The position numbers and the translations under genes are program-made. Under the pieces are notes generated by a model. The model saw nothing but the letters and a program-made list of their open reading frames with translations. It made no database searches and had not been told where the DNA came from. Shown piece after piece: positions 1 to 64,000 of a stretch of DNA of 64,000 nt. The stretch lies in sequence record OQ718158.1. One strand, written 5' to 3'. The stretch is from Escherichia phage vB_Ec-M-J. The stretch's first letter is position 1. The number at the start of each line of letters is the position of its first letter.

Positions 1-187
1 TTGATTGGGAATAAAAAGGTATCGACATATAAATCAGATGCTGGTATAATAGCAAATGTAATATTGATAGTGGACCCCAAGACAAAGGATGGGGATATTT
101 ACATAGTCATTTATCAAGATTCGTCGAACAAACGCGATCAGGATATTGATAAATTGAATATTCATTGTGAACTGTAAGGTATAACAA

Positions 188-571
188 ATGATAAACGATG
201 TAATGCTTTATGTATTAATTACTCCGATTCTTATTAACTCAGTAATAACTATTTCAATGGCATTATTTGGTATAGTAGCAATTGTTTATGCGGTTAGTAC
301 TGGAAAGTATACTTTAATTAGTAAGGTTGATTCATGGTTCGCATCTGATAGTGTACCATATTCAGCTAGTATGATTACGATTGGTATTCTAATCGTTGCA
401 TTTACACTGCACTGTATTGGTTTTATTAATACAAGTATTTTTTCAGTTTTTATTGGTCTATCATTATATCCATCACTTTGGTACTTGATTTATGTAATCG
501 ATGTTTGGTATAATAACTACAAGCAGTACAAAGTGAAGAAATCCATTTTATCCAAAGGAAACAAATCATGA
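188..571 (+). CDS. small hydrophobic membrane protein (hypothetical)
   Basis: 127-aa track ORF, several hydrophobic segments; stop overlaps next start (ATGA). Confidence 0.5.
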   Translation: MINDVMLYVLITPILINSVITISMALFGIVAIVYAVSTGKYTLISKVDSWFASDSVPYSASMITIGILIVAFTLHCIGFINTSIFSVFIGLSLYPSLWYLIYVIDVWYNNYKQYKVKKSILSKGNKS

Positions 572-918
572 AAGTAATTTTGTTTTTTGTTTGTATGATT
601 ATATGTGGTATGTCTTATGCAGAACCATTACCTGGACTAGTCTGTACTGAAGGTGATATTAAACACATTTACCAAGGTGATAGCGATGACCATACTATCG
701 TTTATATCGATGGTGAAGTGTATAATTTTGTTAAAGAACATACTGTAGGTGACATTAGTTTTACGCAGTACTCGAATGATACTGATCCCAATATGCTTGC
801 ATTTCTTCAAGTTGATGTATATGAAGAAAGTAATGGTGAACAGTATGTTAAACTTGTGATGATGCGTAAGGCAGCAAAACAGGCAACATTCGGTGGCTTG
901 TGTAAATATGAGGACTAA
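568..918 (+). CDS. secreted hypothetical protein with N-terminal signal peptide
   Basis: N-terminus MKVILFFVCMIICGMSYA is signal-peptide-like; RBS GGAAAC before ATG. Confidence 0.55.
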   Translation: MKVILFFVCMIICGMSYAEPLPGLVCTEGDIKHIYQGDSDDHTIVYIDGEVYNFVKEHTVGDISFTQYSNDTDPNMLAFLQVDVYEESNGEQYVKLVMMRKAAKQATFGGLCKYED

Positions 919-922
919 ACAT

Positions 923-1114
923 ATGTTGATTTATCAATGTGATAACATTCGTGTTATGCAGCATCCCTACTTACAAATCTTTGATGTGCAGCAGTATATG
1001 GAAGGTGATGACCCAAGAACCTATGGTCGTAAGTATGATTACTTCACTGTAAAGCAGTGTCATAACATCAAAGAAGTACGACAATTAGTTCAAGAACTTC
1101 AAAATAAAGGTTGA
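923..1114 (+). CDS. hypothetical protein
   Basis: track ORF 893..1114 trimmed to first ATG after upstream stop; followed by terminator hairpin. Confidence 0.45.
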   Translation: MLIYQCDNIRVMQHPYLQIFDVQQYMEGDDPRTYGRKYDYFTVKQCHNIKEVRQLVQELQNKG

Positions 1115-1140
1115 CTTCGGTCAACCTTTTTTGTTATAAT
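1106..1140 (+). terminator. fused terminator-promoter module (UUCG-loop hairpin holding TTGACT -35, then TATAAT)
   Basis: AAAGGTTGAC-TTCG-GTCAACCTTTTTT followed by TATAAT. Confidence 0.65.
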
Positions 1141-1169
1141 TACTTCATCAACTACTGGGGATTTTAATT

Positions 1170-1610
1170 ATGTACGTATATCGTTTTGAACTTAAATTCA
1201 GTTATATTGAACCTAACTTAGATCCAGCAAAAACAGTAGGGCCGTTCGCACGGTACTCTTCACGATACAGTACTAAAAATGGATTTGACCGTTTGTGCAT
1301 GACCACGCCTTCGCAATTCCAACCAGAACCAACTGAAGATGGAATCTATTCAATCAAACGTGGCTGGGCATTTGGCTGTCAGAGTTTGAATGATTTGTTT
1401 AAGTTCTTTACTATGGACTTGGGTAAATTACATCGTGCAGGGTTTGCTGTATCAGTATATGAAGTTCCTGATAATCATGTTGACATTGGTCGTAGTCAGG
1501 TTCAGTACTATTGTGGTAGTGCCAATCTGGTTCGTATTATGTCAGTGAGAGAAGCAAAGGATGAGTACCGCCAAAGTAAAAGAGTAATACATGAGGCTGT
1601 ATATGGATAA
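1170..1610 (+). CDS. hypothetical protein
   Basis: 146-aa track ORF directly downstream of terminator/promoter module. Confidence 0.55.
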   Translation: MYVYRFELKFSYIEPNLDPAKTVGPFARYSSRYSTKNGFDRLCMTTPSQFQPEPTEDGIYSIKRGWAFGCQSLNDLFKFFTMDLGKLHRAGFAVSVYEVPDNHVDIGRSQVQYYCGSANLVRIMSVREAKDEYRQSKRVIHEAVYG

Positions 1611-1947
1611 GACTCAAATAGAATTAAAAAAATTTGTATCGTTTTATCTACCCAATGACCCACGTTGTACACAATATGATGTTGCATATTACAATGCATT
1701 GACTACACAGTTAATGAAGAAATTCAAACAGTGTTTGACTGTATTCAATGATGATGGTAGACGTAGATATAGAATCATTCCAATGAATGATGAAAACGAT
1801 AACTACTTTGACTTTGATGTTGTTTTTCGAGCATATAATGATGATAGAATAAAATTAAATTATGAGCAAATAATGCTTGACCTCAGTGTTATCTGTGTTA
1901 TAATTACTCACATAGCCGAACTTGATGGTTTAAAAGAATGGTATTAA
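1603..1947 (+). CDS. hypothetical protein
   Basis: track ORF 1591..1947 trimmed to ATG overlapping upstream stop (ATGGATAA). Confidence 0.5.
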   Translation: MDKTQIELKKFVSFYLPNDPRCTQYDVAYYNALTTQLMKKFKQCLTVFNDDGRRRYRIIPMNDENDNYFDFDVVFRAYNDDRIKLNYEQIMLDLSVICVIITHIAELDGLKEWY

Positions 1948-1961
1948 CTTAGAGGATAATC

Positions 1962-2228
1962 ATGAAGCTTAAATTACAATACAATGGTTTTACTTTGCGT
2001 AACGACACTGAGTTTGTCAATCGTTCACCAGGTGCTGAGTTGTTTTTGCGAGAGATGAACATTCCTTTCGTCATCACTACTGTTGGTGACCGTGAAGTGC
2101 TACAATACGCAGAGCATCCAGTTATTGATGTTCCGTGGTATTCTGAGCATATGTATATGGATATGGCCCGTCGCTACGACTGTAAGTTCGTAGTTGAAGG
2201 TGATAAAATTACAGTCCAATTCAAATAA
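1962..2228 (+). CDS. hypothetical protein
   Basis: 88-aa track ORF; RBS GAGGA before ATG. Confidence 0.55.
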   Translation: MKLKLQYNGFTLRNDTEFVNRSPGAELFLREMNIPFVITTVGDREVLQYAEHPVIDVPWYSEHMYMDMARRYDCKFVVEGDKITVQFK

Positions 2229-2239
2229 GGTAACTTAAA

Positions 2240-2533
2240 ATGATCAGTACTTCAGTAAATGCAAGCATCGTGGCAGACGTAGAAATGGTTAAAGAATGTA
2301 CAGACGAAACCCTTCGCAACATGTACATCAATGATTTGATTTCAGAGTACGGAAGTCGTGGTGTTCATGAGTTTGTTCGCCTAAGCGGTGAATTGATGAA
2401 GAATCGCATTCGTATGAAGCTTAATGTGCATCCAAAAGCATGGGCGTTTACAATGAAGTACGCTGAAGATATTGTTGAGTTGCGTCGCAATGATGTGTAT
2501 AATCGTTTACACAATGGTACATTAAAGGACTAA
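2240..2533 (+). CDS. hypothetical protein
   Basis: 97-aa track ORF; AAGG RBS. Confidence 0.55.
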   Translation: MISTSVNASIVADVEMVKECTDETLRNMYINDLISEYGSRGVHEFVRLSGELMKNRIRMKLNVHPKAWAFTMKYAEDIVELRRNDVYNRLHNGTLKD

Positions 2534-2583
2534 ATTATAGGAATCCGTAAAAGGATTCCTGTTCTTGTTTATAAGGTAATAAA

Positions 2584-2808
2584 ATGAAATATCTAGTACT
2601 AGTACTGCTATTCTTGAGTACTGTTGTATGTGCTAAACCAAAGTATCATGTAGTGTGTATCAACGAGATGGAAGGATATACTGAAACATATAAGAACCAT
2701 ATTGTTGAAGTTGCAGCCCAAGGTTCCTATGGGACCATCATCTTCCTTAAGAACAATGTGATTGTTCAGTACAAAAAAGATTCAAATTGTAAAGTGACTA
2801 AAAAATGA
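2584..2808 (+). CDS. secreted hypothetical protein (signal peptide)
   Basis: N-terminus MKYLVLVLLFLSTVVCA; AAGG RBS. Confidence 0.55.
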   Translation: MKYLVLVLLFLSTVVCAKPKYHVVCINEMEGYTETYKNHIVEVAAQGSYGTIIFLKNNVIVQYKKDSNCKVTKK

Positions 2809-2878
2809 TCTAGATCAATTTTTCAGATATTCTCTGTAAATAATAGCAGTACAGAACATTATTTTACGGAGGTGTAAT

Positions 2879-3115
2879 ATGGAAACTATAATCATCATAT
2901 GTGCGTTGTTTGCATTTTTGGTAATGTGGTCACCAACATTCATTGCATATAAAATGAAAAATAAAAATGCAGAAGCAATTATGTACGTAAACTTATGTTG
3001 CATACTAACTTATGGAATACTTTTATTCTTTACTGAATTTACATTAATCCCAGTAGTAGTTTGTTCATCAATGTTTATTTGGTTGTTTCTGCTTTATGAA
3101 TCTATTAAAAAATAA
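2879..3115 (+). CDS. small membrane protein (hypothetical)
   Basis: 78-aa ORF, two hydrophobic helices; GGAGG RBS. Confidence 0.5.
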   Translation: METIIIICALFAFLVMWSPTFIAYKMKNKNAEAIMYVNLCCILTYGILLFFTEFTLIPVVVCSSMFIWLFLLYESIKK

Positions 3116-3169
3116 AAGATATAGGGTTGGTAATATGCCATCCCTTTTACTTTATGTGGGGTTTAATTA

Positions 3170-3742
3170 ATGAATAGAAAAGGTAAGTTCAAAGTATCAA
3201 AGAAGAACAAAAGTTCTAGATTTAGACCTATAACTTTAACTTTTAAGGCTAAAGAAGAATTAACTGCACTTAGTAAAAAGATAATTTCATCTAAGATTAA
3301 AGTATCATACGTAAATTCGGTAAAATTTCAGAAGGTTAAACCACAAGACAAACTCATTTCACTTATATTTAAACGTAATGATTTTGAGATATTAGTAGAT
3401 GATTATAGAGCCTATAATGCTGGATTCATTCATGTCACTTGTAATACCGAACTAACTGAGTTGGAACATTTGACATGTATCATAAGTGTAGATAACGGTG
3501 TGGTGAAGTACAATTTTTTACATTTTACCAATATCAATAATGGAATGGGTGTACAATCCAGACCTATAGTACCTACATGTGATGTGACTAATTTAGCAAA
3601 GCTCAATGAAGAAGAATATTTTCAAGAAAGCATTGTAACTGAGCATTTAGATGCTATAATAGCAACTTACAAAGAATGCATATGGGTTTTGAATGCGATA
3701 AAGCCCAAATTGTGTTTAATGAATGTCGTTCGTGATTTATAA
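3170..3742 (+). CDS. hypothetical protein
   Basis: 190-aa track ORF; GGGG RBS. Confidence 0.55.
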   Translation: MNRKGKFKVSKKNKSSRFRPITLTFKAKEELTALSKKIISSKIKVSYVNSVKFQKVKPQDKLISLIFKRNDFEILVDDYRAYNAGFIHVTCNTELTELEHLTCIISVDNGVVKYNFLHFTNINNGMGVQSRPIVPTCDVTNLAKLNEEEYFQESIVTEHLDAIIATYKECIWVLNAIKPKLCLMNVVRDL

Positions 3743-3755
3743 CTGGAGATGTAGT

Positions 3756-4199
3756 ATGGGTTGGATTAACGTTAATAGCATTGAACTAAATGAGCAAGAC
3801 ATATTTGCCTTTGTTAATTTGGTAGAGAACATTGCTATTAAAGGTCGTCTGTTTAGTTCATCGGACGGTAAAAAATGGATCTCTCTTATGAACGACAATG
3901 GCGAGATTTATGACGTTATGCAACTACCTCATTGGGCTTATAAGAATACATCTGATGATGTGATGGCTGCTGTTATGCGTGAGTTTGAGAAGCTGCCAGG
4001 TGGTGATATTAAGAACATCGTATTCAATGCAGAACGCATGAACTACACACCAGAGCAGCTTCAACAGTTGGCAATTGCTGCCTATCAAGCTGCCATTAAG
4101 AAACCTGAATGTGTGATATTAAAGTACACACCGAACTTGAAGTTAACACTAGAAGATATGGATTCCTTTATCTTCAGTTCAGAACTTAAACAGTACTGA
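3756..4199 (+). CDS. hypothetical protein
   Basis: track ORF 3723..4199 trimmed to ATG after GGAG. Confidence 0.55.
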   Translation: MGWINVNSIELNEQDIFAFVNLVENIAIKGRLFSSSDGKKWISLMNDNGEIYDVMQLPHWAYKNTSDDVMAAVMREFEKLPGGDIKNIVFNAERMNYTPEQLQQLAIAAYQAAIKKPECVILKYTPNLKLTLEDMDSFIFSSELKQY

Positions 4200-4270
4200 T
4201 TTGACTTTGGAACAACCATTTCATATGTGATATAATCTTAAGTGTCTGTTGAAATAAACAGCACATGAAG

Positions 4271-4278
4271 TATAAATA
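4271..4278 (+). promoter_or_regulatory. T4-type late promoter motif TATAAATA (tentative)
   Basis: exact TATAAATA about 35 nt upstream of 4311 start; 8-mer alone expected by chance in AT-rich DNA. Confidence 0.3.
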
Positions 4279-4310
4279 TTAAAGTAATTTATCTCTTTAA
4301 GGAGTATGAA

Positions 4311-4694
4311 ATGGTTGATAAATGGAATAAGAAAGATCCATCGCATGATGTGGATATTTCTGGAATTGATAATGCACATAAGCATAAGTATCTTGATTCA
4401 CTAGGTCTACTAAAGCCTGACCAAAGTCTTGCACATGATCGTCCTTCACGCGAAAAAGCTTTCAGTTTAGAATCACTAGGCCATGAATTGAATCGTGTAT
4501 TTGAAGATCATCCAATTTATGTACGTGATATCATTGAGAAACTTAAAGTGACTCCTAAAGAGCACTTCAAGGCAACAGTACACGCAGCATTCCGTGCACT
4601 ACATGAAGCACTAAAGAAAACTCATAACCTTCGTAAGATTCATGATGATATCGTGAACTCTATTGAAGGCGAAAAACATAAGTTTAAAAAATAA
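4311..4694 (+). CDS. hypothetical protein with Y(L/V)(D/N)SLGLL motif
   Basis: 127-aa ORF; AAGGAG RBS; TATAAATA late-type motif about 35 nt upstream; motif shared with 5542..7053. Confidence 0.6.
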   Translation: MVDKWNKKDPSHDVDISGIDNAHKHKYLDSLGLLKPDQSLAHDRPSREKAFSLESLGHELNRVFEDHPIYVRDIIEKLKVTPKEHFKATVHAAFRALHEALKKTHNLRKIHDDIVNSIEGEKHKFKK

Positions 4695-4698
4695 TTAA

Positions 4699-4734
4699 AA
4701 GGGGTTGACTTCAGTCAGCCCTTTGTCGTATAAT
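4699..4734 (+). terminator. fused terminator-promoter module
   Basis: GGGGTTGACTTCAGTCAGCCC hairpin then TATAAT. Confidence 0.55.
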
Positions 4735-4781
4735 ATTTTCATCAAGTGATACAAAATACAAACAACGTGAGGTATTAAATT

Positions 4782-4895
4782 ATGCAAGGTACTAAATTCA
4801 TCATCGCTGCCCTAATCGCTGCTGTTGTAGTGGGTACAGTATGTTATTCAATTGACACCTATATCAATACACCTAGTGTTGAACAAACCAAATAA
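4782..4895 (+). CDS. small hydrophobic peptide (37 aa, hypothetical)
   Basis: hand-found ORF below track threshold; GAGG RBS; single TM-like segment. Confidence 0.35.
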   Translation: MQGTKFIIAALIAAVVVGTVCYSIDTYINTPSVEQTK

Positions 4896-4903
4896 GGGAT
4901 ATC

Positions 4904-5167
4904 ATGGCTGAAACATTATCACTATATGCGTTAGTACTGTTATTTGTCGGATTTCTTCCCGCACTCATTACAGCCATTCGTGTTGTTAAACATGAAGCTG
5001 CATTGATTGTATGTAGTATTGGGTCGAACATTCTATTGTATTTCTTTTTGACAAACACTATTGTACTGTTCGCTTTCTTTATCATGATTCTGTGGGTACT
5101 TGTAATTCTCGGATTCTTCATTTGGTCATTGGTTGATCCTAAGAAAAAAACAGGAGAAGTGAAATGA
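4904..5167 (+). CDS. small membrane protein (hypothetical)
   Basis: 87-aa hydrophobic ORF; stop overlaps next start. Confidence 0.5.
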   Translation: MAETLSLYALVLLFVGFLPALITAIRVVKHEAALIVCSIGSNILLYFFLTNTIVLFAFFIMILWVLVILGFFIWSLVDPKKKTGEVK

Positions 5168-5460
5168 AATTAATTATTGTAATGATGATGTTTTTGGCTT
5201 TCCCAGTACTGGCTACTCCTAATCTGGACTGCACACTGTTGCGTTCAGATGGTGACACACTTGAAATCAACACATATGAACTCTTTGGTCCAAGTGTAGT
5301 GGAGAATGAAACCACCTACAATTTCAAAGCTATTGACTTTGAAGGTAATGTTCCAGTACTAACTACAATGACTATTGACAAAACTACTTTACTCGGACGA
5401 ATCACCACACAACGCGGAGAAAGTAAAACATTCACAGCGAAAGCTGACTGTAACTACTAA
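5164..5460 (+). CDS. secreted hypothetical protein (signal peptide)
   Basis: N-terminus MKLIIVMMMFLAFPVLA; GGAG RBS. Confidence 0.55.
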   Translation: MKLIIVMMMFLAFPVLATPNLDCTLLRSDGDTLEINTYELFGPSVVENETTYNFKAIDFEGNVPVLTTMTIDKTTLLGRITTQRGESKTFTAKADCNY

Positions 5461-5481
5461 TGGTATAGTACAGTGAAAATA

Positions 5482-5513
5482 GGGTTGACTTCGGTCAACC
5501 TTTTCTTTATACT
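5482..5513 (+). terminator. fused terminator-promoter module
   Basis: GGGTTGAC-TTCG-GTCAACC then T-run and TATACT. Confidence 0.6.
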
Positions 5514-5520
5514 ATAAATA
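5513..5520 (+). promoter_or_regulatory. T4-type late promoter motif TATAAATA (tentative)
   Basis: exact TATAAATA about 25 nt upstream of 5542 start. Confidence 0.3.
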
Positions 5521-5541
5521 TAGTCATAGAGAATAAACAAT

Positions 5542-7053
5542 ATGAAATCTATGGAGAGAAATCAAATGCCAGGTCAATTTACTGATAAAAATGGCGGGAA
5601 CATGGCAGGTCACTCTGATAAATGGAGTGAACGCAATCGTCGTCAAAATAGCTACCAAGCAGGACAGGGGTCACGTGGTTCACGTAATCAAGGGACAGGT
5701 TTAGCTGGTAAGGCAAACGCAGAAGCAGGTGAAGTTAAGAGTACTGAGAACATGACTGAGCTAGAAAAGCTACGTTATGTTAACTCATTAGGTCTTCTTA
5801 ACGCAACACAGAAACAACGCCTTGCTGATATGGAACGTGCTGAGAAAGAACAAGAAGTTCCTAAAGAAGAACCAAAACCAGAAGCTCCTAAAGCAGCTAA
5901 CCCTGTTAAAGAGTTATCTGATAACTTAGGTAAGATCTTTGCTAACAAACCACAGTTGATTCAGGGTATTGTCAAAGCACTACAGGCAGTTCCTAAAGAA
6001 GAACTCAAAGGTAAAGCACAAGCTGTACTTGATGCAATGAAAGGTAATAAGAGCACTGAACCTACTGAAGTATTCAGTACTATCATGCGTGCACTTGAAG
6101 GTACACACAAAGAAGATTCCAAAGAACCTGAACAGGGTGAAGCAAGTCTTGATGGTATTCTTAAAACTTTTGATAGTATTGGTAAAGCAGACCGTGCTAA
6201 TGCCCAGCAAGTCAAGAATGTACTGGCTAAACTTGAAAACCGTTTAGAAGGTAAAGATGATAAGGTTAAGCTCGTATCAGATGCAGTTAACAGTGCACTT
6301 AAATCTTATGTACAAGGTGAGAAAAGTCGCTTCGTAACAGCTATGGATGCTGCATTCAACACTATGAAAAAGTATGAAGCAGAACATGGTGAGAAAGTGA
6401 CACCTGATGGATATCTACTACGTAAAGATGAAGAAGGTGCAGTTGAACAGAAAGATGTTGAGCCTGAGCAAGAAGATCTACCTGATACCGTTGATATGGA
6501 TGGATACATTCATCGTCCTGAGATGGAAGAGTTTGGGTCAGATAAAGAAGGTTTTGAACATGCAATGGCAGTATATAAAGCATTAGTTAAAAATCCAGAT
6601 TATGCTAACCGTTTTGTTGACGAGTTTGATAGTGCATGGAATAACTACAAAGAGAAAGGTTATGATTTCCCTGCTGAAGCTGCATTCTTTGAACTTGGTA
6701 AACTATTAGCTAAACATGGAATTGACGTTGGTTCATCTGATTCCGAAGGTATGGAAGAAGAACATCTTGAAATGACTGATAAATCAATTCATGAACTTCA
6801 AAAGTTAATGATGTGGATATCCGAGATTGGTAAAAAAGCAGGTGCTGATAGTAAAAGTATCAACAAAAATATTAGTTGGATTAAAGATAATGTTGGTAAC
6901 AATGCTCGTAAACTTCAAAAGGCTTGGGCTGATTTAGTAAATGGTGCAGATGATGTTGACATTGAATCACCAGAAGCATATGAGTATGCACTAACTACAC
7001 TTGATAACTCATTCAAAGAGTACGACCGTGGTGTTGGAAAGGATAAAAAATAA
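5542..7053 (+). CDS. acidic K/E-rich 503-aa protein (hypothetical; candidate late/virion protein)
   Basis: longest plus-strand ORF in part 1; TATAAATA at 5513; shares SLGLL motif with 4311..4694. Confidence 0.7.
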   Translation: MKSMERNQMPGQFTDKNGGNMAGHSDKWSERNRRQNSYQAGQGSRGSRNQGTGLAGKANAEAGEVKSTENMTELEKLRYVNSLGLLNATQKQRLADMERAEKEQEVPKEEPKPEAPKAANPVKELSDNLGKIFANKPQLIQGIVKALQAVPKEELKGKAQAVLDAMKGNKSTEPTEVFSTIMRALEGTHKEDSKEPEQGEASLDGILKTFDSIGKADRANAQQVKNVLAKLENRLEGKDDKVKLVSDAVNSALKSYVQGEKSRFVTAMDAAFNTMKKYEAEHGEKVTPDGYLLRKDEEGAVEQKDVEPEQEDLPDTVDMDGYIHRPEMEEFGSDKEGFEHAMAVYKALVKNPDYANRFVDEFDSAWNNYKEKGYDFPAEAAFFELGKLLAKHGIDVGSSDSEGMEEEHLEMTDKSIHELQKLMMWISEIGKKAGADSKSINKNISWIKDNVGNNARKLQKAWADLVNGADDVDIESPEAYEYALTTLDNSFKEYDRGVGKDKK

Positions 7054-7062
7054 ACATTTAAA

Positions 7063-7100
7063 AGGTTGACTTCGGTCAACCTTTTTTTGTAAATATTGTA
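7063..7100 (+). terminator. terminator hairpin of module type
   Basis: AAAGGTTGAC-TTCG-GTCAACCTTTTTTT. Confidence 0.65.
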
Positions 7101-7124
7101 GAGGGTTTTATAAGAGGTAATGCA

Positions 7125-7376
7125 ATGTTTAAATATGTTTTATTTTCACTTGTATTGTTTACTGATATAGTTTATAGTACTGAATACCAGTGCTCCATTG
7201 CTAGACAGGAGTTTAGAAACGGTGAGTTCTATACCAAGTCTTACACTAGAGGATTGGTACATGACAATAATAAAACTATAGGGTTCAATGCATTTGATAA
7301 CAAAGATCGATATACGTCTGGAATACTATCTGAACGTAAGTCTGATATACTAGGTATCGAGCGTGAATTCCGGTGA
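7125..7376 (+). CDS. secreted hypothetical protein (signal peptide)
   Basis: N-terminus MFKYVLFSLVLFTDIVYS; GAGG RBS. Confidence 0.5.
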   Translation: MFKYVLFSLVLFTDIVYSTEYQCSIARQEFRNGEFYTKSYTRGLVHDNNKTIGFNAFDNKDRYTSGILSERKSDILGIEREFR

Positions 7377-7386
7377 CACGGTTGCA

Positions 7387-7737
7387 ATGTGTAATGATAT
7401 TGAGAGTACTAAGAAAGTATATACTAATGGTGAAAATACTTTTAGATTCCACAATCTTACTACTAATGAAAGTTTATACTTCTACAACTGTAAAGAGTTC
7501 ATTAAACCTGTGGATAACTCATGTGATATGCCGGAGCCAAAAGCTGCTGTATGTGAGGAACCACAATCCAAAGCTGACAAAGATTCAAAAGATAAGAAAG
7601 ACAAAGCTGACAAATCGGATAAAAAAGAAAACAAAAAGAAAGCTAAAGATGATAAAGATAAAAAGTCCCCTAAGCCAAATCCATTTGAAAAGCCAAAGAA
7701 TGAAAAGCCAAAACCAGACATGACATGTAAAATATAA
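7387..7737 (+). CDS. hypothetical protein with Lys/Asp-rich low-complexity tail
   Basis: track ORF 7363 (GTG) trimmed to first ATG; may be a frameshifted continuation of 7125..7376. Confidence 0.4.
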   Translation: MCNDIESTKKVYTNGENTFRFHNLTTNESLYFYNCKEFIKPVDNSCDMPEPKAAVCEEPQSKADKDSKDKKDKADKSDKKENKKKAKDDKDKKSPKPNPFEKPKNEKPKPDMTCKI

Positions 7738-7742
7738 AAGAA

Positions 7743-7777
7743 AAGGGTTGACTTCGGTCGGCCTTTTTTGCTATAAT
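7743..7777 (+). terminator. fused terminator-promoter module
   Basis: GGGTTGACTTCGGTCGGCC then TTTTTTGCTATAAT. Confidence 0.6.
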
Positions 7778-7803
7778 CATTTCATCAACTACTGGAGGCA
7801 AAC

Positions 7804-8217
7804 ATGTTAAAAGTTATTTTCCGTTCTATCAGTTCATTACTTCTTATGATTAGTTCAGTTTGTTATGCAAATGAAGTATCTGATTTATTTGAGAAGAATT
7901 ACCCAACTGCACAAGAGATGGGTGTTTTAAAATGCAAGCTAACTTCGTACAACATCATCGGCAGTAAACTTGTACTAGAACATGAACGTAGTACACCAAT
8001 CCCTCTAGTAGAAGAAGGTAGTACCTTTAGCTTCAAGTACGGGGTGAACGTAACATCTGGTGTAATGAACAATGTTGATGCAGAGACTGGTTCAACATGG
8101 AGTACTAGCGGTAAAGATGTGTTTCATCGTATGCGTGAAAATGGTAAACTGAAGTACGTATATGAAAGTTCATTCATGAAACGTGTATTCATTATAAAAA
8201 ATTGTGTACCAGCATAA
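7804..8217 (+). CDS. secreted hypothetical protein (signal peptide)
   Basis: N-terminus with hydrophobic core before CYA; GGAGG RBS. Confidence 0.55.
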   Translation: MLKVIFRSISSLLLMISSVCYANEVSDLFEKNYPTAQEMGVLKCKLTSYNIIGSKLVLEHERSTPIPLVEEGSTFSFKYGVNVTSGVMNNVDAETGSTWSTSGKDVFHRMRENGKLKYVYESSFMKRVFIIKNCVPA

Positions 8218-8228
8218 GGAACAACATC

Positions 8229-8504
8229 ATGCGTTCATTTGAAAACTTAATAGGTAAACTTCGCTTACAAGAAATTGAAGCTGATGTGAAGGAATTATCT
8301 GAAACTAAGAGTTACATTCATTTAGATGAACTGTTTATTAAGTACGGTGAGATTGGTTTTAAGTCATTATTTGTGTTTGTCATGAAGGTGCATAGTTTAA
8401 AGTACTTTGATTTGAGTTCAAAAGACGGACAACCAAATCTGTATTACATGTATTATCTTAAGAACATAGACGAAGCTAATACATTATTCTTAGAATATAT
8501 GTAG
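8229..8504 (+). CDS. hypothetical protein
   Basis: track ORF trimmed to ATG after AAGGAACAA. Confidence 0.5.
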   Translation: MRSFENLIGKLRLQEIEADVKELSETKSYIHLDELFIKYGEIGFKSLFVFVMKVHSLKYFDLSSKDGQPNLYYMYYLKNIDEANTLFLEYM

Positions 8505-8513
8505 GGGTAAAAA

Positions 8514-8852
8514 ATGGAACAACATTTTGAATTAATTAATAAGGTATCATTTTATGTAGTATCATTAATTTGGGTGTATTACATGTTTTGTTACATTATT
8601 GCATTCTTCCGATACACGACCTTGTATCAACGCATATACTACGATGCACCCATTTCATTTATGATGTTCTGTGCATGTACGTGGGGGATAATTGAAGCAC
8701 TGGTATGTGGATATAGTACTGACGAATTAAATCTCGTATCGGGGTTGACATTACTAACAATTGCCATTATGATAGCTACTGTTCCGATATTTTTGCTCTT
8801 TAAACTGCTTCATCGTATCGATGAGTGGCGTAATAAAATCCCTGAAAAGTAA
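8514..8852 (+). CDS. small multi-pass membrane protein, family A paralog 1
   Basis: about 112 aa, hydrophobic, C-terminal basic tail ending KIPEK; tandem with two paralogs. Confidence 0.6.
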   Translation: MEQHFELINKVSFYVVSLIWVYYMFCYIIAFFRYTTLYQRIYYDAPISFMMFCACTWGIIEALVCGYSTDELNLVSGLTLLTIAIMIATVPIFLLFKLLHRIDEWRNKIPEK

Positions 8853-8861
8853 GGATTGATA

Positions 8862-9203
8862 ATGATTTTTTACACTAATGCGTTTGCTTATGCCGTTGCA
8901 TCAATCTACATTGTGTACTTCTTATTTGGTGGAGTACTGTACTTCTTTAAGTACAAAACATTGTTTAACCGAATGTATCCAAATCACCCAATTGTAGTAG
9001 TACTTTTGATGATTTCTGTTGCTCACATCATTGTAGAAACAATAATGGGTATCAGTGCAGTACATTACAGTCTAGGTACTATTGTGATTATTACTATGAT
9101 CATCGCATACATTTTAGTAATGGGTTCTGGTTTATTTGGGAATGTAGCAATGAAATTGTATAATCGAATTAAAACCTTACGTGATAATCTACCGGAGCGT
9201 TGA
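8862..9203 (+). CDS. small multi-pass membrane protein, family A paralog 2
   Basis: track ORF (TTG) trimmed to ATG; tail ends NLPER. Confidence 0.6.
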   Translation: MIFYTNAFAYAVASIYIVYFLFGGVLYFFKYKTLFNRMYPNHPIVVVLLMISVAHIIVETIMGISAVHYSLGTIVIITMIIAYILVMGSGLFGNVAMKLYNRIKTLRDNLPER

Positions 9204-9204
9204 G

Positions 9205-9549
9205 ATGTATAATTTAAATTTAATCTCATATATCATAACAACACTGTTTACTTTCTATACCTTTGTCGGTATACTCCTACTGTACTTTAAATTTTATAAA
9301 CTCTTTGACCGTTTATATCCATCATTGGAACATGAATTCTTATTGGTGATGTACATCTGTTTAACGTGTATGTCTACATTTTTCACTGTATTTGATGGTA
9401 TCATCGGTATTAAAGCTGAAGATCCAAATGGCAGTACACTTGTTGCCTTTATCCTGGTAGGATTCTTCGGTACTTATATCACTTTCATTTCAACATGGTC
9501 TGTGGTTGATTATCTCATTAGATTACGAGATAAAATGCCAAATCGATAG
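9205..9549 (+). CDS. small multi-pass membrane protein, family A paralog 3
   Basis: track ORF (GTG) trimmed to ATG right after upstream stop; tail ends KMPNR. Confidence 0.6.
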   Translation: MYNLNLISYIITTLFTFYTFVGILLLYFKFYKLFDRLYPSLEHEFLLVMYICLTCMSTFFTVFDGIIGIKAEDPNGSTLVAFILVGFFGTYITFISTWSVVDYLIRLRDKMPNR

Positions 9550-9558
9550 GGGATTGCT

Positions 9559-9816
9559 ATGTTTGCATTGCGTAATAAAAATACAAAAGAGATTCTATGT
9601 ATCTCAACAGTATGGGATTGTGCAGGAAGTGAAATGATCCTCGAAGAAGGTTCAGGTGATTGTGTTTATGTTGTTCATGATCGTCGCGAACTGGAATCAT
9701 TACTTGATGAATTTAATGCTGGTGGAAATCCTAAAAGTACTCAATTCCCTGAGATCAGGAATCCAGCACCACCAGGCTCTTATGAAATTCTACAACTGTG
9801 GGAGATGGATAAGTAA
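9559..9816 (+). CDS. hypothetical protein
   Basis: 85-aa track ORF; GGGG RBS. Confidence 0.5.
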   Translation: MFALRNKNTKEILCISTVWDCAGSEMILEEGSGDCVYVVHDRRELESLLDEFNAGGNPKSTQFPEIRNPAPPGSYEILQLWEMDK

Positions 9817-10196
9817 TGCGACAAATGCACAAAGTAACCGAGCTAAACAAGCGTCTGATTAAACAATCAATGTTTGAGGATAAAGAGTCTTACTATAACT
9901 TCAAACGTGCTGTAGAGGCTGCTATCCACATTCAGAAGCTTAAAGATAGTGGATGTATTATTCTCGAAAATGGTTCTGACGTTGTTACTGATGACTTCAG
10001 TGTAGCGTTTGATGTTTCACCTGATGGTTCGCTATCAATGCCACGCTTAGGGACTGGTGACATGACTGTGTGGGTAGGTTTCACTATGGGGAATGTACCA
10101 GGCACGGTGTATGTAGATGATGCTGAGTTGAAAGAAAGCTTTAAAAACTTATCGCATCTTGAACCACAATACGCACATGAAATGAATTTATTTTGA
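9816..10196 (+). CDS. hypothetical protein
   Basis: 126-aa ORF; start overlaps upstream stop (TAATG). Confidence 0.55.
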   Translation: MRQMHKVTELNKRLIKQSMFEDKESYYNFKRAVEAAIHIQKLKDSGCIILENGSDVVTDDFSVAFDVSPDGSLSMPRLGTGDMTVWVGFTMGNVPGTVYVDDAELKESFKNLSHLEPQYAHEMNLF

Positions 10197-10197
10197 G

Positions 10198-10225
10198 TTG
10201 ACAAACTCATTCAGTACTGTATAAT
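10198..10225 (+). promoter_or_regulatory. sigma70-type promoter followed by 5' GC hairpin (10235..10255)
   Basis: TTGACA-N16-TATAAT; hairpin GGGGATGAACTTCTCATCCCC. Confidence 0.6.
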
Positions 10226-10272
10226 GTTTATCAAGGGGATGAACTTCTCATCCCCACAATCGAGGAATTGTC

Positions 10273-10827
10273 ATGATTACTTTTAAGAAAACTGCTAACC
10301 ACATCCATGAGATCTACATTAACGGTCACAAAGCTGGCCTTCTTCGTTTACTCGCCCATCATCCGAATATTACCGTATCTGATAATGAACCTAAAGATTG
10401 GCGTGTATTTTTCTTTGGAAAGTACAGTGATTTTCAAGTATCAAACCTGAAGAACATTCGTTCAGTATGCACGTTAACTGAAATTAAAGAAAAGTTAACC
10501 AAAGCATTGAAAACTAATCCAGATGGTGTTCTTCCACCTGATAACTTTGTAGAGAAAGGATATGCCTTAGCTCATTTCAAAGATGGTACTATTCAATCTA
10601 TCAGTACTGAATATGAATATCAATGGACTGAGTACTTCACTTATGGATCGCGTAATACATTGATGGCTTCACGTAGTAAATTGGAAGAAGTACTGACTCG
10701 TATGAATGAACGCGAGCGTCAGTACTATGACAAACCAGAAATGTGGAGTTCAACTTACATTGACCGTATTGACTATGTTATTATGACTCCAATCTTTGAC
10801 ACTGCTTACTATGATTCTTTGAAATAA
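10273..10827 (+). CDS. hypothetical protein
   Basis: 184-aa ORF behind TTGACA-N16-TATAAT promoter and 5' GC hairpin. Confidence 0.6.
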   Translation: MITFKKTANHIHEIYINGHKAGLLRLLAHHPNITVSDNEPKDWRVFFFGKYSDFQVSNLKNIRSVCTLTEIKEKLTKALKTNPDGVLPPDNFVEKGYALAHFKDGTIQSISTEYEYQWTEYFTYGSRNTLMASRSKLEEVLTRMNERERQYYDKPEMWSSTYIDRIDYVIMTPIFDTAYYDSLK

Positions 10828-10838
10828 GGATAACTTAT

Positions 10839-11015
10839 ATGAAACTACGTACTCGTAATCGACTGATGGATGCACTGTACCATGAACAGCTTTCACTGAA
10901 TGAAGTGAAGCGACAGTTAATGTACACATATCTGTTACCCGCTCGCATTGCAAAACAACGTGCTAAAGAATTGCTGAAAGAAGCAATCGAGTACTGGGAA
11001 TCTGATTCGTACTAA
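10839..11015 (+). CDS. small hypothetical protein (58 aa)
   Basis: hand-found ORF below track threshold; AAGGA RBS. Confidence 0.35.
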   Translation: MKLRTRNRLMDALYHEQLSLNEVKRQLMYTYLLPARIAKQRAKELLKEAIEYWESDSY

Positions 11016-11043
11016 TTGTCACGTTAATTAAGTGAGGCGATAA

Positions 11044-11295
11044 ATGAAAATTTTATTAGTTCTAATACTACTAATTGTTTTACCATTTACGTTAGTATCC
11101 CCTGAACTTGCATGGAATGTGTTTGTGTACTTACTATGTACTATGATAGTAAATGGTATCTTGTTCTTAGTTCTATTCATAAATGGAATAGGACACGGTG
11201 GAGGATGGACCAGTACTGCTGATATTGTACATAAAACCACTATGTCTTTATTTGTAGTGTGGAATTTATTCTGGACTTGGTTTGTGTTCTTCTAA
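11044..11295 (+). CDS. small membrane protein (hypothetical)
   Basis: 83-aa hydrophobic ORF; GAGG RBS. Confidence 0.5.
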   Translation: MKILLVLILLIVLPFTLVSPELAWNVFVYLLCTMIVNGILFLVLFINGIGHGGGWTSTADIVHKTTMSLFVVWNLFWTWFVFF

Positions 11296-11305
11296 TTAAA
11301 AAAAT

Positions 11306-11677
11306 ATGAATATAGATTTGAAAGGTGCAACACGAACTGTCATACTCATTGGGGAATATGCTATCAAGATTCCAACCTTTAAAAGTTGGAAGCTATTCTT
11401 AACAGGGATGATAGCTAACCTCAATGAACGTTCGTGGATGCAGTACTCCAAGCGTAGTGATACTGGTATCTGTCCTACTTTGTGGTCATCATGTACTGGA
11501 CTAGTAACTGTACAGAAACGTTGTAAGCCAGTACAACATAGGGGTTTATTTTGGGTGGAGTTGTGTGCTTTAGCATTGAATTCAGAGTTAAGTACTGACT
11601 TCTTCTATTCAGATGCGAAGCCAGAAAACTTTGGGTATCTGTGTGGTAAGTTGGTTAAACTTGATTATGGAGATTAA
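11306..11677 (+). CDS. mini protein-kinase-like protein (hypothetical)
   Basis: YAIKIP (beta3 Lys-like), DAKPEN (catalytic-loop-like), KLDYGD (DFG-like) in kinase order; weak RBS. Confidence 0.45.
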   Translation: MNIDLKGATRTVILIGEYAIKIPTFKSWKLFLTGMIANLNERSWMQYSKRSDTGICPTLWSSCTGLVTVQKRCKPVQHRGLFWVELCALALNSELSTDFFYSDAKPENFGYLCGKLVKLDYGD

Positions 11678-11678
11678 T

Positions 11679-11948
11679 ATGTACGCATTGTATAATAAAG
11701 AAAAGAAACGATTTGCTAAGGTTGAAATTTCGATTGATACATTTGATATGTTGGAGTACTGTATTGTAACGGACTTATATGCTAACTTGTATTACGTTCT
11801 TGATGACGTATCAGTACTGCAACGATTGCTTGAGAATTCCAAAAGTCAATGCCAGGGCATCCATGATGGTTCATCTTATGAAACACCTGAGTGTTCCTAC
11901 GGCTATCTGGACGGGTATGAGATTGTGAAGTTGGGGATTGTTGAATAA
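11679..11948 (+). CDS. hypothetical protein
   Basis: track ORF trimmed to ATG immediately after upstream stop. Confidence 0.45.
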   Translation: MYALYNKEKKRFAKVEISIDTFDMLEYCIVTDLYANLYYVLDDVSVLQRLLENSKSQCQGIHDGSSYETPECSYGYLDGYEIVKLGIVE

Positions 11949-11960
11949 ATGGATTAAACA

Positions 11961-12374
11961 ATGAAGAAGTGTATCACGTGTAATATTGAAAAAGACATTA
12001 GTGAATTTGGTATAAGAAGTGATACTGGGAAACATAGAAATACATGCAAAGGTTGTAGTAATATTACCAGTAAGAAAACCAGAAATAAAAAAACTGATGT
12101 CAAAAAACTTGAAGAAATCAAAAGAAAAAATAAAGATTTCATGACCAGAGTTAAATCATTTTATGGTTGTAGTGTTTGTATGATGAAGTATCCAGAATGT
12201 TTAGACTTTCACCATCTTGACCCTAATACCAAAGAACATACACCAAGTTCTATGTTCAGTAAAAGTCGAGATGCTATCAAAGATGAAATTCGAAAGTGTA
12301 TGATTCTTTGTTCTAATCACCATCGCATGGTACATTCTGGTAGACTATGTTTGATTGAAAGAAAAAAGGGTTGA
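11961..12374 (+). CDS. HNH endonuclease (homing-endonuclease-like)
   Basis: Cys pairs plus HHLDP...CSNHHRMVH, an HNH-type motif; stop lies inside terminator hairpin. Confidence 0.75.
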   Translation: MKKCITCNIEKDISEFGIRSDTGKHRNTCKGCSNITSKKTRNKKTDVKKLEEIKRKNKDFMTRVKSFYGCSVCMMKYPECLDFHHLDPNTKEHTPSSMFSKSRDAIKDEIRKCMILCSNHHRMVHSGRLCLIERKKG

Positions 12375-12400
12375 CTTCGGTCAGCCCTTTTTGCTATAAT
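12366..12400 (+). terminator. fused terminator-promoter module
   Basis: AAAGGGTTGAC-TTCG-GTCAGCCCTTTTTGCTATAAT; HNH gene stop lies in stem. Confidence 0.65.
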
Positions 12401-12428
12401 CATTTCATCGAAACGAGAGGATGAATAC

Positions 12429-12944
12429 ATGACACGCATTAACTTAGTACACGTTAAAGAACTTGCTGACCAACATCTGATGGCTGAATATCGTGAACTC
12501 CCACGTGTGTTTGGTGCTGTACAAAAACATGTTCAAGCACGTAAGCGAGTCCGTGATTTCAAAATTAACAGTACTTACCTGTTAGGTTCAGGTCATGTAA
12601 CATTCTTCTACAACAAGTTATTGTACTTACAGAAGCGTCATATTGATATTGTTAACGAATGTTTGCGTCGTGGTATGAAGATTCAAAACACTGAAGTAAA
12701 CGACATTAGCGGATTCCCTGCTGAGTTTTGTAATGACTACGTACCATCGGAGTCAGAGATTAAAATGTCTCGTGAGCGTTTGATTGAGAAGCTCCAGATG
12801 AAGCCTACGTGGTATAAATTTACTGACGTTGAACGCCCACAGTACGTTAAAGATATGCAGGACGTAAGTAGTAATATAGAATCTAGTACTGATATGTTAG
12901 ACGAAATTGAAGAACAAATCAAAGATGAAATGAATAATTATTAA
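12429..12944 (+). CDS. denV: endonuclease V, pyrimidine-dimer DNA glycosylase (T4 DenV homolog)
   Basis: N-terminus [31 protein letters not shown] matches T4 DenV as recalled from memory. Confidence 0.85.
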
Positions 12945-12982
12945 AGGTAAGGGTTAACTTCGGTCACACAAAGGAACATAAC

Positions 12983-13177
12983 ATGTTATTAGTATATTCA
13001 AAGCGTTTCTGGATTTCTTTTATTGTACTATCGCTTATCGGCTTCGGTGTGAGTATACTCTTTTCGTGGGATGAATTGGGTACATGGTATTATGAAGTTC
13101 CGTGGTACATGAAGATAGCTCCTTGTTATGCGGCATTGTTCGTGTCATTCCTTATTGTTGTCTTCAGCGAGGATTAG
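12983..13177 (+). CDS. small membrane protein (hypothetical)
   Basis: 64-aa ORF with two hydrophobic segments. Confidence 0.45.
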   Translation: MLLVYSKRFWISFIVLSLIGFGVSILFSWDELGTWYYEVPWYMKIAPCYAALFVSFLIVVFSED

Positions 13178-13283
13178 TTGATGTAGTAGGTGCTACACCA
13201 AAGTATTTGGATATTTGAGATATAAACATTGACACCTGTTCTATCTTTCTGTATTATGTACATCACCAAATGAGGAATACCAC

Positions 13284-13643
13284 ATGGCATCTTTAAGTGA
13301 AATCGCGGAATACAACCCACTAACAATCTCAACAATTCAACGTACAAAAACTTTTTATTTCCGTCCTGCTGATGGATGGAAACGTGGAATGAATGGTGAC
13401 TATCGAGTACTGGAAGATGCACTCGTCGAGCGTATCAACTCTGAACTACATAAGTATGAAGGTGTTAAAGTTGTGCGTTCAACTTCTCGTTATTTTGAGT
13501 ACTACATTGAGTCTTCAACTGTAAATGAAAACTCATCATTCTCGGTGGATAACACTGATATTCTTCGCAATGCAGTTGGTCTGTTATGCAACATTGCTGA
13601 GGAAATGGGATTAACTATTACTACAATGAGTGAATTAGAATGA
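13284..13643 (+). CDS. hypothetical protein
   Basis: 119-aa ORF behind TTGACA-N17-TATTAT promoter; GAGGAA RBS. Confidence 0.55.
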   Translation: MASLSEIAEYNPLTISTIQRTKTFYFRPADGWKRGMNGDYRVLEDALVERINSELHKYEGVKVVRSTSRYFEYYIESSTVNENSSFSVDNTDILRNAVGLLCNIAEEMGLTITTMSELE

Positions 13644-13837
13644 TTAAAACTTTTATTCTTACTATGGTATTTGGGTCTTATGGGTATGGTGGTGGTGTAG
13701 CAACAGTTGAGTATCCATTATACGAAGATTGTAAGGCCGCCGCTGAAGTGTTTGTAAAAACAACCAAAGATTTAGCAACTGTCACTGATGCAAAAGCTTG
13801 GTGTACAACTAAAAATACACCAGAAACTAAGAAATAA
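13640..13837 (+). CDS. small hypothetical protein
   Basis: 65-aa ORF; ATGA overlap with upstream gene. Confidence 0.5.
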   Translation: MIKTFILTMVFGSYGYGGGVATVEYPLYEDCKAAAEVFVKTTKDLATVTDAKAWCTTKNTPETKK

Positions 13838-13843
13838 AAAATA

Positions 13844-13879
13844 AAGGGTTGACTTCGGTCAGCCCTTTTTGCTATAATT
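13844..13879 (+). terminator. fused terminator-promoter module
   Basis: same 36-nt module as at 12366 and 15256. Confidence 0.65.
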
Positions 13880-13904
13880 ATTTCATCAACTGATGAGGTA
13901 ACAA

Positions 13905-14141
13905 ATGAAACTATCTTTTATACGATTAGCTGAATTTTTCGGTACTAATGTAATTACTCTACAACAAATCGCAGATAATACATCATTAACTACTCAAGAA
14001 GTACTTGACTTAGATGTAATTCAGTGCGATAATACTTCCATCGATTACAAAGAAGGTCTTGTCGAAAAAGATAAGATTCAAGCTAAGATTAATGGTGCTG
14101 GACGGGTTCAGTACTGGAAAGGAGTTTTAAGTAATGTATAA
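13905..14141 (+). CDS. hypothetical protein
   Basis: 78-aa ORF after terminator/promoter module; GAGG RBS. Confidence 0.5.
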   Translation: MKLSFIRLAEFFGTNVITLQQIADNTSLTTQEVLDLDVIQCDNTSIDYKEGLVEKDKIQAKINGAGRVQYWKGVLSNV

Positions 14142-15249
14142 ATTTTATTTTAATGACGATGGTGAAAAAGTTTATTTCCACGAAGAACTTGGTATGCGTT
14201 TTGAATGGATGCACGCGGAAGACATTGAACAATTTTCTTGTGGAAAAACTGCCAAAGACCACGTTGATGACATAGAGGCATCATTCTATGATTTAGGAAT
14301 AACTGATATCACAATTTTGGGTATTGGTGTGTCAAACGCAGCTGAATTTGGTATTTCTGGAAATTCACATGCTAAAATCGTCTTAAAAAAAGACGATATC
14401 ATCTATAATAATTATAAAATAACTGCTTTTAAAACAAAGCTTAATAAGTTGTCAGAAGGTGATGGTATTAAGTTATCTTTTTCATACACAAATGATAATT
14501 ATTACTATTACGTAACCAAACTTGCAAAATTACAATCTAAAAACTGTCATATACATCCAAATGAAATAATTGATAATGGAATTTCATCTAAAATAAAATT
14601 CACATATAGTGATGGTGTAACTGTACCTAGAAGAATAAATGATATATTGACAAAAACTAAAATTAATGTGAGTTATTTTGTAGATGATGATATTAGAGAT
14701 GGGGTAGCTTTAAATCGATGTAGAGAATTGAAATATCATTTTCAGTCTATTTACAAGCATGAGAATGGACGATACTTTGTAAAATATGAGTGTACTAGAG
14801 GTCATCAATGTGATCAAGACTATCATGCATTTACTGGTACAGCGAAGCAATCATGTGGTGTGTGTTCTAAACTTAAGACACACTCATATGGTCATAATGA
14901 TACCATGAAATTTTTAAGGAATTTGCATATTACAATAACGGAAAAAACTTTCAATGATTTGAAAGATAAAATGAAACTTCCATATGATTTTTATGTGAAA
15001 GATTTAAATGCGTTGATAGAATATGACGGTAGTGATCATTTTAAAAATAAGTCATCTCGAAACAATTTTATTGATCGTCAGAAGAAAGATAAAATGAAAA
15101 CGGAGTACGCAATCAACAATGGATATAACTTCCTACGAATTGCATATTATGAAGGTCATCTTGAAGTACTGGAATCTTTCCTGAAACTCATCGAAGAGAA
15201 CCCAGGAAAGCAAATCGTACAGATTTATGGTGATGTGAAAATCATCTAA
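14134..15249 (+). CDS. putative nuclease (zinc-ribbon plus PD-(D/E)xK-like C-terminal domain)
   Basis: C-terminus IEYDGSDHF...DRQKKDKMK...GYNFLRIAY resembles restriction-endonuclease-like fold; Cys/His cluster. Confidence 0.5.
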   Translation: MYKFYFNDDGEKVYFHEELGMRFEWMHAEDIEQFSCGKTAKDHVDDIEASFYDLGITDITILGIGVSNAAEFGISGNSHAKIVLKKDDIIYNNYKITAFKTKLNKLSEGDGIKLSFSYTNDNYYYYVTKLAKLQSKNCHIHPNEIIDNGISSKIKFTYSDGVTVPRRINDILTKTKINVSYFVDDDIRDGVALNRCRELKYHFQSIYKHENGRYFVKYECTRGHQCDQDYHAFTGTAKQSCGVCSKLKTHSYGHNDTMKFLRNLHITITEKTFNDLKDKMKLPYDFYVKDLNALIEYDGSDHFKNKSSRNNFIDRQKKDKMKTEYAINNGYNFLRIAYYEGHLEVLESFLKLIEENPGKQIVQIYGDVKII

Positions 15250-15255
15250 AACAAA

Positions 15256-15290
15256 AAGGGTTGACTTCGGTCAGCCCTTTTTGCTATAAT
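15256..15290 (+). terminator. fused terminator-promoter module
   Basis: same module; GCTATAATCATTTCATCAACTGATGAGG continues to RBS. Confidence 0.65.
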
Positions 15291-15318
15291 CATTTCATCA
15301 ACTGATGAGGATAACGAA

Positions 15319-16089
15319 ATGACCAGAGAAGCACGTAGCATTCAAATCCAGAAAAACTTCAACTCCATGATGGTTGCTCTTGAGTGTTTGCTCGACGATA
15401 ACAGTACTGTAAAAAGTATGGTTGTCAGCGGTGCACCTGGTGTTGGTAAGACTTACACCCTGTCACAACGCCTCCAGAAAGCTCATGACGCAGCAGAATG
15501 GAACGTAGCTACTATCAGTGGTAAGATGACTACTCTTGCTCTGTACGAAGTTCTGTACAAGAATCGTCACAGCACTAACGTATTAGTACTGGATGATATG
15601 GACAGCATCTTTGATTCAGAAGACGGTATGAACCTGCTCAAAGCAGTACTGGACAGCGGTAAACGTACTGTGTCTTACATGACTAGCTCTAAGTACTTAA
15701 CTACCAACGGTATCCCTAACAGCTTTGATTTTAACGGTCGTATCGTATTCATTACTAACAAAGATTTAGCACTGAATGCTAAAGCTAAAACCAAAATGTC
15801 TGCTCACTATGCTGCTCTTATGTCTCGCTCTGTGTATGTTGACTTACAGATCCAGACTAAAAGCGATATCATGATTCACATTGAAAACGTAATGAACAAG
15901 ACCAACATCCTGTCAACTAAAGGTGTTAATAGTAATGGTAGCAAAGCAATCCTGAATTGGATGCTGAAACATGAAGATGCACTTCGTGCCCCTTCACTGC
16001 GTATGCCTCTGTTGATTTCAGCAGTATACAACAACAACCCGTATGATTGGGAAGAGCAGTGCGAAAACTTGTTCCTTGAGAAAATTTAA
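15319..16089 (+). CDS. P-loop NTPase (ATPase)
   Basis: Walker A GAPGVGKT and Walker B-like VLVLDDMD. Confidence 0.65.
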   Translation: MTREARSIQIQKNFNSMMVALECLLDDNSTVKSMVVSGAPGVGKTYTLSQRLQKAHDAAEWNVATISGKMTTLALYEVLYKNRHSTNVLVLDDMDSIFDSEDGMNLLKAVLDSGKRTVSYMTSSKYLTTNGIPNSFDFNGRIVFITNKDLALNAKAKTKMSAHYAALMSRSVYVDLQIQTKSDIMIHIENVMNKTNILSTKGVNSNGSKAILNWMLKHEDALRAPSLRMPLLISAVYNNNPYDWEEQCENLFLEKI

Positions 16090-16156
16090 TTACATGTATT
16101 GACAGCACTACACTATGGTAGTACTATAACTTAATATTCACCACCGGAGATACGAT

Positions 16157-16495
16157 ATGCTTGAGTTTTTTAATTCAGATACAATGCTTAGTATTACTTT
16201 GATTTATCTGTTTGGTTTTTTCTTTTATCATGCACTAGTTGTAGTACTATGGTATTTTAAAAAGAAAATTGTTTTCAAACTGTATCCTGATGGAAATATT
16301 TCACTACTTCTTTTCACTATTATCCAAGGTATGTTTGCAATTGTTGGTCTTATCGCACACTTAATTTATTGTGCTAATCCACAGTTGAACTCAATATCAC
16401 AATATATTGTTTTCCTTGGATTACTAATTTGGGTGCTGATATACTTGTTTAATCTCATCATTAATGGTAGAGCAAAAATTCGTGGGGACTTCTAA
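16157..16495 (+). CDS. small multi-pass membrane protein, family B paralog 1
   Basis: 112 aa, hydrophobic; first of 7 tandem paralogs with coupled starts. Confidence 0.6.
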   Translation: MLEFFNSDTMLSITLIYLFGFFFYHALVVVLWYFKKKIVFKLYPDGNISLLLFTIIQGMFAIVGLIAHLIYCANPQLNSISQYIVFLGLLIWVLIYLFNLIINGRAKIRGDF

Positions 16496-16842
16496 TGTTT
16501 GAATCTTATCTTGAGTTTTTAAAGAGTAGTTCTGTTGCACATTCAATTGCAGGGATTATTCTAACAGGTTATGTAACATTTTGGGTAGTTATGTTTCTAG
16601 GATGGTATTTTAAACGACAATTCTATAAGCGTAATGGTGAAGATTTTATGAATTCTTTCATTAATCAATCGTTGTTTGCATCAACATTGATAGCATGTAT
16701 TGTAGCAACACTCACAGGAAAGGTACTGCCAGCATTCTCCGCAGTTTACGGTACATTGGGTATGATATGTGTAGTTTTTTACTTGACCATTAAACTTTGT
16801 TGTGTTATGATTGAACTTCGAAACAAGATACCGGAGGAATGA
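16495..16842 (+). CDS. small multi-pass membrane protein, family B paralog 2
   Basis: tail ELRNKIPEE like family A; TAATG overlap. Confidence 0.6.
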   Translation: MFESYLEFLKSSSVAHSIAGIILTGYVTFWVVMFLGWYFKRQFYKRNGEDFMNSFINQSLFASTLIACIVATLTGKVLPAFSAVYGTLGMICVVFYLTIKLCCVMIELRNKIPEE

Positions 16843-17177
16843 TGGAATATTTTTTACACTTACTGCCGTGGTATATGAAAGTTAGTACTATGTACTATAT
16901 TCTTAGTGCTGGATTCTACTTTCTGATGTGGTTCTTCAAACGACCAATTTCAGTATTCATCTCTGATAACATGCTGCAATTAAAATTACACGCATGGTTT
17001 TTTATGGCGATGTTTATGCCTATTATTCACTACTCAATGATTAGTAGAGGTTTACGTTCTAATGGTGAACCAATTATATTAGTATTCTATTGGGGTTCAA
17101 CTATTGCATATGTAAGTTTGTTGTTGATCCCAGCCGTTCATAAATTGCGTTCTAAAGTTCCTGATGCGAGGTACTAA
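16839..17177 (+). CDS. small multi-pass membrane protein, family B paralog 3
   Basis: tail HKLRSKVPDARY; ATGA overlap. Confidence 0.6.
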   Translation: MMEYFLHLLPWYMKVSTMYYILSAGFYFLMWFFKRPISVFISDNMLQLKLHAWFFMAMFMPIIHYSMISRGLRSNGEPIILVFYWGSTIAYVSLLLIPAVHKLRSKVPDARY

Positions 17178-17491
17178 TGGATATCGTAACATTGATTTAC
17201 ACGTTGTATTCATTCTATTTTATTATGTGTTGGGTTGGATTTTTATTTGTACTGAAAATGTTTGATTATGTTGAAAAACAGATAAAAGAATTTTGTATTC
17301 CTTTTATTGGGTCAACCATAATTAGTATTACTTGTTTGTATTATTTGGTATGTGATCCACCTGTTAATACAGCAATGATTGACTTCATGTTATTACCAAC
17401 AACTGTTATTTTTTTATGTAGTCTGATGCCACCGATTAGTCGTGGGCTAACCGAATTTAGACGCAATCAAAAGCGTAAACGAGGGATGTGA
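17177..17491 (+). CDS. small multi-pass membrane protein, family B paralog 4
   Basis: 104-aa hydrophobic ORF; TAATG overlap. Confidence 0.55.
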   Translation: MDIVTLIYTLYSFYFIMCWVGFLFVLKMFDYVEKQIKEFCIPFIGSTIISITCLYYLVCDPPVNTAMIDFMLLPTTVIFLCSLMPPISRGLTEFRRNQKRKRGM

Positions 17492-17859
17492 TGGAAATTG
17501 CACTTATTATATTAACTGCTATGTTGTTTATTAGTACAATTGTTATTATTGGCAAGTTCTTCTGTGTATCCTTCTTGGAAACCGTATACGATGAAATTGC
17601 TGATGATTATGAATTACATGCGGGATTTTTTACTACGTATTGGATTAGTTTATTACTACTTATCACTGTATGGATTTTACATATATTCAAATGGGGTATG
17701 GTAGATGGTGATCCAGTACTGGCAATTATCTGTGTAGTGTTTGGTCTACTCGGTGGTGCTGTCCATAATCTGATGGTAATTTGGCAAACCGTACAATATG
17801 TATTAGTTCCACATTTTCAGAGAATGCACCAAAGCATCAAATACCGCAAACGAGGATAA
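17491..17859 (+). CDS. small multi-pass membrane protein, family B paralog 5
   Basis: track ORF 17488 (GTG) trimmed to ATG overlapping upstream stop. Confidence 0.55.
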   Translation: MEIALIILTAMLFISTIVIIGKFFCVSFLETVYDEIADDYELHAGFFTTYWISLLLLITVWILHIFKWGMVDGDPVLAIICVVFGLLGGAVHNLMVIWQTVQYVLVPHFQRMHQSIKYRKRG

Positions 17860-17860
17860 C

Positions 17861-18223
17861 ATGAATAATATTGAATTATCTTTTATTGGTCAATTAATGG
17901 TAATGGCGTATACATTTATCTTCTCACTGAATGCATTCGTGTGCATTGGGAAGTACTTCCATAAGCGACCATTATCAAATATATATGATGTAATACAAAG
18001 GAGATATAGTCCAGCATATACTGTGTTGAGTACAGCATTCAATTTTGGTTTTATTCTAATGCTGGTTGCATTATTAACATCGAGTTCGAATTTTATAACA
18101 TTTGGTATTATGGTATGTTCACTAACACTGTGTGTGGTTATTCTCTGTGCATCAGTTGAGTTGATGGCGTGGATGTATAATAAGATTTCCGAAATCCATG
18201 AGCGTTTAGGTAAGAGGAACTAA
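17861..18223 (+). CDS. small multi-pass membrane protein, family B paralog 6
   Basis: 120-aa hydrophobic ORF; GAGGA RBS. Confidence 0.55.
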   Translation: MNNIELSFIGQLMVMAYTFIFSLNAFVCIGKYFHKRPLSNIYDVIQRRYSPAYTVLSTAFNFGFILMLVALLTSSSNFITFGIMVCSLTLCVVILCASVELMAWMYNKISEIHERLGKRN

Positions 18224-18224
18224 A

Positions 18225-18596
18225 ATGAGTTATCGTGAAATATTTTCGATCATTACTATTATTGTGTTTAGTTTAGGTTCTTTGATTTGGTTATTGTATT
18301 ACTTCTGTGTAACCCCAGTATATAATATGCTAAATTCAGTACGCTCTGATGTTGGTATTGTTTCTTTTATTATCTTCATGGCATATTATATGCTAAGTAT
18401 CACAGGTTTGGTTTTGGTTGTTATCTTTGACCTTGGACCGAATCAAGATGGTATGGAGGTGTGGGAATTGATAACGATGTTTGCATGTATGATACCTGCA
18501 TTTGGTGTATGTGCTGGTGTATTTTATGGGTTATGTAAAGGTGTGAACTACTTAAAAAATATCCACAATACTATTCGTAAAAAACGTATGTTATAA
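18225..18596 (+). CDS. small multi-pass membrane protein, family B paralog 7
   Basis: 123-aa hydrophobic ORF; followed by bidirectional hairpin. Confidence 0.55.
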   Translation: MSYREIFSIITIIVFSLGSLIWLLYYFCVTPVYNMLNSVRSDVGIVSFIIFMAYYMLSITGLVLVVIFDLGPNQDGMEVWELITMFACMIPAFGVCAGVFYGLCKGVNYLKNIHNTIRKKRML

Positions 18597-18603
18597 TAAA
18601 AAA

Positions 18604-18626
18604 TCCAGTACTATAATAGTACTGGA
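18604..18626. terminator. bidirectional hairpin between convergent genes
   Basis: TCCAGTACTATAATAGTACTGGA in A/T-rich context. Confidence 0.55.
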
Positions 18627-18632
18627 TTAATT

Positions 18633-19757
18633 TTAATTATCTAAGCCACCAATTACACTGAACTGTGTGGTAACGTCTGAACTATTATCTATGTAAGTTC
18701 TTCGACCAACATAATATAGTTGTCCTTTTGCTTGAATAAAAGTTACGGTCCCTGTATTGAATGTTATAATATCATTGTATGTAATGTCAGGTGGTAGTGC
18801 TGCTGATAATGCAGTAACAGCACTTAATGCAGCACTAGCACTACCATTTATACCAGCAGCAATACTACCAGTACCATAGAACTTATTATCTTTACCAATG
18901 AATACGTTGGCTGATGCTTGTGTAGCTGATGTTATTGCCTTACCAATTTGGAATGCGGTTCCTATGGTGTATGGTGTGCTCCTGGCTGCGTCTATGCTTT
19001 GTGTATATCCATCCCCTAGCTGACCATTAACTTTGTCACCACATGAGTATAGAGTACCATTGAGGCTGTATATGATCCCACGGTTAGAGAAGCTAACAGC
19101 TTCTGCATTAGTCCATACTGGTGCGGTGTATGAGTTTACACGACTAGCGGTAGTTCCTAGACCTAGTATACCATATGTGTTATCACCACATCCAAACCAT
19201 TGTCCAGAACTGTTTTGATAGAACACTGAACGTTCTGTTGATTCCATGCGTACAGCATCCACAGCACCACTTTTAACGAACGAAGTGGATGAGGATGTAG
19301 TACCAGTACCCAATGCACCATAAGTGTTTGTACCAATCGCATAGATTGATCCTAGTGGTGTCATAACACGTATGCAGTTATATCCCAATTGAACTTTACA
19401 TTCAAATAGGTTGTCCCATATTTCAGGAACAGCAGAAAATAAATTTGTAATTTCGAACCATGATGTTGTCGAACCAGTTAATCCTATACTGCTTTTGTTT
19501 CCTAAAATGAAAACAGTTTTGTCCTTCTTAATTATCCATGATGATAGAAAGCCTATCTCACAGCTATGAACATTTGATTCGATTTGGGTAATATAATACT
19601 TAACGGTGTTATCACCCATAAATGCCGCAGCACCAGATGCAAAAAGGTTTCCAGTTTGTTTATTTAAAATGTAGTTATTGTTTCCATATACACTAACATC
19701 ATAAGAACTTTCTTGTTTTTCGTTCCCATAATCAAATAACAATACGAAAGGTAACAT
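18633..19757 (-). CDS. beta-propeller protein, RCC1-like repeats, divergent leader MLPFVLLFDYGN
   Basis: 374 aa; G/S/T/N-rich; motifs YGALGTG, YGILGLG, NGQLGDG. Confidence 0.75.
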   Translation of the reverse strand: MLPFVLLFDYGNEKQESSYDVSVYGNNNYILNKQTGNLFASGAAAFMGDNTVKYYITQIESNVHSCEIGFLSSWIIKKDKTVFILGNKSSIGLTGSTTSWFEITNLFSAVPEIWDNLFECKVQLGYNCIRVMTPLGSIYAIGTNTYGALGTGTTSSSTSFVKSGAVDAVRMESTERSVFYQNSSGQWFGCGDNTYGILGLGTTASRVNSYTAPVWTNAEAVSFSNRGIIYSLNGTLYSCGDKVNGQLGDGYTQSIDAARSTPYTIGTAFQIGKAITSATQASANVFIGKDNKFYGTGSIAAGINGSASAALSAVTALSAALPPDITYNDIITFNTGTVTFIQAKGQLYYVGRRTYIDNSSDVTTQFSVIGGLDN

Positions 19758-19834
19758 GATAAAATCTCCTTGTGTTATACTTTATTTAATCATTTTATAA
19801 TGTACAATTTTACAGCGATTTAATTGAGGTACTC

Positions 19835-20485
19835 ATGAATAAAAGAAGTAAGTTCTATCAAGAATATTTCACTAAACAGAAACGATTCACAAAAAAATAC
19901 TTTACATCATCCCACCGACCAGTTGCAAGTTACAAACGTCCTAATACTAACTATCTTACTGGTGGCAAGTTTAGTGCAAAGTTCGAATTACTTATGCGTG
20001 AAAAGAATATCAAGATGCATTACGCAGAGACAAGAAAAAACTCATCAATTATTTGTTCTGATTTTCTTGAGTACGGTTGCTTAACTTATAAATTCAATGA
20101 TGTATATTTGTATATTGATGTTGATTGTAACAGTACTCGTATGTTTGAGATTTCAATTCACCCAAATCACAACCGTTATATAAACATTAACTTGGTTGAT
20201 AAAGTACTGATTGGTATATCTAGTACTGATGGTGGTGGATTTGAATTTATTGCTTCAAAATATGATGAAGATTTCGTACTTTACCCAGTACTTGATGATG
20301 TGAAAGATATTCTCAATTCATTAAAAGGAAGTCAATACAAATTATCTGAAGAACAGCTATTTCAGTACTCACTTATTCATGATGATATCGAGATATACTT
20401 AGAGTGTGCGAGAATCTTGGAGTATCTTTATAATGAACTAACAACAACTGGTAAAGTGACAGCATTCACATTATATAATATGTAA
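19835..20485 (+). CDS. hypothetical protein (plus-strand gene embedded in propeller array)
   Basis: 216-aa ORF flanked by AGTACT hairpins on both sides. Confidence 0.55.
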   Translation: MNKRSKFYQEYFTKQKRFTKKYFTSSHRPVASYKRPNTNYLTGGKFSAKFELLMREKNIKMHYAETRKNSSIICSDFLEYGCLTYKFNDVYLYIDVDCNSTRMFEISIHPNHNRYININLVDKVLIGISSTDGGGFEFIASKYDEDFVLYPVLDDVKDILNSLKGSQYKLSEEQLFQYSLIHDDIEIYLECARILEYLYNELTTTGKVTAFTLYNM

Positions 20486-20493
20486 AAGAAAAA

Positions 20494-20512
20494 GCCAGTA
20501 CATAGTACTGGC
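20494..20512. terminator. bidirectional hairpin between convergent genes
   Basis: GCCAGTACATAGTACTGGC flanked by A and T runs. Confidence 0.55.
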
Positions 20513-20518
20513 TTTATA

Positions 20519-21652
20519 TTAAACTGGTGGAGAATTATATGGCTCAAATTTATAAGTTGTCGTAGCAGTACCAGCAATGGCGTTGTTAGCTAGTATGTAC
20601 ATAGTCCTATAGTCGATTACTACCACAGTAATACTACCACCAAAAGCATAGTCTGTTATGTTATTAGTGTTGAATGGTAAATTAGATGAACTGGTCCATG
20701 TATTAGCTGTTGTGCTATTTGTACCATTGGAATAGCCGACACTAGATGCACCAGTTGTCCATAAGTTTCCATCATTGAACAACGATACATGGTTAGCTGT
20801 ATATGATTTATTAGGTATAGAACTATCAATTGGCGTATTCCAAACTTTAGTAACCCATGTTGTGACGGCTGTATTATTAGTAACACCATTACCTAACGAA
20901 CCATTTATTGGTATACCTCTTATATAAGAAGTGTTAGTACTAGGGTCAACATATCCAAATGTATATGTATCAAATGCAAATTGAAAACAATCAGAACTCG
21001 GTAATGTGTACAGTAATGTATATGAAGACGTGATTATTGATGAATTTGTACCGTTCACGCCTTGGTATAAAATACCACTACCCAATATTTGATTATTATT
21101 TTTTGTTATAGCAGTCATAGATGGATATGTTTTTACTTCACGCACATCATTAGTTACATATGTTTGTGTTGATAATGCAACATTACTACCATTACCAATA
21201 ACACCTGTATTTGCACCGCTTCCATAAAGTGAACCATCATTCAAAAGTACCATTGTGGCATTACTATTTCCAGTAATTGTTTTAATATTACTAACATCCA
21301 CCGCAGCAAATACAGTTGATGTTAAATCAGTGAAACGTGTATAATGTGATGTTGTGCCATTGATTGGTGTCGCAAAACCAGAATACAAAATTCTATTTTC
21401 TTTGGTAATAAGGAATGTTCCAGTAACACCGTTTGAATGGATATCAATAATATTATCGCCCATTAATACCCAATCACTTACGAATGTTGTACCAGCACCC
21501 AACCCATATGTCGTATTGTATCCACGTCCATACACTCTACCATCACTGAGTAATGTTACCACACATTGACCACCACCACCAAGGATAACTTTTTGGATAG
21601 TACTCTTTACTTTTATATTCCCGTACTTAACCATTCTTGCAAAAGGTAACAT
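20519..21652 (-). CDS. beta-propeller protein, RCC1-like, leader MLPFARMVKYGN
   Basis: 377 aa; conserved leader and upstream cassette with AAGGAGG RBS. Confidence 0.8.
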   Translation of the reverse strand: MLPFARMVKYGNIKVKSTIQKVILGGGGQCVVTLLSDGRVYGRGYNTTYGLGAGTTFVSDWVLMGDNIIDIHSNGVTGTFLITKENRILYSGFATPINGTTSHYTRFTDLTSTVFAAVDVSNIKTITGNSNATMVLLNDGSLYGSGANTGVIGNGSNVALSTQTYVTNDVREVKTYPSMTAITKNNNQILGSGILYQGVNGTNSSIITSSYTLLYTLPSSDCFQFAFDTYTFGYVDPSTNTSYIRGIPINGSLGNGVTNNTAVTTWVTKVWNTPIDSSIPNKSYTANHVSLFNDGNLWTTGASSVGYSNGTNSTTANTWTSSSNLPFNTNNITDYAFGGSITVVVIDYRTMYILANNAIAGTATTTYKFEPYNSPPV

Positions 21653-21696
21653 AATTCCCTCCTTTATTCTTTATACTATATTTAATCAAAAAGAAA

Positions 21697-21715
21697 AGCC
21701 AGTACTCTGTACTGG
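21697..21715 (-). terminator. inter-cassette terminator hairpin of propeller array (representative)
   Basis: GCCAGTACAGAGTACTGGC followed by TTTTCTTTTT on minus strand; same design between most paralogs. Confidence 0.6.
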
Positions 21716-21722
21716 CATTATT

Positions 21723-22883
21723 TTAAATTGGTGAATCTTCAACAAATATAGTACTAGCAGTACCACCAGATACTAGGTTAGTACCACTTGAATATATTTT
21801 GTTTCCATCTGTCATATATGTTTTACCATAGCAACTTTGGATTTTAACATCTTTGAAATTCAAATCAGGAGTAATAGATTTAGTGTAAGTTAATACGTTA
21901 GTAGTTGAACCTGTACTTAATTGTCCATAGTATGAAGTCGCTGAGTTATTACCAGCAACGTATACACCTGTGTCAGTAATAACAAAGTTAGAGTAATATC
22001 CGTACCCATATCCTATATCTAATATATTTCCTTGTGGTTGATTTGCCACAACAGTTGTCAATATGTTGGTTGATGCTGCTGTATTAGTAGCAGCCTGTCC
22101 ATATGATTGGTCACCACCAGTATACACAGTAACAACAGACGTACTATTGTTTCTAGCAATACCTTGAACCATACCATTAACAGTACTTATAAATGCTATA
22201 GTACTAACAGTTGCTGGTAATCTATCTGATAATGCGAATACATTATAAAAACTCACGGTTGAAGTACTGTTAGTATCACCCTTAACTTCACCTGTGTAAT
22301 ATAGTCTACCACTTTCGGCAATAAACGAACACATGTTTATACCTGCAATAATCCTTTTCGGAACCGCACCACTTGGTATAATTGATTGTACTAAAGTAGA
22401 GAAACTGTTAGAATAAGAAGCATTCCCAAGCTGCCCTCCTGTGTTATAACCACCACTCCAAATTGTCCCATTACTCATAAGTATTGAAATGAAGTTATTC
22501 CCTAGTGATATTTCTGAAATTGTTCCTTGGGAATTAACTTGATTAATAACAGTTTGCATAGAAGTCCATGCATTAACAGATGATGTACCCATACACACAT
22601 TGTATTGTCGCCCTGTGTATTGATATGTACCATCTGATTTGTGAATCATTGTAGCATACTGACCACACCATACATCAATGACATCCGATGCAGTTACTGT
22701 CCATGATGTTCTGGTTGTATTGTCTCCTAAACCCAACTGACCACTTGAATTGGAACCACGGGTATATAATTTACCATTACTACCCAATACCATAACCCAG
22801 TTATACCCTGCAACTAATTTTTTAATGGCAGCAGGGGATGGTGCAATGTTCCCGTAATCAAACAATCTTACAAAAGGTAACAT
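21723..22883 (-). CDS. beta-propeller protein, RCC1-like, leader MLPFVRLFDYGN
   Basis: track ORF trimmed to MLPF start (AAGGAG RBS); motifs SGQLGLGDN, GGQLGN. Confidence 0.8.
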   Translation of the reverse strand: MLPFVRLFDYGNIAPSPAAIKKLVAGYNWVMVLGSNGKLYTRGSNSSGQLGLGDNTTRTSWTVTASDVIDVWCGQYATMIHKSDGTYQYTGRQYNVCMGTSSVNAWTSMQTVINQVNSQGTISEISLGNNFISILMSNGTIWSGGYNTGGQLGNASYSNSFSTLVQSIIPSGAVPKRIIAGINMCSFIAESGRLYYTGEVKGDTNSTSTVSFYNVFALSDRLPATVSTIAFISTVNGMVQGIARNNSTSVVTVYTGGDQSYGQAATNTAASTNILTTVVANQPQGNILDIGYGYGYYSNFVITDTGVYVAGNNSATSYYGQLSTGSTTNVLTYTKSITPDLNFKDVKIQSCYGKTYMTDGNKIYSSGTNLVSGGTASTIFVEDSPI

Positions 22884-22896
22884 TTTTTTCTCCTTA

Positions 22897-24045
22897 TTAT
22901 ATTGATGGCATATCCAACACATATGAGTTGCTAGTAATTGATGAATATGTAGAATTTAAACCTGTACTATAAACATAATCACCTGCCCATAAGAATGTTC
23001 TATCCAATGTTGTATGTATTTCAATATCATCATATGATGATAATGATATTTGTGCTAGTGTATATGTAGTAGCATCAATGTTTGAACCAATACCCAAAGT
23101 ACCATTGTATTGTGATTGGGAGTTTTGACCAGTTGCATATATACCAGATTTGGTTATTAAATGCTGATTGTACATTGACGTACCTTTAAACAATTTAATT
23201 AAATTAGAGTTAGGTGTAGTTATTGGTGCAGGAGCAAGTATTGTTGTTGTAGTGCCACCATCACCTAATTGTCCATATCGTTGGTAACCACCAGCGTATA
23301 CCTGTTTAACTCCAGCCGTAGTTTCAATAATAAAGAATGAACCATAGCCAGTAGTATTAAAGTCTATAATTTTATTTGTACTCAAACCAACATTATATCT
23401 AGTAAATGTTGTTGCATTTGCTGAACCACCAGCATTCCCACCTACCATTTGCCCACTATAATAAAATGCTCCAGTACTGTCAGTATAAGCCATACAGTTC
23501 TCACTACCATAGATTTTTACTGGTGTACTGGGGAAACTAGAGGTTATATTCACACATGTATTATATTTTGCAGTAGTTCCAGTAATTTCACCATTGTTGT
23601 TTTGCCCAATTACCCAAACTGTGTCATCCGAACGTATAGCCATTGAGCTATAAAACGAGGATACAAATTGTTTAATAAAGGAACCAGGGAGAGAAGTAAG
23701 CATACTATTGATTTGTGCACTCACATTGGTCCATGTATTCACAACTGAATTGACACCTGCGGCTGCACCTGAACCAGAACTCCACCATGATTCATCATTC
23801 TTTTTAATCAATGTACCATTAGCAGAGCAATAAACATCAGCAACTGAACTATTAACTAATATCCATGCCCTCGCTGCTGTTGTATTACCAGTACCTAGCT
23901 GTCCTGCTGCATTACTACCCTTAGCATATAAATCTCCATTCTGCGTTAAAAGCATAGCATGTTGGTATCCAGTTGACAATTTCTTTATTTTTGGTAATGC
24001 TGGTGCTTCATTTCCATAATCAAACATTCTAACAAAAGGTAACAT
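22897..24045 (-). CDS. beta-propeller protein, RCC1-like, leader MLPFVRMFDYGN
   Basis: 382 aa; motifs AGQLGTGN, YGQLGDGG. Confidence 0.8.
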   Translation of the reverse strand: MLPFVRMFDYGNEAPALPKIKKLSTGYQHAMLLTQNGDLYAKGSNAAGQLGTGNTTAARAWILVNSSVADVYCSANGTLIKKNDESWWSSGSGAAAGVNSVVNTWTNVSAQINSMLTSLPGSFIKQFVSSFYSSMAIRSDDTVWVIGQNNNGEITGTTAKYNTCVNITSSFPSTPVKIYGSENCMAYTDSTGAFYYSGQMVGGNAGGSANATTFTRYNVGLSTNKIIDFNTTGYGSFFIIETTAGVKQVYAGGYQRYGQLGDGGTTTTILAPAPITTPNSNLIKLFKGTSMYNQHLITKSGIYATGQNSQSQYNGTLGIGSNIDATTYTLAQISLSSYDDIEIHTTLDRTFLWAGDYVYSTGLNSTYSSITSNSYVLDMPSI

Positions 24046-24116
24046 AATTCCCTCCTTTATTCATTATACTATATTTAATCAAAAAGAAAAGCCAGTACTC
24101 AAGTACTGGCATTATC

Positions 24117-25295
24117 TTAAAATTGTGGTAGTTGGTATTCAGTTAATGTCCATGTACCTGTAACTGTTCCATTCGGGGACATCCCTGTGTAGTATAATTT
24201 GCCACCAGCGTATACAAATAATGCATTGTCATTAGCAGCAACCATCGAAGTTTCTGGATCAAATACTACAGAAATTGGTAATTGTGATTGAACAAATACT
24301 GACGCATTGGTAGTTGAATTGTTACCAAGTTGTCCATAGTTGTTATACCCAGTACTGAAAATACGGCTACCATTTCTATATAATATACCCCTAGTACTTT
24401 GTGAATGTAGATCTATAAATTCAAAATCGGAAACATTAGTTAATTGCAAATAAGTACTTTGTGGAGTTAGTGCTGTCTTATTCGTATTGGTTGTAACTCC
24501 ATTACCTAATTGACCGTAAAATTGTGATCCTAAACCATATAGCGGATAAGTACCATCTGAATAAAGAACTATACCCAACATCTTATTATGTGAAAGAATA
24601 TCTATTGGATATTTCCCTGTACCAAAGTCGTATCTAGTCCAAGACGTTAATGTAGCCGACGCTGCCCCAGTTAACAAAGTACCAGTGGTAGTTGTGCCAC
24701 ATCGCCACGCTGAATTATCATTCTTAATTATCCAAGTTGGACTATTAAAAAATGAACTAACCTTTTTAACATTAATATTGACCTGGGTTAATTCTGTAAG
24801 CATTGATGAACTTGAACCCAACTCATATGTGGAGTTATTACCTATTGCATAAAGAACCCCACTATTTGTTAGTACAAACAAATTACGAACATTAGGATAT
24901 ATCTCTTTAATATCATCAATATTAATACCCGAAAAATAAGAAGTACATTCCACAAAGGTAGTACTTTGTACTTCACTCGATGCACCTGTCCAGGTGTTCC
25001 ATCCTGCATAATAAAATTTATTATCATTAGTCTGTACTAAGCTATATGAAGAGTTCCTAGTGCACCAGAAATTTTTCACATTTTGCATTAATCGAACCCA
25101 TGATGTCTGTGTTGTAGTATTACCCAGTCCGAAAATACCAGCATTGTTTCCACCGATACCCCACAAATCACCGTTACTATACTGTAGCATCAATGTATTG
25201 TTGGTGAACGCTGATGGTGCTTGCATTTTAATTACATTAGCTGATGGTGCAGGTTTAATATTCCCGTACTTAACCATTCTTGCAAAAGGTAACAT
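24117..25295 (-). CDS. beta-propeller protein, RCC1-like, leader MLPFARMVKYGN
   Basis: 392 aa; motifs YGQLGNGV, YGQLGNNS. Confidence 0.8.
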   Translation of the reverse strand: MLPFARMVKYGNIKPAPSANVIKMQAPSAFTNNTLMLQYSNGDLWGIGGNNAGIFGLGNTTTQTSWVRLMQNVKNFWCTRNSSYSLVQTNDNKFYYAGWNTWTGASSEVQSTTFVECTSYFSGINIDDIKEIYPNVRNLFVLTNSGVLYAIGNNSTYELGSSSSMLTELTQVNINVKKVSSFFNSPTWIIKNDNSAWRCGTTTTGTLLTGAASATLTSWTRYDFGTGKYPIDILSHNKMLGIVLYSDGTYPLYGLGSQFYGQLGNGVTTNTNKTALTPQSTYLQLTNVSDFEFIDLHSQSTRGILYRNGSRIFSTGYNNYGQLGNNSTTNASVFVQSQLPISVVFDPETSMVAANDNALFVYAGGKLYYTGMSPNGTVTGTWTLTEYQLPQF

Positions 25296-25370
25296 ATATT
25301 TTTCCTCCTTTATTCATTATACTATATTTAATCAAAACGAAATGCCAGCACTCAAGTACTGGCATTATTG

Positions 25371-26561
25371 TTATAGTTGTCTTGGAGTATCAAGTACATA
25401 TCTATTTGTACTAGGACCACCATCATCATAAGTTCCGGTTGAATATATATTTTTCATATCAGCAGTTAGGAAAGTACGTAACGACCCTCGATATATTTTT
25501 ATTTTATCATACATAGAATATGTTATTTCTGACGGCAATGGACATGCAGTAAATTTACCAATGGTAACATTAGAACCAACACCCAATGAACCAGCATAAC
25601 TACTCGCATTTAAACCTGTTGCATATACACCAGAACTCGTAACTAGTATACTAGATTGTGCTGGGTATCCAGTATGAATTGAATACAAAGTACCGGGTGG
25701 TAAGGTTGTACTATTATTTCCTAATACTGCTCGTGCTGTACTAGACGTAGTGTTATTACCCCATGCCCCATTATTGGCGTTCCCACCCACTAGGAACTGA
25801 CGTGCTCCTGTACTTGGATTCTCCACTAAAGCACTGACTGCACCAATTGTACATACAACATATTGTAATGTTTTTGTATATGTTGTACTTGGCTGATATA
25901 AAGTATATTGATTGTATGGAGTCCATGTATCAGTAGTACTTATACCTGATGTACTACCACCAATATATAAATTATTTTGTGTATCATAAAACATTACACA
26001 GCTATTTGTTGACTGTATTCGTGCAATATCAACATTAGGCGTGACAGCTTTTACAAATGATCCATCTGTTATTTGCTGAGTACTACCAGTACCATCAGCG
26101 AATTGTCTAGCCCCACTCCAACCAGTACTCCATATTGTATTATTATCCATTAAGAAAGTAAACCAAGTAGTACCTGCATACATCTGTTTAATTGAAGTAC
26201 CTGAACTTTGTGTGTACAAATTTTCAATATATTGGTTATAACTTAAAAATGATGTAGTACTAGTTTCTAAACCAATATGACTACCATATCCACAATAAAA
26301 ATAATTTAAGTCCTTATCTTGAACTAACAAAGTTCCTTGTGTCATCCAGCAATCTTTGACATTTTCTCTAATTAATGTCCACGACCTTACTGCATTATTA
26401 TTTCCGCGACCGAACTTCCCATAACTATTATTTCCTCGTGCGTATAGTTGACCGTCAGTATAAAGTACAACCACATCAGTATCAGTTGGTATTATTTTCT
26501 TAATTAGAAGAGGTTCAGGTGTGATATTCCCATAATCAAACAATCTAACAAAAGGTAACAT
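25371..26561 (-). CDS. beta-propeller protein, RCC1-like, leader MLPFVRLFDYGN
   Basis: 396 aa; conserved leader and cassette. Confidence 0.8.
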   Translation of the reverse strand: MLPFVRLFDYGNITPEPLLIKKIIPTDTDVVVLYTDGQLYARGNNSYGKFGRGNNNAVRSWTLIRENVKDCWMTQGTLLVQDKDLNYFYCGYGSHIGLETSTTSFLSYNQYIENLYTQSSGTSIKQMYAGTTWFTFLMDNNTIWSTGWSGARQFADGTGSTQQITDGSFVKAVTPNVDIARIQSTNSCVMFYDTQNNLYIGGSTSGISTTDTWTPYNQYTLYQPSTTYTKTLQYVVCTIGAVSALVENPSTGARQFLVGGNANNGAWGNNTTSSTARAVLGNNSTTLPPGTLYSIHTGYPAQSSILVTSSGVYATGLNASSYAGSLGVGSNVTIGKFTACPLPSEITYSMYDKIKIYRGSLRTFLTADMKNIYSTGTYDDGGPSTNRYVLDTPRQL

Positions 26562-26631
26562 ATTTTCCTCCTTTATTCATAATACTATATTTAACCAAAA
26601 AGAAAAGCCAGTACTTGATACTGGCGTAATG

Positions 26632-27774
26632 TCAATAAGCTTCCCACGGTAAGGGTGTCTTCCTAAATCCATACCTGGTTGTGGTCGCACCATCACCAGC
26701 AATGTATCGACCGATACCACATTGGTATAACTCTGTACTACTACATATAGCACCACCAATAGTACCACTACTCCACAGAATTATATTAGAATATGTTATT
26801 GGTAAATCACTACATTTAGTATATACACCAACGGTAGCAGTCCCACTAATACCACCAAACATACTTCGGTTAGCACCAGTATAATATATACCATCTGGAC
26901 TCATAAATGCAGAGGTGTAAGTTGTACTACAATCCACTGGACTTCTTATAGTATTAAGATCGCCTGGGTATGTCCTGACACCAAAGGTGTATACATTACC
27001 ATCAGTTGTAATACCATTACCTAACTGCCCACTGTTTTGTCCACCACATGTAAGCAACAATGCAGAACCAGAAACAATTGCAGTAGCATTATACGAAGTA
27101 CCCATCGCAATAGAAGCACCAGACAATAGTTTTGGAGTAACAATAGCTGTTGTATTACCCTGGCCTAATTCACCATTGATATTTCGTCCCCATGCGTATA
27201 TAGAAGTTGTATCCAATCGACATAGTACTGAACCATAACTAAACGTATATCGCATGTCAATTACCGCATTAGGCAAATTAACCTTAGTTGCAACACTAAT
27301 AACACCACCAGTAACACCACTGTTTGCGTTCATGTTACGACCATATGCATATAAAGAACCATCTGAAGTTTTAATATGCATCATACCATCTGTACAATAC
27401 AATGCATCTATACTATCCACTGCAACCGGACCCATACTGGTAGTTATATCGGTCCACCCAAGCGTGGTAGTACTGGAAATTAAGTTATTTCCGGCGTATA
27501 GTATTCTATTATTATTAGTAACTACAACTGTATATCTGGCAGTAACACCAATTAATCGAACATCAGTATATATCTTAGACCACGCACCTAATGAATTGGT
27601 GTTTGCATCCAAAAAGCCCAACTGCCCATCTGTATTGTATCCAATACCCCATACATCACCTGCACTGTCCAATAACACTTCATGTGAAAATCCAATCTTA
27701 AAATCTTTTATTGTAGGAACTACCGGAACTGGTGCAATATTCCCGTACTTAACCATTCTAGCAAAAGGTAACAT
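26632..27774 (-). CDS. beta-propeller protein, RCC1-like, leader MLPFARMVKYGN
   Basis: 380 aa; motifs DGQLGF, SGQLGNG, NGELGQGN. Confidence 0.8.
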   Translation of the reverse strand: MLPFARMVKYGNIAPVPVVPTIKDFKIGFSHEVLLDSAGDVWGIGYNTDGQLGFLDANTNSLGAWSKIYTDVRLIGVTARYTVVVTNNNRILYAGNNLISSTTTLGWTDITTSMGPVAVDSIDALYCTDGMMHIKTSDGSLYAYGRNMNANSGVTGGVISVATKVNLPNAVIDMRYTFSYGSVLCRLDTTSIYAWGRNINGELGQGNTTAIVTPKLLSGASIAMGTSYNATAIVSGSALLLTCGGQNSGQLGNGITTDGNVYTFGVRTYPGDLNTIRSPVDCSTTYTSAFMSPDGIYYTGANRSMFGGISGTATVGVYTKCSDLPITYSNIILWSSGTIGGAICSSTELYQCGIGRYIAGDGATTTRYGFRKTPLPWEAY

Positions 27775-27850
27775 AATTCCCTCCTTTATTCATTATACTA
27801 TATTTAATACAAAAAAGAAAAGCCAGCACTCAAGTACTGGCATTTTAATT

Positions 27851-28999
27851 TTAACGAGGTATAACTATTTTTTTGAATAATCCAGTATTTCCTGCATTTT
27901 CTTCTTCATATGGAATTGTACCCATACCAGCAGTTCTGCCACCATTCCCTGAACCATACAGTTCTCCATTCTTAATCATGAATGTTATCATATAACCATG
28001 TGTCATTTTATCATATGGAACTGGTTCAGTTATATTATTACATGCTCGCCATGTACTAATAACACTAGAGTTCGTTATACCATCACCTGATGCGTTTCCT
28101 CGACCAGCGAAATACCATATCCCACCTGCTCTAACGTGTGCTTCATAATTAGAACCACCTATGTAATCAATCGCAGTACTAGGAATACTAGAAGCTGGTA
28201 TCTTTGTGATTGTTCTAAGACTGTTAATAGTGCCATTAGTACCATCACCCAACTGTCCATATATTTGTGAACCGAATACATATAGCCCATCACTCTTTAA
28301 TACGTAATTAGCACTATATGCATTTTCTGAATTTACCTGTAATACTCCAGTAGTAACAGTAGTCAATGTGGTGGTAGTTGTACCAGTCGAACCAATACTA
28401 GATTTATTCCCACTGTACTTTAATATTCCATTATTGTATAATACAAATGAAGCATTATCAGCGGTTACACCAATATCTTTAACATCAACTTCTGGTGTCA
28501 ATGTCAGTACTGATACTCTTTGGTCAACAGCCCCAGTAAAAACTTCACCGTTGTTATTGTAACCCATCTTATATAATTTATTATCTATTGTTAATAATAA
28601 TGTAACGCCGTTTCCTATAACTATTTTACTATATGTGTCATTCACATCATCAAAAATACCAAGTATTTCTGTCCATACACGATAAGTAGTATTAACACCA
28701 CGATAGATTTGAGCACCAGTACTCCACCATGTGCCATCATTTTTACGTACTAATATTCCATGTGTATTACCAGTAGTCCAAAATTCCTTTACATCAGTTA
28801 AACATAAAACCCACTCTTCAACTATAGTAGGAGAACTACTACCAGTACCTAATTGATAGTAAAAATTATGCCCTCTGCCATATAATCTTCCGTCTTCTAA
28901 TAAAATAAACACATTATTCTGTAAAACTTTTACCATCTTTATACCAACTGGCACAGGTGCTTCATTCCCATAATCAAACATTCTAACAAAAGGTAACAT
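27851..28999 (-). CDS. beta-propeller protein, RCC1-like, leader MLPFVRMFDYGN
   Basis: 382 aa; motifs YYQLGTGS, YGQLGDGT. Confidence 0.8.
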   Translation of the reverse strand: MLPFVRMFDYGNEAPVPVGIKMVKVLQNNVFILLEDGRLYGRGHNFYYQLGTGSSSPTIVEEWVLCLTDVKEFWTTGNTHGILVRKNDGTWWSTGAQIYRGVNTTYRVWTEILGIFDDVNDTYSKIVIGNGVTLLLTIDNKLYKMGYNNNGEVFTGAVDQRVSVLTLTPEVDVKDIGVTADNASFVLYNNGILKYSGNKSSIGSTGTTTTTLTTVTTGVLQVNSENAYSANYVLKSDGLYVFGSQIYGQLGDGTNGTINSLRTITKIPASSIPSTAIDYIGGSNYEAHVRAGGIWYFAGRGNASGDGITNSSVISTWRACNNITEPVPYDKMTHGYMITFMIKNGELYGSGNGGRTAGMGTIPYEEENAGNTGLFKKIVIPR

Positions 29000-29070
29000 A
29001 TTTCCCTCCTTTATTCATTATACTATATTTAATTCAAAAAGAAAAGCCAGTATCAAGTACTGGCATTATG

Positions 29071-30180
29071 TTATTTTGGTAAATCAATTTTAGTAAAGAC
29101 TGCAACATCCTCGCTTGCCCCTGGGATGGCGTAATAAGAACCAGTACTATATACATCTCCGTCTTTTGTTAATATTGAAGTTAAACCATCACTAAAAAGA
29201 ACATCACTAATCTCACTAACTGAAACAGGTAATTGTAAATTAGTAGCACTATATATTGCACCAGTTTGAGAATTGTTTAATCCCAAACCACGGTTCGCCC
29301 CAACACCCTTCTGATATGTACTAGTAATTATAATTTGTGTAGCAGTATTTAATGCAGGTGAATTCGTCATAAACAACGGAGAACTATTAGGCAAAGAACT
29401 TACAGGAACTGCACGAAATGTAGTTGTATCTGAACTAAGAAAGTTTGGCGTTTGACCACATACGAAATATGATGTACCATTATAGTAATTAAATGCATTA
29501 CCACCTATAGCTGCATCTATTACTCCAGTACTACGTAATCCCCACGTGTTAATTTGTGTTCGGTTCCCCGTGCCATGCTGACCCCTGTCATTCCACCCAG
29601 AACTATATAACTTATTATCTAATGTAATATACATACTGTCATTTGAATTCGTCATTACTTTACGCACATTAGTAGCACATTGAGTTAATGTGTAAATTGA
29701 TGATGAACCAATACCTAAAGCACCACGATATCCATTAGCCCCTGCACCATAGAGTACTGAACTAGTGCTAAGTACAAATATTAAACCATACGAACATACT
29801 ATATCAGCAATTTCATTTACCGATAGTACACTCGTAAACCACGCAGTCCTATCAACTAATACAGTACTGTAAGAAGTCCCAGTAGAAGACGAAAACCAAT
29901 AAGTCTCACCAGCAGTCCATATAGTATTGTCACTCTTAATAACAACAACTGTACGATCACCAGCAAAAAAATTAGTAACTTCTGTACTCACTAATCTCCA
30001 TGAAGATACAGTGTTGGTATTACCATTTCCAGATTCACCACCTTGATTTCTACCTATGTAATATAAATCATGTGAATCAGTCAATAAGAATTGACCCTGT
30101 GTAGACGCACCAACTTTTATTATATTTTTAGGACCAGGTGTGATATTCCCATAATCAAACATTCTTACAAAAGGTAACAT
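29071..30180 (-). CDS. beta-propeller protein, RCC1-like, leader MLPFVRMFDYGN
   Basis: 369 aa; motif RGQHGTGN; only 10 nt from upstream paralog (co-transcribed). Confidence 0.8.
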   Translation of the reverse strand: MLPFVRMFDYGNITPGPKNIIKVGASTQGQFLLTDSHDLYYIGRNQGGESGNGNTNTVSSWRLVSTEVTNFFAGDRTVVVIKSDNTIWTAGETYWFSSSTGTSYSTVLVDRTAWFTSVLSVNEIADIVCSYGLIFVLSTSSVLYGAGANGYRGALGIGSSSIYTLTQCATNVRKVMTNSNDSMYITLDNKLYSSGWNDRGQHGTGNRTQINTWGLRSTGVIDAAIGGNAFNYYNGTSYFVCGQTPNFLSSDTTTFRAVPVSSLPNSSPLFMTNSPALNTATQIIITSTYQKGVGANRGLGLNNSQTGAIYSATNLQLPVSVSEISDVLFSDGLTSILTKDGDVYSTGSYYAIPGASEDVAVFTKIDLPK

Positions 30181-30190
30181 ATTTCTCTCC

Positions 30191-31321
30191 TTAATTTAAT
30201 AATGCCCCTGGCAAATCCACTTTGACGAATTGTGCATATGCTGAGGAATTTTGATCAAAGTTTGGTCCCAATCCATAAAATGAGCTAATGCCGTCTTCAT
30301 TTGTGTATATGATATAAACGTTCTTTACATCATTTCCGCATATAAATCGAATGTCTTTCGTTTGTGTTCCCGCTGGAACATTACGAAGGTTCACAACGCC
30401 ATTACTTGCATTGTTATCAGCCGACGCAATTGGTAATTGATTTTGACCATATTGACCACGCATATTTTTTGCATCTAAACCAAACACAGTATCTGATACC
30501 GCACCAACTTTCAAAAATGAACCAAAACTATTATTGAATGACTTTGGAAATGTACCACTATAAACACTTCTCCCATCTGATAATACCGCTGAACTGAATT
30601 TCCCGCTATTCGATATGGCAAATTCATTGTAAGGAAGTGTACCCATTTTGGTATATACAGAATATGAATTAGTGGAAGTATTATCAATAATCTTATTACC
30701 ATTATATCCAATACCATACTGGTATCCGTCTGCATCTTGAACTATACACAAAGGACCACTTGGGGTTTGTGTCAACGAAACAACACGTTCAACTTGTATA
30801 TCACCAAATGTATTTCTTCGCCATGTTCTATCTATTATAGTACTAGTATTACCCAAAGATAATGCCACACTATATAATAGATTGTTTTCAGTAAAAATGG
30901 CAACATAATATGCGTGGTTAATAACTTGCTTCATCCCAGCATCAATAACTTCCTGTGGAATATGATCAGTAACATCCAACCAATCAAGGTTAGATGATGC
31001 AATATCTGGAGTACTGAATTTGTCAAATCTAGTTGAGCCACAAACTAGCACTCTATCATCATTTGTCAAAGCCACTGTGCTAGTCTGCATATTAGAACTG
31101 AATGATTTAACATTACTAATGTTAGACTTGTACCAACCCTTATCAGCAGCACCCACCGTGAATCCGGTTCCCATTGATCCACTTGTACTTGTACCATAAG
31201 CCCACATCTCACCACTATATGTTAGTGCCATACAGTGGCTTCCATTTGCTTGGAAATCCTTTATACCAGTGGGAGCAACCACTGTATTCCCATAATCAAA
31301 CATTCTAACAAAAGGTAACAT
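30191..31321 (-). CDS. beta-propeller-like protein, leader MLPFVRMFDYGN
   Basis: 376 aa; same leader; variant upstream cassette. Confidence 0.75.
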   Translation of the reverse strand: MLPFVRMFDYGNTVVAPTGIKDFQANGSHCMALTYSGEMWAYGTSTSGSMGTGFTVGAADKGWYKSNISNVKSFSSNMQTSTVALTNDDRVLVCGSTRFDKFSTPDIASSNLDWLDVTDHIPQEVIDAGMKQVINHAYYVAIFTENNLLYSVALSLGNTSTIIDRTWRRNTFGDIQVERVVSLTQTPSGPLCIVQDADGYQYGIGYNGNKIIDNTSTNSYSVYTKMGTLPYNEFAISNSGKFSSAVLSDGRSVYSGTFPKSFNNSFGSFLKVGAVSDTVFGLDAKNMRGQYGQNQLPIASADNNASNGVVNLRNVPAGTQTKDIRFICGNDVKNVYIIYTNEDGISSFYGLGPNFDQNSSAYAQFVKVDLPGALLN

Positions 31322-31398
31322 AACTAATTCTCCAAATTCAAATAATTATAATGTATTTACAAAAAAAATACCAGCACATATTTCAGTACTGGTATCAT

Positions 31399-32580
31399 TT
31401 ATGGTAAAATGATAGATTGTAACGAACTCATACCCAATGCTGGAACACTAGCCTGTGGTGCTGGAGAATTCAATTTTGGTGATGAAACCGCATATGACAT
31501 TCCTGAACCCAAATCTGGATCAAAAACTACAGCACAATAATTCCCACTATATATAAGTCCATTCTTGTATCCTTGTGCACTTTGAATGCATTTCGTGAAC
31601 GTACCAATATCTGTAGTGGCATTTATTAAGTTCCTCCCACGATAACCGCAGGTGTATATGAAATTATCATCGCCTATGTACATACTAGAATCCCCAGAAG
31701 AACTACATAGATACGACATATAAGCACGCATGTTTTTAGGAGCAACTGACAATGTACCTGCATAGAATTTATTATTCGAACCCGTAATATCACCATCACC
31801 CAATGCACCAAAACTTCCCCAGCCAGTACCATAATATCTCTTATCACTCAAGAATATAATACAGTTGTTATTACACATCTTGACTTGATATATCAATGAA
31901 GGATCAACCCCAGGGAATGATTCAGTGTATGTTAGAACAGCCAGATCAGTACTAGCATTACATTGATGATATGTATTAGTACCAGCGGACAAGATTGTTC
32001 CATTAGCTAACAGAATTCTCGCAGTACCAGTACCAGCAGTACAAGCAACTGCACTTCCTGCACTTCCGGTGTATATTTGTCTGAAAGTAAAGAAACCAAC
32101 AGTTTTACTTCCCTGCCCACTCCAACCAGTATTATCAACTCCACACGCCCATACTGAACCATCTTGCATGATCATCATTACACCAAAGCGTTCTATTGAA
32201 ATATAAACAATCTTCGTTGTATCAACTGCACTAAATCTAGAAGTTATATCAGTCCATACCTTAACACTTACCGCCGTCGCACTGGAAGTAGGATCTTCAC
32301 CAGCTATCATTATCCTCCCATTGTTAGTAAGATACATTGTCTGACTATAACCAGTACTACAAAACTTAACACTATCAGTCTCTGGAACTTTTAACCACTC
32401 GTTGTAACGTGTTACGTTAGTGTTATTACCTAACTGATAATAGTTATTCATCCCAGATACATATAACACACCATCCTTTATTAAACTATAAGTCGCACTA
32501 TAGTCACTACAGGTATAACGTGTACCCACAGGTCGCTCAACGACGTTCCCATAATCAAACATTCTAACAAAAGGTAACAT
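31399..32580 (-). CDS. beta-propeller protein, RCC1-like, leader MLPFVRMFDYGN
   Basis: 393 aa; motif YYQLGNNT. Confidence 0.8.
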   Translation of the reverse strand: MLPFVRMFDYGNVVERPVGTRYTCSDYSATYSLIKDGVLYVSGMNNYYQLGNNTNVTRYNEWLKVPETDSVKFCSTGYSQTMYLTNNGRIMIAGEDPTSSATAVSVKVWTDITSRFSAVDTTKIVYISIERFGVMMIMQDGSVWACGVDNTGWSGQGSKTVGFFTFRQIYTGSAGSAVACTAGTGTARILLANGTILSAGTNTYHQCNASTDLAVLTYTESFPGVDPSLIYQVKMCNNNCIIFLSDKRYYGTGWGSFGALGDGDITGSNNKFYAGTLSVAPKNMRAYMSYLCSSSGDSSMYIGDDNFIYTCGYRGRNLINATTDIGTFTKCIQSAQGYKNGLIYSGNYCAVVFDPDLGSGMSYAVSSPKLNSPAPQASVPALGMSSLQSIILP

Positions 32581-32653
32581 AATAAAATCTCCGTAATTAA
32601 ATTATATAGTATTTACAAAAAATACCAGTACATATTTCAGTACTGACCTATTA

Positions 32654-33775
32654 TTAAAAGGGCAACGGTAACTCAGTAAAAGTACTTACGTCCGGTAAAC
32701 CATACATTGAATTAGCATCACCACAGTAATACCACTTCGTAGAATCATGTACCACCGATAAACGCTGTGCACATAACACTTCCTGTATGTCATTAAACAC
32801 CATCGGGACTAACTCATATGTATCCGCAAATGAAGATACACCACCACTCGCATGAAAAGTATTCGTCCCAGCATAAAATAACTGATTAGTGTTCTTACCC
32901 ACAGCAAATGTCATCAATATCCCATCATTCTCCCATAAAGAAGAAAACTTATCAACACTACCAGAAAGCTCTGTGTAAGTACTCGTAATGGCACTCGCAG
33001 CCGCCGCATTACCCATCTGTTTATTCAAGTTCTGTCCAGCAATAAAATATCTCGTGCGTGCACTAGAATCAGTATATAATAACCCAGTGTTCGTAGTCAT
33101 CATTCCAATGTCCTTAATCGTCATACCAGTCTGTGAATAACTTAGATACGAAGTTAAACTACCATTATTACCCAACGAACCGTTATCACTCATGCCACAA
33201 CGATGTAATATACCACTTGTATCAACGTAGATAGTACTAACTAAACTCGTATACAACTCTTGTACATTATTCGCAATAAACACAGCAGTCGCCTTATTAC
33301 TAACCCCACCAAATGATAGGTTATTATCAAATCCCTTAGCGTATAATTGATTATTAGTAGTCAATAATCCAATCGTGAAATAAGACATTTTCATATCCCT
33401 TACTGTACTCAAATCTACTGCCCCAAATTGGTGCGTAACATCTGTCCATGTGAAAATCTGTGCACTACCAACACCACCCGTTTCAAACCATTTGTCACCA
33501 CAGTACAATATGCGATTACCCTTAGTAAAGATAACTGTTACCAATCCACTACCACACGCAAACTTTACATCACTTCTAACCTTCGTCCAATCAAGTACAT
33601 AGGTAGTGGTGTTATTACCTATACCTAACTTGCCATAACGGTTATAACCACGCACCCACAAATCACCACTCTTAGTAATTAATAGTAATGCGTCTCCTGT
33701 ACTTATTATTCGAAATCCCGAACTAGGATCAGGTACTTCATTTCCATAATCAAACATTCTAACAAAAGGTAACAT
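32654..33775 (-). CDS. beta-propeller-like protein, leader MLPFVRMFDYGN
   Basis: 373 aa; conserved leader and cassette. Confidence 0.75.
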   Translation of the reverse strand: MLPFVRMFDYGNEVPDPSSGFRIISTGDALLLITKSGDLWVRGYNRYGKLGIGNNTTTYVLDWTKVRSDVKFACGSGLVTVIFTKGNRILYCGDKWFETGGVGSAQIFTWTDVTHQFGAVDLSTVRDMKMSYFTIGLLTTNNQLYAKGFDNNLSFGGVSNKATAVFIANNVQELYTSLVSTIYVDTSGILHRCGMSDNGSLGNNGSLTSYLSYSQTGMTIKDIGMMTTNTGLLYTDSSARTRYFIAGQNLNKQMGNAAAASAITSTYTELSGSVDKFSSLWENDGILMTFAVGKNTNQLFYAGTNTFHASGGVSSFADTYELVPMVFNDIQEVLCAQRLSVVHDSTKWYYCGDANSMYGLPDVSTFTELPLPF

Positions 33776-33848
33776 ATATCCCTCCTTTATTCATTATACT
33801 ATATTTAATCAAAAAAGAAATGCCAGTACTCAAGTACTGGCATAGTAT

Positions 33849-34976
33849 TCAAAAAGGTAAATCAATTTGCTTAGTAATAATAGTATCTAACGGTATTGAA
33901 CACAATGAGAAATTCTTTCCACCCGTATTTTCAGGATTATATCCATTCATCCATACATTATTACCTTCGTAAAATGTATTCCAGTATAAAGACCCACTAT
34001 ATCGTGTATTCGAATTGAACGATGTAAAATTGAATTCTTGAAATGCTGTAAAATATGGAAGGGAACTTGAACTACTTCCCGTAAATGGGGTATGCCCAGT
34101 TGCTATTAGTTTGTTTGTATCTGCATTAATTAAAAATACAACACTAGTCGAATAGTCCAACGAATCAGGATGATATATATTACTCATATCACCTATAGTA
34201 AAACCAACATCAAAAACTTTACTATGTGCACCACTACCAGCAAAAGTAGTTCCAGTTGCATATATTTTATTATCAGATGTTATCATTACAAAACCAACAC
34301 CAGAAACAAAACTGCATTTTATATCATAAGATATATCATCAAACAACGGAACAAATGTGGTTGCATCACCCGATGTTGCTTTAACTTGAAAGCTGTTATT
34401 TGAACCTGAACCATATACAGTTCCATCGTTTTTAATCTTAAACAATGTATCGCCAAGGTAACCGCCAAATATATTATCCACATTAGTGTCAAGTACAGTC
34501 CACGCTGAAACATAATTTTTATGTCCTAAACCTAATGTACCACTTCGATTCCATCCTCTTCCATAAAGTGTTCCGTCTTTCATTAATATAAATGCTGTAT
34601 AACCACATAACATTTTTTTAATTTGGGTAACATCTATACCAGTGAAATACACAGCCCAGTCAGTATATCCTTGTTGGAAAGTATTAGAATTCGTGAATGC
34701 ATATGTTGAACCTGAACCATATATTTTATCACCTTTAATAACAACGGAAAACGATCCTAACCATAAGTCATCAACTTCAGTTGTGATTTGTTGAACTGCT
34801 CCTAACGATACAAACTGTGTACTTAAACCCGCATTATAGTTTGAATCTTCACCGTGTGCATATACAGTGCCATCTTGCATTAGAAACATTTCAAGAGTGT
34901 AACTAACAACACTTTTCTTTATATTATTAACTTCGATTATATTCCCATAATCAAACATTCTAACAAAAGGTAACAT
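33849..34976 (-). CDS. beta-propeller protein, RCC1-like, leader MLPFVRMFDYGN
   Basis: 375 aa; motifs YGRGWNRSGTLGLGH, YGSGSNNS. Confidence 0.8.
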   Translation of the reverse strand: MLPFVRMFDYGNIIEVNNIKKSVVSYTLEMFLMQDGTVYAHGEDSNYNAGLSTQFVSLGAVQQITTEVDDLWLGSFSVVIKGDKIYGSGSTYAFTNSNTFQQGYTDWAVYFTGIDVTQIKKMLCGYTAFILMKDGTLYGRGWNRSGTLGLGHKNYVSAWTVLDTNVDNIFGGYLGDTLFKIKNDGTVYGSGSNNSFQVKATSGDATTFVPLFDDISYDIKCSFVSGVGFVMITSDNKIYATGTTFAGSGAHSKVFDVGFTIGDMSNIYHPDSLDYSTSVVFLINADTNKLIATGHTPFTGSSSSSLPYFTAFQEFNFTSFNSNTRYSGSLYWNTFYEGNNVWMNGYNPENTGGKNFSLCSIPLDTIITKQIDLPF

Positions 34977-35045
34977 AATTCCCTCCTTTATTCATTATAC
35001 TATATTTAATCAAAAAAAGCCAGTATCAAGTACTGGCATATTAAT

Positions 35046-36194
35046 TTACTGCAAAAATGACATATCGACTTCTGTATAATTAAGAACGTTCTGTCCAGAA
35101 ATACCACCCATTACTACTATTGCAAGGCCACAATAATATAATTTTCCAGTATCAGTAAGTATAAGTGAACCAGATGGGGTGCGTACCAAATTACAAGAGG
35201 TATTAAACGAAGTATATGAAGGAGTATAGGAGTACTGATTAATATTATTACCAACACCTAATTGACCAGACGCGTTGCTTCCAGATGCATAAAGTACTTC
35301 ATCACCTTTAACTATATGTGATGCCATGTTACCAACACAAGTATATAAACTATAAACACCTGCACTCAATAATGTGGGGGTTTTATATTGTATATCAGTA
35401 GAAGAGGAAGTACCACCTGTACCAAATTCGTTCCCATATTGTGCACCGAACTGTTTACCACAAGCGTACAAATTATTATCCGATTTGATAAAAAATGTAC
35501 TCTGATAACTTACATTAAAATCTATAACATCCGAAGAAATCATCGTCACCCCAGTAATAGAAGTTTGATTACCCGTGCCCAACTGGTAGTAATAGTTAAA
35601 ACCACAACCCCATAAAGTATTATCTTCTCGCAAATAAATGTTACCAACTGCCTTTTTAACCGAAGTTATAGTATCTACTCTTTTGAATGTGTTAAAAGAA
35701 TTAATGTTTGTGCCATCACCAAATGATGATATGTTCGATATATTGTTAGCTCCACAACAATACAATGTACCATCGTTTGTTATCAAATTCACCTTCATAT
35801 CATAAAAACTACTCATGTATTTTATATCAGAAACATTAATACCACTTGATGTTATCCACGTAGTACAGTCCGTCCACAAAGTTTTTCTATCAGTTACACC
35901 AGTGAATGCCTTCGTGTTACCAGTGATAAAAACTTTTCCAGTACCTTTCTCTTCATACAATTGACAATCACTACTGTTATCTTCCAATAGAACTCGTTTA
36001 ACATTCTCCGCACAAAGAATAAATTTACTCGATGCTACACCTGTACCAGTACCCCAATTCGTCGCAGAAGATGCATACAACTTATCAGTATAAGTATCAT
36101 GAAGATACATAGAATCACTGGAATATATTTTAAAACGCCCAGAGTTGGTAGGTGCTTCATTCCCATAATCAAACATTCTTACAAAAGGTAACAT
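35046..36194 (-). CDS. beta-propeller protein, RCC1-like, leader MLPFVRMFDYGN
   Basis: 382 aa; motifs YYQLGTGN, SGQLGVGN. Confidence 0.8.
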   Translation of the reverse strand: MLPFVRMFDYGNEAPTNSGRFKIYSSDSMYLHDTYTDKLYASSATNWGTGTGVASSKFILCAENVKRVLLEDNSSDCQLYEEKGTGKVFITGNTKAFTGVTDRKTLWTDCTTWITSSGINVSDIKYMSSFYDMKVNLITNDGTLYCCGANNISNISSFGDGTNINSFNTFKRVDTITSVKKAVGNIYLREDNTLWGCGFNYYYQLGTGNQTSITGVTMISSDVIDFNVSYQSTFFIKSDNNLYACGKQFGAQYGNEFGTGGTSSSTDIQYKTPTLLSAGVYSLYTCVGNMASHIVKGDEVLYASGSNASGQLGVGNNINQYSYTPSYTSFNTSCNLVRTPSGSLILTDTGKLYYCGLAIVVMGGISGQNVLNYTEVDMSFLQ

Positions 36195-36206
36195 ATTTCC
36201 TCCAAA

Positions 36207-37112
36207 TTATTTAAAAACATACTGCGTATTAACACGTGTCCCGTTGTCGTAACCAAGTACGTAAAATATTTCAGCACTATTATTAGAGCCAAATAATGCA
36301 CCAGTACTATTACTCAACGTTGTATTGATAGCTAATGGTATCCATTTGTTTTGCTCGGCATCATATTTTAATAAATTTAATGCACCATAAGATACTGCAT
36401 ATATACCTTTGTCATATCTATTGTAAATTATCTTACTAGGGTTAGCTCCACCAACTGCTGCCATTCTTGACCAAACCGCACTCTCTATGTGATATTTTTG
36501 TGCAGGAGTAGATCCTTGTCCTGTAAAATATATGTAAGTACCATCAGTGCACATATCACCACCACCATTGTTTGTTGTATTCCCAGTAGTACCTAACGAT
36601 GTCCATGTATTAGTACTCGGCGTATAACTATATAATGCAGTATTAGACGGTGAACCCCACAAATATATCTTATCCCCTGTAGTAATCATCTTACTATATA
36701 CTGCCTGGTTAGGTTTGCCAACACTTGTATTATTCAGTGTCCATGTATCAGAGCTTATGTCATATACATAAAAATTATTATTAGCAACATTCGCTGCACC
36801 TAAACCACCGAACAAATATATTTTTCCTTGATAGGCACACAATGCACTTCCATAGGTGGATACTGGTGGTGATGATAATTGTACCCATATTCTAGAATTT
36901 AAATTAAAACTCCATAACTGATTATCCTGGTTCGAAGTATTCATTATACCACCAAATATATAAGCAGTATTTCTTGATGCATCATACGTATAACCAAAGT
37001 TATTTCGTGCTGAAGGTACTGGTGATGTGGTAAATTGAGTTCGTATACCACCATTTGGGGCTGGTAATGGAGCTTCATTCCCATAATCAAACATTCTAAC
37101 AAAAGGTAACAT
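36207..37112 (-). CDS. Kelch-type beta-propeller protein with the same leader MLPFVRMFDYGN
   Basis: track ORF trimmed to MLPF start; Kelch-like blades YIFGG, IYLFGG, IYLWG, YIYFTG. Confidence 0.75.
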   Translation of the reverse strand: MLPFVRMFDYGNEAPLPAPNGGIRTQFTTSPVPSARNNFGYTYDASRNTAYIFGGIMNTSNQDNQLWSFNLNSRIWVQLSSPPVSTYGSALCAYQGKIYLFGGLGAANVANNNFYVYDISSDTWTLNNTSVGKPNQAVYSKMITTGDKIYLWGSPSNTALYSYTPSTNTWTSLGTTGNTTNNGGGDMCTDGTYIYFTGQGSTPAQKYHIESAVWSRMAAVGGANPSKIIYNRYDKGIYAVSYGALNLLKYDAEQNKWIPLAINTTLSNSTGALFGSNNSAEIFYVLGYDNGTRVNTQYVFK

Positions 37113-37159
37113 ATTTCCTCCTTTATTCATTATATCATATTTACCCCATAAACAAAACC

Positions 37160-37188
37160 CTTGACATCCTTTCAGTACTGGTGTACTA
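37160..37188 (+). promoter_or_regulatory. sigma70-type promoter for the plus-strand small-gene array
   Basis: TTGACA-N17-TACTAT in divergent region between Kelch gene start and array. Confidence 0.55.
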
Positions 37189-37214
37189 TAGAAGGAATAC
37201 AAGGAGAACTACAC

Positions 37215-37442
37215 ATGACAGCTACACTTAAGTACTACATTAATACTCTAAATGAACTAGAGTACGGTAAGTTTCTCGCGGATAGTTCGTGGCTAATTGA
37301 GCTAAAAACACATAACAGTACTGGATGTAACCTTATGCTGAACAATGCACTTGATACCCTTGTAGTGAGTATTTTACACAGCACCATCTGCGGGGATAGC
37401 AATAAACAATTATCAAAAATCTTAGTACTGGTAGCTCTATGA
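37215..37442 (+). CDS. small protein, EYY-family-like (first gene of plus-strand array)
   Basis: track ORF trimmed to ATG after AAGGAG; N-terminal KYYINTL; behind TTGACA-N17-TACTAT promoter. Confidence 0.5.
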   Translation: MTATLKYYINTLNELEYGKFLADSSWLIELKTHNSTGCNLMLNNALDTLVVSILHSTICGDSNKQLSKILVLVAL

Positions 37443-37651
37443 ACACTATGAACATTGAACAGTACTACATTGATGCACTGCCAACAAAAGGTCTACGAGA
37501 AAGCCTACTGTATACACAAAATAATTATATAAACCTCAAACATTGTCCTAAACTATTGAACTCGTACAGGAATAATAAAATAAGAAATGCTGTACAAGGG
37601 GTAGAAAGTATGCAATACTATTACATCCTAACCCTTTTAATCGAGCACTAA
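37439..37651 (+). CDS. small protein, EYY-family paralog
   Basis: about 70 aa; N-terminal QYYIDAL, C-terminal YYYILTLLIEH. Confidence 0.55.
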   Translation: MNTMNIEQYYIDALPTKGLRESLLYTQNNYINLKHCPKLLNSYRNNKIRNAVQGVESMQYYYILTLLIEH

Positions 37652-37652
37652 T

Positions 37653-37838
37653 ATGTATAAAGAATTCTACTGTAGTAAGCTGCACAAACAATACAGAGAT
37701 TCATTTCCCAATGAACCTATGGATATGAATAGTCCCTTTTATAAATTTGACTTCAGACTGGAGACACGTTATGCAATAGAACATCAATTTCCTGAAACTA
37801 AGTACTTATCTATCATGAACCTCATCTTTAAGTTCTAA
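37653..37838 (+). CDS. small protein, EYY-family paralog
   Basis: N-terminal MYKEFY; hydrophobic C-terminal motif. Confidence 0.55.
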   Translation: MYKEFYCSKLHKQYRDSFPNEPMDMNSPFYKFDFRLETRYAIEHQFPETKYLSIMNLIFKF

Positions 37839-37849
37839 AAGAGTACTAT

Positions 37850-38062
37850 ATGAAAACTATGAACATACACCAGTACTACTTAGATATTCTCCCTAAAGAT
37901 GTACAGTTCATCCTTAAACAAGAATACAGTACTTTAAAAAACCTTAAAAGATCCGCACCGAATGTATTAATCCTGCACCAAGAAAATGTAGTTGATAATA
38001 TTCTACAAGGTGTACCAGGGACCGAGTACTTTAACATAATAAGGCTAATTACATTACCATGA
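37850..38062 (+). CDS. small protein, EYY-family paralog
   Basis: N-terminal HQYYLDILP; C-terminal EYFNIIRLITLP. Confidence 0.55.
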   Translation: MKTMNIHQYYLDILPKDVQFILKQEYSTLKNLKRSAPNVLILHQENVVDNILQGVPGTEYFNIIRLITLP

Positions 38063-38244
38063 ATCATATATTATACTATTACCAAAATCTATCCGACAGG
38101 GACAAGTACACCCACAACTCCAATGTATGGTACTACAAACGCGGTAGTATAAGAGACAAACAACATTACTTCTGTATTGCTATAAAAGAAGCACTAACAA
38201 CTAAGTACACGTACAGAGCAGTACTGAAACTTATTGATATGTAA
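38059..38244 (+). CDS. small protein, EYY-family paralog
   Basis: C-terminal YTYRAVLKLIDM; ATGA overlap. Confidence 0.55.
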   Translation: MNHILYYYQNLSDRDKYTHNSNVWYYKRGSIRDKQHYFCIAIKEALTTKYTYRAVLKLIDM

Positions 38245-38254
38245 AGAGAATACT

Positions 38255-38437
38255 ATGAGCATTGAATTGTACTTAAGTAAATTACAGCCTGGCGATAGAT
38301 TCATCTACAATAAGTTCGAATTCAACTACAAGAACGGGAGCAACAAATATCGTCGAGGATACCTATATACAAGCACAAGAGATGCACAAAACGAAAAGTA
38401 CACATACAGAGAAGTACTTAAACTAATCTCTATTTGA
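38255..38437 (+). CDS. small protein, EYY-family paralog
   Basis: track ORF trimmed to ATG; C-terminal YTYREVLKLISI. Confidence 0.5.
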   Translation: MSIELYLSKLQPGDRFIYNKFEFNYKNGSNKYRRGYLYTSTRDAQNEKYTYREVLKLISI

Positions 38438-38445
38438 GGTAATAT

Positions 38446-38631
38446 ATGAATACATTTGAGTACTATACAAATAAACTATCTATGCCTGAAAGATCTCATC
38501 TCTATGTGTGGAGAAATGCGTATAAAAGCGGCAATAAACTTATACAAAGAAATTCCCTTACAGTGTGTACAAATTTAATTAAAGCAGAGTACCGCACATA
38601 TATTGAAGTACTCAAACTGATAGCAATCTAA
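38446..38631 (+). CDS. small protein, EYY-family paralog
   Basis: N-terminal MNTFEYYTNKL; C-terminal EVLKLIAI. Confidence 0.55.
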   Translation: MNTFEYYTNKLSMPERSHLYVWRNAYKSGNKLIQRNSLTVCTNLIKAEYRTYIEVLKLIAI

Positions 38632-38639
38632 GGTACTCT

Positions 38640-38819
38640 ATGCAAGAATTCTATATCTATAACCTCCAGCACAAAGATAGATACAACTATAATAAATTCC
38701 AAAGGTACTACACAGTCGGGAACAAAAGAGATAAAAAACGTTATCTACTCTCGTGTACAGTAGAAGCACAAAACGAAAAGTACACGTACAGAGAAGTACT
38801 TAAACTAATCTTAATCTAA
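38640..38819 (+). CDS. small protein, EYY-family paralog (59 aa)
   Basis: hand-found ORF below track threshold; MQEFYIYNL...YTYREVLKLILI. Confidence 0.5.
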   Translation: MQEFYIYNLQHKDRYNYNKFQRYYTVGNKRDKKRYLLSCTVEAQNEKYTYREVLKLILI

Positions 38820-38826
38820 GGTAGAC

Positions 38827-39015
38827 ATGAACACTTTTGAGTACTACTTCAATAAACTAAACCACATAGAACAAAGTATGCACAACTCATTTATTCAGCA
38901 CCATCAATCATCTGCACATGGAATTAAAAATATATCGATTGAGATTATCACTACCCGTGTACTGTCATCTGAACGTTATATGTATATTGATGTACTGAAA
39001 CTCATCTCTATGTAA
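38827..39015 (+). CDS. small protein, EYY-family paralog
   Basis: N-terminal MNTFEYYFNKL; C-terminal DVLKLISM. Confidence 0.55.
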   Translation: MNTFEYYFNKLNHIEQSMHNSFIQHHQSSAHGIKNISIEIITTRVLSSERYMYIDVLKLISM

Positions 39016-39023
39016 GGAATAAT

Positions 39024-39203
39024 ATGCAAGAATACTATATAGAACACATAAGCATTAAAGACCGTTTCATGTACGACACCTTCGTGAAGTACTACAACCT
39101 GGCAACTAATAGTACTAAAAATATTAATCTCAATAGCTGCATTCATCACGCACTAACAAAAGATAATCCCTTCAGGGAAATCCTCGCTCTCGCATCTGTA
39201 TAA
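39024..39203 (+). CDS. small protein, EYY-family paralog (59 aa)
   Basis: hand-found ORF below track threshold; N-terminal MQEYYIEHI. Confidence 0.45.
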   Translation: MQEYYIEHISIKDRFMYDTFVKYYNLATNSTKNINLNSCIHHALTKDNPFREILALASV

Positions 39204-39213
39204 AGGAAACCAA

Positions 39214-39873
39214 ATGAAACTTAATGCACACAGCAAACAATACCTTAAGCACTTTAAATACCTCAACAGTATTCAAGCAGAATCAGTTACATCATCTTAT
39301 ACGTATCACCCGAATATACTAAAGAAACGAAATAAAAAGAAAAAATCCAGAAATGTTCTCGTATCTAAGAACCTCAAATCGTACTTGAAGAAAAATAATA
39401 TAGCTCTTGCTTTTATTAATATCTATAATACTGATTTAAAAGTATTGAGTACTAATACCAGCACAAAAGCACTAAAGAATGCATCTATCTATATACACAT
39501 GGATAATATCCCGTGCACTATAATTCTATCTTTCGGGAATGTATACTTCTTCGGGAATTGTAATAGCACCCATGATATCAGTACTGCACAATTCCAAATC
39601 GGCGATATGTACTGCATGGGTTCAGAAAAAATACACGATAACATGCACTTCTTCCAAAAGCAACGTACTAACGAAACTGATACAGTACTGCAATTCCTCA
39701 AAGAATTACCAGGCAAAGAATTAACACCAGAAGAAGAATTCATGTACAGTACTGTAATCGATAATCCAGGACTCTATAAAAACGCGTACAAACTAACAAA
39801 ACATGTACAGGAACTTATCAGTACTGATAAGAAAATTCATCACCTCATTACGTATATTACAAACTATGTATAA
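39214..39873 (+). CDS. hypothetical protein (219 aa) interrupting the small-gene array
   Basis: track ORF; basic N-terminal region; GGAAAC RBS. Confidence 0.55.
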   Translation: MKLNAHSKQYLKHFKYLNSIQAESVTSSYTYHPNILKKRNKKKKSRNVLVSKNLKSYLKKNNIALAFINIYNTDLKVLSTNTSTKALKNASIYIHMDNIPCTIILSFGNVYFFGNCNSTHDISTAQFQIGDMYCMGSEKIHDNMHFFQKQRTNETDTVLQFLKELPGKELTPEEEFMYSTVIDNPGLYKNAYKLTKHVQELISTDKKIHHLITYITNYV

Positions 39874-40048
39874 AGAATACTACAAAGATAAAATCCCAAT
39901 GCATCTACAACACCATATACCAAACGTTGCATTGGGTATCAAAGATCACGCAAAGATAATGTTCCAACAATGTACTAAGTACACGCTCATATACGATGAT
40001 AATCCATATATGCTGTACTACGTAGTAATGCTAACATTCAGGTACTAA
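39866..40048 (+). CDS. small protein, EYY-family paralog
   Basis: track ORF trimmed to MYKEYYKDKIP; C-terminal YYVVMLTFRY. Confidence 0.5.
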   Translation: MYKEYYKDKIPMHLQHHIPNVALGIKDHAKIMFQQCTKYTLIYDDNPYMLYYVVMLTFRY

Positions 40049-40049
40049 T

Positions 40050-40229
40050 ATGCACAAACATAAAGAATTCTACCTCTCGTACCTTAATTCCGATATAGTA
40101 ACATCCAATACCTTCAGTACTAAAATTATCTATAATGAATTAATGAAAGAGTGTATTAAAGGTGCTATTAACCCTAAAGATACGTATGACTTGTACTATG
40201 CAGTACTAACCCTTGTTTTCACGAAATAA
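40050..40229 (+). CDS. small protein, EYY-family paralog (59 aa)
   Basis: hand-found ORF below track threshold; N-terminal MHKHKEFYLSYL. Confidence 0.45.
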   Translation: MHKHKEFYLSYLNSDIVTSNTFSTKIIYNELMKECIKGAINPKDTYDLYYAVLTLVFTK

Positions 40230-40237
40230 CACATAAT

Positions 40238-40429
40238 ATGAATAACCACAAAGAATACTACATAGATAAACTCCCAATGCATCTACAATACCTTGTACCA
40301 ACAGAACCATTGGGTATAGAAAAAGACTACGAAAAAGACTACTTCGTTAAGTGCACTAAATCCTCGATAGATATTGAGGACTATAATCGAGTACTGTATC
40401 ACATCCTTTTACTAATATATAAGTACTAA
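40238..40429 (+). CDS. small protein, EYY-family paralog
   Basis: N-terminal MNNHKEYYIDKLP; C-terminal ILLLIYKY. Confidence 0.55.
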   Translation: MNNHKEYYIDKLPMHLQYLVPTEPLGIEKDYEKDYFVKCTKSSIDIEDYNRVLYHILLLIYKY

Positions 40430-40430
40430 T

Positions 40431-40619
40431 ATGAATAACCACAAAGAATACTACATACAATTTCTCCCCAGTATTTTTGAACACTACGCCAGATATAAAG
40501 TCCCCCTGGATAACGATTTGGCAGTACTGGGATTCAATAACTGCATAGAACGAAGTATAGAAAATAGTAGTAGTTATGACCAATTATATAACACTATCCT
40601 ACTTATATTCAGGTACTAA
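40431..40619 (+). CDS. small protein, EYY-family paralog
   Basis: N-terminal MNNHKEYYIQFLP; C-terminal ILLIFRY. Confidence 0.55.
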   Translation: MNNHKEYYIQFLPSIFEHYARYKVPLDNDLAVLGFNNCIERSIENSSSYDQLYNTILLIFRY

Positions 40620-40620
40620 T

Positions 40621-40812
40621 GTGTATAAAGAATACTACATAAAAGATTTACCACCGCACCTTCAAGGTAATCTGTTAGAAGATGAACCTCGCGGTATCAA
40701 TGCTCAAAACGATAAAGTGTACTTTACTATGTGCACTAAAGCATGTATACTAGATTTTGACAGCTATCATCGAGTACTGTATCATGTACTGTACCTAGCT
40801 TTCGTGTACTAA
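40621..40812 (+). CDS. small protein, EYY-family paralog (probable GTG start)
   Basis: paralog alignment places start at GTG giving (M)YKEYYIKDLP; C-terminal VLYLAFVY. Confidence 0.45.
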   Translation: MYKEYYIKDLPPHLQGNLLEDEPRGINAQNDKVYFTMCTKACILDFDSYHRVLYHVLYLAFVY

Positions 40813-40822
40813 AGAGGCCAAT

Positions 40823-41029
40823 ATGAACGAACAGAAAGAATTTTACACCAAACACCTCAGTGCATCAGAACAAATGTTTCTAAGGAGTGTATCACCTTTA
40901 AGTTTAGATACACCACACGCCAGAGATTGTTTTAATAATTGTATACGTATTACTCTAGAAGCTTTAGAAAATAATAACAAAAATATTCAGTACTCAGGCG
41001 TAATGGGACTAATATTCTTCTATGAATAA
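40823..41029 (+). CDS. small protein, EYY-family paralog
   Basis: N-terminal MNEQKEFYTKHL; C-terminal GLIFFYE. Confidence 0.55.
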   Translation: MNEQKEFYTKHLSASEQMFLRSVSPLSLDTPHARDCFNNCIRITLEALENNNKNIQYSGVMGLIFFYE

Positions 41030-41210
41030 CAAAGAATTCTACATAAACCATCTGGAACTAAACTCCCAAATGCTTATACCACTAAACCCAATAGATATCA
41101 AGGATAAGAAAAATACCCAACAATTCATTTACCATACACAGTGTGCTATCACTCCAGATTATAATACATATAAACTGTACTACATTCTCGCCCTAATATA
41201 CAGGTACTAA
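41022..41210 (+). CDS. small protein, EYY-family paralog
   Basis: N-terminal MNNKEFYINHL; start overlaps upstream stop. Confidence 0.55.
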   Translation: MNNKEFYINHLELNSQMLIPLNPIDIKDKKNTQQFIYHTQCAITPDYNTYKLYYILALIYRY

Positions 41211-41211
41211 T

Positions 41212-41397
41212 ATGCATAGAGAATACTACACACAATTTGTTAAAGGGAACTACAAACACGCCGTCCCCGTAAACCCCTTAAATTCTAATGACCCAAGTAC
41301 TATATTCTTGTTCCATGACGCAATACGTACAGTACTCAATACTAAAGATGAACAGGTGCAGTACGTATTCTTACTATTACTTATATACAGACACTAA
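41212..41397 (+). CDS. small protein, EYY-family paralog
   Basis: N-terminal MHREYYTQF; C-terminal LLLLIYRH. Confidence 0.55.
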   Translation: MHREYYTQFVKGNYKHAVPVNPLNSNDPSTIFLFHDAIRTVLNTKDEQVQYVFLLLLIYRH

Positions 41398-41402
41398 CTA
41401 AT

Positions 41403-41612
41403 ATGAATAAAGAACATAAAGAATACTACTCCAAACACCTCAGCCCCTCAGAACAAATGTTTCTAAGGACTACAGCACCTTTAAGTACTGATACATATTT
41501 CGGCAGATTATGCTACAATAATTGTATTCAAATGACTTTAAACGCAAACGACAATAATAACAGTACTAACCTGTACTCAGGCATCATAGGTATACTATTT
41601 CTATATGAATAA
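41403..41612 (+). CDS. small protein, EYY-family paralog
   Basis: N-terminal MNKEHKEYYSKHL; close paralog of 40823..41029. Confidence 0.55.
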   Translation: MNKEHKEYYSKHLSPSEQMFLRTTAPLSTDTYFGRLCYNNCIQMTLNANDNNNSTNLYSGIIGILFLYE

Positions 41613-41787
41613 AGAACATAAAGACTTCTATATAAGAAAACTAACATTCGTCCCCGTAAAAATATATAAAGAATGCGACCCAAGATTATACCTATGGCAC
41701 TTCAATGAGTGCATAAAAGATTCTATATACCCTAAGAACTACAAAGAACAATTGTGCTCAGTACTAACCCTAGTACTATCATATTAA
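41605..41787 (+). CDS. small protein, EYY-family paralog
   Basis: N-terminal MNKEHKDFYIRKL. Confidence 0.55.
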   Translation: MNKEHKDFYIRKLTFVPVKIYKECDPRLYLWHFNECIKDSIYPKNYKEQLCSVLTLVLSY

Positions 41788-41800
41788 TAGAGATAATACT

Positions 41801-41983
41801 ATGCATAAAGACTTCTATATAAGTAAACTCAAAGAGAATGAACAAGCATGGGTTAACAATTTAATCCCCCTGGCAATGACTCAATACGAATTTAATATGT
41901 GTACAAAGATTGTTTTAACTAGTAATGATATCTCTAATACGTACTACTTCCTATTAAGAGTACTATATGGTACTTTGAAATAA
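41801..41983 (+). CDS. small protein, EYY-family paralog
   Basis: N-terminal MHKDFYISKL. Confidence 0.55.
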   Translation: MHKDFYISKLKENEQAWVNNLIPLAMTQYEFNMCTKIVLTSNDISNTYYFLLRVLYGTLK

Positions 41984-41994
41984 TAAGGTATACT

Positions 41995-42201
41995 ATGCAG
42001 AACATAAAAAACTATAAAGAGTACTATATAAGTAAACTACCACCGACTGACCAAGCATGGATTAGATCTATAATAGTACTGGCATTTAATAGATATGCAT
42101 TTAACAGATGTACCGAGATTGCTATAGACCCTTATAATATTAAAGAGAATGTACAGCATAATCAGTACTACTATATGTTAATGCTTATATATAGGAAGTA
42201 A
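41995..42201 (+). CDS. small protein, EYY-family paralog (last of array)
   Basis: N-terminal KEYYISKLP; C-terminal YYYMLMLIYRK. Confidence 0.55.
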   Translation: MQNIKNYKEYYISKLPPTDQAWIRSIIVLAFNRYAFNRCTEIAIDPYNIKENVQHNQYYYMLMLIYRK

Positions 42202-42547
42202 TTCAACATATAGACAGGGGGAAGCTCCGCAGGGAAAGCATTGGACAGGCTTTAACATATGTTATATATGTTAAAATTCAGCCTGGACAAATGCGATCAC
42301 TAGGATTCTCCCCAGGCTAAACCCCGTAATCATATGTAGTCATAAGTAATCATATATAAACATTTAAGTAATCATTTATAATCACTGTAGTGATCAGTAG
42401 TGAGTACTAGAGTGTAATAGAGTACAGGAATGTGCACGTTTAATCAAGAACGTAGCAGTACTGATATGTCACTAAAGTAGGCAGAGGAAGTCTGCCGTAC
42501 TTTGTAGTTTCCAAGCTCCTTTTCCATTTTGCAAATTACATCAAATG

Positions 42548-42574
42548 TAATCAAAAGTAATCAAAAGTAATCAC
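42548..42574. repeat. short tandem repeat GTAATCAAAA x2.7
   Basis: AATGTAATCAAAAGTAATCAAAAGTAATCA. Confidence 0.6.
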
Positions 42575-43263
42575 GCAATGATTAGTACTGAATTATTACT
42601 TTCACCTTAATTTCAATTACCCCTTTACCCTTCGGGGTAAAATTCCATTACCCCTTGAGGCTCCAGCAAAAAGTTGGTTAGTACTCCATCCTAAATCTCG
42701 ATCCTAAAAATTTTGGAGTACCTATGAAATAAAAGTTGGATCTTCGAAATTTGAAATTTACGTTGGGACGTTTATGATTTGTGGGATATAATGATGTTTG
42801 TAGTCGGGTAGTTTTCAAGAATATCAGCACTGAATAATGAAAGAAAGCTATTGACATTATGATTCAGTACTGTATAATGTTCTACATAGGGTGATGAGTT
42901 GCTGCGAACAATTCATTTACTCTACCTCCTGTCGTGAGACAGTACAGAAAAGATAGTTCCTCCTGTGGTGGTACATCTTTTTGAACCTCATATGAAAATC
43001 GTAATAACAGTACTGATATTAACAGAATGGTGTCAGTACTGATTTTAATCTAAAGCATTATGCCACCAGCACAAGCTGGTGGATTCCCTCTAACAGTATT
43101 CAGTACTACATGATGGTCTTCATCCTCCTAGGGTAACATAGTGAGGGCTATGATGGCAGTACTGAATACTCCCTTTCAAAAGATAGATCTATGGTATAGT
43201 ACTGACGGATTTTGGGCGTAGTTACCCTGGATGGATTTTGGACGTAGATATGTCTAGCCCTCC

Positions 43264-43395
43264 AGAAGTCTGGAAGTAAAGATGGCTATCCATCTAGACG
43301 GCTAAACGGCTAGATTTCTGGATGGCTAGATGGCTAGACGTTTGGACGGCTAAACGGCTAGATGGTTACACGTCTGGAAGTATAGACGGCTAAAT
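43264..43395. repeat. iteron-like direct repeats of (C/T)GGCTA(A/G)A
   Basis: about 9 copies of GGCTAGA/GGCTAAA within 130 bp, plus repeated TCTGGAAGT. Confidence 0.6.
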
Positions 43396-44151
43396 CAAAA
43401 TTTTATTTTGTTTTTCCAATAGTTCCCCTACCGCGTGGGGATAGTTTCCCCGCAGTATCTGGAGTTAGATTTTTCTGAATCTGGAATCATTATCTTATAA
43501 ACTGGGGGCAATGTCAACGACCTGGACGGATATTTTTAAAAATTTTTTCAGTACTGAATTTTGGGCGTAACTATGCACCCGGTGGGCTTGAGTCTTTCTC
43601 GACTTGATGGAACTATTATACAGTACTGAAAAAATAAAGCAATACCCTGGAAGCAAAAAAGTTTTAATTAATTTGCTTGCTATCCTGGGCCGGACTATGG
43701 TACTATATTTCAGTACTGAGAAAGTGCGTTTACCTGCTAGGGTGCGGGAGTGTATCCTTTTTTTATATCTTGAATTTTGGGCGTAATTCCGCACCCTCTG
43801 GGGTTTCCGCTTTCTCGCGTCTATGTAGTAATTATACGCTTTTTCAGGATCAAGTCAATACCTAAAAACAAAATAATTGAAAATAATTTAACGCGTTTAA
43901 ACGGCCCGTAAAGCCCTGGAATGATTGGAATGGTGCAAATGTATAGCTTAGGTGTATTAATGCGTTAGAATGCGTCTGAGGCCGTTTTACGGGGTATAGG
44001 GATGATTTGGTGGATTGATTCAGTACTGAATGATAGTACTACTATATAGAAAGATAGTTCCCCTGGATGGTTGCAGTACTGAATGATAGTACTGAATAAT
44101 AGTTCCCCTATATAGAAAGAAAACTATTTTAAAAGTATTTGTAGAAAGTAC

Positions 44152-44179
44152 TTGCAAACTAAGTTTAACGGCGTATAAT
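44152..44179 (+). promoter_or_regulatory. class-A early promoter
   Basis: AAAGTACTTGCAA-N16-TATAATGTTTTACATC, one of about 30 near-identical copies. Confidence 0.7.
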
Positions 44180-44234
44180 GTTTTACATCGAGAGCGGGAA
44201 CACTTCCCGCTACATATTACGAGAGATTAAAACG

Positions 44235-44597
44235 ATGGCGACTCAAATCACTAAAATTATTGCTAACCTGGTTAACTTTCGCGACGAGATGAAAGATCTT
44301 CCGGCAGAAACGGTAAAAATTCACATTTCAGCTTATCGGGAACTTATTGCAATGTTACCGCTTAAGCGTGAACAATACGCCGCGACCGTGATGCTTGATG
44401 CGATGATCCATAAGATGATCGCCAGTGATTTAACGATGGTTTATCAGTATATGGGCGAAAATTTCGCGGTGTATAGTAAACCAGTACCAGGAATGGAAAG
44501 TACAGAAGTATTACACGGTTTAAATTTAAAACAAGATGCATGGGATAATATGCCTCGTTTCCTGGTATGGGCTGACAGTGGCAAGATTTACGAATAA
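44235..44597 (+). CDS. small early-type ORF (hypothetical)
   Basis: track ORF trimmed to ATG after class-A promoter and GC hairpin. Confidence 0.55.
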   Translation: MATQITKIIANLVNFRDEMKDLPAETVKIHISAYRELIAMLPLKREQYAATVMLDAMIHKMIASDLTMVYQYMGENFAVYSKPVPGMESTEVLHGLNLKQDAWDNMPRFLVWADSGKIYE

Positions 44598-44611
44598 GTT
44601 TTAAAAAGTAC

Positions 44612-44639
44612 TTGCAAACTAAGTTTAAAAGCGTATAAT
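44612..44639 (+). promoter_or_regulatory. class-A early promoter
   Basis: same consensus; hairpin at 44651..44671. Confidence 0.7.
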
Positions 44640-44691
44640 GTTTTACATCAGGTGGGGAATAGTTCCCCACTATAATTAAGAGATTAATTTC

Positions 44692-44925
44692 ATGAGTACT
44701 ATTTTAACTGTTTCTCAATCCGTTGCACTGACTGACCTATTAAACGCTTTAAGCCGTTGCACTGAGGTTGGCTTGTTTGATGTGGTAGACGTTGCACCGG
44801 ACGTTATTAATCATTTTTGTGATGCGATGGAAGAATGTAAGGAAGATGATAGCCGTATGATGGCGGTCGCCTTTGAGGAAGTACAACCAGGTGAGATCAA
44901 AGGTTTACCAGTACTGAAAAAATAG
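44692..44925 (+). CDS. small early-type ORF (hypothetical)
   Basis: behind class-A promoter and hairpin GGTGGGGAATAGTTCCCCACT. Confidence 0.55.
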   Translation: MSTILTVSQSVALTDLLNALSRCTEVGLFDVVDVAPDVINHFCDAMEECKEDDSRMMAVAFEEVQPGEIKGLPVLKK

Positions 44926-44928
44926 TAC

Positions 44929-44956
44929 TTGCAAACTAAGTTTAAAAGCGTATAAT
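44929..44956 (+). promoter_or_regulatory. class-A early promoter
   Basis: same consensus; hairpin at 44968..44988. Confidence 0.7.
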
Positions 44957-45007
44957 ACTTTCTATCAGGTGGGGAATAGTTCCCCACTATATAAGAGGAT
45001 TTAAAAA

Positions 45008-45247
45008 ATGGCTAAATCAAAAATGTTCTTAGGTCACAAAAACAAAACTCATTGGAATGTAAGCCTTTGGATTAATAACGATGAGTCATTGTACCGGTTG
45101 GCCCAGGACTTTATTAACGATAGCACTAATCGCAATGATGCGGCCCGTCATATGATGTTATTTTTAGAACAGACTGGACAAGATAAAACACCGGACGGAT
45201 TCAAATATAGCACTACTGCGATCCGTGCGGCGATGGTTGGAATGTAA
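45008..45247 (+). CDS. small early-type ORF, paralog of 47111..47350
   Basis: shared HKNKTHWNVSLWINN and C-terminal TPDGFKYSTTAIRAAMVGM. Confidence 0.65.
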   Translation: MAKSKMFLGHKNKTHWNVSLWINNDESLYRLAQDFINDSTNRNDAARHMMLFLEQTGQDKTPDGFKYSTTAIRAAMVGM

Positions 45248-45335
45248 TAGAATAGAATTTATTTAAAGTACTATTGCACGGGGATAGTACTTTATAATAG
45301 TGTTTTATTCATACACCAACGATAAGGGCAACAGC

Positions 45336-45602
45336 ATGAATATTAAGTATTTTGCGACGCGTGAACAAGCTCGGATCGCCGCACGGCAGGACGGGGCAAC
45401 GTTTAAAGATATGGGCGTACAATCGGAACGTGGTAAACGTTGGGCCATTGTAAAGCGTAGTACCGCCAGATCATTACAGTACTGGTTAGCGGCCTTAAAA
45501 AGTCCCGATAGTGTATCGCGTCGAGTGGTAGAAATAAAGCTCGACCGAAAGGGCAACCGCGTGACTGTGTACCGTACTAAAAAGATTGCAGTACTTGAAT
45601 AA
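45336..45602 (+). CDS. small early-type ORF, paralog of 57850..58245
   Basis: track ORF trimmed to ATG after AAGGGCAACAGC; shared FATREQARI...RKGNRVTVY. Confidence 0.6.
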   Translation: MNIKYFATREQARIAARQDGATFKDMGVQSERGKRWAIVKRSTARSLQYWLAALKSPDSVSRRVVEIKLDRKGNRVTVYRTKKIAVLE

Positions 45603-45609
45603 AAAGTAC

Positions 45610-45637
45610 TTGCAAACTATGTTTAATGGCGTATAAT
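45610..45637 (+). promoter_or_regulatory. class-A early promoter
   Basis: TTGCAA-N16-TATAAT then GCGGGAACACTTCCCGC hairpin. Confidence 0.7.
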
Positions 45638-45689
45638 GTTTTACATCGAGAGCGGGAACACTTCCCGCCTATAACCTGGAGTAATAAAA

Positions 45690-45920
45690 ATGACTAATAT
45701 GTATATGACTGAAGTTAAAACCGTAAAAGATACTACCACGAATAAAACTACTTACTTACAGCGGATCTGCGGTGTATGGCAACGTATCAGCAAATCAAAG
45801 TACTTTAAATTAACATCATATGCAAACCGTTCGGATTCATTCAGTACTGAAATAAAAGGTAATAAAGTACACCAATACGGCACTTATTATTATTATAGCC
45901 TGGACGCGATTGCAGTCTAA
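45690..45920 (+). CDS. small early-type ORF (hypothetical)
   Basis: behind class-A promoter and hairpin; GGAG RBS. Confidence 0.55.
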   Translation: MTNMYMTEVKTVKDTTTNKTTYLQRICGVWQRISKSKYFKLTSYANRSDSFSTEIKGNKVHQYGTYYYYSLDAIAV

Positions 45921-46201
45921 GCAGTTTACAAATCTTTACAATTGCCGGTATTGACTTATTTTGTCAGTACTGGCATAATGTATTCATTGGCAGATAAGCC
46001 GTAGCCCATAGGGTGCGGGAGTGTATCTATAGAAAAATTAGTTTAGTACAGTTACAATTGTGCACCCGGTGGGTTAGCTGTTGTCATGGGGTATATTATG
46101 CCAGTACTTGATAATGCTGTCAATACTTTTTTAATATTCAGTACTGAAAACTATTTTTAAAAAGTACTTGCAAACTATGTTTAAAGGCGTATAATGTTTT
46201 A

Positions 46202-46276
46202 CATCAGGACGGGGAACGAAATAAGTAACTTCCCGTTAAGTAGCCCAGGAGTAAGGCACACGAAAAACTCCCCTGA
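46202..46276 (+). ncRNA. candidate structured leader or small RNA, copy A
   Basis: ORF-free transcribed segment between two promoters; ATCAGG...CCTGAT closing stem plus inner ACGGG/CCCGT stem. Confidence 0.35.
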
Positions 46277-46327
46277 TAAAATAGTTTGACAATTGTTTTT
46301 AAAAGCGTATAATACTTACATCAACTA

Positions 46328-46453
46328 CTGAATGAGGGTTACAAAATGAAAACTATCACTACTACTACTTTCGTTATGGATTTTTCTGAATTGAATGAGG
46401 GTTGCAAAGCGAAAACTGTCACTAATACTACTTTCGTTATGGATTTTTCTGAA
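46328..46453 (+). repeat. 63-bp tandem duplication spanning the start of gene 46346
   Basis: TGAATGAGGGTT(A/G)CAAA...TTTCGTTATGGATTTTTCTGAAT occurs twice. Confidence 0.7.
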
Positions 46454-47020
46454 TTGAACGCAGAACAAAAAACGTCAGCTATCGAACTGGTTCGGGAACG
46501 TGAAAAAAACTTAAACGATGATTATTTTTCTGAAAGTGAAATTGAATACTATAAAGAAACAGTACTACCGGAATATGGCATTAATGACGCTGAAATACAA
46601 TTCAGTGGTTTTTGGTCCCAGGGTGACGGTGCATCAATCAGTACTGACCACGTTGACGCAGTGAAGTTTTTACGCAAGGTAAGAGCATTAACTAAATATC
46701 GCTCAATCCGTCACTTGCTGAATGAAGATGATTTGGCGATGAGTGTAAAGCGTTCTCACTCCCACTACTCGCATGAGAATACTGTAAGCGGGTACATTGA
46801 ATCGGCTTACACTGATTTAACCGCAAAACAAGAAACGTTAGTTAATGAGCTTGAGGAACTACTCACTGAAACTATTCGTGAATTATCCCGCAAGTTGTAC
46901 CGTGATTTAGAGAATGCATATGAGGATCAATTCACTACTGAAAACATTACGGCACTGATTGAGGGTAACGAATATCAATTCAATGTTATTAATGGCGTAG
47001 TAGAATCAATCGAATATTAA
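46346..47020 (+). CDS. hypothetical protein with 21-aa N-terminal tandem duplication
   Basis: 224-aa track ORF; 63-bp direct duplication spans the start region. Confidence 0.6.
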   Translation: MKTITTTTFVMDFSELNEGCKAKTVTNTTFVMDFSELNAEQKTSAIELVREREKNLNDDYFSESEIEYYKETVLPEYGINDAEIQFSGFWSQGDGASISTDHVDAVKFLRKVRALTKYRSIRHLLNEDDLAMSVKRSHSHYSHENTVSGYIESAYTDLTAKQETLVNELEELLTETIRELSRKLYRDLENAYEDQFTTENITALIEGNEYQFNVINGVVESIEY

Positions 47021-47110
47021 TTTAAAAAGTACTTGCAAACTAAGTTTAAAGGCGTATAATACTTTATATCGAGGCGGGGAGTGGTTCCCCGCTCAAACGA
47101 GGATTAAAAA

Positions 47111-47350
47111 ATGGCTAGTACTAAAACTTACAACGGGCACAAAAACAAAACTCATTGGAATGTTTCCTTATGGATTAATAACGGTGAGTCATTGTATCGG
47201 CTTGCTCAAAGTTGCATCGCACAAAGTAGAACTAAAGATATTGCTGCGGAATGTATGTACCGCAGATTAAAAGCCAACGGTACTACTACAACGCCGGACG
47301 GATTCAAGTATAGCACTACGGCGATCCGTGCTGCAATGGTTGGAATGTAA
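47111..47350 (+). CDS. small early-type ORF, paralog of 45008..45247
   Basis: near-identical N- and C-terminal blocks; own promoter and hairpin. Confidence 0.65.
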   Translation: MASTKTYNGHKNKTHWNVSLWINNGESLYRLAQSCIAQSRTKDIAAECMYRRLKANGTTTTPDGFKYSTTAIRAAMVGM

Positions 47351-47408
47351 TATTCAGTACTGTAACAATGGCGGGGAATGGTTCCCGCCTTTATTGAGGG
47401 TTTATCTA

Positions 47409-47669
47409 ATGAGTAAAGTAATTAGCTATACAGTACTAAGCAAGTCATTATCTATTAGCCAGTGCACCGATGGTTATTGGCTATTTGATGAAACGCGTGG
47501 AATGAATTTAGCTATGCGTGCAAAAACTGCTGAGGCGGCGTATCTTGAGGCACTGGAATACTACCAGGAACGTTTAACGGAAGTAGAAGAAGATTATAAA
47601 AGCCTCAAAGCGAAAGTAGATCATTTCGTCGGTCAATTCATCGAGGAAGACGACGACAAACAATATTGA
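47409..47669 (+). CDS. small early-type ORF (hypothetical)
   Basis: track ORF trimmed to ATG after GAGGG; acidic C-terminus. Confidence 0.5.
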   Translation: MSKVISYTVLSKSLSISQCTDGYWLFDETRGMNLAMRAKTAEAAYLEALEYYQERLTEVEEDYKSLKAKVDHFVGQFIEEDDDKQY

Positions 47670-47755
47670 AAAAGTACTTGCAATTAGTTTTAAGTACTGT
47701 ATAATGGTTTACATCAAAGGGAGAAATGGTTCTCCCTGGTAATGAGGAAAATAAA

Positions 47756-47977
47756 ATGGCTAATATCACTACTCTTTCCCAACTGGAAGCACTGGTTAAA
47801 TCTATGCGGGAACATGCCGACAAAATCGGCGTACAAGATCCAGCCGTTTGCTTCTGCGACGAATTGAATGATGATACCCTGGTAATAGCAGAAGTCCAGG
47901 ACGTTTCTAACTATTCCTCGCGTTACACTGGCGGCGTAGCAAATAAAGGTGACTTCTGTTTATACCTTACAAAATAA
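47756..47977 (+). CDS. small early-type ORF (hypothetical)
   Basis: track ORF trimmed to ATG after promoter and hairpin. Confidence 0.55.
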   Translation: MANITTLSQLEALVKSMREHADKIGVQDPAVCFCDELNDDTLVIAEVQDVSNYSSRYTGGVANKGDFCLYLTK

Positions 47978-48220
47978 CAACGCGGGGAGATAATAACTCC
48001 CCGTTACTTTTTCAGTACTGAATCATTTAATAGACGGATCTCGGCACCCGGTGGGTTAGTGACTGTTTCGTCTTGATGTAGTAATTATGCCAGTACTGGA
48101 TGCACTTGTCAACAATTATTTTTCAAATACTTTTTATTAAAATACTTGCAATTAGTTTTTAAACGCGTATAATGTTTTGCATAGGGGGAGCGGTTCCCCT
48201 GGTAACTAAGGAATAAGAAA

Positions 48221-48457
48221 ATGGTCGAACAAATCAAATCAACGTCTTCGAATGTAACGGGAACGGTAGCACACTTTACTAGTGATGAATCGCGGGGCGT
48301 TCCCTATTGTGCTGTACATGTAAACACTGAGGGTAACTACTGGTTTACGGTTTACGGATCATATTCATTTGGACGGCCAGGGCATCAAAAAATTCTGGAT
48401 AAAGTACAACCAACGGGTAAAAATATCACTGCCGAAATGTTTTATAAAAAATCATAA
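48221..48457 (+). CDS. small early-type ORF (hypothetical)
   Basis: behind promoter and hairpin; AAGGAATAAG RBS. Confidence 0.55.
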   Translation: MVEQIKSTSSNVTGTVAHFTSDESRGVPYCAVHVNTEGNYWFTVYGSYSFGRPGHQKILDKVQPTGKNITAEMFYKKS

Positions 48458-48541
48458 AGTACTTGCAATTAGTTTTTAGTACTGTATAATATTTTACATC
48501 GCAAGGGGGAGCGGTTCCCCCTGGTAACTAAGGATAATCAA

Positions 48542-48841
48542 ATGAAAATTGCAATCATCGCCCTGGCTTTATCTGTTTCCTCTTTCGCTGTTAATGCGTC
48601 ATTAGATGTAAGTAGTGAAAAATTCATTCAGTGCACTGTTGCAATGACCGATGAAAGAACTGGCGAGATTGTATTAAAGGATTTAGAGATCCAGCCGGAA
48701 GCATTTAAAAACGGGCCGTTCCATGAAGAAGACGAAAAAGGTAGCACGACAATTTATTACGATGCCAGTACTAAACGCGGTTCGGTCACTGTAATGGATA
48801 CTGAGAAAGTAACTCATACTGGCGTTATTAATTGCCGTTGA
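48542..48841 (+). CDS. secreted small protein (signal peptide)
   Basis: N-terminus MKIAIIALALSVSSFAVNA; own promoter and hairpin. Confidence 0.6.
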   Translation: MKIAIIALALSVSSFAVNASLDVSSEKFIQCTVAMTDERTGEIVLKDLEIQPEAFKNGPFHEEDEKGSTTIYYDASTKRGSVTVMDTEKVTHTGVINCR

Positions 48842-48862
48842 TAGATACTACGGGGTAACATC

Positions 48863-49093
48863 ATGACTAAGCGAATTGTTTTACTTAACGAAAGCAGTAC
48901 TACACAACTACTTAACGCCGTGCATTATGATATTGAAACGAGCGTTAATCTTATCAGTACTGTCGTACTGTTGGACACTGGAAAGGTCGCCAATGATAAA
49001 GCGATTGCAGGTATATTAACGGATCTTGAGCCTGGTAGCAGTGCACCCATAACGTTAAATGGTAAAGTGTTTAATATTTTACTCACTGATTAA
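48863..49093 (+). CDS. small ORF (hypothetical)
   Basis: 76-aa track ORF co-directional with neighbours. Confidence 0.5.
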   Translation: MTKRIVLLNESSTTQLLNAVHYDIETSVNLISTVVLLDTGKVANDKAIAGILTDLEPGSSAPITLNGKVFNILLTD

Positions 49094-49327
49094 GTACATA
49101 GCCCACCTGGTGGGCTTTTTTTGTTTTTGTAGTATCGTAGTACTGAGATACTTTGAAAATAGTTTTAAAAAAGTAGTTGACATTACCGCAGAAAAGCGTA
49201 GAATGTATTACATCAAGACGGGGAGCACTAAGTAGACCGCCAGTAAGTCGAACGAAAAACTGGACACGTCGAGAAAACTTTGATACACTAATAAACGTAA
49301 ACTAAACTTTAATTGAGGATTTATAAA

Positions 49328-49810
49328 ATGGCTAATGTAAAATCATTCATCAAAGCACTGGTAGCAAATGAAACTAACGTCGCGGCTGAGATCCTGGCTG
49401 AACTGGATAACGATACCATGAAAGCGGTACGCAATAATTTTAACATCGCGTACAGTACTGCGAAAGAACTACAAGCAAATAAAGCGGCAGAAATTGAAGC
49501 GGCAAAGGCTGCCCGTGAAGCAGAACTACAAGCAACAATCGAAAGTATTCAGGCGGCAGTAGTTGGATTGGATCTGGAAGTAGTTACAGAGATGGCACAA
49601 AAAGCCCTGGCGGTTAAGTATGGGGAAGACAAGCCAGAAGTAAAAGCCAAAAAATGGATTCAGGAACGCGTAGCGGTAGTACTGGATAATGGGGAAGAAT
49701 ATCTGATTCCGGTGCGTGGTAACTGTATTGCGGTAGTACTGGACGCGATTAACGCCAGCGGTATGACTCGCGAGGAATGGATCGAATCTCATCGCAAAGT
49801 TGAAGCATAA
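49328..49810 (+). CDS. hypothetical protein (161 aa), Ala/Glu-rich
   Basis: track ORF trimmed to ATG after GAGGA; followed by strong terminator. Confidence 0.6.
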   Translation: MANVKSFIKALVANETNVAAEILAELDNDTMKAVRNNFNIAYSTAKELQANKAAEIEAAKAAREAELQATIESIQAAVVGLDLEVVTEMAQKALAVKYGEDKPEVKAKKWIQERVAVVLDNGEEYLIPVRGNCIAVVLDAINASGMTREEWIESHRKVEA

Positions 49811-49831
49811 CAATTAAAGTACTGAATCACT

Positions 49832-49857
49832 AGCCCACTGTATAAGTGGGCTTTTTT
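49832..49857 (+). terminator. rho-independent terminator
   Basis: AGCCCACTGTATAAGTGGGCT then TTTTTT. Confidence 0.7.
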
Positions 49858-50094
49858 GTGTTTATCGTTTACCAGGCCACCAGCACCGCCTAGAAACGAT
49901 TCTAACGTATTAAACTGTTTATCTGATGCATTGCCCTAGCTGGTGGCGTGAAGGTCGTTAGAATGCGATTGAGAGCGTTTAAAGTATTTTGCAAAAAGTA
50001 ATAAAAAGTACTTGCACGATTAAGAGATTAGCGTATAATGTTTTACATCGAGAGGGGGAAACGGTTCTCCTTCCAAATCAAAGGAATCAAAACA

Positions 50095-50322
50095 ATGGCT
50101 ATCGTAATCACTCGCGTAACTGGTACTACTGGCAATTCTTCTACTGTTGCTGTAATTACTAATAAGAAAGGTGCGGAATTGCATTTTGCAATGGATAAAT
50201 GGGCCGTTAATGAGTTCGGTCAGTGGGCAAGTGTAGCATACATTGAAACCTATCAAGTGCCGTCGATTAGTTTAACTGATTTGGGCGTTGAGCGTATCCT
50301 TTGCCTTGATGAATTAAATTAA
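50095..50322 (+). CDS. small early-type ORF (hypothetical)
   Basis: track ORF trimmed to ATG after promoter and hairpin. Confidence 0.55.
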   Translation: MAIVITRVTGTTGNSSTVAVITNKKGAELHFAMDKWAVNEFGQWASVAYIETYQVPSISLTDLGVERILCLDELN

Positions 50323-50407
50323 AAAAGTACTTGCAAAGTAAATCGAATAAAGTATAATACATTACATCAAGGGGAGAAATGGTTCTCCCCACTACAAGGA
50401 AACTAAA

Positions 50408-50551
50408 ATGAAAACTTGTCAATGTGGTCAGAAATCTATTACGGGTTTAAAGCGGGGCGTTGCTCTTTGCCAGTACCATTATAATTTACAAGTATGGGGT
50501 AAAGAATGGGCCGACCAGGTGGAAGCAGCAAAGAAAGCAAAAAGTAAGTAA
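50408..50551 (+). CDS. small Cys-containing ORF (47 aa)
   Basis: hand-found ORF below track threshold; CQCG...CQYH; own promoter and hairpin. Confidence 0.45.
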   Translation: MKTCQCGQKSITGLKRGVALCQYHYNLQVWGKEWADQVEAAKKAKSK

Positions 50552-50569
50552 AATATTATCACAGTACTA

Positions 50570-50598
50570 TTGACATAGTTTGATAGTACTGGCATAAT
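50570..50598 (+). promoter_or_regulatory. class-B promoter (TTGACA-N17-CATAAT flanked by AGTACT)
   Basis: CAGTACTATTGACATAGTTTGATAGTACTGGCATAAT; repeated at 50864, about 53706 and about 61900. Confidence 0.65.
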
Positions 50599-50631
50599 AG
50601 ATTTTATCAAGACAACTAAGAGGAAACAATA

Positions 50632-50844
50632 ATGGCTATCATCACAAAAATCAAAGTTAACAAATCACTGGTTAAACTTGAACAAGTGAAAGCAGGTTAT
50701 AAAGTATCGTGGTGCGGTATGTATCGGATGTTCACCGATATAGACAATGCAATCAAGTACTACACTGACACCGTTGCCTCATTCGTTCGTGCTGATGTGG
50801 TTATGGCAGTGGCAACGCACAAAGCAGCGAAAGAAAGTAAGTAA
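50632..50844 (+). CDS. small early-type ORF (hypothetical)
   Basis: behind class-B promoter TTGACA-N17-CATAAT; AAGAGGAAAC RBS. Confidence 0.55.
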   Translation: MAIITKIKVNKSLVKLEQVKAGYKVSWCGMYRMFTDIDNAIKYYTDTVASFVRADVVMAVATHKAAKESK

Positions 50845-50863
50845 AAATATTATCACAGTACTA

Positions 50864-50892
50864 TTGACATAGTTTGATAGTACTGGCATAAT
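50864..50892 (+). promoter_or_regulatory. class-B promoter
   Basis: identical block to 50570..50598. Confidence 0.65.
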
Positions 50893-50933
50893 AGATTTTA
50901 TCAAGACAACATATTAATTTAAGGAATACAAAA

Positions 50934-51257
50934 ATGGCTAAAACTATCATTAACACCGTTTCCCTGGCTGCAATCCGTGCAATCAATGTTGACGGTAAAC
51001 GTTGGACTGATTCATATGGCAATACTTATCATTCTTGTCATGTAAGCGTTGAACTGGATAACGGTTTGAATGATCTGGCGGTTGAATCATTTACTTATGG
51101 CTATGAAGATGCATATCAACAAACGGCGTTATCTCTCTTAAAGGAATCAGTAGACGGGCTTAATACTGATGAAACCTCCCTTACTCGTGTGTGCAATGAT
51201 CTTAATATCCCGTTGCATTGTACTGTACAGAATGTTAAACGCAAAAAAGATCTTTAA
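50934..51257 (+). CDS. small early-type ORF, paralog of 57431..57754
   Basis: shared RWTDSYGNTYHSCHVS and C-terminal VKRKKDL. Confidence 0.65.
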   Translation: MAKTIINTVSLAAIRAINVDGKRWTDSYGNTYHSCHVSVELDNGLNDLAVESFTYGYEDAYQQTALSLLKESVDGLNTDETSLTRVCNDLNIPLHCTVQNVKRKKDL

Positions 51258-51336
51258 TTAGCTTTACTTTATGCAGATACTTTGATATAGTGTCTGCATA
51301 GGGGAAAGAAATTAAACTACTTAAGAGGATCGTATA

Positions 51337-51606
51337 ATGAAAAATATCAGTACTTTAATCGATGCAGGTACTCATGTTCGTCGGTCTATGGTTGCAACCA
51401 GTACTACAAAACAAGTAGCGAGCGGTTATCTTGTATTTGTGCACGATGGTAAACTCCTGGAACGTTCAATCAATTTTGATGTTAAAAACAATTGCCGTTT
51501 TATTATCTTTAAGCGTGAGCAATATAAAATTGATTTACCAGCAAAGCCCATTAGTGGGGCGTACAACGTGCAATCATTGTTTGAACGTCAACCATACACC
51601 TATTAA
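51337..51606 (+). CDS. small ORF (hypothetical)
   Basis: 89-aa track ORF; AAGAGGA RBS. Confidence 0.55.
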   Translation: MKNISTLIDAGTHVRRSMVATSTTKQVASGYLVFVHDGKLLERSINFDVKNNCRFIIFKREQYKIDLPAKPISGAYNVQSLFERQPYTY

Positions 51607-51657
51607 TCAAAACATCGTTAGCGGTCGATTCAGGCCGCTTATATTGGGGATTATACC

Positions 51658-51930
51658 ATGAACGTTAATCAAGTACTGAATGAGATCGAAAGCATCATTA
51701 AACCGATGAAGCGTACTGATGCTATGTTAACACCGGAAGAATGCCGCCTTTATGAGCGTTACAGCGTCGAACAAGTCCAGGCAATGGCTATGGCTACCCC
51801 AGCCGTTAAACCGCCTGAGAATGCGTTACAGGACGTTACAGGGGATTATATCATCAATCCAGTACTAGGGAAGATGGCTGCAATCACCGAAGATCAACAA
51901 GACTACTTAAGCCAGTACTTAAAAGGTTAA
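51658..51930 (+). CDS. small ORF (hypothetical)
   Basis: 90-aa track ORF; GGGG RBS. Confidence 0.5.
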   Translation: MNVNQVLNEIESIIKPMKRTDAMLTPEECRLYERYSVEQVQAMAMATPAVKPPENALQDVTGDYIINPVLGKMAAITEDQQDYLSQYLKG

Positions 51931-51935
51931 TTAAT

Positions 51936-52145
51936 ATGCTTACTGTACAGGATAAGATCGACATCTTAAAGGTTAATATGTATGTGATTGATGCAGTACC
52001 TGGTAAAGTATTTGCCTACGATGACACCACTGTAAGCGATTTCTACTATAGCCAGGCCGTGGGGGATCTTTCTGTACAGTCGGTTATTGAAAACGTAGTT
52101 AATGCAGCGTATGAGCATTTACTTTCAAATAGTACTTGCAATTAG
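51936..52145 (+). CDS. small ORF (hypothetical)
   Basis: 69-aa ORF; stop falls inside next promoter. Confidence 0.5.
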   Translation: MLTVQDKIDILKVNMYVIDAVPGKVFAYDDTTVSDFYYSQAVGDLSVQSVIENVVNAAYEHLLSNSTCN

Positions 52146-52214
52146 TTTTTAAACGCGTATAATGTTTTACATGAAGGGGAGAAATGATTCTCCCCACTAA
52201 TTAAGGAATATGAA

Positions 52215-52361
52215 ATGAAAGCATCAAAAAAGAGTACTAACAAGAAAGCACGTTCAACCTTAGATGGGGTATTCCCTTTACGTTTCGTTGATGAAGTGGT
52301 TTCCTACCCGCCTGGCCTTACTCCTGAGATGGTAGAAAGTTTGCGTAAATCTAAAAAATAG
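52215..52361 (+). CDS. small basic ORF (48 aa)
   Basis: hand-found ORF below track threshold; own promoter and hairpin. Confidence 0.45.
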   Translation: MKASKKSTNKKARSTLDGVFPLRFVDEVVSYPPGLTPEMVESLRKSKK

Positions 52362-52442
52362 TACTTGCAATTAGTTTTTAGTACTGTATAATGTTTTACA
52401 TGAAGGGGAGAAATGATTCTCCCCAATAACAGGAGAAACAAA

Positions 52443-52595
52443 ATGAAACAATACAACGCTCGGTTTGATGTTACTATCGGTAACGGCAAAGGTCAATTCT
52501 CTTTCAGTACTCGCAAAAGTTATACAGAAAACTTCCTGCGTAATTGTGCACTGACCGCCGCACAAATTAAACATTACTTTCAGGCTAAAAAATGA
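52443..52595 (+). CDS. small ORF (50 aa)
   Basis: track ORF trimmed to ATG after promoter and hairpin. Confidence 0.5.
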   Translation: MKQYNARFDVTIGNGKGQFSFSTRKSYTENFLRNCALTAAQIKHYFQAKK

Positions 52596-52681
52596 AATCA
52601 TTAGCTTACTATAGTTCTGCGGTGATCGGTGCATTGATCGCGGCGTTGTTAGTAACCTATCTATTCTTTATGGTGATTTAA

Positions 52682-52825
52682 ATGAATCCAACAGGTTTAA
52701 ACTATAAAAGTTGTTCGGCGTTTACGAAAGCAAATAAAGCGAATGCACGTAAAGCGAAAGTACAGGAATACATCAAGCAAGGCATGACGCGAAAAGCGGC
52801 GATTATAAAAGCTAAAAATAAATGA
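52682..52825 (+). CDS. small basic ORF (47 aa)
   Basis: hand-found ORF; preceded by a 29-aa hydrophobic mini-ORF at about 52592..52681. Confidence 0.4.
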   Translation: MNPTGLNYKSCSAFTKANKANARKAKVQEYIKQGMTRKAAIIKAKNK

Positions 52826-52831
52826 AAAAAG

Positions 52832-52862
52832 TGGTTGACTCCGGTCAGCCATTTTGCTATTA
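52832..52862 (+). terminator. fused terminator-promoter module, UCCG-loop variant
   Basis: GGTTGAC-TCCG-GTCAGCC then TTTTGCTATTATAT. Confidence 0.55.
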
Positions 52863-53036
52863 TATATTCATTGAGAGATAGCTCACTAGCCCACAGGGTG
52901 CATAAGTGTATCTATTATATGAGTATTGAGTACTGAAAACTATTTTTAAAAAGTACTTGCAAACTATCTCAATAAGCGTATAATGTTTTACATCGAGAGG
53001 GGGAAACGGTTTCCCCTGGTAATAAGGAAACAAATC

Positions 53037-53378
53037 ATGACTATCTCAATTGCTCAATCTAACTTTGAAAATGAAATCATCGCCCAGGCACTGCGTTTAA
53101 ATGATGGTCGGGCCGAAATTAATTACGGTTTCAATTCAGGCGGTTGCGAAAACTATCAGTACTTTGTAACGGCTGATGGCGGTGTCCTGGGTATCAATAC
53201 AGTTATTGTAAACATCCAAAAAATTAATTTCAATGATCCAGACGATAGCCAGTTTTACATCACTGGCGTAGACGTGAACTATGAGGATGACTCACTAACT
53301 GATGATCACACTGGCGAGCGGTTAGAAAGTGCATACGGTGAAGATGATTATCAGTCCGGTCCAGAAGATTTCGAATAA
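53037..53378 (+). CDS. small acidic early-type ORF
   Basis: track ORF trimmed to ATG after promoter and hairpin. Confidence 0.55.
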   Translation: MTISIAQSNFENEIIAQALRLNDGRAEINYGFNSGGCENYQYFVTADGGVLGINTVIVNIQKINFNDPDDSQFYITGVDVNYEDDSLTDDHTGERLESAYGEDDYQSGPEDFE

Positions 53379-53473
53379 TATAAAAAATAGTTTGACAATA
53401 GATTATAGTACTGTATAATTAATTACATCAAGGGGAGAAAAACTTCTCCCCACTAACAGAGAGAGAAAACAAA

Positions 53474-53686
53474 ATGGCTAATATCCGGTCGAAATTAAAA
53501 AATGCAAAACAAGTTTTATTTTCAGATCATGAATACTTTAATAAAGATATTACAGGAGTTACAAGTATCAAGGAAGTAAAAGAAAAAACCGGCGTTTTGT
53601 GTGATGTGCGATTAGTTGGGACATTTGGGAATAACGTGCTATATCGCTGCGGTGATTACAATTTTACACTGACTATCATTAACTAA
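53474..53686 (+). CDS. small early-type ORF (hypothetical)
   Basis: behind TTGACA-variant promoter and hairpin. Confidence 0.55.
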   Translation: MANIRSKLKNAKQVLFSDHEYFNKDITGVTSIKEVKEKTGVLCDVRLVGTFGNNVLYRCGDYNFTLTIIN

Positions 53687-53769
53687 AAATATTATCACAG
53701 TACTATTGACATAGTTTGATAGTACTGACATAATAACTTTTATCAACTACACTACTAAGGAATTAAAAA

Positions 53770-53949
53770 ATGGCTATCATCGCAAAAACTGAAATCGTTG
53801 GTCTGGATTCTATCATCATGACGTTTGAAGATCAAAAAGGTATGTATGTAGTTTCCTATGGTGATTATGTTCGGGAGTATGAAACGGTAGACGAAGCCTT
53901 TGAAAGTTATATTCGCCAGGTGAATAAAGCATACGACGACTACCGCTAA
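53770..53949 (+). CDS. small ORF (59 aa), loosely similar to 50632..50844
   Basis: hand-found ORF below track threshold; behind class-B promoter; N-terminal MAII. Confidence 0.45.
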   Translation: MAIIAKTEIVGLDSIIMTFEDQKGMYVVSYGDYVREYETVDEAFESYIRQVNKAYDDYR

Positions 53950-54048
53950 AATATATTACCAGTACTATTAAATCTATTGACAACGTTTGATAGTACTGTA
54001 TAATAAGTTTTATAAACAGTAGTTAACTTAACCTAAGAGAGAAACAAA

Positions 54049-54192
54049 ATGATCGCACTGGATTCATTCATCGACGCAGTACTGGCAAAAACTGGCGAGG
54101 ATCTGACCGCAGAACAATACGCGATGATCGAGCAATGTCAGCAAAACGGTAAATCGGTGAAAGATACTGTTAAGATTATCCGCAAGATGTAA
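54049..54192 (+). CDS. small ORF (47 aa)
   Basis: hand-found ORF; class-B-like promoter upstream; terminator hairpin downstream. Confidence 0.4.
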   Translation: MIALDSFIDAVLAKTGEDLTAEQYAMIEQCQQNGKSVKDTVKIIRKM

Positions 54193-54198
54193 TATTAT

Positions 54199-54226
54199 AG
54201 CCCACTGGTTAACGCTGGTGGGCTTT
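54199..54226 (+). terminator. terminator-like hairpin containing a Chi octamer
   Basis: AGCCCACTGGTTAACGCTGGTGGGCT then TTT. Confidence 0.5.
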
Positions 54227-54297
54227 AATCATTTACCCTATACAATGCCAGTACTAAACCGTTTATCTCGTTAGAATGCGTTACAGGACGTTTGACA

Positions 54298-54495
54298 ATG
54301 ATTAGCATGAAATCAGTACAAAAACAAATAGAAACATTATCAAAAATTAAACGTAAACAATACTCGTTAGAATATACAATCAATGGTAACTATCATCTAA
54401 TGAAAGAAAATAATTTTATAGTCATTGATGAATCATTGCAAGTTATTAGTATAGTACTGAAAGCATTAATTAATGATAGAAAAAAATTAAAATAA
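54298..54495 (+). CDS. small AT-rich ORF (hypothetical)
   Basis: track ORF (TTG) trimmed to ATG; composition differs from neighbours. Confidence 0.4.
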   Translation: MISMKSVQKQIETLSKIKRKQYSLEYTINGNYHLMKENNFIVIDESLQVISIVLKALINDRKKLK

Positions 54496-54823
54496 TTGTT
54501 GACATACAATGCCAGTACTGGCATAATACTTACATCAAGACGAGAACGTCACTAACCCATAGGGTGCACAAATGTAACTATATAATATCGATCAATAAAT
54601 GATCAAAAAAGTACTGGATCAATTTAGCATAAGGAGTATAATTCTGATCAATTCTTGATCAAAGGCAATATACGCAGTTGAATTTATATAGACAGTACAA
54701 AGGCGTTACTATCCGTGGTAATGCTGATGGATATGTAGTATCATACGGTTTGAATAAGATAAGCACTAGTAGTATTATTGTAGCATTACAGTACTATAGT
54801 ATTTTTATAATGAGGTTAAAATA

Positions 54824-55081
54824 ATGGCTGTTGGATTCGCGAAGGACGGGGCCGAGCAAGACGAGATTAACGCAGTTATTCAGGCCGCTGTAAACCACGC
54901 TAGAACGCAAATTAACGCACAAATAGAATCACTGATACATTGCCTCGACTGTGGCGATAAAATCCCTGAGAATCGCCGCCAGGTCGTTAAGGGGTGTAAG
55001 TACTGTATCACTTGCCAGGAGGATCATGATAGTACTTTTAAACGTCAACCGCGTAATTGTTGGCATAGATCTATGAGATAA
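54824..55081 (+). CDS. TraR/DksA-family-like C4 zinc-finger protein
   Basis: CLDCG...(17 aa)...CITCQ, the CxxC-N17-CxxC spacing typical of TraR/DksA. Confidence 0.55.
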   Translation: MAVGFAKDGAEQDEINAVIQAAVNHARTQINAQIESLIHCLDCGDKIPENRRQVVKGCKYCITCQEDHDSTFKRQPRNCWHRSMR

Positions 55082-55144
55082 AAAGTATTGACAGTACTAT
55101 CCAGTAGTGTATAATGTTTTATATCTTAACTGAGGATAGAAATC

Positions 55145-55501
55145 ATGGGAATACAACATATCACGCGTACTACTGACAATGGCGAGATCACTGGCTATCA
55201 AGTACAGGGCAAAGTAGCACAATTGCAGTACTGGTTTGTTAAACGTGGAATCATTGCACCGGATCTTGATTATGACCGTGTAGCGTTTATTGATTCTCTT
55301 TATGTTGATCCTGATAGTCGGGGGAATGGTGAAGGTAACGAATTAATGAATGCCTTTATTGATGCCGCCGATGATTCAGATTGTATCATCTTAGAATGCG
55401 ATACGGGAGAAGATAACGCCTTTAATCTTAAAGAATGGTATGAAGGTTTCGGATTCGAGGTACTGATCGATAGTGAATATCCTATCATGATTTTATCATA
55501 G
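55145..55501 (+). CDS. small GNAT-like acetyltransferase (putative)
   Basis: LYVDPDSRGNGEGNELMNAFIDAA resembles GNAT acetyl-CoA-binding motif A. Confidence 0.4.
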   Translation: MGIQHITRTTDNGEITGYQVQGKVAQLQYWFVKRGIIAPDLDYDRVAFIDSLYVDPDSRGNGEGNELMNAFIDAADDSDCIILECDTGEDNAFNLKEWYEGFGFEVLIDSEYPIMILS

Positions 55502-55580
55502 TACTTGCATTTAGTTTTCAGTACTGTATAATAGTTTACATGAAGGGGAGAATAGTTCTCCCCACTACAAGGAAAGACAA

Positions 55581-55769
55581 ATGGAAAACTTATCAAGTAT
55601 TTTAGTACAAGATGATTTCGGTAATCCTGGAAGTGCTATCATTGTTCGGGGTAATAAAGCAACGTTTGTTATTGCTGGTGGACCCGTACAGCGTAGCATT
55701 AAAAATAATGCTGTTACCATTAATAATGTACGCTATCGCTTAGATAAAGAATTAATTCATAAACTGTAA
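55581..55769 (+). CDS. small early-type ORF (hypothetical)
   Basis: behind class-A promoter and hairpin. Confidence 0.55.
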   Translation: MENLSSILVQDDFGNPGSAIIVRGNKATFVIAGGPVQRSIKNNAVTINNVRYRLDKELIHKL

Positions 55770-55855
55770 AAAAGTACTGGACAATAGATTATAGTACTGT
55801 ATAATAAGTTACATGAAGGGGAGAAAATGATTCTCCCCACTAAGAGGAAAGAAAA

Positions 55856-56068
55856 ATGCAAGGTCAACTAATCGTTCGTAAATGGTCTGATACTAACGCT
55901 AAACCGTGGGATGTACAATACATCGCCCCCAATGGTGAATCCAGATATCAACCAGGTGTAACGCATAGTACTGAGCAATTCGCCGCCGCTCATCGTGAAC
56001 GTCTGTTACAATCAATGCAGCAAGGTTTCGGTGAAAAATTCATTCAGGATCATTGGCTGAAAGATTAA
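55856..56068 (+). CDS. small early-type ORF (hypothetical)
   Basis: behind TTGGACA-type promoter and hairpin. Confidence 0.55.
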   Translation: MQGQLIVRKWSDTNAKPWDVQYIAPNGESRYQPGVTHSTEQFAAAHRERLLQSMQQGFGEKFIQDHWLKD

Positions 56069-56154
56069 AAAGTTCTTGCACAGTACTGAATAAAGTGTAT
56101 AATGTTTTATATCGAGAGGGGAATAGTTCCCCTCCTAACAAAAAGGAAAGTATA

Positions 56155-56328
56155 ATGATCCAAGTAGAATTATCAGTACTGAAAGATCTATTTTATCGGT
56201 TAGGTACTAATGGCGAGTATCCTAAAAGTGATACCGCAAAACTTTTTGTATCACTCGACTTATGGCAACGCGAACAATTAGTAATGTCGTGGCGTAAAGG
56301 TAAAGCAGATCGCGAGGTGAAAGCATGA
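56155..56328 (+). CDS. small early-type ORF (57 aa)
   Basis: track ORF trimmed to ATG after promoter and hairpin. Confidence 0.5.
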   Translation: MIQVELSVLKDLFYRLGTNGEYPKSDTAKLFVSLDLWQREQLVMSWRKGKADREVKA

Positions 56329-56474
56329 AAGAATTCTTATTTGAAGTAGTGTTTCAAGGTGTCGGTAGTAACCAACTGATTCGCTCAAGTGGTTACAATG
56401 TTAACCAGGCATGGAATAACATTAAACAAATGTACCCGAACGCTATCACATATCGCAACCCGAAAGAAGTTTAA
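56325..56474 (+). CDS. small ORF (49 aa), translationally coupled
   Basis: hand-found ORF; ATGA overlap; followed by terminator/promoter module. Confidence 0.45.
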   Translation: MKEFLFEVVFQGVGSNQLIRSSGYNVNQAWNNIKQMYPNAITYRNPKEV

Positions 56475-56488
56475 AAATAATTGAAAAA

Positions 56489-56521
56489 GGGATTGACTCC
56501 GGTCAGTCCCTTTGCTATTAT
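56489..56521 (+). terminator. fused terminator-promoter module, UCCG-loop variant
   Basis: GGGATTGAC-TCCG-GTCAGTCCC then TTTGCTATTATAT. Confidence 0.6.
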
Positions 56522-56656
56522 ATACGCATAGAAACAAATTAGCCCACCGGGTGCATAAATGTATCTATTGTTTGCTGGTGGCTAGTACTATCAAGTACTG
56601 AAAACTATTTTTAAAAAGTACTTGCAAAGTATCACGATAAGCGTATAATGTTTTAC

Positions 56657-56729
56657 ATCAGGACGGGGAACGAAACAAGTAACCCCGTTAAGTAGTCCAG
56701 GAGTAAGACATACGAAAAACTCCCCTGAT
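56657..56729 (+). ncRNA. candidate structured leader or small RNA, copy B
   Basis: about 90% identical to copy A, with stem-preserving differences. Confidence 0.35.
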
Positions 56730-56798
56730 AAAATAGTTTGACAATAGAAAGTAAACGAGTATAATACTTACATCAACCACTGATAAGGAAACATTAAA

Positions 56799-57074
56799 AT
56801 GCGGATTCTACTGACAGCTAACGAAATCGAACAAGTACTGACTACTAACCTGGAAGACTGGAAACGTGAAGCAGATATCCAGGCGGTTCAATGGCTTAAT
56901 GATAAGTTAACGCCGGATGATTTAAGTAAGATTGTAGATCCTCAATTCTACGAAGATATTCACGACACCGCGTTAAGCGTCGAGGATGTACTTGATAAGC
57001 ACTACATTGATACTGATTTACATGTTTACGGTCGTAAAAACTTTATCACTATTCACGACATTTACAATACTTAA
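56799..57074 (+). CDS. small acidic early-type ORF
   Basis: downstream of duplicated dual-promoter cassette. Confidence 0.55.
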   Translation: MRILLTANEIEQVLTTNLEDWKREADIQAVQWLNDKLTPDDLSKIVDPQFYEDIHDTALSVEDVLDKHYIDTDLHVYGRKNFITIHDIYNT

Positions 57075-57160
57075 GTATTGACAAAGTATCTTAGTACTGT
57101 ATAATAGTTTACATCGAGAGGGGAAACGGTTCCCCTCCTAACAAAGAGAGAGAAATAAAA

Positions 57161-57343
57161 ATGGCTAAGTGCACTATCTGCAAGAAAGAAATAGTATTAG
57201 TTCCAAGTGCCCGTGAACGTGCCGCTCGGTTTGGTGGCAAAGCGTCAGACTATACAAAAATGTTTACTGCCCATACAGCTTGCCAGGTAGCAAAACGTTC
57301 ACAAGAAAGCGTAGAATTAATGCGTAAACTTTCCAAAAAATAA
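57161..57343 (+). CDS. small early-type ORF with Cys pairs
   Basis: CTICKK...HTACQ; behind promoter and hairpin. Confidence 0.55.
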   Translation: MAKCTICKKEIVLVPSARERAARFGGKASDYTKMFTAHTACQVAKRSQESVELMRKLSKK

Positions 57344-57430
57344 GTATTGACAAAGTATCTTAGTACTGTATAATAGTTTACATCAAGCGAGGGGAATGGT
57401 TCCCCTCCTAACAAAGAGAGAGAAATAAAA

Positions 57431-57754
57431 ATGGCTATGATCCTTACCCAGAAAGTAGAACTGAAAATTGTAACCTCCTTTGACATTAACGTTAATCGGT
57501 GGACTGATTCACACGGCAATACTTACCACTCTTGCTACGTGTCTGCGTTAATTGGCGACCGCTGGGAAGACCTGGGACACGAAACCTTTACATACGGTTA
57601 CGGTACACAAGGCGAATACACGGGCTTGGAGATCATTAAAGAAACCGTTATAGGTTTCAACCCGAAAGAAAAAGTTATTCACCGCATCGAGGAAGAGATC
57701 AACAAAGAAATAACAGTTCGATACAACGATGTAAAACGTAAGAAAGACATGTAA
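57431..57754 (+). CDS. small early-type ORF, paralog of 50934..51257
   Basis: shared RWTDSHGNTYHSCYVS and VKRKKDM; upstream region duplicated from 57161 gene. Confidence 0.65.
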   Translation: MAMILTQKVELKIVTSFDINVNRWTDSHGNTYHSCYVSALIGDRWEDLGHETFTYGYGTQGEYTGLEIIKETVIGFNPKEKVIHRIEEEINKEITVRYNDVKRKKDM

Positions 57755-57849
57755 TAGAATCCATTTAAAGTACTATTTGACATTGCCCAGATAGTACTTT
57801 ATAATAGACTCTAACTTGTAGTACTAACTCAACTAATAGGATGTATACC

Positions 57850-58245
57850 ATGATTACTAAATTCTACGCTACCCGTGAAGCTGCCCGTATTGTTGCACGC
57901 GAGGAAGGAGCAGCATTTAAAGACATGGGCAAAGATGCACCGAAAGGTCAACGCTGGGCCGTACAGTTCAAAGAAATCTCTGATATTGTGAATTCACCTG
58001 AGCCAGTACTGACAGCAGCAGAACTAAAACGAGCGGATATGCTGGCGGCAATACTTGACGCACAAGATGAGTTTATCGCTGATTCTGATATCAAAGTACA
58101 GGTAAACCACACCGCATGGACTCACGCGGATCACCTGGCAAACCTTAAGCGTCCAAGTGAACTGATTCGCAACCAGAAAGAGATCCGACACGACCGTAAG
58201 GGTAATCGTGTAACAGTATACAGTAAACGCCGCCAGGTTATCTAA
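57850..58245 (+). CDS. small early-type ORF, paralog of 45336..45602
   Basis: start set by paralog alignment; shared FYATREAARI...RKGNRVTVY; terminator follows. Confidence 0.6.
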   Translation: MITKFYATREAARIVAREEGAAFKDMGKDAPKGQRWAVQFKEISDIVNSPEPVLTAAELKRADMLAAILDAQDEFIADSDIKVQVNHTAWTHADHLANLKRPSELIRNQKEIRHDRKGNRVTVYSKRRQVI

Positions 58246-58267
58246 TAACTTGCAGTACTAACAACAC

Positions 58268-58292
58268 GGCGGGATCAGTTCCCGCCTTTTTT
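58268..58292 (+). terminator. rho-independent terminator
   Basis: GGCGGGATCAGTTCCCGCC then TTTTTT. Confidence 0.7.
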
Positions 58293-58306
58293 ATAGGACA
58301 AACAAC

Positions 58307-58561
58307 ATGATTAAGGTTCAACTATCAAACGATAATGTATTACGGGTACACTATAAAGCACCTCAGAGAATCATCACAAAGGCCGTACAGCTTGCTAATG
58401 AGTTTATTAATGGTAACCTATTACCTAGGAAGTTAAGCAACGGGAAACTGCGTGTAATCGACGTGGACACTAACAACAGGATAGTAATCGAGAACACAGG
58501 AAAGATAAACCTTTATGAGCATCAACAATACAATAAGAAAATAAAACTAATATCACGTTGA
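58307..58561 (+). CDS. small ORF (hypothetical)
   Basis: 84-aa track ORF; AGGA RBS. Confidence 0.5.
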   Translation: MIKVQLSNDNVLRVHYKAPQRIITKAVQLANEFINGNLLPRKLSNGKLRVIDVDTNNRIVIENTGKINLYEHQQYNKKIKLISR

Positions 58562-58614
58562 CAGTACTCAATTGTTTTAGTACTATGTACACATACCAAC
58601 ACGGGAGAAACAAA

Positions 58615-58833
58615 ATGAAATTATCTAAAATCGAAAAGAAAACTATTGATGAAGCAGTTAAGCACGGTTATACCTTTCGTAATGATTCACATTTTACCAA
58701 TTTTCAACAAGGGTATCGTACTATTAAAAAACTAATTGACAAAGGTTTATTAGTTGAAGTCAATAACGGTAACGGTATCGAGTATCAACCAACACAGGAC
58801 GCATTTTATTTTAAGAAATATAATATTATCTAA
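58615..58833 (+). CDS. small ORF, promoter-duplicate partner of 58891..59133
   Basis: track ORF trimmed to ATG; identical upstream TTGACA promoter block. Confidence 0.5.
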   Translation: MKLSKIEKKTIDEAVKHGYTFRNDSHFTNFQQGYRTIKKLIDKGLLVEVNNGNGIEYQPTQDAFYFKKYNII

Positions 58834-58890
58834 TTGACAGTACTCAAATGTTTTAGTACTATATGTACATACCAACACGGGGGAAACAAA

Positions 58891-59133
58891 ATGATTACTT
58901 TAGAAAAACGTATCAAAGAAACTACATCGCTGGTGGAACTGTTAACAGTACTCAAATGTAAAACAACACCATTCAGCACGCCGGACTTTATTAATATGGT
59001 TGATGTTAATGGTCGCTATCGTATCACGGTCGAACAAGGAGCGGCGAAAGTATTCAGTACTAAAAACACTAAGGAAGTGATCCACGCCGTTAATGTTAAA
59101 AAAGTAGTTGCCATTGATAGTAAAGTACTGTAA
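58891..59133 (+). CDS. small ORF, promoter-duplicate partner of 58615..58833
   Basis: track ORF trimmed to ATG after GGGGGAAAC. Confidence 0.5.
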   Translation: MITLEKRIKETTSLVELLTVLKCKTTPFSTPDFINMVDVNGRYRITVEQGAAKVFSTKNTKEVIHAVNVKKVVAIDSKVL

Positions 59134-59164
59134 TATAGTTTCATTAACTCAAGGAGAACATGCA

Positions 59165-59749
59165 ATGCGTAATTATACTAAATTCATCCGTACACTGTCA
59201 GAAATGGAAACCAACAAAGAGATCCTTTCAGCTTGTCGGTTAGCTGGACTGGAGATCATCGGTGCTGGTTCTTCCCGTATAGTATTCGCTTTAAATGATC
59301 GGTTAGTGATTAAGGTCGCGAATTGTGATGCGGGTGTAGAACAAAATGAAACTGAATGTAAGGTATGGAATTTTTTAGACTATGACCGCCCTCAGTTGAA
59401 ACAGTACTTTGCAAAGGTGCATATGCATTTATGCGATCCTGATAATATGTTTATCGTTATGGATCGGTTGAGTACTGCAAGTAAAGGCAGTGTGAAGCAC
59501 GTTAACGCGTGCAATGAATTAAAGTACAATATTAAACGTAATGCAATTGAACGCCAGCACCGCTTTGCTGATGCACTACAACACGTCGATGATACATTAT
59601 CAACACTAACGATAAGAGATATCAGAAAACAGAATATCGGCCAGGATCGTAATGGCCTTATTAAAGTACTTGATTACGGTTTAACCTGCAATATCTGGAA
59701 TCAGTACTATAAAAAGCGTGATGTGGCAGCAAGTAAGGTAACACGATAA
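59165..59749 (+). CDS. mini protein-kinase-like protein (putative)
   Basis: IGAGSSRIVF (Gly loop), VIKVA (Lys), IRDIRKQNIG (catalytic loop), KVLDYG (DFG-like); AAGGAG RBS. Confidence 0.5.
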   Translation: MRNYTKFIRTLSEMETNKEILSACRLAGLEIIGAGSSRIVFALNDRLVIKVANCDAGVEQNETECKVWNFLDYDRPQLKQYFAKVHMHLCDPDNMFIVMDRLSTASKGSVKHVNACNELKYNIKRNAIERQHRFADALQHVDDTLSTLTIRDIRKQNIGQDRNGLIKVLDYGLTCNIWNQYYKKRDVAASKVTR

Positions 59750-59763
59750 AAAAGATTAAAAAA

Positions 59764-59796
59764 GGGATTGACTCCGGTCAGTCCCTTTGCTATTAT
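59764..59796 (+). terminator. fused terminator-promoter module, UCCG-loop variant
   Basis: identical to module at 56489. Confidence 0.6.
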
Positions 59797-59973
59797 ATAT
59801 TCATTGAGAGATAACTCACTGACCCATAGGGTGCGGAAGTGTATCTATTATATAAGTATTCAGTACTGAAAACTATTTTAAAAAAAAGTACTTGCATTGT
59901 ACTTAGAATCAAGTATAATGTTTTATATCGAGAGGGGGAAATGGTTCTCCCTGGTATATTAAGGAATAAAATC

Positions 59974-60195
59974 ATGACTACAATGACTTGCATTTACGCT
60001 TCCAATCTTCTGAATGATGCGGCCTTTAATGTTGATTCAGAATATCAATGTTATCGGGATGAAAATAAAAAAGTTTTTGTAGTTGATAATAATGGTTTCC
60101 ATATTGAATTACAATCCGGCTTCACTGGCGTTGATGGTAAATCAGTATGGGGCGTACAGGATGATAAAGGTACATATCATTTTAAACGTAATTAA
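59974..60195 (+). CDS. small early-type ORF (hypothetical)
   Basis: track ORF trimmed to ATG after promoter and hairpin. Confidence 0.55.
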   Translation: MTTMTCIYASNLLNDAAFNVDSEYQCYRDENKKVFVVDNNGFHIELQSGFTGVDGKSVWGVQDDKGTYHFKRN

Positions 60196-60278
60196 GTATT
60201 GACAAAGTATCTTAGTACTGTATAATAGTTTACATCAAGGGGAGAATAGTTCTCCCCGATACTAAAAGGAATAAAATC

Positions 60279-60686
60279 ATGACTACTACTAATCAAGCTC
60301 GGTCCATCGCCAACGATAAAAATCATGCTGAAATGGTCGCTGGTTACATTGAAGCTATGCAATTCAGTACTGTACACAATGAGAACGGCGAATACCTGGA
60401 AGATTATGAATTATCAGAGCAAGCCCATCAAGCGGCAGTGATTGCATGTTCACGTTTCCTTGCTGTACATGGTGAAGATATGGAAACAGTACAAAAACAC
60501 CATAATCCTGATTATACTTATAGTCATGCGGGTCATGATCTCTTTCTTACTCGCGAAGGTCACGGCACTGGTTTTTGGGATCGTGATATCGGTCACTATG
60601 ATGATATATTCACTAAGTACTGCGAAGAAATCAACGTTTGCGATCCCTATGTAGGCGATGATAATCTAATCTATATGGGCGAATAA
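60279..60686 (+). CDS. small early-type ORF, His/Asp-rich
   Basis: 135-aa track ORF behind promoter and hairpin. Confidence 0.55.
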   Translation: MTTTNQARSIANDKNHAEMVAGYIEAMQFSTVHNENGEYLEDYELSEQAHQAAVIACSRFLAVHGEDMETVQKHHNPDYTYSHAGHDLFLTREGHGTGFWDRDIGHYDDIFTKYCEEINVCDPYVGDDNLIYMGE

Positions 60687-60773
60687 AAGTATTTGACAAA
60701 GTATATCAGTACTGTATAATAGTTTACATCAAGGGGAGAATAGTTCTCCCCACCAATAAAAGGAAACAAAATT

Positions 60774-61046
60774 ATGTCCAGCTACTCCGCTACTATGATC
60801 ATTAAAGATATGAACGGTAATCCTACTTCTGCTGGTGGATCATTTGGAAACATTAATTTAGATGGTCGGTTATCCATGCAATCAGCCATCGATGCAGCGA
60901 AAGAAGTTTTTAAGAATGAATGTACTGTAAGTAAGCTGGATTATATGGGATTCGCTATCGAAAAAACTAATCGTTTTGTGAACTACAAAAATCCACTGAT
61001 GATCGATACTAACCTGAAAGCAAACGAAGTGGGGTACTTATTATGA
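60774..61046 (+). CDS. small early-type ORF (hypothetical)
   Basis: behind promoter and hairpin. Confidence 0.55.
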   Translation: MSSYSATMIIKDMNGNPTSAGGSFGNINLDGRLSMQSAIDAAKEVFKNECTVSKLDYMGFAIEKTNRFVNYKNPLMIDTNLKANEVGYLL

Positions 61047-61234
61047 CAGTAGAAGAAGTTAAAAAAGTACTGGCAGTACTACGCTATCATAATCATTGCA
61101 AGGTGAAGAATGATCCTGATTATCTCGATTCATCCCTGGAAGAGGATACACTACAAGCAATAAGCCATATGCAAAAAATGCTTAAGCGTATGACCGAAAA
61201 GAATAGGCCGGACTATATCGGAAATAAAATTTAA
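61043..61234 (+). CDS. small ORF, translationally coupled
   Basis: ATGA overlap with upstream gene. Confidence 0.5.
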   Translation: MTVEEVKKVLAVLRYHNHCKVKNDPDYLDSSLEEDTLQAISHMQKMLKRMTEKNRPDYIGNKI

Positions 61235-61321
61235 AAAGTACTTGCATTGTAGTTAGATTAACGTATAATGTTTTATATCGAGAGGGGGAAATGGTTTCCC
61301 CTCAAGTCCAGGAGATACACC

Positions 61322-61585
61322 ATGAACACTATCGAAATCACTATCAATGCACACGTATACGACAACGTAGTACTGCAAACTACTATGACCGCTAATGATA
61401 CCAGTACTTTGCGGAATACTGTTATTAGTGCCGTATGTGCTGCAATCGGTGATGTCGCCCTGGAAAATGCAGAACACATCAACAACGGTTTCACTATGTG
61501 CAAACGTGATAACGCAAAACATATCATCGTAGAAGGTTACGGCGGTGTAGAATTTAATGTTTATATGAAAAAAGTACTTGCATAA
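61322..61585 (+). CDS. small early-type ORF (hypothetical)
   Basis: track ORF trimmed to ATG after promoter and hairpin. Confidence 0.55.
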   Translation: MNTIEITINAHVYDNVVLQTTMTANDTSTLRNTVISAVCAAIGDVALENAEHINNGFTMCKRDNAKHIIVEGYGGVEFNVYMKKVLA

Positions 61586-61652
61586 TAACTAAAACAAAGT
61601 ATAATGTTTTGCATAGGGGGAGATATCCTCCCCCACTAAAAGGAGTAATAAA

Positions 61653-61877
61653 ATGGCTAACTTTGATGAACTGATGCGGGAAGTAGCTAACCTGGCAGAA
61701 GAGAAGAAATCATTCGATTCTATCTATAACACCGCTCACCGTGATTCAGTACTGGCATGTAACCAGGATCAAAAAGATGAACTAATCGCCACCTATCATG
61801 AAGCATGGAAGTACTACCGACAATGGGAGAAAGAAGAAAGTGAGTCTACCATCGAAGGTATCAATAATCTAATCTAA
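61653..61877 (+). CDS. small early-type ORF (hypothetical)
   Basis: behind promoter and hairpin; AAGGAG RBS. Confidence 0.55.
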   Translation: MANFDELMREVANLAEEKKSFDSIYNTAHRDSVLACNQDQKDELIATYHEAWKYYRQWEKEESESTIEGINNLI

Positions 61878-61953
61878 AAGTTTTATTTCAGTACTATTGA
61901 CATAGCTTGATAGTACTGATGTAATAACTTTACTAACTACAAGGGGAAACATA

Positions 61954-62211
61954 ATGGATCAATTCACACAATATCGGGTAAATCCTCAATCTATGGCCTA
62001 CGTAGAAGACCATAAAACGTTACCAGTACTGCAACCAGTTAAAGGCCGTATCTATCGTGGCCTTGCCTGGGATACGGCCCAGGATGGATATAAAACCGTC
62101 GCCGTGGGGATGTATTGCGGGAATGGTGAATGGTTTGATCCTAACAATCCGATTGCACTTGACAGTACTGAAAAAATGAAATGGGCCGACTACATCGAAG
62201 ATATTTCATAA
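61954..62211 (+). CDS. small early-type ORF (hypothetical)
   Basis: behind class-B promoter. Confidence 0.55.
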   Translation: MDQFTQYRVNPQSMAYVEDHKTLPVLQPVKGRIYRGLAWDTAQDGYKTVAVGMYCGNGEWFDPNNPIALDSTEKMKWADYIEDIS

Positions 62212-62301
62212 AAACTATTTGACAGTACTAACCAGTAATGTATAATGTTTTACATAGAGCGGGGGAATAGTTCTCCCGCCAATAGTTTGGAGTTAAACAT
62301 T

Positions 62302-62502
62302 ATGTCTATCGCTATCGCCCTGGTTGAAGTACTGAAAGAAGCTAAAGCCAACCTTATCGATGTACAGATTAAGGAATTGCAAAACGGCTTAATCGGCTGT
62401 ACTTGTACCGCTGGTGGAGCGGCAGACTATCGAGAACACGAATCACTCGAATCACTGGTTCGGTATCTTACCATGATCGTTGATGATTGGAGAATCATCT
62501 AA
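62302..62502 (+). CDS. small early-type ORF (hypothetical)
   Basis: track ORF trimmed to ATG after promoter and hairpin. Confidence 0.5.
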   Translation: MSIAIALVEVLKEAKANLIDVQIKELQNGLIGCTCTAGGAADYREHESLESLVRYLTMIVDDWRII

Positions 62503-62519
62503 CAAAAAAGAATAAAAAA

Positions 62520-62552
62520 GGGATTGACTCCGGTCAGTCCCTTTGCTATTAT
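62520..62552 (+). terminator. fused terminator-promoter module, UCCG-loop variant
   Basis: identical to module at 56489. Confidence 0.6.
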
Positions 62553-62746
62553 ATACGCATAGACAAAAACTAGCCCACAGGGTGCATAAGTGTATCCAAA
62601 ATATATAGTTAATAACGGTGAGTAACTATCTGCTGGTGGAGTGAAAACTATTAATAAAAAAGTATTGACAAAGTATATCAGTACTGCAATAATGTATCTC
62701 GTAGGGCGGCAATGGTGCGACGGCCCACAAAGTTAGGAGCTTCAAA

Positions 62747-63079
62747 ATGACTACTTCAATCGCTATCGTTAAAGCTTTCATCCGTACTAATGTTTCCTCT
62801 GTATTCATCGACGGCCTCGACCGTAACGTAGAATACTCAATCATTATCGCACAAACGGCAAACGGTTCTCGGTACATCCTGAATGATAGTGAAGCAAATC
62901 ACTACTACTTCACTAAAGCCACTGGCTTTAAACGCATCGATGCTGATGTAGTATACGCTAAGATGAATAAGCTGGTAGATAAGATTAACGCTAAAGGTAC
63001 TATAGATTTACAGTACTGGACCGAAACCGATCCAGAATATGGATCTCACCGCTACCTGAATCCAGGTATTAAAATGTAA
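62747..63079 (+). CDS. small early-type ORF (hypothetical)
   Basis: 110-aa track ORF; AGGAG RBS. Confidence 0.55.
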   Translation: MTTSIAIVKAFIRTNVSSVFIDGLDRNVEYSIIIAQTANGSRYILNDSEANHYYFTKATGFKRIDADVVYAKMNKLVDKINAKGTIDLQYWTETDPEYGSHRYLNPGIKM

Positions 63080-63168
63080 AAAGTACTTGCATAGTACTTA
63101 GATTCATGTATAATGTTTTACATAGAGAGGGGGAAATGGTTCTCCCTCCTAAATTAAGGAGTTTTATC

Positions 63169-63570
63169 ATGACCTTCTCAATCACTTCCTTCGCTGACGT
63201 TTTAGTACTGGCTCGGACTTTTGGTAAAGATGCACTGGAGTACGCTGTAAGTAATGGCACTATCCAACCGGAACAGTGCCGCATCATTGGAAACTGCAAA
63301 CGTTGGGCGGTATCCAATACTATTGCACTGGAAAACTTCAACGATGGCAACAATGAATATTCTGTTGATGCAGTATTCGAAGCCGTAGACCTGGGCGGTA
63401 TCTATAACACTAACCTGAATGATGTGCGTATCGTTCGCACGGGGTTCGGTGCTTATGATGTATCTATCCGTGAAGCTATGGACAATGGATACATTAGCAA
63501 GGACTTACTTGCTCACATCATGCAGCTATGGACGGAACGTAACGAAGCACGCACTATCTTAGGGCTGTAA
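63169..63570 (+). CDS. small early-type ORF (hypothetical)
   Basis: track ORF trimmed to ATG after promoter and hairpin. Confidence 0.55.
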   Translation: MTFSITSFADVLVLARTFGKDALEYAVSNGTIQPEQCRIIGNCKRWAVSNTIALENFNDGNNEYSVDAVFEAVDLGGIYNTNLNDVRIVRTGFGAYDVSIREAMDNGYISKDLLAHIMQLWTERNEARTILGL

Positions 63571-63638
63571 GCGTTACACATCACTAAACATCATAGGCCG
63601 CTCTCTAGCGGCCTTAACTATATCAGGAGGGCATACAT

Positions 63639-63848
63639 ATGTTCTATACAGTATATAGCGTTATAGGCACTATTGCAGGCGTACATGATAACGTCGATAG
63701 TGCTATGCGTACAGTACTGCAACAGGTTCCACTTAAGCCTAAGACCATTAAGCAGATGACAGCACGACTAACCAGGGCGACGGCTGGCGTGGAAGTATGG
63801 CAGGACTATGGGGATACACAGATAATCGTAAGCGTAACGAAGGATTAA
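63639..63848 (+). CDS. small ORF (hypothetical)
   Basis: 69-aa track ORF; AGGAGG RBS; hairpin upstream. Confidence 0.5.
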   Translation: MFYTVYSVIGTIAGVHDNVDSAMRTVLQQVPLKPKTIKQMTARLTRATAGVEVWQDYGDTQIIVSVTKD

Positions 63849-64000
63849 TGCGTAAAAGGATTTAGTACTGAATCATAAAAAAGTCAAGGTATTTTTAAAC
63901 TTCAGCGTTAAAAAAATGCATAGGTAATCCCTTGACTTTTATGAATAAAAAGGGATTGGACTATGGCAAAATGCGTAGGGGGCTAAAGGGCGGGTAACCT

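Follow-up and report, generated by a model that had tools for sequence, protein, structure and literature searches.

AGTACT, a hyper-abundant palindrome of RaK2-like jumbo phages, is very probably a selected recognition signal

The 64-kb window (the whole 64,000-nt stretch of DNA analysed here) belongs to an Asteriusvirus jumbo coliphage and maps twice on the close relative fEgEco12 (nt 1-20993 and 353741-374733), whose terminal repeat has been established by experiment (PMC13070987). The interval 42400-63900, which a preliminary description of this DNA had singled out for its AGTACT content, corresponds to the 21.5-kb terminal repeat and is an early region of small plus-strand ORFs, each with a promoter of its own (Table 1). 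The mostly non-coding block of about 2 kb, for which some 15 copies of AGTACT had been claimed, holds 18 by our count; we also noted in it iteron-like 8/24/32-nt repeats at 43284-43392 and a back-to-back pair of Chi sites at 43063/43075. Elsewhere in the window, eight related hairpins lie 3' of RCC1-propeller paralogues and their neighbours (at 18605, 20495, 21699, 24092, 26608, 29047, 33823, and 35020), each consisting of GCCAGTACT-loop-AGTACTGGC and a T-tract, as intrinsic terminators do. The terminator stems of AGTACT that had been described for the propeller array are thus present but lie at 18.6-35.0 kb, outside the interval to which they had been assigned.

Table 1. Positions in the 64-kb window of the motif population and of the features that contain it
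Feature	Coordinates	Strand	Details
AGTACT population	1..64000	.	288 sites, 61 of them CAGTACTG
Intrinsic-terminator hairpin with the motif as its stem	24091..24110	-	GCCAGTACT-TG-AGTACTGGC then TTTTCTTTTT
Mostly non-coding block	42202..44177	.	18 AGTACT, many as CAGTACTGA; spans the physical genome end (~42476)
Right-hand complete copy of the ~21.5-kb direct terminal repeat	42476..64000	+	maps to fEgEco12
Class-A early promoter (example)	44598..44640	+	AAAAGTACTTGCAA-N16-TATAAT; from sequence and an independent sigma70 scan
Class-B early promoter (example)	50560..50600	+	CAGTACT-A-TTGACA-N9-GAT-AGTACTG-GCATAAT

No hexamer is more frequent in the window than AGTACT, whose 288 copies compare with 22.5±5 (maximum 32) in dinucleotide-preserving shuffles, an excess of about 13-fold. 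The octamer CAGTACTG was expected only 1.07±0.98 times, which makes it 57-86-fold enriched, depending on the control. Half of the hexamer sites (144) lie in the interval 42400-63900, where 6.4 (Markov-1) or 6.9 (composition) are expected, and another 144 lie outside it. Because the preliminary description had itself proposed that a ratio near 1, after correction for composition and duplication, would dispose of the excess, we merged sites whose ±15-nt flanks were at least 70% alike into one context. This left 102 distinct contexts in the interval (O/E 14.7) and 232 in the whole window (O/E 10.7), the duplicated promoter cassettes in the interval including context families with 15 and 13 members. 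The original observation of an excess far above chance is therefore confirmed, yet it was understated, as the enrichment is limited neither to the flagged interval nor to regulatory DNA.

The latter point is seen most clearly in the ORFs of the window, which contain 197-198 of the sites, distributed over the three frames as 85/42/70. The 198 copies compare with 61±6 when synonymous codons are shuffled and with 29±5 when codon order is shuffled, so that the shuffles are exceeded 3-7-fold, and the density inside ORFs is 2.5-8/kb against an expected ~0.35/kb. Outside the terminal repeat of fEgEco12, the motif occurs at 2.47/kb in coding and 3.11/kb in non-coding DNA, uses all reading frames, and again occurs well over the level of synonymous-codon shuffles. 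Enrichment in regulatory DNA, as had been proposed, holds within the terminal repeat, with ~12/kb between ORFs and ~4.4/kb within them, but not elsewhere. The excess of AGTACT is independent of coding constraints.

In the terminal repeat, a part of the sites is built into early promoters of two kinds. In class-A promoters, of which the window has about 13 copies, the motif overlaps the first T of the -35 hexamer; the earlier placement of AGTACT in this region was borne out at 44607, 44924, 45605, and 47028, and further examples are at 46163, 50326, 52952, and 56617. Class-B promoters have the core CAGTACTATTGACA-N9-GATAGTACTGGCATAAT, in which two copies 22 nt apart bracket the -35 element plus spacer and the 3' TG of the motif supplies an extended -10; here, too, the flanking of the -35 that had been described is seen, at 50563/50585, 50857/50879, and 53699/53721, with variants at 47673/47693, 48458/48478, and 57769/57793. 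Together, 37 of the 144 sites in the interval abut sigma70-type promoter elements (17 at -35 and 20 at -10), and in the two-site promoters the pairs are 20-23 bp apart, directly upstream of -35 and of -10. The annotated promoters of GAP32 read AGTACT-TTGACA-N13-AGTACT-TTATAAT, with the same 22-nt spacing as class-B, and the two-site layout is thus common to Asteriusvirus and the distant genus Mimasvirus. A dyad-symmetric site at a fixed promoter position, overlapping RNA polymerase contacts, is what characterizes a promoter-embedded operator. The suggestion that AGTACT is a regulator binding site fits these 37 sites; a repressor/operator role accounts for only about one-quarter of the terminal-repeat sites and for almost none elsewhere.

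Beyond the window, AGTACT is enriched 8.2-fold and CAGTACTG 58-fold in the 354-kb genome of fEgEco12, in which every 10-kb bin has at least 11 sites. An enrichment of 7–15× is common to four genera, Asterius-, Alcyoneus-, Mimas-, and Eneladusvirus (observed/expected: RaK2, 119/16.9; GAP32, 253/16.7; CBB, 112/16.8; BF, 176/13.5), whereas the motif is depleted in the Pseudomonas relative PA5oct (3/16.6), T4 (4/10.2), the phi92-like phage PD06 (0/12), and E. coli (6/23.2). The hyper-abundance is restricted to the enterobacterial clade of RaK2-like jumbo phages, and the phage chromosome, with 2.8 sites/kb, is about 46 times as dense in the motif as that of the host (0.06 sites/kb). Further, between fEgEco12 and JP4, 82-83% of AGTACT sites are retained compared with 57% of control hexamers of the same composition (p = 9e-13); the corresponding values are 32-37% and 17% against RaK2, and 30-31% and 15% against CBB. 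Judged by this retention, individual AGTACT sites are under purifying selection. The literature we searched makes no mention of the abundance of AGTACT in jumbo phages.

The bases around the palindrome are also constrained. The preferred half-site is (C/A/T, rarely G)AGT|ACT, with G at -1 in only 6-9% of sites in the five phages sampled (four genera), and the favored flanking base shifts between genera from C to A. Flanking bases on the two sides vary independently of each other (CAGTACTG observed 221 times versus 203 expected from independent flanks), and the dyad-symmetric preference is present at solitary sites. One region departs from this picture. In fEgEco12 and JP4, a block of 8.6 kb that is not part of the window lacks the palindromic AGTACT and is enriched for the strand-specific variant AGTACA (54 versus 24±4 after synonymous shuffling; for the complement TGTACT, 1 versus 3.2±1.6 in the same ORFs, and 0 in the 8.6-kb gap). 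In the conserved block at 26-38 kb of fEgEco12, AGTACA occurs on the plus strand only, in all three frames, and the minus-strand form is depleted. A purely dyad-symmetric reader would not predict such an AGTACA-only block, which counts against the explanation that we favor below.

The preliminary description had also mentioned restriction avoidance. This does not hold for AGTACT, which is in 13-fold excess and is avoided by other enterobacterial phages and E. coli; it is 25 other palindromic hexamers that have been purged from fEgEco12 to zero copies. An extreme purge of this kind suggests that the DNA is exposed to restriction, so that ~1000 AGTACT sites would need site-specific protection, which favors a modification component. 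As for AGTACT as a possible target of DNA modification, also raised in that description, the phages carry two orphan methyltransferases. One, a Dnmt3-like C5-methyltransferase for which a CpG target is suggested, occurs in PD06 as well, a phage without any AGTACT; methylation in RaK2 has been reported at CpG (PMC3622015). The sole remaining candidate is the Dam-family enzyme (PF05869, g162 of fEgEco12), the gene for which is syntenic across Asterius-, Mimas-, and Eneladusvirus and for which no solved relative was found.

Of the explanations that compete with a protein recognition site, an artefact might be suspected from the duplicated cassette families, arising from base composition, from codon usage, or from the repetition of promoter and paralogue cassettes, but it is ruled out by the shuffles (dinucleotide, synonymous-codon, and codon-order), by the ratios that persist after de-duplication, and by the enrichment in independently sequenced genomes of four genera. 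That AGUACU pairs with itself in transcripts and builds terminator or regulatory hairpins is suggested by the eight propeller-array stems; these, however, take up only ~13 of the 288 sites in the window and have arisen with one paralogue array. Most sites are solitary and their spacing is nearly random (near-Poisson genome-wide, CV 1.16, with few neighbors less than 30 nt apart), which argues that they are not RNA hairpin stems, and dyad-symmetric flanks at solitary sites are not expected of such stems either; the spacing data largely dispose of the RNA-level reading, which is extremely improbable. Nearly as implausible is a site for a host Enterobacterales protein such as the nucleoid-occlusion factor SlmA, whose consensus, GTGAGTACTCAC, has AGTACT as its central six bases. 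Enrichment only in phages of Enterobacterales, and not in PA5oct, would fit. Yet an SlmA site has G at -1, C at +6, and GTG/CAC outer flanks, whereas this flank type is the one least used in every phage sampled, only 6 of 977 sites read GAGTACTC, and the motif is depleted in T4 and phi92-like phages, which infect the same hosts.

The functional unit could instead be the strand-specific pentamer AGTAC, as a Chi-like nuclease attenuator, a priming signal, or another directional signal, with the palindrome as the least costly means of having it on both strands. The plus-strand AGTACA block speaks for this, as does CAGTAC, which has the highest O/E of all hexamers in fEgEco12 (9.4). Host Chi, moreover, has accumulated 15-18-fold in the phage, which shows selection for nuclease-attenuating signals. 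We nevertheless consider the pentamer improbable, because AGTAC[ACG] and [CGT]GTACT are only ~1.5-2-fold enriched, and symmetrically so outside the one block, compared with 8-fold for the palindrome, and the phage annotation lists no AddAB or RecBCD-like enzyme; primase sites, further, are normally trinucleotides, for which enrichment is unnecessary. A more serious, if still minority, possibility is a methylation site of the type of HIP1 (Highly Iterated Palindrome 1, GCGATCGC, of cyanobacteria), at which the Dam-family enzyme would methylate AGTACT and block ScaI-type restriction, the sites being maintained or generated either for the benefit of the mark or by the kind of methyl-directed biased repair that Elhai put forward for HIP1. 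AGTACT behaves like HIP1: it is hyper-abundant whatever the frame, its sites are conserved more than expected under neutrality, and orphan methyltransferases are present alongside it (PMC5861425, PMC4390886). The synteny of the Dam-family gene agrees with this, and the avoidance of AGTACT by other enterobacterial phages and E. coli points to a real restriction pressure to be neutralized. Against it, repair bias predicts depletion of AGTATT and AATACT (the deamination/mismatch neighbors), which we found at 1.4-1.6 times expectation, and a strict enzyme site would give neither graded flanks nor fixed promoter positions; of the two enzymes, the C5-methyltransferase fits poorly for the reasons given above, and the other is a candidate without a solved relative. 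Methylation would in any case be compatible with the explanation that follows.

A motif that occurs at about ten times chance, is avoided by other enterobacterial phages and E. coli, and is built into early promoters has very probably been selected as a recognition signal. Our best explanation, to which we give a probability of about 0.5, is that AGTACT is a selectively maintained palindromic recognition site read at the DNA level by a putative dyad-symmetric protein encoded by the clade. This protein, the existence and nature of which we infer along with the direction of its regulatory effect, could be one that binds DNA or a modifying enzyme that is paired with a reader. The window ORFs contain no Pfam DNA-binding domain, the annotated "regulators" elsewhere in fEgEco12 have no fold recognizable by sequence, and searches of Pfam, PHROGs, and PDB sequences returned no candidates. 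The sites would act in two layers. A uniform background of ~2.5 sites/kb, in all genes and on both strands, would act via its density by marking or organizing phage DNA, whereas in the early region of the terminal repeat the site is wired into sigma70 early promoters; there, occupancy would overlap RNA polymerase contacts and would therefore act as a switch of early transcription, in the simplest case turning it off. More speculatively, and with considerable doubt, the palindrome may be a sequence-encoded "self" mark of RaK2-like jumbo phages, by which putative phage proteins would distinguish the 350-kb phage chromosome from host DNA, in the functional role that modified bases have in T-even phages or Chi has in bacteria. 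Through such a mark, the shut-off of transcription, nuclease sparing, compaction, or replication would be targeted selectively to phage DNA, with the promoter-embedded copies as an early-to-middle switch.

Short palindromes are commonly lost from phage genomes under restriction pressure. This clade purges 25 hexamers and yet keeps ~1000 copies of a palindrome shunned by its hosts and competing phages, with measurable purifying selection on the sites in four genera, which would imply a new genome-wide system of protein-DNA recognition in some of the largest known coliphages, as well as some means of surviving ScaI-type restriction. With a short motif and culturable phages, the system is tractable and could shed light on the purpose of HIP-type elements, a question now 30 years old. 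When such genomes are recoded or synthesized for phage therapy and engineering, ignoring the motif might be harmful.

Among known systems, promoter-early stem-loop (PeSL) cassettes, reportedly described in T4-type phages by Arbiol, Comeau, and Krisch in 2010, have the same modular layout, as the terminal-repeat early ORFs each follow a near-identical sigma70 promoter and a GC-rich 5' stem-loop. We know of no genome-wide palindrome reported for PeSLs, and they would explain the duplication of cassettes but not AGTACT inside ORFs. Classical operators of sigma70 promoters share the dyad symmetry and the fixed -35/-10 position, here in pairs 20-23 bp apart, and the "stoperators" of mycobacteriophages are many copies of one repressor site across the genome, but AGTACT is 5-10 times denser than the latter. 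In contrast to both, the AGTACT sites are non-oriented, have no known repressor, and are mostly found within ORFs, away from any promoter. Chi, DUS/USS, and KOPS share genome-wide over-representation that sets own DNA apart from foreign; inverted pairs of DUS/USS, moreover, frequently serve as the stems of terminators, like those of AGTACT 3' of the propeller genes. All of these are asymmetric, orientation-dependent, and cellular, with known readers, whereas AGTACT is phage-borne and palindromic, though one conserved block uses the strand-specific AGTACA. Closest in kind is HIP1, a short palindrome in 15-300-fold excess in coding and non-coding DNA and in all frames, with orthologous sites conserved over neutral controls and orphan DNA methyltransferases in the genome (PMC5861425, PMC4390886). 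Parallel tests on AGTACT had like outcomes (excess, presence in coding and non-coding DNA, frame independence, and conservation beyond neutral), and the octamer enrichments in the window and in fEgEco12 exceed the at least ~15-fold expected of HIP-type elements. AGTACT differs in being AT-rich rather than a GC-rich octamer, in being carried by a virus clade and not a cellular phylum, in its additional fixed promoter positions, in a host genome that is depleted in the motif, and in a methyltransferase partner that is a candidate only. Given its different motif and its phage carrier, AGTACT in jumbo phages is, on this comparison, a functional analogue of HIP-type elements rather than a member of HIP1 proper, with promoter wiring added.

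AGTACT, a palindromic hexamer and ScaI-type restriction site, ranked first among the hexamers of the window, above all A/T-rich words, with 288 copies compared with 22.5 ± 5 in dinucleotide-preserving shuffles, and the octamer containing it, CAGTACTG, occurred 61 times compared with 1.07 expected. The preliminary description had placed the enrichment at 42400-63900, where we counted 144 copies (6.4-6.9 expected); the 42 kb of the window outside this interval likewise contained 144. When pairs of sites in the interval were merged if their ±15-nt flanks agreed by 70% or more, 102 separate contexts were left (observed/expected, 14.7), and the enrichment thus extends beyond promoter duplication. 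In the whole genome of the close relative fEgEco12, we found 977 AGTACT (119 expected) and 221 CAGTACTG (3.8 expected), with 11-68 copies of AGTACT in each 10-kb bin. Within the window, 197 of the 288 sites were internal to ORFs (frames 85/42/70), and the shuffling controls returned 61 ± 6 (synonymous codons shuffled within genes) or 29 ± 5 (codon order shuffled) for 198 ORF-internal sites. Together, the dinucleotide, synonymous-codon and codon-order shuffles and the de-duplication of contexts rule out an artifact of composition, codon usage or duplication.

The window represents the final 64 kb of a jumbo coliphage of the Asteriusvirus type, whose relatives include PBECO4, 121Q, G17 and fEgEco12. 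Because of the alignment to fEgEco12, the genome ends of which have been experimentally confirmed (PMC13070987), the interval 42400-63900 can be recognized as the terminal repeat. This is an early region of small plus-strand ORFs, one promoter apiece, with all genes reading inward from the left terminus, an arrangement also known from the early regions of T5 and T7. The repeat arrays near 42476 are candidate terminase or replication-initiation sites. A megablast search with window 42400-50400 gave matches of 80-90% identity to Asteriusvirus, Phapecoctavirus, Justusliebigvirus and Vequintavirinae and also to some records labeled "Campylobacter phage," which suggests either that early-region cassettes are swapped among unrelated coliphage groups or that records are mislabeled.

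Coordinates of features in the window (fEgEco12 where named)
Feature	Coordinates	Description
Unique right arm	1-42475	Corresponds to fEgEco12 314-353.6 kb by alignment
RCC1-like tandem paralogue array	20519-37202 (-)	~14 beta-propeller genes of 370-400 aa; every gene has an AGTACT-stem terminator and a TATAGTATAAT promoter-like element of its own
Small-ORF tandem paralogue array	37439-42201 (+)	~20 ORFs of 59-70 aa, head to tail
Complete ~21-kb direct terminal repeat copy	42476-64000	Matches fEgEco12 1-20993 and 353741-374733 by alignment
~2-kb non-coding block		Covers physical terminus (42476) and terminal-repeat boundary; 18 AGTACT
Short tandem/iteron-like arrays in that block	42326-42396, 42540-42573, 43284-43392	GTAATCAT-type 10/22-nt, ATCAAAAGTA x3.4 and CTAGACGG-type 8/24/32-nt repeats
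Chi sites	43063-43082, 49877, 49939, 54214, 55674, 56574, 58929, 60831, 62410, 62632; also 9718, 23288-24202	
C5 methyltransferase	fEgEco12 279943-280803	286 aa; outside the window

The claim that the motif is enriched in regulatory DNA holds for the terminal repeat only, where its density between ORFs reached 12/kb; elsewhere, coding and non-coding DNA were about equal. In fEgEco12 outside the terminal repeat, we measured 2.47/kb in coding and 3.11/kb in non-coding DNA, with an even density along gene length, similar values for plus- and minus-strand genes and AGTACT in 76 of the 79 genes that have 300 codons or more. Within the terminal repeat, 37 of the 144 sites occupied promoter positions, and 70 lay within ORFs. 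The promoter architectures described earlier were borne out, with AGTACT at the -35 region of class-A promoters (AAAAGTACTTGCAA-N16-TATAAT) and flanking the -35 in class-B promoters (CAGTACT-A-TTGACA-N9-GAT-AGTACTG-GCATAAT), and the non-coding block at the genome end proved to hold slightly more copies than the ~15 proposed. Terminators with AGTACT stems (GCCAGTACT-TG-AGTACTGGC-T-tract) are also real and stand behind the RCC1-propeller paralogues, but at 18.6-35 kb and thus outside the interval to which they had been assigned. In terminal-repeat promoters, the motif either extends over the 5' edge of the -35 (AGTAC-TTGCAA or AGTACT-A-TTGACA) or ends 0-3 nt ahead of the -10, where its 3' TG can be an extended -10; where both placements occur, they are 20-23 nt apart. 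The author-annotated promoters of GAP32 share this plan (AGTACT-TTGACA-N13-AGTACT-TTATAAT). A protein bound at either promoter AGTACT would overlap RNA polymerase contacts, and repression (early shut-off) would be the simplest reading, the alternative being activation from about -40. We also note that, between 44598 and 63850, nearly every small early ORF is preceded by an intergenic sigma70-type promoter, a GC-rich 5'-UTR stem-loop (e.g. GGGGAATAGTTCCCC), a Shine-Dalgarno sequence and an ATG, a cassette resembling the promoter-early stem-loops of T4-type phages.

Observed and expected AGTACT counts in sampled genomes
Genome	Sample	Observed	Expected	p
RaK2 (Alcyoneusvirus)	genome sample	119	16.9	
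GAP32 (Mimasvirus)	genome sample	253	16.7	
CBB (Mimasvirus)	genome sample	112	16.8	
Serratia phage BF (Eneladusvirus)	genome sample	176	13.5	
PA5oct (distant Pseudomonas relative)	genome sample	3	16.6	
T4	genome sample	4	10.2	
PD06 (phi92-like coliphage)	genome sample	0	12	6e-6
E. coli K-12	100 kb	6	23.2	2.5e-5

The counts in the sampled genomes therefore make AGTACT a hallmark of the RaK2-like clade of enterobacterial phages, and the motif is avoided by the hosts of the clade and by competing phages; its density in the phage DNA is ~46 times that of the host. Avoidance of palindromes is otherwise extreme: 25 palindromic hexamers, all with four or six G/C and including GGATCC, CTGCAG, GAGCTC and CCATGG, had zero copies in 354 kb of fEgEco12, with 11-37 expected apiece. 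AGTACT is the most extreme outlier in the other direction. GTGCAC was the sole other enriched palindromic hexamer (2.3-3.6-fold). The enrichment in these phages is apparently undescribed: the literature searched on Asteriusvirus, RaK2, GAP32 (other than its genome paper), CBB and PA5oct does not mention AGTACT.

Retention of sites was scored at positions aligned to fEgEco12 by BLAST, with hexamers of the same composition as controls. AGTACT was kept at 82-83% of aligned positions in JP4 (86% identity; controls 57%, p = 9e-13), at 32-37% in RaK2 (70% identity; controls 17%, p = 1e-4) and at 30-31% in CBB (69% identity; controls 15%, p = 0.006). These figures indicate that sites are protected individually, although most turn over between genera at a held density, the pattern expected of many weakly selected sites working through their number. 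The two flanks are independent in fEgEco12 (221 CAGTACTG compared with 203 from single-flank frequencies), G at -1 is scarce in all five phages sampled (6-9%), and the preferred flanking base, which is C in Asterius- and Alcyoneusvirus, has shifted to A or C in Mimas- and Eneladusvirus. Outside the repeat, site spacing was near-Poisson (CV 1.16) with few close pairs, which rules out an RNA hairpin role for most sites, and no helical periodicity was found in the spacing. Overall, we conclude that the enrichment is real, much broader than first noted, under selection and clade-specific.

A different arrangement was seen outside the window at ~26-38 kb of fEgEco12 (26,300-38,300), where an 8.6-kb stretch lacks AGTACT; the AGTACT-free block is conserved in JP4 at about 20,000-28,000. 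The gap holds 46 AGTACA and 0 TGTACT, AGTACA being enriched on the coding strand only, and ORFs of the 26.3-38.3-kb region contain 54 AGTACA compared with 24 ± 4 in synonymous shuffles (frames 18/18/18) and 1 TGTACT compared with 3.2 ± 1.6. Genes of this block code for small paralogues that share an SEEE(Y/F)FQxSLV motif. E. coli Chi itself, GCTGGTGG, occurs in fEgEco12 24 times on the plus strand (1.3 expected) and 12 times as its complement (1.0 expected). Ten of the 24 plus-strand sites lie within the 21-kb terminal repeat, in the orientation that stops RecBCD entering from the right end, and a back-to-back pair, CCACCAGC-ACAA-GCTGGTGG, is located ~590 nt from the physical end; Chi enrichment may thus protect the ends against RecBCD.

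It is close to certain that AGTACT is a DNA-level recognition signal. We favor, with a probability of about 0.5, a reading in which a dimeric phage protein would recognize AGTACT as an operator at early promoters and as a genome mark away from them. The independent half-sites and the graded, drifting flank would fit such a protein better than a strict enzyme site. Recognition by a HIP-like methylation system (HIP1 being Highly Iterated Palindrome 1 of cyanobacteria), either as the main rival of the binding protein or as its partner, seems to us rather unlikely; modification of AGTACT is favored indirectly by the consideration that a palindrome-sensitive genome could hardly carry ~1000 sites avoided by its neighbors unless these were protected. 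The AGTACA block hints at a strand-specific half-signal, (C)AGTAC, that may matter, and it leaves a Chi-like or priming-type signal in play as a rival. VSP-type biased repair as the only cause was rejected, as neither of the neighboring words AGTATT and AATACT shows depletion and an effect of this size is far beyond it. A host factor, SlmA or another, was also discarded: the flanks are opposite to the SlmA consensus, and the motif is depleted in T4 and phi92-like phages, which share these hosts.

No DNA-binding domain was detected in a Pfam scan of 92 window ORFs, and Pfam, PHROGs and PDB searches of the annotated regulators, both methyltransferases and the methyltransferase-syntenic gene revealed no protein reading AGTACT. 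The Pfam scan did reveal a ParE-like toxin domain, a DksA/TraR-type zinc finger, a GNAT acetyltransferase, a T4 DenV-type pyrimidine-dimer glycosylase and a STAND/AAA ATPase, proteins that may serve in host takeover or anti-defense, as well as RCC1 propellers. fEgEco12 has two orphan methyltransferases, one C5 and one Dam-family. The C5 enzyme aligned over its full length to the catalytic domain of eukaryotic DNMT3A/3B (E = 1e-23), better than to bacterial M.HhaI or M.HaeIII, in agreement with a report of methylation at CpG in RaK2 DNA (PMC3622015), and it has homologues of ~50% identity in phi92/rV5-like coliphages. These include PD06, which has no AGTACT, and on these three grounds the C5 enzyme was rejected as cognate to the motif. 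The Dam-family enzyme (PF05869; g162) and its upstream gene are syntenic in three genera, and searches with both gave no informative relative. The only candidate, g161, lies outside the window and is tied to the motif by synteny with the Dam-family enzyme.

Among known phenomena, HIP1 of cyanobacteria comes closest: it too is hyper-abundant, occurs independently of reading frame, is more conserved than neutral evolution would allow and is accompanied by orphan methyltransferases (PMC5861425, PMC4390886). Phage AGTACT behaves as HIP does but differs in its sequence, its carrier and its clear promoter-embedded subset. It also resembles the self-marking words Chi and DUS/USS but, unlike these, is palindromic and viral.

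Follow-up and report, generated by a model that had tools for sequence, protein, structure and literature searches.

Identity of the locus

The window, i.e., the whole 64,000-nt stretch of phage DNA analysed here, has E. coli phages as its nearest relatives (93–96% identity). Sequence comparison identifies the source as a PBECO4/121Q-like (Asteriusvirus) E. coli jumbo phage, with positions 42476–64000 forming its right direct terminal repeat (DTR) and position 64000 the physical right end of the genome. The relative E9.1 has an exact 20,107-bp repeat present at both ends of its record, and the first and last 400 nt of this repeat map to window positions 42476–42885 and 63601–64000, respectively. 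For another relative, fEgEco12, a DTR of 20,993 bp and its termini were established via PhageTerm and restriction digests (PMC13070987); the start of that DTR maps to window position 42476, and its final 40 nt are identical to those of the window. Restriction enzymes cut fEgEco12 DNA as predicted in silico (PMC13070987), so that heavy base modification is unlikely.

Within 42476–64000 the GC content climbs from 0.33 to 0.38–0.42 (0.386 overall versus 0.35 elsewhere), and the CTG share of Leu codons is 0.26 in DTR genes versus 0.06–0.07 elsewhere. On its + strand, the DTR has 11 perfect TTGACA-16/17-TATAAT promoters, along with about 24 occurrences of a AAAAAGTACTTGCAA-N16-TATAATGTTTTACAT cassette. 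No match to the DTR was found in 5,426 E. coli genomes, indicating that it is not host-derived DNA.

Table 1. The terminal repeat and its Chi octamers (window coordinates), with the state of each site in other Asteriusvirus DTRs.
Feature	Position	Strand	Context	Other DTRs
Right DTR	42476..64000	.	21,525 bp, linear Asteriusvirus genome, early-gene block	
Inverted Chi pair	43063..43082	.	CCACCAGC (− Chi, 43063–43070), ACAA, GCTGGTGG (+ Chi, 43075–43082); 588–607 nt from left DTR boundary	both octamers intact in 5/5 covering the site
Chi	49877..49884	−	intergenic, directly downstream of terminator 49832–49852	least conserved site: CCACTAGC in G17, CCGTCAGC in IMG/VR contig
Chi	49939..49946	+	intergenic, 54 nt downstream of 49877 copy, upstream of early promoter	intact in 6/6
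Chi	54214..54221	+	intergenic, 3' arm of stem AGCCCACUGGU/GCUGGUGGGCU (about 54199–54224)	intact in 6/6
Chi	55674..55681	+	within ORF 55581–55769, frame GCT GGT GGA (Ala-Gly-Gly)	intact in 6/6
Chi	56574..56581	+	intergenic, 9 nt past TAGCCCACnGGGTGCATAArTGTATC element (families D14/D15), upstream of early promoter	intact in 6/6 despite flanks only ~88% identical
Chi	58929..58936	+	within ORF 58891–59133, frame (TC)G CTG GTG G (Leu-Val)	intact in 6/6
Chi	60831..60838	+	within ORF 60774–61046, Ala-Gly-Gly	intact in every DTR having the region; TH47 lacks it
Chi	62410..62417	+	within ORF 62302–62502, Ala-Gly-Gly	sole variable + site: GCTGGCGG in PBECO4, diverged in IMG/VR contig
Chi	62632..62639	+	intergenic, 33 nt past another TAGCCCAC..TGTATC element copy; nearest right physical end (1,361 nt)	intact in 6/6

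Chi octamers are concentrated in the terminal repeat

Counting both strands, the exact octamer 5'-GCTGGTGG-3', identical to E. coli Chi, is present 15 times in the window, with 10 copies on + and 5 on −. Dinucleotide shuffles average 0.67 copies and never exceed 3, and an order-3 Markov model predicts 2.07 (p = 6e-9), in agreement with the excess over chance claimed in an earlier note on this DNA. The DTR holds 11 of these copies (9 on + and 2 on −), i.e., 1 per 1.96 kb, whereas Markov models of orders 1–4 trained on the DTR itself predict 0.16–0.38 on + and 0.04–0.09 on − (Poisson probabilities 3e-10 and 4e-3, respectively). None of 2 x 2000 simulations of the DTR (orders 2 and 3) reached 11. 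The octamer is thus about 25-fold above chance in the DTR, on both strands. The earlier note had listed seven copies, all of which hold the octamer, with 56573 to be corrected to 56574; it had overlooked those at 55674, 58929, 60831 and 62410. Because these four sit in coding sequence, its description of the copies as all intergenic applies to 7 of the 11.

The enrichment is limited to the DTR. In E9.1, the 20.1-kb DTR holds 11 Chi (1 per 1.8 kb) and the remaining 327.6 kb holds 19 (1 per 17 kb; binomial p = 5e-7), the latter being near background with about 9 expected in 328 kb. Likewise, EC22.5-2, TH47, PBECO4 and G17 have 8–9 (+) and 1–2 (−) Chi within the DTR and one Chi across ~92 kb of fetched flanks. 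A genome-wide octamer count, which had been proposed as a refutation test, would therefore be misleading, since the signal is local to a repeat that the earlier note had not recognised. Regarding orientation, RecBCD that has entered at a duplex end responds to Chi when it arrives at the octamer's 3' side; the nine + copies face the right end and the two − copies face the left end, the one at 43063 being in the orientation read by RecBCD arriving from that end. However, this 9:2 split matches the ~4:1 predicted from composition, so that it is not independent evidence, and the suggested orientation analysis gives no support for selection on orientation.

Stem-loops at the Chi copies

The earlier proposal that Chi copies form hairpins holds for 43063/43075, where a true stem of 8 bp encloses an ACAA loop (−15.7 kcal/mol, z = −3.05), whereas 49877/49939 is a 9-bp inverted repeat with its arms 54 nt apart that folds only weakly (z = −1.4). 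At 54214 and 56574, Chi likewise forms part of a 3' arm, the stem being strong at the former (−18.1 kcal/mol, z = −4.0) and weaker at the latter (z = −1.7); in these two stems an AGCCCAC-type sequence, not an exact Chi complement, makes up the 5' arm. The stem-loops at 43063–43082 and 54199–54224 precede ATTCCCTC and TTTAATCATTT, respectively, neither showing the GC-rich stem followed by a T-run that defines a terminator, and a terminator scan that detected 49100 and 49832 called neither of them. Lacking a T-run, 43063/43075 is not a canonical terminator.

Evidence for selection on the exact octamer

Near-matches to Chi are rare: all 24 one-mismatch variants together occur 6 times on the + strand of the DTR, the base following GCTGGTG in the DTR is G in 9/9 cases, and Chi ranks first among 168 permutations of the same composition. 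In the unique part of the genome, the frequency of Chi is no higher than that of its variants.

The copies do not behave as one repeat family. The octamer was contained in none of the 20 largest direct-repeat families (the best 20 of at least 60), and Chi copies lack the extended flank similarity expected of a single dispersed repeat. Among the nine + copies in the window, the only conservation outside the octamer is an A at +1, in 6/9. Furthermore, Chi is missing from four of the six TAGCCCAC..TGTATC elements, and the octamer is therefore not part of that element.

The octamer is conserved beyond its surroundings. Among seven Asteriusvirus DTR sequences, differences affect 1.8% in octamer columns versus 5.7% in the ±100-nt flanks (p = 5e-5), and altered octamers account for 4 of 62 site-genome pairs versus 21 expected, in a comparison of genomes within one genus that are not phylogenetically independent. 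At the coding sites, codon choice follows the octamer: of 13 Ala-Gly-Gly cases in four DTRs, 12 use the spelling GCTGGTGG (expected 1.8), and CTGGTG is the spelling chosen for G|Leu-Val|G in 9 of 14 (expected ~0.5), both well above the codon usage of the DTR itself.

Clusters recur in the terminal blocks of other phage lineages, namely Mimasvirus (CBB, 7 on + and 2 on −; GAP32, 7 and 2), Alcyoneusvirus (RaK2, 8 and 1) and Erwinia phage Hallingskeid (11 and 2), in contexts without visible resemblance; in CBB, 8 of the 9 Chi lie inside coding sequences. Over four lineages, GCTGGTGG is the second most consistently enriched octamer. The hosts of these relatives are Klebsiella, Cronobacter/Pectobacterium and Erwinia, all Enterobacterales. 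This Chi is stated to be common to enteric RecBCD enzymes (PMC13181404); with E. coli phages as relatives, the octamer is thus one that the RecBCD of the host cell recognises.

Taken together, these five results (rare variants, no repeat family, conservation, codons and recurrence) point to selection on the exact octamer.

Proposed function

We consider, with a probability of roughly 0.65, that selection maintains the octamers as functional Chi sites in the 21.5-kb DTR of a virulent E. coli jumbo phage, and the cluster probably governs how the host nuclease handles the phage DNA ends. The enteric host and the RecBCD interaction that the earlier note had suggested gain support from the Asteriusvirus identity, exact-octamer specificity, conservation, codon choice and recurrence, and it is from these sequence data that we infer the RecBCD step.

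In the proposed mechanism, the duplex ends of the linear genome would be free on injection, and no recognisable inhibitor of RecBCD would accompany it. RecBCD loaded at the right end would move leftward and meet nine correctly oriented Chi, the first at 1.36 kb, and RecBCD loaded at the left end would meet two minus-strand Chi, ~0.6 kb and 7.4 kb in. On encountering Chi, the enzyme would cease destroying the 3'-ended strand and load RecA onto it, so that damage would be confined to sequence that has a second copy at the opposite end and the unique genome would be spared. The RecA-coated repeat strand could then invade the opposite-end copy, yielding circles or concatemers and possibly priming replication. 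The DTR would thereby serve as an expendable buffer and a recombination starter.

Regarding inhibitors, Pfam searches found no Gam-, Abc2- or gp5.9-type family among the 54 DTR ORFs; for the rest of the genome, the presence of an inhibitor was judged from annotation alone. PHROGs matches of the DTR ORFs were all of unknown function among the best 25 of 51 families, and one of the small DTR proteins could be a RecBCD inhibitor that escapes recognition, in which case Chi would have no relevance. The deposited annotation of E9.1 lists UvsX-like, UvsY-like, gp32-like SSB, SbcC/D-like nuclease, endonuclease VII and Dda-like genes, so that a need for host recombination is not obvious. According to a published rule, Chi richness goes with a missing Rec module; Bobay's Rec+Inh− class likewise over-represents Chi, concentrated toward cos. 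The literature searched yielded no data on dependence of the growth of these phages on RecBCD/RecA or its enhancement by them.

Alternative explanations

An alternative that we regard as unlikely accepts the action of RecBCD and places its chief benefit in evasion of immunity rather than in recombination. Chi is linked with CRISPR spacer acquisition, and early Chi recognition might limit the RecBCD degradation products that feed it. Defence systems that sense RecBCD inhibition exist as well; a protein inhibitor, detectable by such guard-type systems, might be made unnecessary by Chi. The sequence evidence is the same as for the recombination model and is compatible with both, so that it does not separate them; the want of a recognisable inhibitor family in the DTR and the phage's own recombinases, with which it would have less need of a recombination benefit, fit evasion, whereas recombination between the repeats gives the simplest account of the duplicated terminal placement.

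Somewhat less probable is selection for a phage-specific role unrelated to RecBCD, the identity with Chi being coincidental. The octamer could form one arm of stem-loops that act in termination or RNA processing, or a conserved early protein of the phage could bind to it. Consistent with this, 5 of the 9 + copies are intergenic, four of them in the 3' arm of a predicted stem; local terminators have AGCCCAC/GTGGGCT arms, the one at 49100 (AGCCCACCTGGTGGGCT-T7) is one mismatch off Chi, and the same conserved element precedes two Chi copies. However, four window copies, and 8/9 in CBB, lie within unrelated coding sequences, in two frames and without hairpins. The invariant part of the nine + copies is the octamer itself, apart from the frequent A at +1, and the missing T-run at 43063/43075 and the Chi-free copies of the TAGCCCAC..TGTATC element also argue against such a role. 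Moreover, the exact RecBCD signal of the host appears in 4/4 lineages, all with Enterobacterales hosts, and coincidence is unlikely.

Very improbable is that the excess is a passive by-product of a GC-richer DTR, of host-like codons (CTG) or of recent acquisition of host-like DNA. The higher GC content and CTG share of the DTR would favour it, but Markov models built from the DTR itself predict no more than 0.4 (+) and 0.1 (−) copies, one-mismatch variants are unenriched, codon choice at Ala-Gly-Gly and Leu-Val goes far beyond DTR codon usage, none of the 5,426 E. coli genomes shows similarity, and 7/11 copies are non-coding. Descent of all copies from one duplicated element, also raised in the earlier note, can be rejected with near certainty: 56574 and 62632 both lie downstream of related elements and 49939 and 54214 have a CGTTAGAATGCG motif downstream in common, but the spacing to the common element differs (9 nt vs 33 nt), the best 20 of at least 60 repeat families lack the octamer, most copies have unrelated flanks and four of them sit in separate genes.

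Comparison with known systems

The proposed use of the octamers as Chi sites at phage ends has its closest counterparts in P1 and in the LLS-type lambdoid phages, which require RecBCD for growth or grow better with it. As in that class, Chi is over-represented here and clustered toward packaged ends; unlike that class, a phage recombination module is present, judging from the deposited E9.1 annotation. The Chi density of P1 is 1 per 1.90 kb, close to that of the DTR, and in P1 (as in P7 and D6) Chi is concentrated near the ends, where terminal direct repeats recombine after injection. Chi is also frequent in non-coding DNA of P1 and occurs in both orientations, and the proposed role is circularisation mediated by RecBCD and RecA. 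On the other hand, P1 is temperate, packages by headful from pac with ends permuted over 20–40 kb, and has no general recombinase of its own, needing RecBCD and RecA, whereas the present phage is a virulent 350-kb phage with UvsX/UvsY and a fixed 21.5-kb repeat with exact ends. LLS-type phages have many Chi clustered toward one packaging end (1 per 1.86 kb in LLS, where 20/23 are oriented for RecBCD entering from that end). These phages have genomes of ~45 kb and are temperate and cos-type, and recombinases are missing from the LLS class; the enhancement of LLS growth by RecBCD was measured. The cluster described here lies in a duplicated terminal repeat dense with early promoters.

T5, the classic coliphage with a long DTR, resembles the present phage in this first-step-transfer repeat (10.2 kb), its pre-early genes dependent on host RNA polymerase and its strong promoters. 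T5-like phages over-represent Chi genome-wide, but the T5 repeat has only two Chi (8127 and 8689) and the next 35 kb none, which weighs against the function proposed here; the excess in the literature must therefore lie elsewhere, and T5 is no model for a DTR-confined cluster. The E. coli chromosome shares the octamer, the preference for the G-rich coding/leading strand and the frames GCT GGT GG and CTG GTG. Its Chi are evenly spread at 1 per 4.6 kb and mostly in ORFs, whereas those described here are more than 2x denser and restricted to 6% of the genome, most of the Asteriusvirus copies being intergenic. The proposed role of Chi resembles that in P1 and LLS-type phages, here in a jumbo phage that is virulent and encodes a recombinase of its own.

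Identity of the right terminal repeat

The window derives from an E. coli jumbo phage of the PBECO4/121Q-like type (Asteriusvirus), with top matches of 93-96% identity, which agrees with the enteric host proposed in the earlier, sequence-only note. The record of the closest relative, vB_EcoM_E9.1 (E9.1; 367,851 bp, linear), begins and ends with the same gene layout. Its nucleotides 1-20,107 and 347,745-367,851 match with zero mismatches, and 400 nt from the start and from the end of this repeat mapped to window positions 42476-42885 and 63601-64000, respectively. For another Asteriusvirus, fEgEco12, a direct terminal repeat (DTR) of 20,993 bp was identified by PhageTerm, and its linear ends were confirmed by restriction digests (PMC13070987); the start of that repeat mapped to 42476, and the last 40 nt of fEgEco12 and the window are identical. 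The end mapping in E9.1 and fEgEco12 therefore indicates that 42476-64000 is the right terminal repeat and that 64000 is the physical end of the DNA. The possibility that the DTR is host-derived DNA was rejected, as megablast against 5,426 E. coli genomes gave zero matches.

The terminal repeat is an early block. GC content steps from 0.33 to 0.38-0.42 at the repeat, and 11 perfect TTGACA-16/17-TATAAT promoters are present on its + strand. The share of CTG among Leu codons was 0.26 in DTR genes vs 0.06-0.07 in the rest (GC 0.386 vs 0.35), and this distinct codon use fits translation before any phage functions exist. Outside the repeat, the tandem RCC1-like paralogs, annotated as 'regulator of chromosome condensation' in relatives, hold 3 of the 4 non-DTR Chi octamers of the window. 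Directly before the repeat lies a run of miniature ORFs, and a similar series of ~70-aa ORFs follows the left repeat at 20205-26000 of the E9.1 record, so that arrays of this kind border the repeat left and right. At its left edge, a tandem array with 8-nt periodicity lies in a ~1-kb non-coding stretch, which in the left copy puts it ~750-915 nt from the left physical end. It could serve as a site for terminase, packaging or replication.

Features of the window, with coordinates and strand where assigned
Feature	Position	Strand	Remarks
Right DTR	42476-64000		21,525 bp
Chi, outside the span of the earlier list	9718	+	octamer scan of window
Chi, outside the span of the earlier list	23288, 23426, 24202	-	octamer scan; in tandem array of RCC1-like paralogs
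Chi, within that span, absent from the list	55674, 58929, 60831, 62410
Inverted Chi pair	43063/43075		clean 8-bp stem, 4-nt loop, no T-run
Inverted Chi pair	49877/49939		9-bp inverted repeat, arms 54 nt apart; folds weakly
Chi in 3' stem arms	54214, 56574		5' arms resemble local terminator arm AGCCCAC
CAGTACTG and AGTACT core	densest 42476-64000 (e.g. 43008-43041, 44150, 47690, 52378)		most over-represented words of window
Early expression cassette	44123-63173 (e.g. 44138-44236, 46154-46204, 52352-52449)		~24 copies, highly regular
Two-part repeated element	56473-56565, 59748-59840, 62504-62596, 52815-52952		shorter copies at 45998, 54549
8-nt tandem array	43232-43391		..AGACGGCT AAACGGCT AGATTTCT GGATGGCT AGATGGCT..
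RCC1-like paralogs	20519-37202	-	~14 tandem genes, 331-399 aa, repeats ..YGQLGDGG..
Miniature ORFs	37161-42201	+	~25 back-to-back ORFs, 60-70 aa
Small DTR ORFs	44352-63845		54 ORFs; Pfam: one ParE-like toxin domain (E = 6e-11), DUF7249 (two ORFs)
DksA/TraR zinc finger (Pfam)	54824-55081
GNAT acetyltransferase (Pfam)	55145-55501

Chi enrichment is confined to the terminal repeat

The window contains 15 copies of the Chi octamer GCTGGTGG, the control signal for RecBCD in E. coli, 10 on the + and 5 on the - strand. Dinucleotide shuffles of the window gave a mean of 0.67 and a maximum of 3 copies, and an order-3 Markov model gave 2.07 (p = 6e-9), with the word ranking ~21st of all octamers. All seven positions listed in the earlier note, between 43063 and 62639, hold the octamer, one of them shifted from 56573 to 56574, whereas four copies in the same span were missing from the list. 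The observation is real and stronger than that note stated.

Eleven of the 15 copies lie inside the repeat, nine on the + and two on the - strand. When trained on the repeat itself, Markov models (orders 1-4) predicted 0.16-0.38 and 0.04-0.09 copies, respectively (Poisson, 3e-10 and 4e-3), and 0 of 2 x 2000 simulations attained 11. The strand bias of 9:2 was rejected as a sign of selection, because the Markov expectation is itself ~4:1; each strand is therefore enriched ~25-fold, and the orientation has no separate support. The copies outside the DTR are background (4 vs ~1.7 expected); those at 23288 and 24202 share a Val-Tyr-Ala-Gly-Gly motif.

The signal belongs to the terminal repeat: E9.1 has 11 Chi per 20.1-kb repeat copy vs 19 in the other 327.6 kb, where ~9 are expected (binomial, 5e-7). 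The flanks of the repeats in four further Asteriusvirus genomes, EC22.5-2, TH47, PBECO4 and G17 (~92 kb combined), contain one Chi altogether, and the refuting condition set in the earlier note, a frequency not above expectation genome-wide, would therefore have missed the point.

The octamer as the unit of selection

Five independent lines, namely specificity, absence of a repeat family, conservation, codon choice and recurrence, point to GCTGGTGG itself as the selected unit. In the repeat, each of the 9 GCTGGTG occurrences continues with G, words with a single mismatch to Chi (24 variants) occurred six times in total on the + strand and 0 times on the - strand, and Chi came first among the 168 words of its composition (9 vs 3 for the runner-up). 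In the unique genome, Chi (8/11) was no commoner than variants such as GCTGGTGA (12/2) and GGTGGTGG (8/18). Duplication of one element, put forward previously as a simpler origin of the copies, was rejected, since the octamer is in none of the 20 largest of at least 60 direct-repeat families and the flanks of the Chi copies are unrelated. Two copies sit after a shared element at unequal spacing; Chi is missing from four further copies of the element.

Across six other Asteriusvirus repeats, differing columns amounted to 1.8% in the octamer vs 5.7% in the +-100-nt flanks (p = 5e-5, a value that is indicative only because the compared genomes are related). The octamer was changed in 4 of 62 site-genome pairs, compared with 21 expected from the flanks, and TH47 has gained an extra Chi at a site reading GCTGATGG in the window. 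As for codon choice, Ala-Gly-Gly was spelled as the octamer in 3/3 cases in the window, 4/4 in CBB, 4/5 in GAP32 and 1/1 in RaK2 (expected total 1.8), and G|Leu-Val|G was spelled with CTGGTG in 9/14 (~0.5 expected). The corresponding values in the unique genome were 4/9 and 1/12.

Clustering in intergenic hairpins, as described earlier, applies to part of the Asteriusvirus set but not to the coding copies or to those of CBB. An inverted Chi pair supplies both orientations at a single place, and the - copy at 43063 is 588 nt from the left repeat boundary, a distance that in the left-hand repeat copy separates it from the left physical end of the genome. Scans of the window for tRNA and Rfam families gave no match; the intergenic Chi contexts therefore fit no described RNA family.

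Recurrence in related lineages

A related-locus search of IMG/VR with the DTR acetyltransferase returned one contig only, and relatives were therefore drawn from the GenBank phage collection.

Chi octamers in terminal repeats and equivalent blocks of relatives
Phage	Block	Chi inside (+/-)	Chi outside
EC22.5-2	repeat	9/2
TH47	repeat	8/2
PBECO4	repeat	8/2
G17	repeat	9/1
CBB (Mimasvirus)	annotated 22.4-kb 'redundant repeat'	7/2	2 (-) in 26 kb upstream
GAP32 (Mimasvirus)	equivalent block	7/2	2 in 18 kb
RaK2 (Alcyoneusvirus)	GC-raised 20-kb block	8/1	1 in ~30 kb flanks
Erwinia phage Hallingskeid	terminal block	11/2	0 (+), 5 (-) in 22 kb

CBB, GAP32, RaK2 and Hallingskeid extend the cluster to three further lineages. 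The expectation per block in these four phages was ~0.4-0.5 on the + and 0.1-0.2 on the - strand. When all octamers were ranked by enrichment across the four lineages, CAGTACTG came first and GCTGGTGG second. Eight of the nine CBB copies are in coding sequence, with flanks unlike those in the window. The last Chi lies ~1.4 kb from the right end in Asteriusvirus and CBB but ~0.4 kb from it in Hallingskeid, so a regular spacing is not claimed.

Other repeated elements of the terminal repeat

The palindrome CAGTACTG occurs 61 times in the window vs 8.7 expected (p = 6e-31), and base composition predicts ~120 copies of its AGTACT core in the 348-kb non-redundant E9.1 sequence (one DTR copy plus the unique part), where 897 were counted, 133 of them inside the 20-kb repeat. 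No other octamer was as consistently enriched as the palindrome in the terminal blocks across the four lineages (36, 21, 63 and 57 copies vs 4-8 expected). Early promoters carry copies directly 5' of their -35 and -10 boxes, and others lie in hairpins and ORFs. Their identity as LexA half-sites was rejected, with zero SOS/LexA boxes in the DTR.

The early expression cassette has the core AAAAAGTACTTGCAA-N16-TATAATGTTTTACAT on the + strand of the repeat. An A-tract precedes AGTACTTGCAA (or TTGACA), and TATAATGTTTTACATC comes after a further 16 nt; in most copies the 5' leader then has a GGGGAGAA-loop-TTCTCCCC hairpin, with a ribosome-binding site and a small ORF behind it. The two-part element consists of a TTGACT-17-TATTAT promoter with its -35 box within the hairpin AAAGGGATTGACTCCGGTCAGTCCCTTT, and a conserved segment, TAGCCCACnGGGTGCATAArTGTATC. 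Short matches in RaK2, GAP32 and an Erwinia phage overlap it, and the related words GGGTGCGG and CCCACAGG are enriched in all four lineages. This element, which had no match in the Rfam scan, may encode a small RNA or act as a regulatory site.

Discussion

RecBCD reads 5'-GCTGGTGG-3' solely on approach from the 3' side, and therefore the nine + copies face entry from the right end and the two - copies entry from the left end; the + copy nearest the right end is 1,361 nt in. Action of host RecBCD on these sites is the best-supported explanation of the cluster, at a probability of roughly 0.65 on sequence evidence. Specifically, the DTR Chi sites would switch RecBCD from degradation to RecA loading within the duplicated segment, whereby the unique genome would be spared. 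Invasion of the second repeat copy by the RecA-coated strand could then yield circles or concatemers, and perhaps also set up the first replication fork. Gam- and Abc2-like families were not found among the 54 DTR ORFs, and fEgEco12 DNA was reported to be cut normally by restriction enzymes (PMC13070987). Counted against this explanation, the annotation of E9.1 lists UvsX/UvsY, SSB, an SbcCD-like nuclease and endonuclease VII, the terminal repeat of T5 lacks such a cluster, and end-capping proteins or novel inhibitors may exist.

A wider and more tentative proposal is that, in RaK2-like jumbo phages, the 20-kb terminal repeat might serve as an expendable Chi-studded buffer. Such an inhibitor-free, cis-acting taming of RecBCD would confine end degradation to duplicated sequence and make the host nuclease start both strand invasion between the repeats and the first round of replication. 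If so, the right end would be the one exposed longest (first in), as marked by the nine-to-two layout, and defence systems monitoring RecBCD inhibition would not be tripped. The sharply bounded cluster suggests a general answer to a little-studied problem, namely how a 350-kb linear genome survives the end-dependent nuclease of the host while it enters slowly and phage proteins have yet to be made. As a sequence signature, it could help to find terminal repeats in collapsed jumbo-phage assemblies, and dependence on host RecBCD status would matter in practice because such phages are therapy candidates.

A full-text literature search found no report of Chi in the terminal repeats of jumbo phages, and neither Chi nor RecBCD is mentioned in the genome papers on fEgEco12 and CBB. 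Chi enrichment in phages is already known from P1, some lambdoid and T5-like phages, and has been linked to the lack of a phage recombination system. The T5 terminal repeat was rejected as an example of the same cluster: in T5 (NC_005859, 1-45000), the 10.2-kb first-step-transfer repeat has only two Chi (8127 and 8689, both +) and the next 35 kb zero. Since T5-like phages are reported to be Chi-rich overall, their Chi must therefore lie elsewhere in the genome. P1 and LLS, a lambdoid phage class, have a Chi density like that found here (1 per 1.96 kb), and their growth is RecBCD-dependent or -enhanced. Chi is concentrated where the terminal redundancy recombines in P1, and toward cos in lambdoids that are Rec+ without a RecBCD inhibitor. 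Enrichment of host Chi near packaged phage ends is a known kind of feature; what is new is its confinement to a fixed, exact 20-kb terminal repeat, its occurrence in virulent 350-kb phages with their own (T4-type) recombinase, and its conservation across four lineages.

Follow-up and report, generated by a model that had tools for sequence, protein, structure and literature searches.

A repeated promoter–hairpin cassette in a putative early gene block of a jumbo coliphage, with a possible role at the 5′ end of short mRNAs

Results

A cassette block in the early region

The ORFan-rich block described here is best explained as the early region of a jumbo coliphage of the Asteriusvirus type, assembled from a standard expression cassette (about 90 bp) present in 26 copies, each reaching from a small gene's stop codon to the ATG of the gene that follows. 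For the whole explanation, that these hairpin cassettes are built for short early mRNAs with a stem-loop near the predicted 5′ end, we consider the chances evenly balanced. The window (the whole stretch of 64,000 nt that was analysed) is 95–97% identical to Asteriusvirus genomes, and this sequence comparison assigns its source to the PBECO4/121Q/G17 group.

A search allowing up to 3 mismatches returned 31 matches to the motif TATAATGTTTTACATC against 3.1 expected, a number reached in none of 100 shuffles; 28 of them fall within 44174–63124 on the + strand. The motif AAAAAGTACTTGCAA was matched 36 times (5.3 expected). The original prediction of about 30 promoter and hairpin units at 44146–63150 was real, with 26 units carrying the family hairpin at 44143–63148, all on the + strand, three more promoters leading into branched leaders, and one unit lying outside, at 10189–10255. 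That most small ORFs are preceded by such a unit was too strong a statement, as these units serve about half of the roughly 54 ORFs that are 45 aa or longer.

Each unit begins with an A-tract, best explained as UP-like, which often contains the stop codon of the upstream gene. The promoters are near-consensus for sigma-70, as had been proposed, with TATAAT as the −10 and a 16-bp spacer in 26/26 block units; the −35, expected to be TTGCAA or TTGACA, proved more varied (TTGCAA 12, TTGACA 6, TTGCAT 5, TTGCAC 2 and TGGACA 1). An invariant AT follows 8–9 nt past the −10 (A14 and T15 are unchanging across the alignment). The stem starts 8–14 nt after the −10 hexamer, at 12 nt in 16 of the 27 units (the 26 plus the copy at 10189–10255), which is 2–4 nt downstream of CATC in most units and 0–2 nt in the CATA variant. 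The hairpin has a stem of 7–9 bp, rich in G on the 5′ side and in C on the 3′ side, and a loop of 3–5 nt; it is followed by an A-rich, unstructured spacer, a strong Shine–Dalgarno sequence (SD) and, 14–23 nt from its 3′ end, the ATG of an ORF of 47–135 aa. Several stems are not the perfect Watson–Crick helices first described, one G·T pair being present in 8 of the 27 window hairpins.

Along the + strand, cassette 1 occupies 44143–44211 (−35 TTGCAA 44152–44157, −10 44174–44179, hairpin 44193–44211 AGCGGGAA-cac-TTCCCGCT) and precedes the ATG at 44235 (120 aa). With −10, hairpin and ATG given in the same order, it is followed by cassette 2 at 44603–44671 (44634–44639; 44651–44671 GGTGGGGAA-tag-TTCCCCACT; 44692, 77 aa), cassette 3 at 44920–44988 (44951–44956; 44968–44988 GGTGGGGAA-tag-TTCCCCACT; 45008, 79 aa), cassette 4 at 45601–45668 (45632–45637; 45652–45668 GCGGGAA-cac-TTCCCGC; 45690, 76 aa), cassette 5 at 47024–47093 (47055–47060; 47073–47093 GGCGGGGAG-tgg-TTCCCCGCT; 47111, 79 aa) and cassette 6 at 47669–47737 (47700–47705; 47718–47737 AGGGAGAA-atgg-TTCTCCCT; 47756, 73 aa). 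Cassette 7, at 48137–48201, is a GCATA start variant with its hairpin 8 nt past the −10 (48168–48173; 48182–48201; 48221, 78 aa). Cassette 8 lies at 48454–48522 (48485–48490; 48504–48522 AGGGGGAG-cgg-TTCCCCCT; 48542, 99 aa), cassette 9, with −35 TTGCAC and G·U pairs in its stem, at 50003–50073 (50034–50039; 50052–50073 GAGGGGGAA-acgg-TTCTCCTTC; 50095, 75 aa) and cassette 10 at 50322–50390 (50353–50358; 50371–50390 GGGGAGAA-atgg-TTCTCCCC; 50408, 47 aa).

Cassettes 11 and 12, at 52127–52195 (52158–52163; 52176–52195; 52215, 48 aa) and 52356–52424 (52387–52392; 52405–52424; 52443, 50 aa), both carry GGGGAGAA-atga-TTCTCCCC. Then come cassette 13 at 52948–53017 (52979–52984; 52998–53017 AGGGGGAA-acgg-TTTCCCCT; 53037, 113 aa), cassette 14 at 53383–53451 with −35 TTGACA (53414–53419; 53432–53451 GGGGAGAA-aaac-TTCTCCCC; 53474, 70 aa), cassette 15 at 55496–55563 (55527–55532; 55545–55563 GGGGAGAA-tag-TTCTCCCC; 55581, 62 aa), cassette 16 at 55769–55838 with −35 TGGACA (55800–55805; 55818–55838 GGGGAGAA-aatga-TTCTCCCC; 55856, 70 aa), cassette 17 at 56067–56134 (56098–56103; 56116–56134 GAGGGGAA-tag-TTCCCCTC; 56155, 57 aa), cassette 18 at 57069–57137 with −35 TTGACA (57100–57105; 57118–57137 GAGGGGAA-acgg-TTCCCCTC; 57161, 60 aa) and cassette 19 at 57338–57407 (57369–57374; 57389–57407 GAGGGGAA-tgg-TTCCCCTC; 57431, 107 aa).

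Cassette 20 is found at 59883–59952 (59914–59919; 59933–59952 AGGGGGAA-atgg-TTCTCCCT; 59974, 73 aa), and GGGGAGAA-tag-TTCTCCCC recurs in cassettes 21, at 60190–60257 (60221–60226; 60239–60257; 60279, 135 aa), and 22, at 60684–60751 (60715–60720; 60733–60751; 60774, 90 aa). The block ends with cassette 23 at 61233–61303 (61264–61269; 61282–61303 GAGGGGGAA-atgg-TTTCCCCTC; 61322, 87 aa), cassette 24, again a GCATA start variant, at 61569–61634 (61600–61605; 61616–61634 GGGGGAG-atatc-CTCCCCC; 61653, 74 aa), cassette 25 at 62210–62279 (62241–62246; 62259–62279 GCGGGGGAA-tag-TTCTCCCGC; 62302, 66 aa) and cassette 26 at 63078–63148 (63109–63114; 63127–63148 GAGGGGGAA-atgg-TTCTCCCTC; 63169, 133 aa). 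The extra cassette outside the block (10189–10255, + strand) has TTGACA-N16-TATAAT, the hairpin GGGGATGA-acttc-TCATCCCC at 10235–10255 and an ATG at 10273 (184 aa).

Terminators, long leaders and promoters without hairpins

As originally proposed, the cassette hairpins are not intrinsic terminators: a T-run 3′ of the hairpin was absent in 27/27 units, and an independent scan of the + strand called none of the 27 terminator-like. In contrast, the family hairpin at 58268–58294 (+) is followed by a U-tract (GGCGGGATCAGTTCCCGCC TTTTTTAT) and forms a canonical terminator, of which others are present in the block at 49100 and 49832. Another family hairpin, at 47370–47397 (+), has no promoter and a T-rich tail (GGCGGGGAATGGTTCCCGCC TTTATT), and in G17 the orthologous site carries a terminator annotation.

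At the three further promoters of the cassette class (46168, 49177 and 56622, all +) a longer branched leader replaces the simple hairpin. The first (46159–46285, −10 46190–46195) has a Y-shaped leader of about 80 nt that runs up to a second promoter at 46286–46313; the second copy (56613–56737, −10 56644–56649) is likewise followed by a promoter, at 56738–56765; the diverged third (49168–49300, TTGACA-N16-TAGAAT, −10 49199–49204) retains the AAGTAG ... GTAAGTCGAACGAAAA motif. The predicted 5′-terminal AUCAGG (as in the first) or AUCAA of these leaders pairs with CCUGAU or UUGAU, with a compensatory change between phages, which suggests selection for a base-paired 5′ end; the pairing itself would put the start of the transcript no further downstream than the invariant A. 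Other ORFs in the block are served by promoters without a hairpin, e.g. TTGACATAGTTTGATAGTACTGGCATAAT, and some have no promoter of their own. Such promoters stand at many neighbouring early genes (50570, 50864, 53706, 53977 and 55088), so the hairpin is not required for early expression as such.

Evidence for a structure at the RNA level

The sequence evidence favours a hairpin that is maintained as RNA structure in the + strand transcript and not as a palindrome of duplex DNA. The arms co-vary across copies, a check proposed with the original prediction: cognate arms gave −12.7 kcal/mol and swapped arms −9.5 ± 0.28, with 0/2000 permutations reaching the cognate value. Non-Watson–Crick positions inside the stem were 13 G·T and no A·C in a first hairpin set; across 70 distinct hairpins, G·T accounted for 22 of them and A/C-type mismatches for 5. 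The copies are related by duplication, and these covariation and G·U statistics are non-independent events. One stem position varies as C-G, U-A, A-U and G-C among otherwise similar hairpins (GCGGGAA, GTGGGGAA, GAGGGGAA and GGGGAGAA), and uncultured relatives have strongly differing stems at the same position, such as GACAGGAGA-tag-TCTCTTGTC. The suggested DNA operator for a dimeric regulator fits poorly with these compensatory arm substitutions, with half-sites often made asymmetric in duplex DNA by G·T and with an arm spacing that varies (loops of 3–6 nt).

Between orthologues, stems diverge by 4.0%, half the rate of the loops (8.3%), and the SD region by 8.5%. In minimum-free-energy folds the hairpin was the sole stable helix in 20/20 predicted 5′ UTRs (−11 to −16 kcal/mol, z-scores down to −3.7), with 2–3 additional pairs next to it in three folds and a weak AU helix ahead of the start codon in one; SD and AUG were unpaired in all.

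A site for an RNA-binding protein had also been suggested. A protein reading the loop is unlikely because of loop diversity (35 distinct loops), while one reading the upper stem could be accommodated. The stem nearly always has the same orientation, with purines making up 94% of the 5′ arm, and its upper part (GAA/UUC) hardly varies. This conservation exceeds structural need; it could reflect recognition by such a factor or common descent.

Discussion

Most likely, the hairpin stabilises short early mRNAs from a 5′-proximal position and insulates them. Among phages, the T7 gene 10 leader is an example of a 5′ stem-loop. Host RNA polymerase would start about 5 nt (range 1–6) upstream of the stem, so that all short early mRNAs would share one stable stem-loop at their start (−11 to −16 kcal/mol). 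Its most likely effect would be to slow decay that depends on the 5′ end (RppH, the 5′ sensor of RNase E); E. coli mRNAs are known to be stabilised by 5′-terminal stem-loops (Emory 1992; Bouvet and Belasco 1992; both listed in PMC3997798). The stem-loop may also shield the ribosome-binding site from upstream sequence, and this insulation would give uniform expression of dozens of unrelated small genes. In read-through transcripts of the upstream gene, it could form a barrier against 3′ exonucleases.

The original prediction put the hairpin at the extreme 5′ end of each mRNA. With +1 set at the invariant A 8 nt past the −10, the predicted unpaired 5′ overhang is 4–6 nt in most units and 1–3 nt in a few. 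Protection is reportedly lost at about 4–6 nt of unpaired 5′ tail, and the predicted tail would lie at the edge of tolerance of classical 5′ stem-loop stabilisers.

Gene-replacement breakpoints between related phages coincide with the cassettes: in comparisons with G17, 121Q, phAPEC6 and PBECO4, 14 of 31 distinct synteny breakpoints fell in hairpin-cassette zones, which make up 14% of the block (p = 4e-5), an enrichment confounded by the cassettes being the intergenic regions. As DNA, the repeated cassettes may serve as homology patches where ORFans are swapped. The Vequintavirinae phage A73 also has cassettes and ORFs, in a different order.

The closest known relative of the cassette is the PeSL (promoter/stem-loop) cassette of T4-type phages, for which a homology-patch role in ORFan exchange has likewise been proposed. 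The stem-loop of the T4-type PeSL is a terminator and sits inside or upstream of the promoter, whereas the jumbo-phage hairpin lacks a U-tract, is not a terminator and lies downstream of the −10. The cassette is the jumbo-phage counterpart of the PeSL, in which the promoter/stem-loop principle is known and the layout is new.

Promoter and hairpin units of the early block

The region 44100-52000 matched 164 phage records by megablast, the best matches being Escherichia phages of about 350 kb from the genus Asteriusvirus (ECO103 4-12-1, WPEC5, Turkey3, G17, Sharanji, phAPEC6, PBECO4 and 121Q), with 87-97% identity. Every gene of the 44-64 kb block lies on the + strand, and nearly all of its about 54 small ORFs lack a Pfam match; matches were obtained for a TraR/DksA zinc finger ORF (54824-55078, + strand) and a GNAT acetyltransferase ORF (55145-55498, + strand), together with a single, weak kinase-like match. 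Some small ORFs of the block are paralogous (45008-45247 with 47111-47350, and 50632-50844 with 53770-53949), and two 79-aa paralogues start with MAKSK/MASTK...GHKNKTHWNV. For the early ORFs of phAPEC6, annotators have recorded likeness to phages rV5, Felix O1, JS98, RB49 and N4-like phages. CBB, a related jumbo phage, has a comparable region in which short genes follow RpoD-like promoters with UP-like elements upstream, and early expression and host takeover have been proposed as its role (PMC5259590).

All TTGNNN-N16-18-TATAAT sites were extracted with their downstream sequence, yielding 26 units with a hairpin of one family in 44143-63148 and one more at 10189-10255. In this cassette, a + strand promoter is followed by a hairpin near the predicted 5' end, a Shine-Dalgarno (SD) sequence and the ATG of a small ORF. 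The motif TATAATGTTTTACATC, covering the -10 and the start region, had 31 matches in the window at up to 3 mismatches versus 3.1 expected, 28 of them on the + strand (44174-63124), and an upstream promoter motif had 36 versus 5.3 expected. With 26 family hairpins and motif counts so far over expectation, the repeated units originally predicted for 44146-63150 are real.

A perfect TATAAT and a 16-bp spacer were present in all 26 units of the block and the anticipated TTGCAA (12) or TTGACA (6) -35 element in 18, all of which bears out the original prediction; the other -35 elements were TTGCAT (5), TTGCAC (2) and TGGACA (1). An extended -10 was discarded (0/26), as AGTACTGTATAAT puts its TG directly against the hexamer and not in the TGnTATAAT register. 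Upstream of the promoter, AAAAAGTAC was found exactly in 12 of the 26 units, the stop codon of the preceding gene was located in or next to the A-tract (for example, TAAAAAGTAC at 45598, 50320, 61231 and 63076), and the promoter started 0-15 nt past this codon. In the 27 units of the window, the stem begins at a distance of 8-14 nt from the -10 (12 nt in 16 units), consists of 7-9 pairs with a loop of 3-5 nt and ends 14-23 nt before the ATG; the ORFs that follow in the block are 47-135 aa long and, with few exceptions, have no Pfam match. The units precede many small ORFs and serve only about half of them, not most as had been claimed; the stems described as perfect do have 7-9 pairs, several including a G·T pair; and the promoter class does not always carry the hairpin, which in three cases is replaced by a longer leader.

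Predicted 5' end and leader fold

When the 27 units were aligned, no variation was seen at the eighth and ninth positions past the -10, which are always A (A14) and T (T15). E. coli RNA polymerase prefers to start at a purine 7-8 nt from the hexamer with a pyrimidine before it, and the invariant A, taken as the predicted +1, fits this preference. With a start at this A, the stem would be preceded by a 5' tail of 4-6 nt, such as AUCAA or AUCGA, in most units. The tail would be 1-3 nt long in units of the GCATA type, found at 48173 and 61605 and in most units of Salmonella phage Munch; this type is dominant in Munch and in one IMG/VR contig. In the three long-leader units (46159-46285, 56613-56737 and 49168-49300), the overhang would be zero: AUCAGG at the predicted 5' end is paired to a CCUGAU some 65 nt further on, and in the EJP2 long leader AUCAA is paired to UUGAU at the corresponding place. 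The paired terminal bases of these units thus lend independent support to the predicted 5' end. No transcriptome or transcription start site map for Asteriusvirus was found in the literature.

When the predicted 5' UTRs were folded from +1 to the start codon, the hairpin was the sole stable helix in 20/20 by both MFE and centroid structures, with 2-3 flanking pairs gained in three folds and a weak AU helix just 5' of the AUG in one. Both the SD and the AUG were unpaired in all 20 predicted folds, whose energies ranged from -11 to -16 kcal/mol with z-scores mostly of -2 to -3.7 relative to dinucleotide shuffles.

Cassette hairpins and terminators

The 8 nt 3' of each stem are A-rich (ACTAACAG, CTAACAAA, GGTAATAA and similar), and no T-run follows the hairpin in any of the 27 units. 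An independent consensus scan called none of the cassette hairpins terminator-like on the + strand; the real terminators that it called in the block are at 47370, 47982, 49100, 49832 and 58268, those at 47370, 47982 and 58268 being hairpins of the cassette family with a T-run. Likewise, the ARNOLD terminators of the G17 record fall on T-run sites only, the promoter cassettes being without any. An intrinsic (Rho-independent) terminator was rejected on the missing U-tract and the scan, and the earlier statement that hairpins without a T-run would not be terminators appears to be right. An RNase III site was also rejected, as it requires a stem longer than 7-9 bp.

Units in which a terminator is joined to a promoter were observed elsewhere in the window. 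These have the composition AAAAGGG-TTGACT-TCGG-TCAGCCC-TTTTTGC-TATAAT, where the -35 is in the terminator stem and the T-run is the spacer that leads to the -10. Copies lie at 1100-1140 (1111), 4694-4734 (4705), 7737-7777 (7748), 12360-12400 (12371), 13838-13878 (13849) and 15250-15290 (15261), and a variant, also with the -35 inside the hairpin, at 52828-52863, 56486-56521, 59761-59796 and 62517-62552. The copies at 52-62 kb were called both terminator-like and promoter-like by the scan.

Selection on the hairpin

An alignment-free arm swap, for which the window and five related loci supplied 31 distinct arm pairs, was used to assay co-variation of the stem arms. The mean energy was -12.7 kcal/mol for cognate arms compared to -9.5 +/- 0.28 kcal/mol for arms re-paired at random, and none of 2000 permutations reached the cognate value. 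Compensatory stem variants include GCGGGAA/TTCCCGC, GTGGGGAA/TTCCCCAC, GAGGGGAA/TTCCCCTC, GGGGAGAA/TTCTCCCC, GGGGGAG/CTCCCCC and GGGGATGA/TCATCCCC, and uncultured relatives have GACAGGAGA/TCTCTTGTC, GGGAGAGAA/TTTTCTCCC and other stems at the same position. The co-variation across copies that the original prediction had proposed as a check was thus found in the arm swap, and more weakly in a covariance-model alignment (A2). The latter was set aside: 87.5% of its cells were paired and compensatory cells outnumbered those of the shuffles, but a slide of +1 was nearly as good. Because stem and loop lengths vary, many of its rows were misregistered (one pair had 28 'unpaired'), and for this reason the arm swap and direct extraction of hairpins were relied on instead.

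Direct extraction gave 70 distinct hairpins from 140 units, in which the internal non-Watson-Crick positions were 22 G·T versus 5 of A/C type and 2 A·A; by our own arithmetic, 22 versus 5 corresponds to a one-sided binomial p of ~8e-4, which is no true probability, since the copies are related. Wobble pairing of G·T is possible in RNA or single-stranded DNA of the + strand alone; the complementary strand would have an A·C mismatch instead. The G·T positions break the symmetry of a duplex operator and make its half-sites unequal. The same hairpins have 35 different loop sequences of 3-6 nt, a 5' arm that is 94% purine and a near-invariant GAA/UUC upper stem. A protein-binding hairpin with a sequence-specific loop, of the boxB or coat-protein-operator type, was rejected on the variety of loop sequences and sizes. 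Between orthologous cassettes, divergence was 0.8% in the -10, 1.3% in the -35, 4.0% in stems, 5.6% in coding sequence, 8.3% in loops and 8.5% in the SD region, the stems being slower than loops (p = 0.01) and than the SD region (p = 1.6e-5).

What is conserved is structure rather than sequence, as seen in the covariation, the tolerance of G·U and the variety of loops, although the upper stem is strongly conserved nevertheless. Together, the five results on arm swap, compensation, asymmetry, loops and rates favour selection of the structure in the + strand transcript. No Rfam family matched at gathering score in the whole window, and permissive searches of 46150-46330 and 45930-46130 returned chance-level matches only (E > 0.8).

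Synteny breakpoints and spread of the cassettes

Against G17, 121Q, phAPEC6 and PBECO4, 14 of 31 synteny breakpoints fell in hairpin-cassette zones versus 14% expected (p = 4e-5), and 20 of 31 in any promoter zone versus 27% expected, zones that are essentially intergenic DNA and thus confounded with it. Insertions, deletions and replacements accordingly map to the cassettes, with the same confounding by intergenic location. Phage A73, of the Vequintavirinae, has cassettes with their ORFs as well, in a different order and at 73-90% nucleotide identity; the cassette alone is 92-96% identical in A73, A7_1, A5-4, W70 and LTH01. A scan of IMG/VR with the 16-mer GTATAATGTTTTACAT returned 71 loci, in which the cassette was found only on contigs of about 350 kb and on one of 109 kb; the remaining loci were discarded as chance matches to the 16-mer without the cassette. 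Mosaic swaps of early ORFans among unrelated coliphage families would be accounted for by such cassettes.

Other repeated elements in the window

The palindrome AGTACT occurs 288 times in the whole window, where a first-order Markov model predicts about 23, and is densest in 42000-64000, with 147 copies versus 6.7 expected. CAGTACTG has 61 copies versus about 1 expected; those inside ORFs are spread over the three codon phases (26/20/12), and intergenic DNA is enriched in it. In the promoters, AGTACT has two fixed positions, as AAGTACTT across the -35 and as AGTACTG just 5' of the -10. This distribution suggests a signal at the DNA level, which could be, for example, a protein-binding or modification site.

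The long leaders are RNAs of about 80 nt (46203-46285, 56657-56737 and 49212-49300, + strand) that are preceded by a promoter of the hairpin class and have a second promoter at their end. Their predicted fold is Y-shaped, with a conserved AAGUAG junction and a stem that covaries (GGAG/CUCC, CCAG/CUGG, CCUG/CAGG) and closes a conserved loop of 15-16 nt, GUAAGNCNNACGAAAA. Homologues were located in related phage loci (L002 at 6617, L003 at 3599, L004 at 1954 and, in A73, L005 at 3616), and the leader is kept from Asteriusvirus to Munch and Vequintavirinae, without an Rfam match. It is a candidate small RNA or regulatory leader.

A unit with the invariant motif CCCA-NN-GGGTGC about 30 nt after a sigma-70 promoter (often TTGAC..GGCATAAT or TATTAT) is present in ten copies, at 45945, 52830, 54494, 56488, 59763 and 62519 on the + strand and at 43665, 43868, 46145 and 48125 on the - strand, and has no Rfam match. 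Copies face each other at 45945/46145, and possibly at 43.5-43.9 kb, so that read-through RNA could form a long-range helix of about 11 bp. Direct repeats GGCTAGATGG, GGCTAAACGG and GGCTAGACG were detected at 43240-43400, in non-coding DNA within a gene-free stretch of about 1.3 kb (42.9-44.1 kb) just 5' of the first cassette, and might be an origin-like or protein-binding array. A second repeated class of early promoter, TATCACAGTACTATTGACATAGTTTGATAGTACTGGCATAAT, has no hairpin and was found at 50541-50616, 50834-50910, 53680-53746 and 61880-61935; its spacer is 17 bp, a TG precedes the -10, and the leader after it is AU-rich and unstructured.

Putative role of the hairpin

The most likely role, for which we would put the chances at about even, is that of a 5'-proximal stem-loop that stabilises short early mRNAs and insulates their ribosome-binding site. 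An UP-like A-tract and a strong promoter would give high initiation by the unmodified host holoenzyme, and a stable stem-loop near the 5' end would slow RppH- and RNase E-dependent decay. The ribosome-binding site 3' of the stem-loop, A-rich and open, would be protected by the hairpin from pairing with upstream RNA, and on read-through transcripts the hairpin would act as a barrier to 3' exonucleases. In E. coli, 5'-terminal stem-loops slow RppH/RNase E decay (Emory 1992; Bouvet & Belasco 1992, as cited in PMC3997798). Our confidence in such a stabiliser goes no higher because the start is a predicted one, the overhang is 4-6 nt, some early promoters have no hairpin, and the upper stem and the orientation are conserved beyond what it would need.

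Rather unlikely, to our judgement, is an attenuator similar to the promoter-early stem-loop (PeSL) cassettes of T4-type phages, in which the stem-loop would stop or pause polymerases from upstream so that each gene is read from its own promoter, without pile-up or spill-over. A Gn-loop-Cn stem-loop from a PeSL of RB49/phi1, placed between a strong promoter and lacZ, cut expression about as much as rrnB T1 did (PMC2839356); the cassettes share this composition and orientation, a G-run and then a C-run, hairpins of their family with a T-run serve as terminators in the block, and promoters so close to the preceding stop codon would make read-through otherwise unavoidable. However, an A-rich sequence takes the place of the U-tract in all units, neither the scan nor ARNOLD calls a terminator in them, and an efficient terminator between a promoter and its own gene would silence that gene. 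Moreover, the phi1 stem-loop, at -25 to -6 in the promoter spacer, is absent from the transcript of its own promoter, and for sites where termination is needed the phage has canonical terminators (49100, 49832 and 58268). It is also unlikely that the hairpin is an RNA operator, a common tag of about 30 early mRNAs that is bound by an RNA-binding protein or nuclease of phage or host, through which translation could be shut off in concert, or the mRNAs be processed or spared from the decay that the phage induces. T4 early mRNAs are under regulon-wide post-transcriptional control by RegB and RegA, which provides a precedent, and the element is restricted to one temporal gene class, has its upper stem and purine-then-pyrimidine orientation conserved far beyond pairing needs and ends at a fixed position versus the SD, 14-23 nt 5' of the AUG, reachable by the 30S platform. 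Against such binding stand the diversity of loops, the variation in stem length (7-9 bp), the substitution of the common stem by GACAGGAGA/TCTCTTGTC or GGGGATGA/TCATCCCC, the use of the same cassettes in Vequintavirinae, whose gene complement differs, and the lack of a candidate binder among the block ORFs, which are ORFans except for the TraR/DksA zinc finger and the GNAT acetyltransferase. We likewise consider doubtful that a dedicated trans factor, either an early or middle phage protein or a small RNA, reads the hairpin as a regulon-wide 5' tag that marks early messages versus host mRNAs; if it did, recognition would be through the near-invariant upper stem and the fixed orientation, and the outcome would be decay exemption or the joint shut-off of about 30 early genes at the early-to-middle switch.

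The hairpin could also be a passenger of recombination without RNA function, the remnant of a PeSL terminator-promoter unit, in a cassette copied whole and serving as a homology patch for the shuffling of ORFans. Breakpoints are enriched in the cassettes, the ORFs that they flank are reshuffled between Asteriusvirus and Vequintavirinae, classic terminator-promoter units exist in the same genome, and promoters without hairpin work alongside. This explanation is nonetheless improbable: pairing is kept through many stem sequences by compensatory changes and with G·U only, stems evolve more slowly than loops and flanks, the position of the hairpin is fixed to a few nt even in the distant Munch, and T-runs are always missing though family members with a T-run exist. 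The worst fit is the DNA operator that the original prediction had also proposed, a duplex site through which a dimeric regulator would repress or activate the adjacent early promoter. Its dyad symmetry at about +6 to +26, where repressors can block promoter escape, and its presence at one promoter class only would suit such a site; but the arms vary in length and in spacing (loops of 3, 4, 5 or 6 nt) and are substituted compensatorily instead of being conserved, and the half-sites are unequal at the G·T positions of 22 of the 70 distinct hairpins, the mirror A·C type being rare. A palindromic operator in duplex DNA was rejected on these grounds and is very improbable, the AAGTACTT and CAGTACTG palindromes of the same promoters being a better candidate.

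The element is real, highly non-random and structurally constrained. Its parts are familiar, as early sigma-70 promoters, PeSLs and stabilising 5' hairpins are already established and nothing is overturned; what is new is the arrangement and the phage lineage. Promoter and stem-loop cassettes would extend from T4-type phages to the 350-kb jumbo coliphages and Vequintavirinae, and the move of the stem-loop from the promoter, with a terminator role, into the 5' UTR, with an mRNA role, would be a functional shift. The about 70 distinct variants of strong promoter, 5' hairpin and open ribosome-binding site would be a natural parts library, useful for studies of 5'-end-dependent mRNA decay and for the design of synthetic expression.

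Comparison with known systems

In the searchable literature, neither PeSLs nor 5' hairpins were found to be described for Asteriusvirus, and the papers on phAPEC6, UE-S1, CBB and rV5 do not describe these hairpins. Promoters of the Rak2-like phages CBB and GAP32 also join an A-tract to TTGACA/TATAAT in a region of short hypothetical early genes, but were described to the -10 only, without a downstream hairpin (Buttimer et al. 2017, PMC5259590). Within 30 kb of the early region of CBB (Mimasvirus), only 1 of 16 promoter-like sites had a nearby hairpin, of a different type, and the cassette architecture was not seen. Therefore, the cassette is not a general Rak2-like feature.

Like the stabilisers of ompA and papA (Emory 1992; Bouvet & Belasco 1992), the cassette has a short stable hairpin near the predicted 5' end and an unstructured ribosome-binding site after it. 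Function in ompA and papA rests on structure and not on sequence, which matches the diversity of loops and stems here. These are, however, single genes with mapped 5' ends, whereas the cassettes are a family of at least 26 copies with predicted starts, and the predicted overhang of 4-6 nt in most copies is at or beyond the tolerance of such stabilisers, about 4 unpaired nt or fewer. A phage example of a 5' stem-loop is the leader of T7 gene 10, GGGAGACCACAACGGTTTCCC, to which units such as GGGGGAAACGGTTTCCCC bear a resemblance. T7 RNA polymerase makes that leader, and its GGGAGA start is set by the promoter of this polymerase, whereas the polymerase here would be the host sigma-70 holoenzyme.

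PeSLs are known from the T4-type phages RB49/phi1, T4/PST and KVP40/nt-1, in which they are concentrated in hyperplastic regions and mediate the shuffling of ORFans (Arbiol et al. 2010, PMC2839356; Comeau et al. 2014, PMC4122927). Mini-circles of ORFans that arise when the flanking cassettes recombine are a further trait of PeSLs. The cassette resembles PeSLs in being a composite of about 100 bp that opens with AT-rich DNA at the stop codon of the preceding gene, continues with an early sigma-70 promoter close to consensus and an adjoining Gn-loop-Cn stem-loop (7-9 bp, a 94% purine 5' arm, -11 to -16 kcal/mol), and closes with the SD and ATG of an ORFan; many copies are packed in a hyperplastic early region, and gene replacements between close relatives break at them. 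The terminator-promoter units of the window, with the -35 inside their hairpin, are of the classic PeSL type. The carrier of the cassettes is different, an Asteriusvirus of about 350 kb, and so is the place of the stem-loop. In PST it is upstream of the promoter, and in phi1 the stem-loops AGGGGATC-ggt-GATCCCCT and GGGGAG-gataa-CTCCCC, checked directly, occupy -25 to -6, inside the spacer, so that in both phages it is transcribed by read-through only and behaves as a terminator. The cassette stem, in contrast, is neither upstream of the promoter nor within it; it follows the -10 by 8-14 nt, lacks a U-tract and, by prediction, is carried on the RNA that its own promoter makes. Composition, boundaries, genomic setting and association with breakpoints are thus common to both kinds of cassette, and the arrangement of a terminator before the promoter is, as judged from sequence, particular to the PeSLs.
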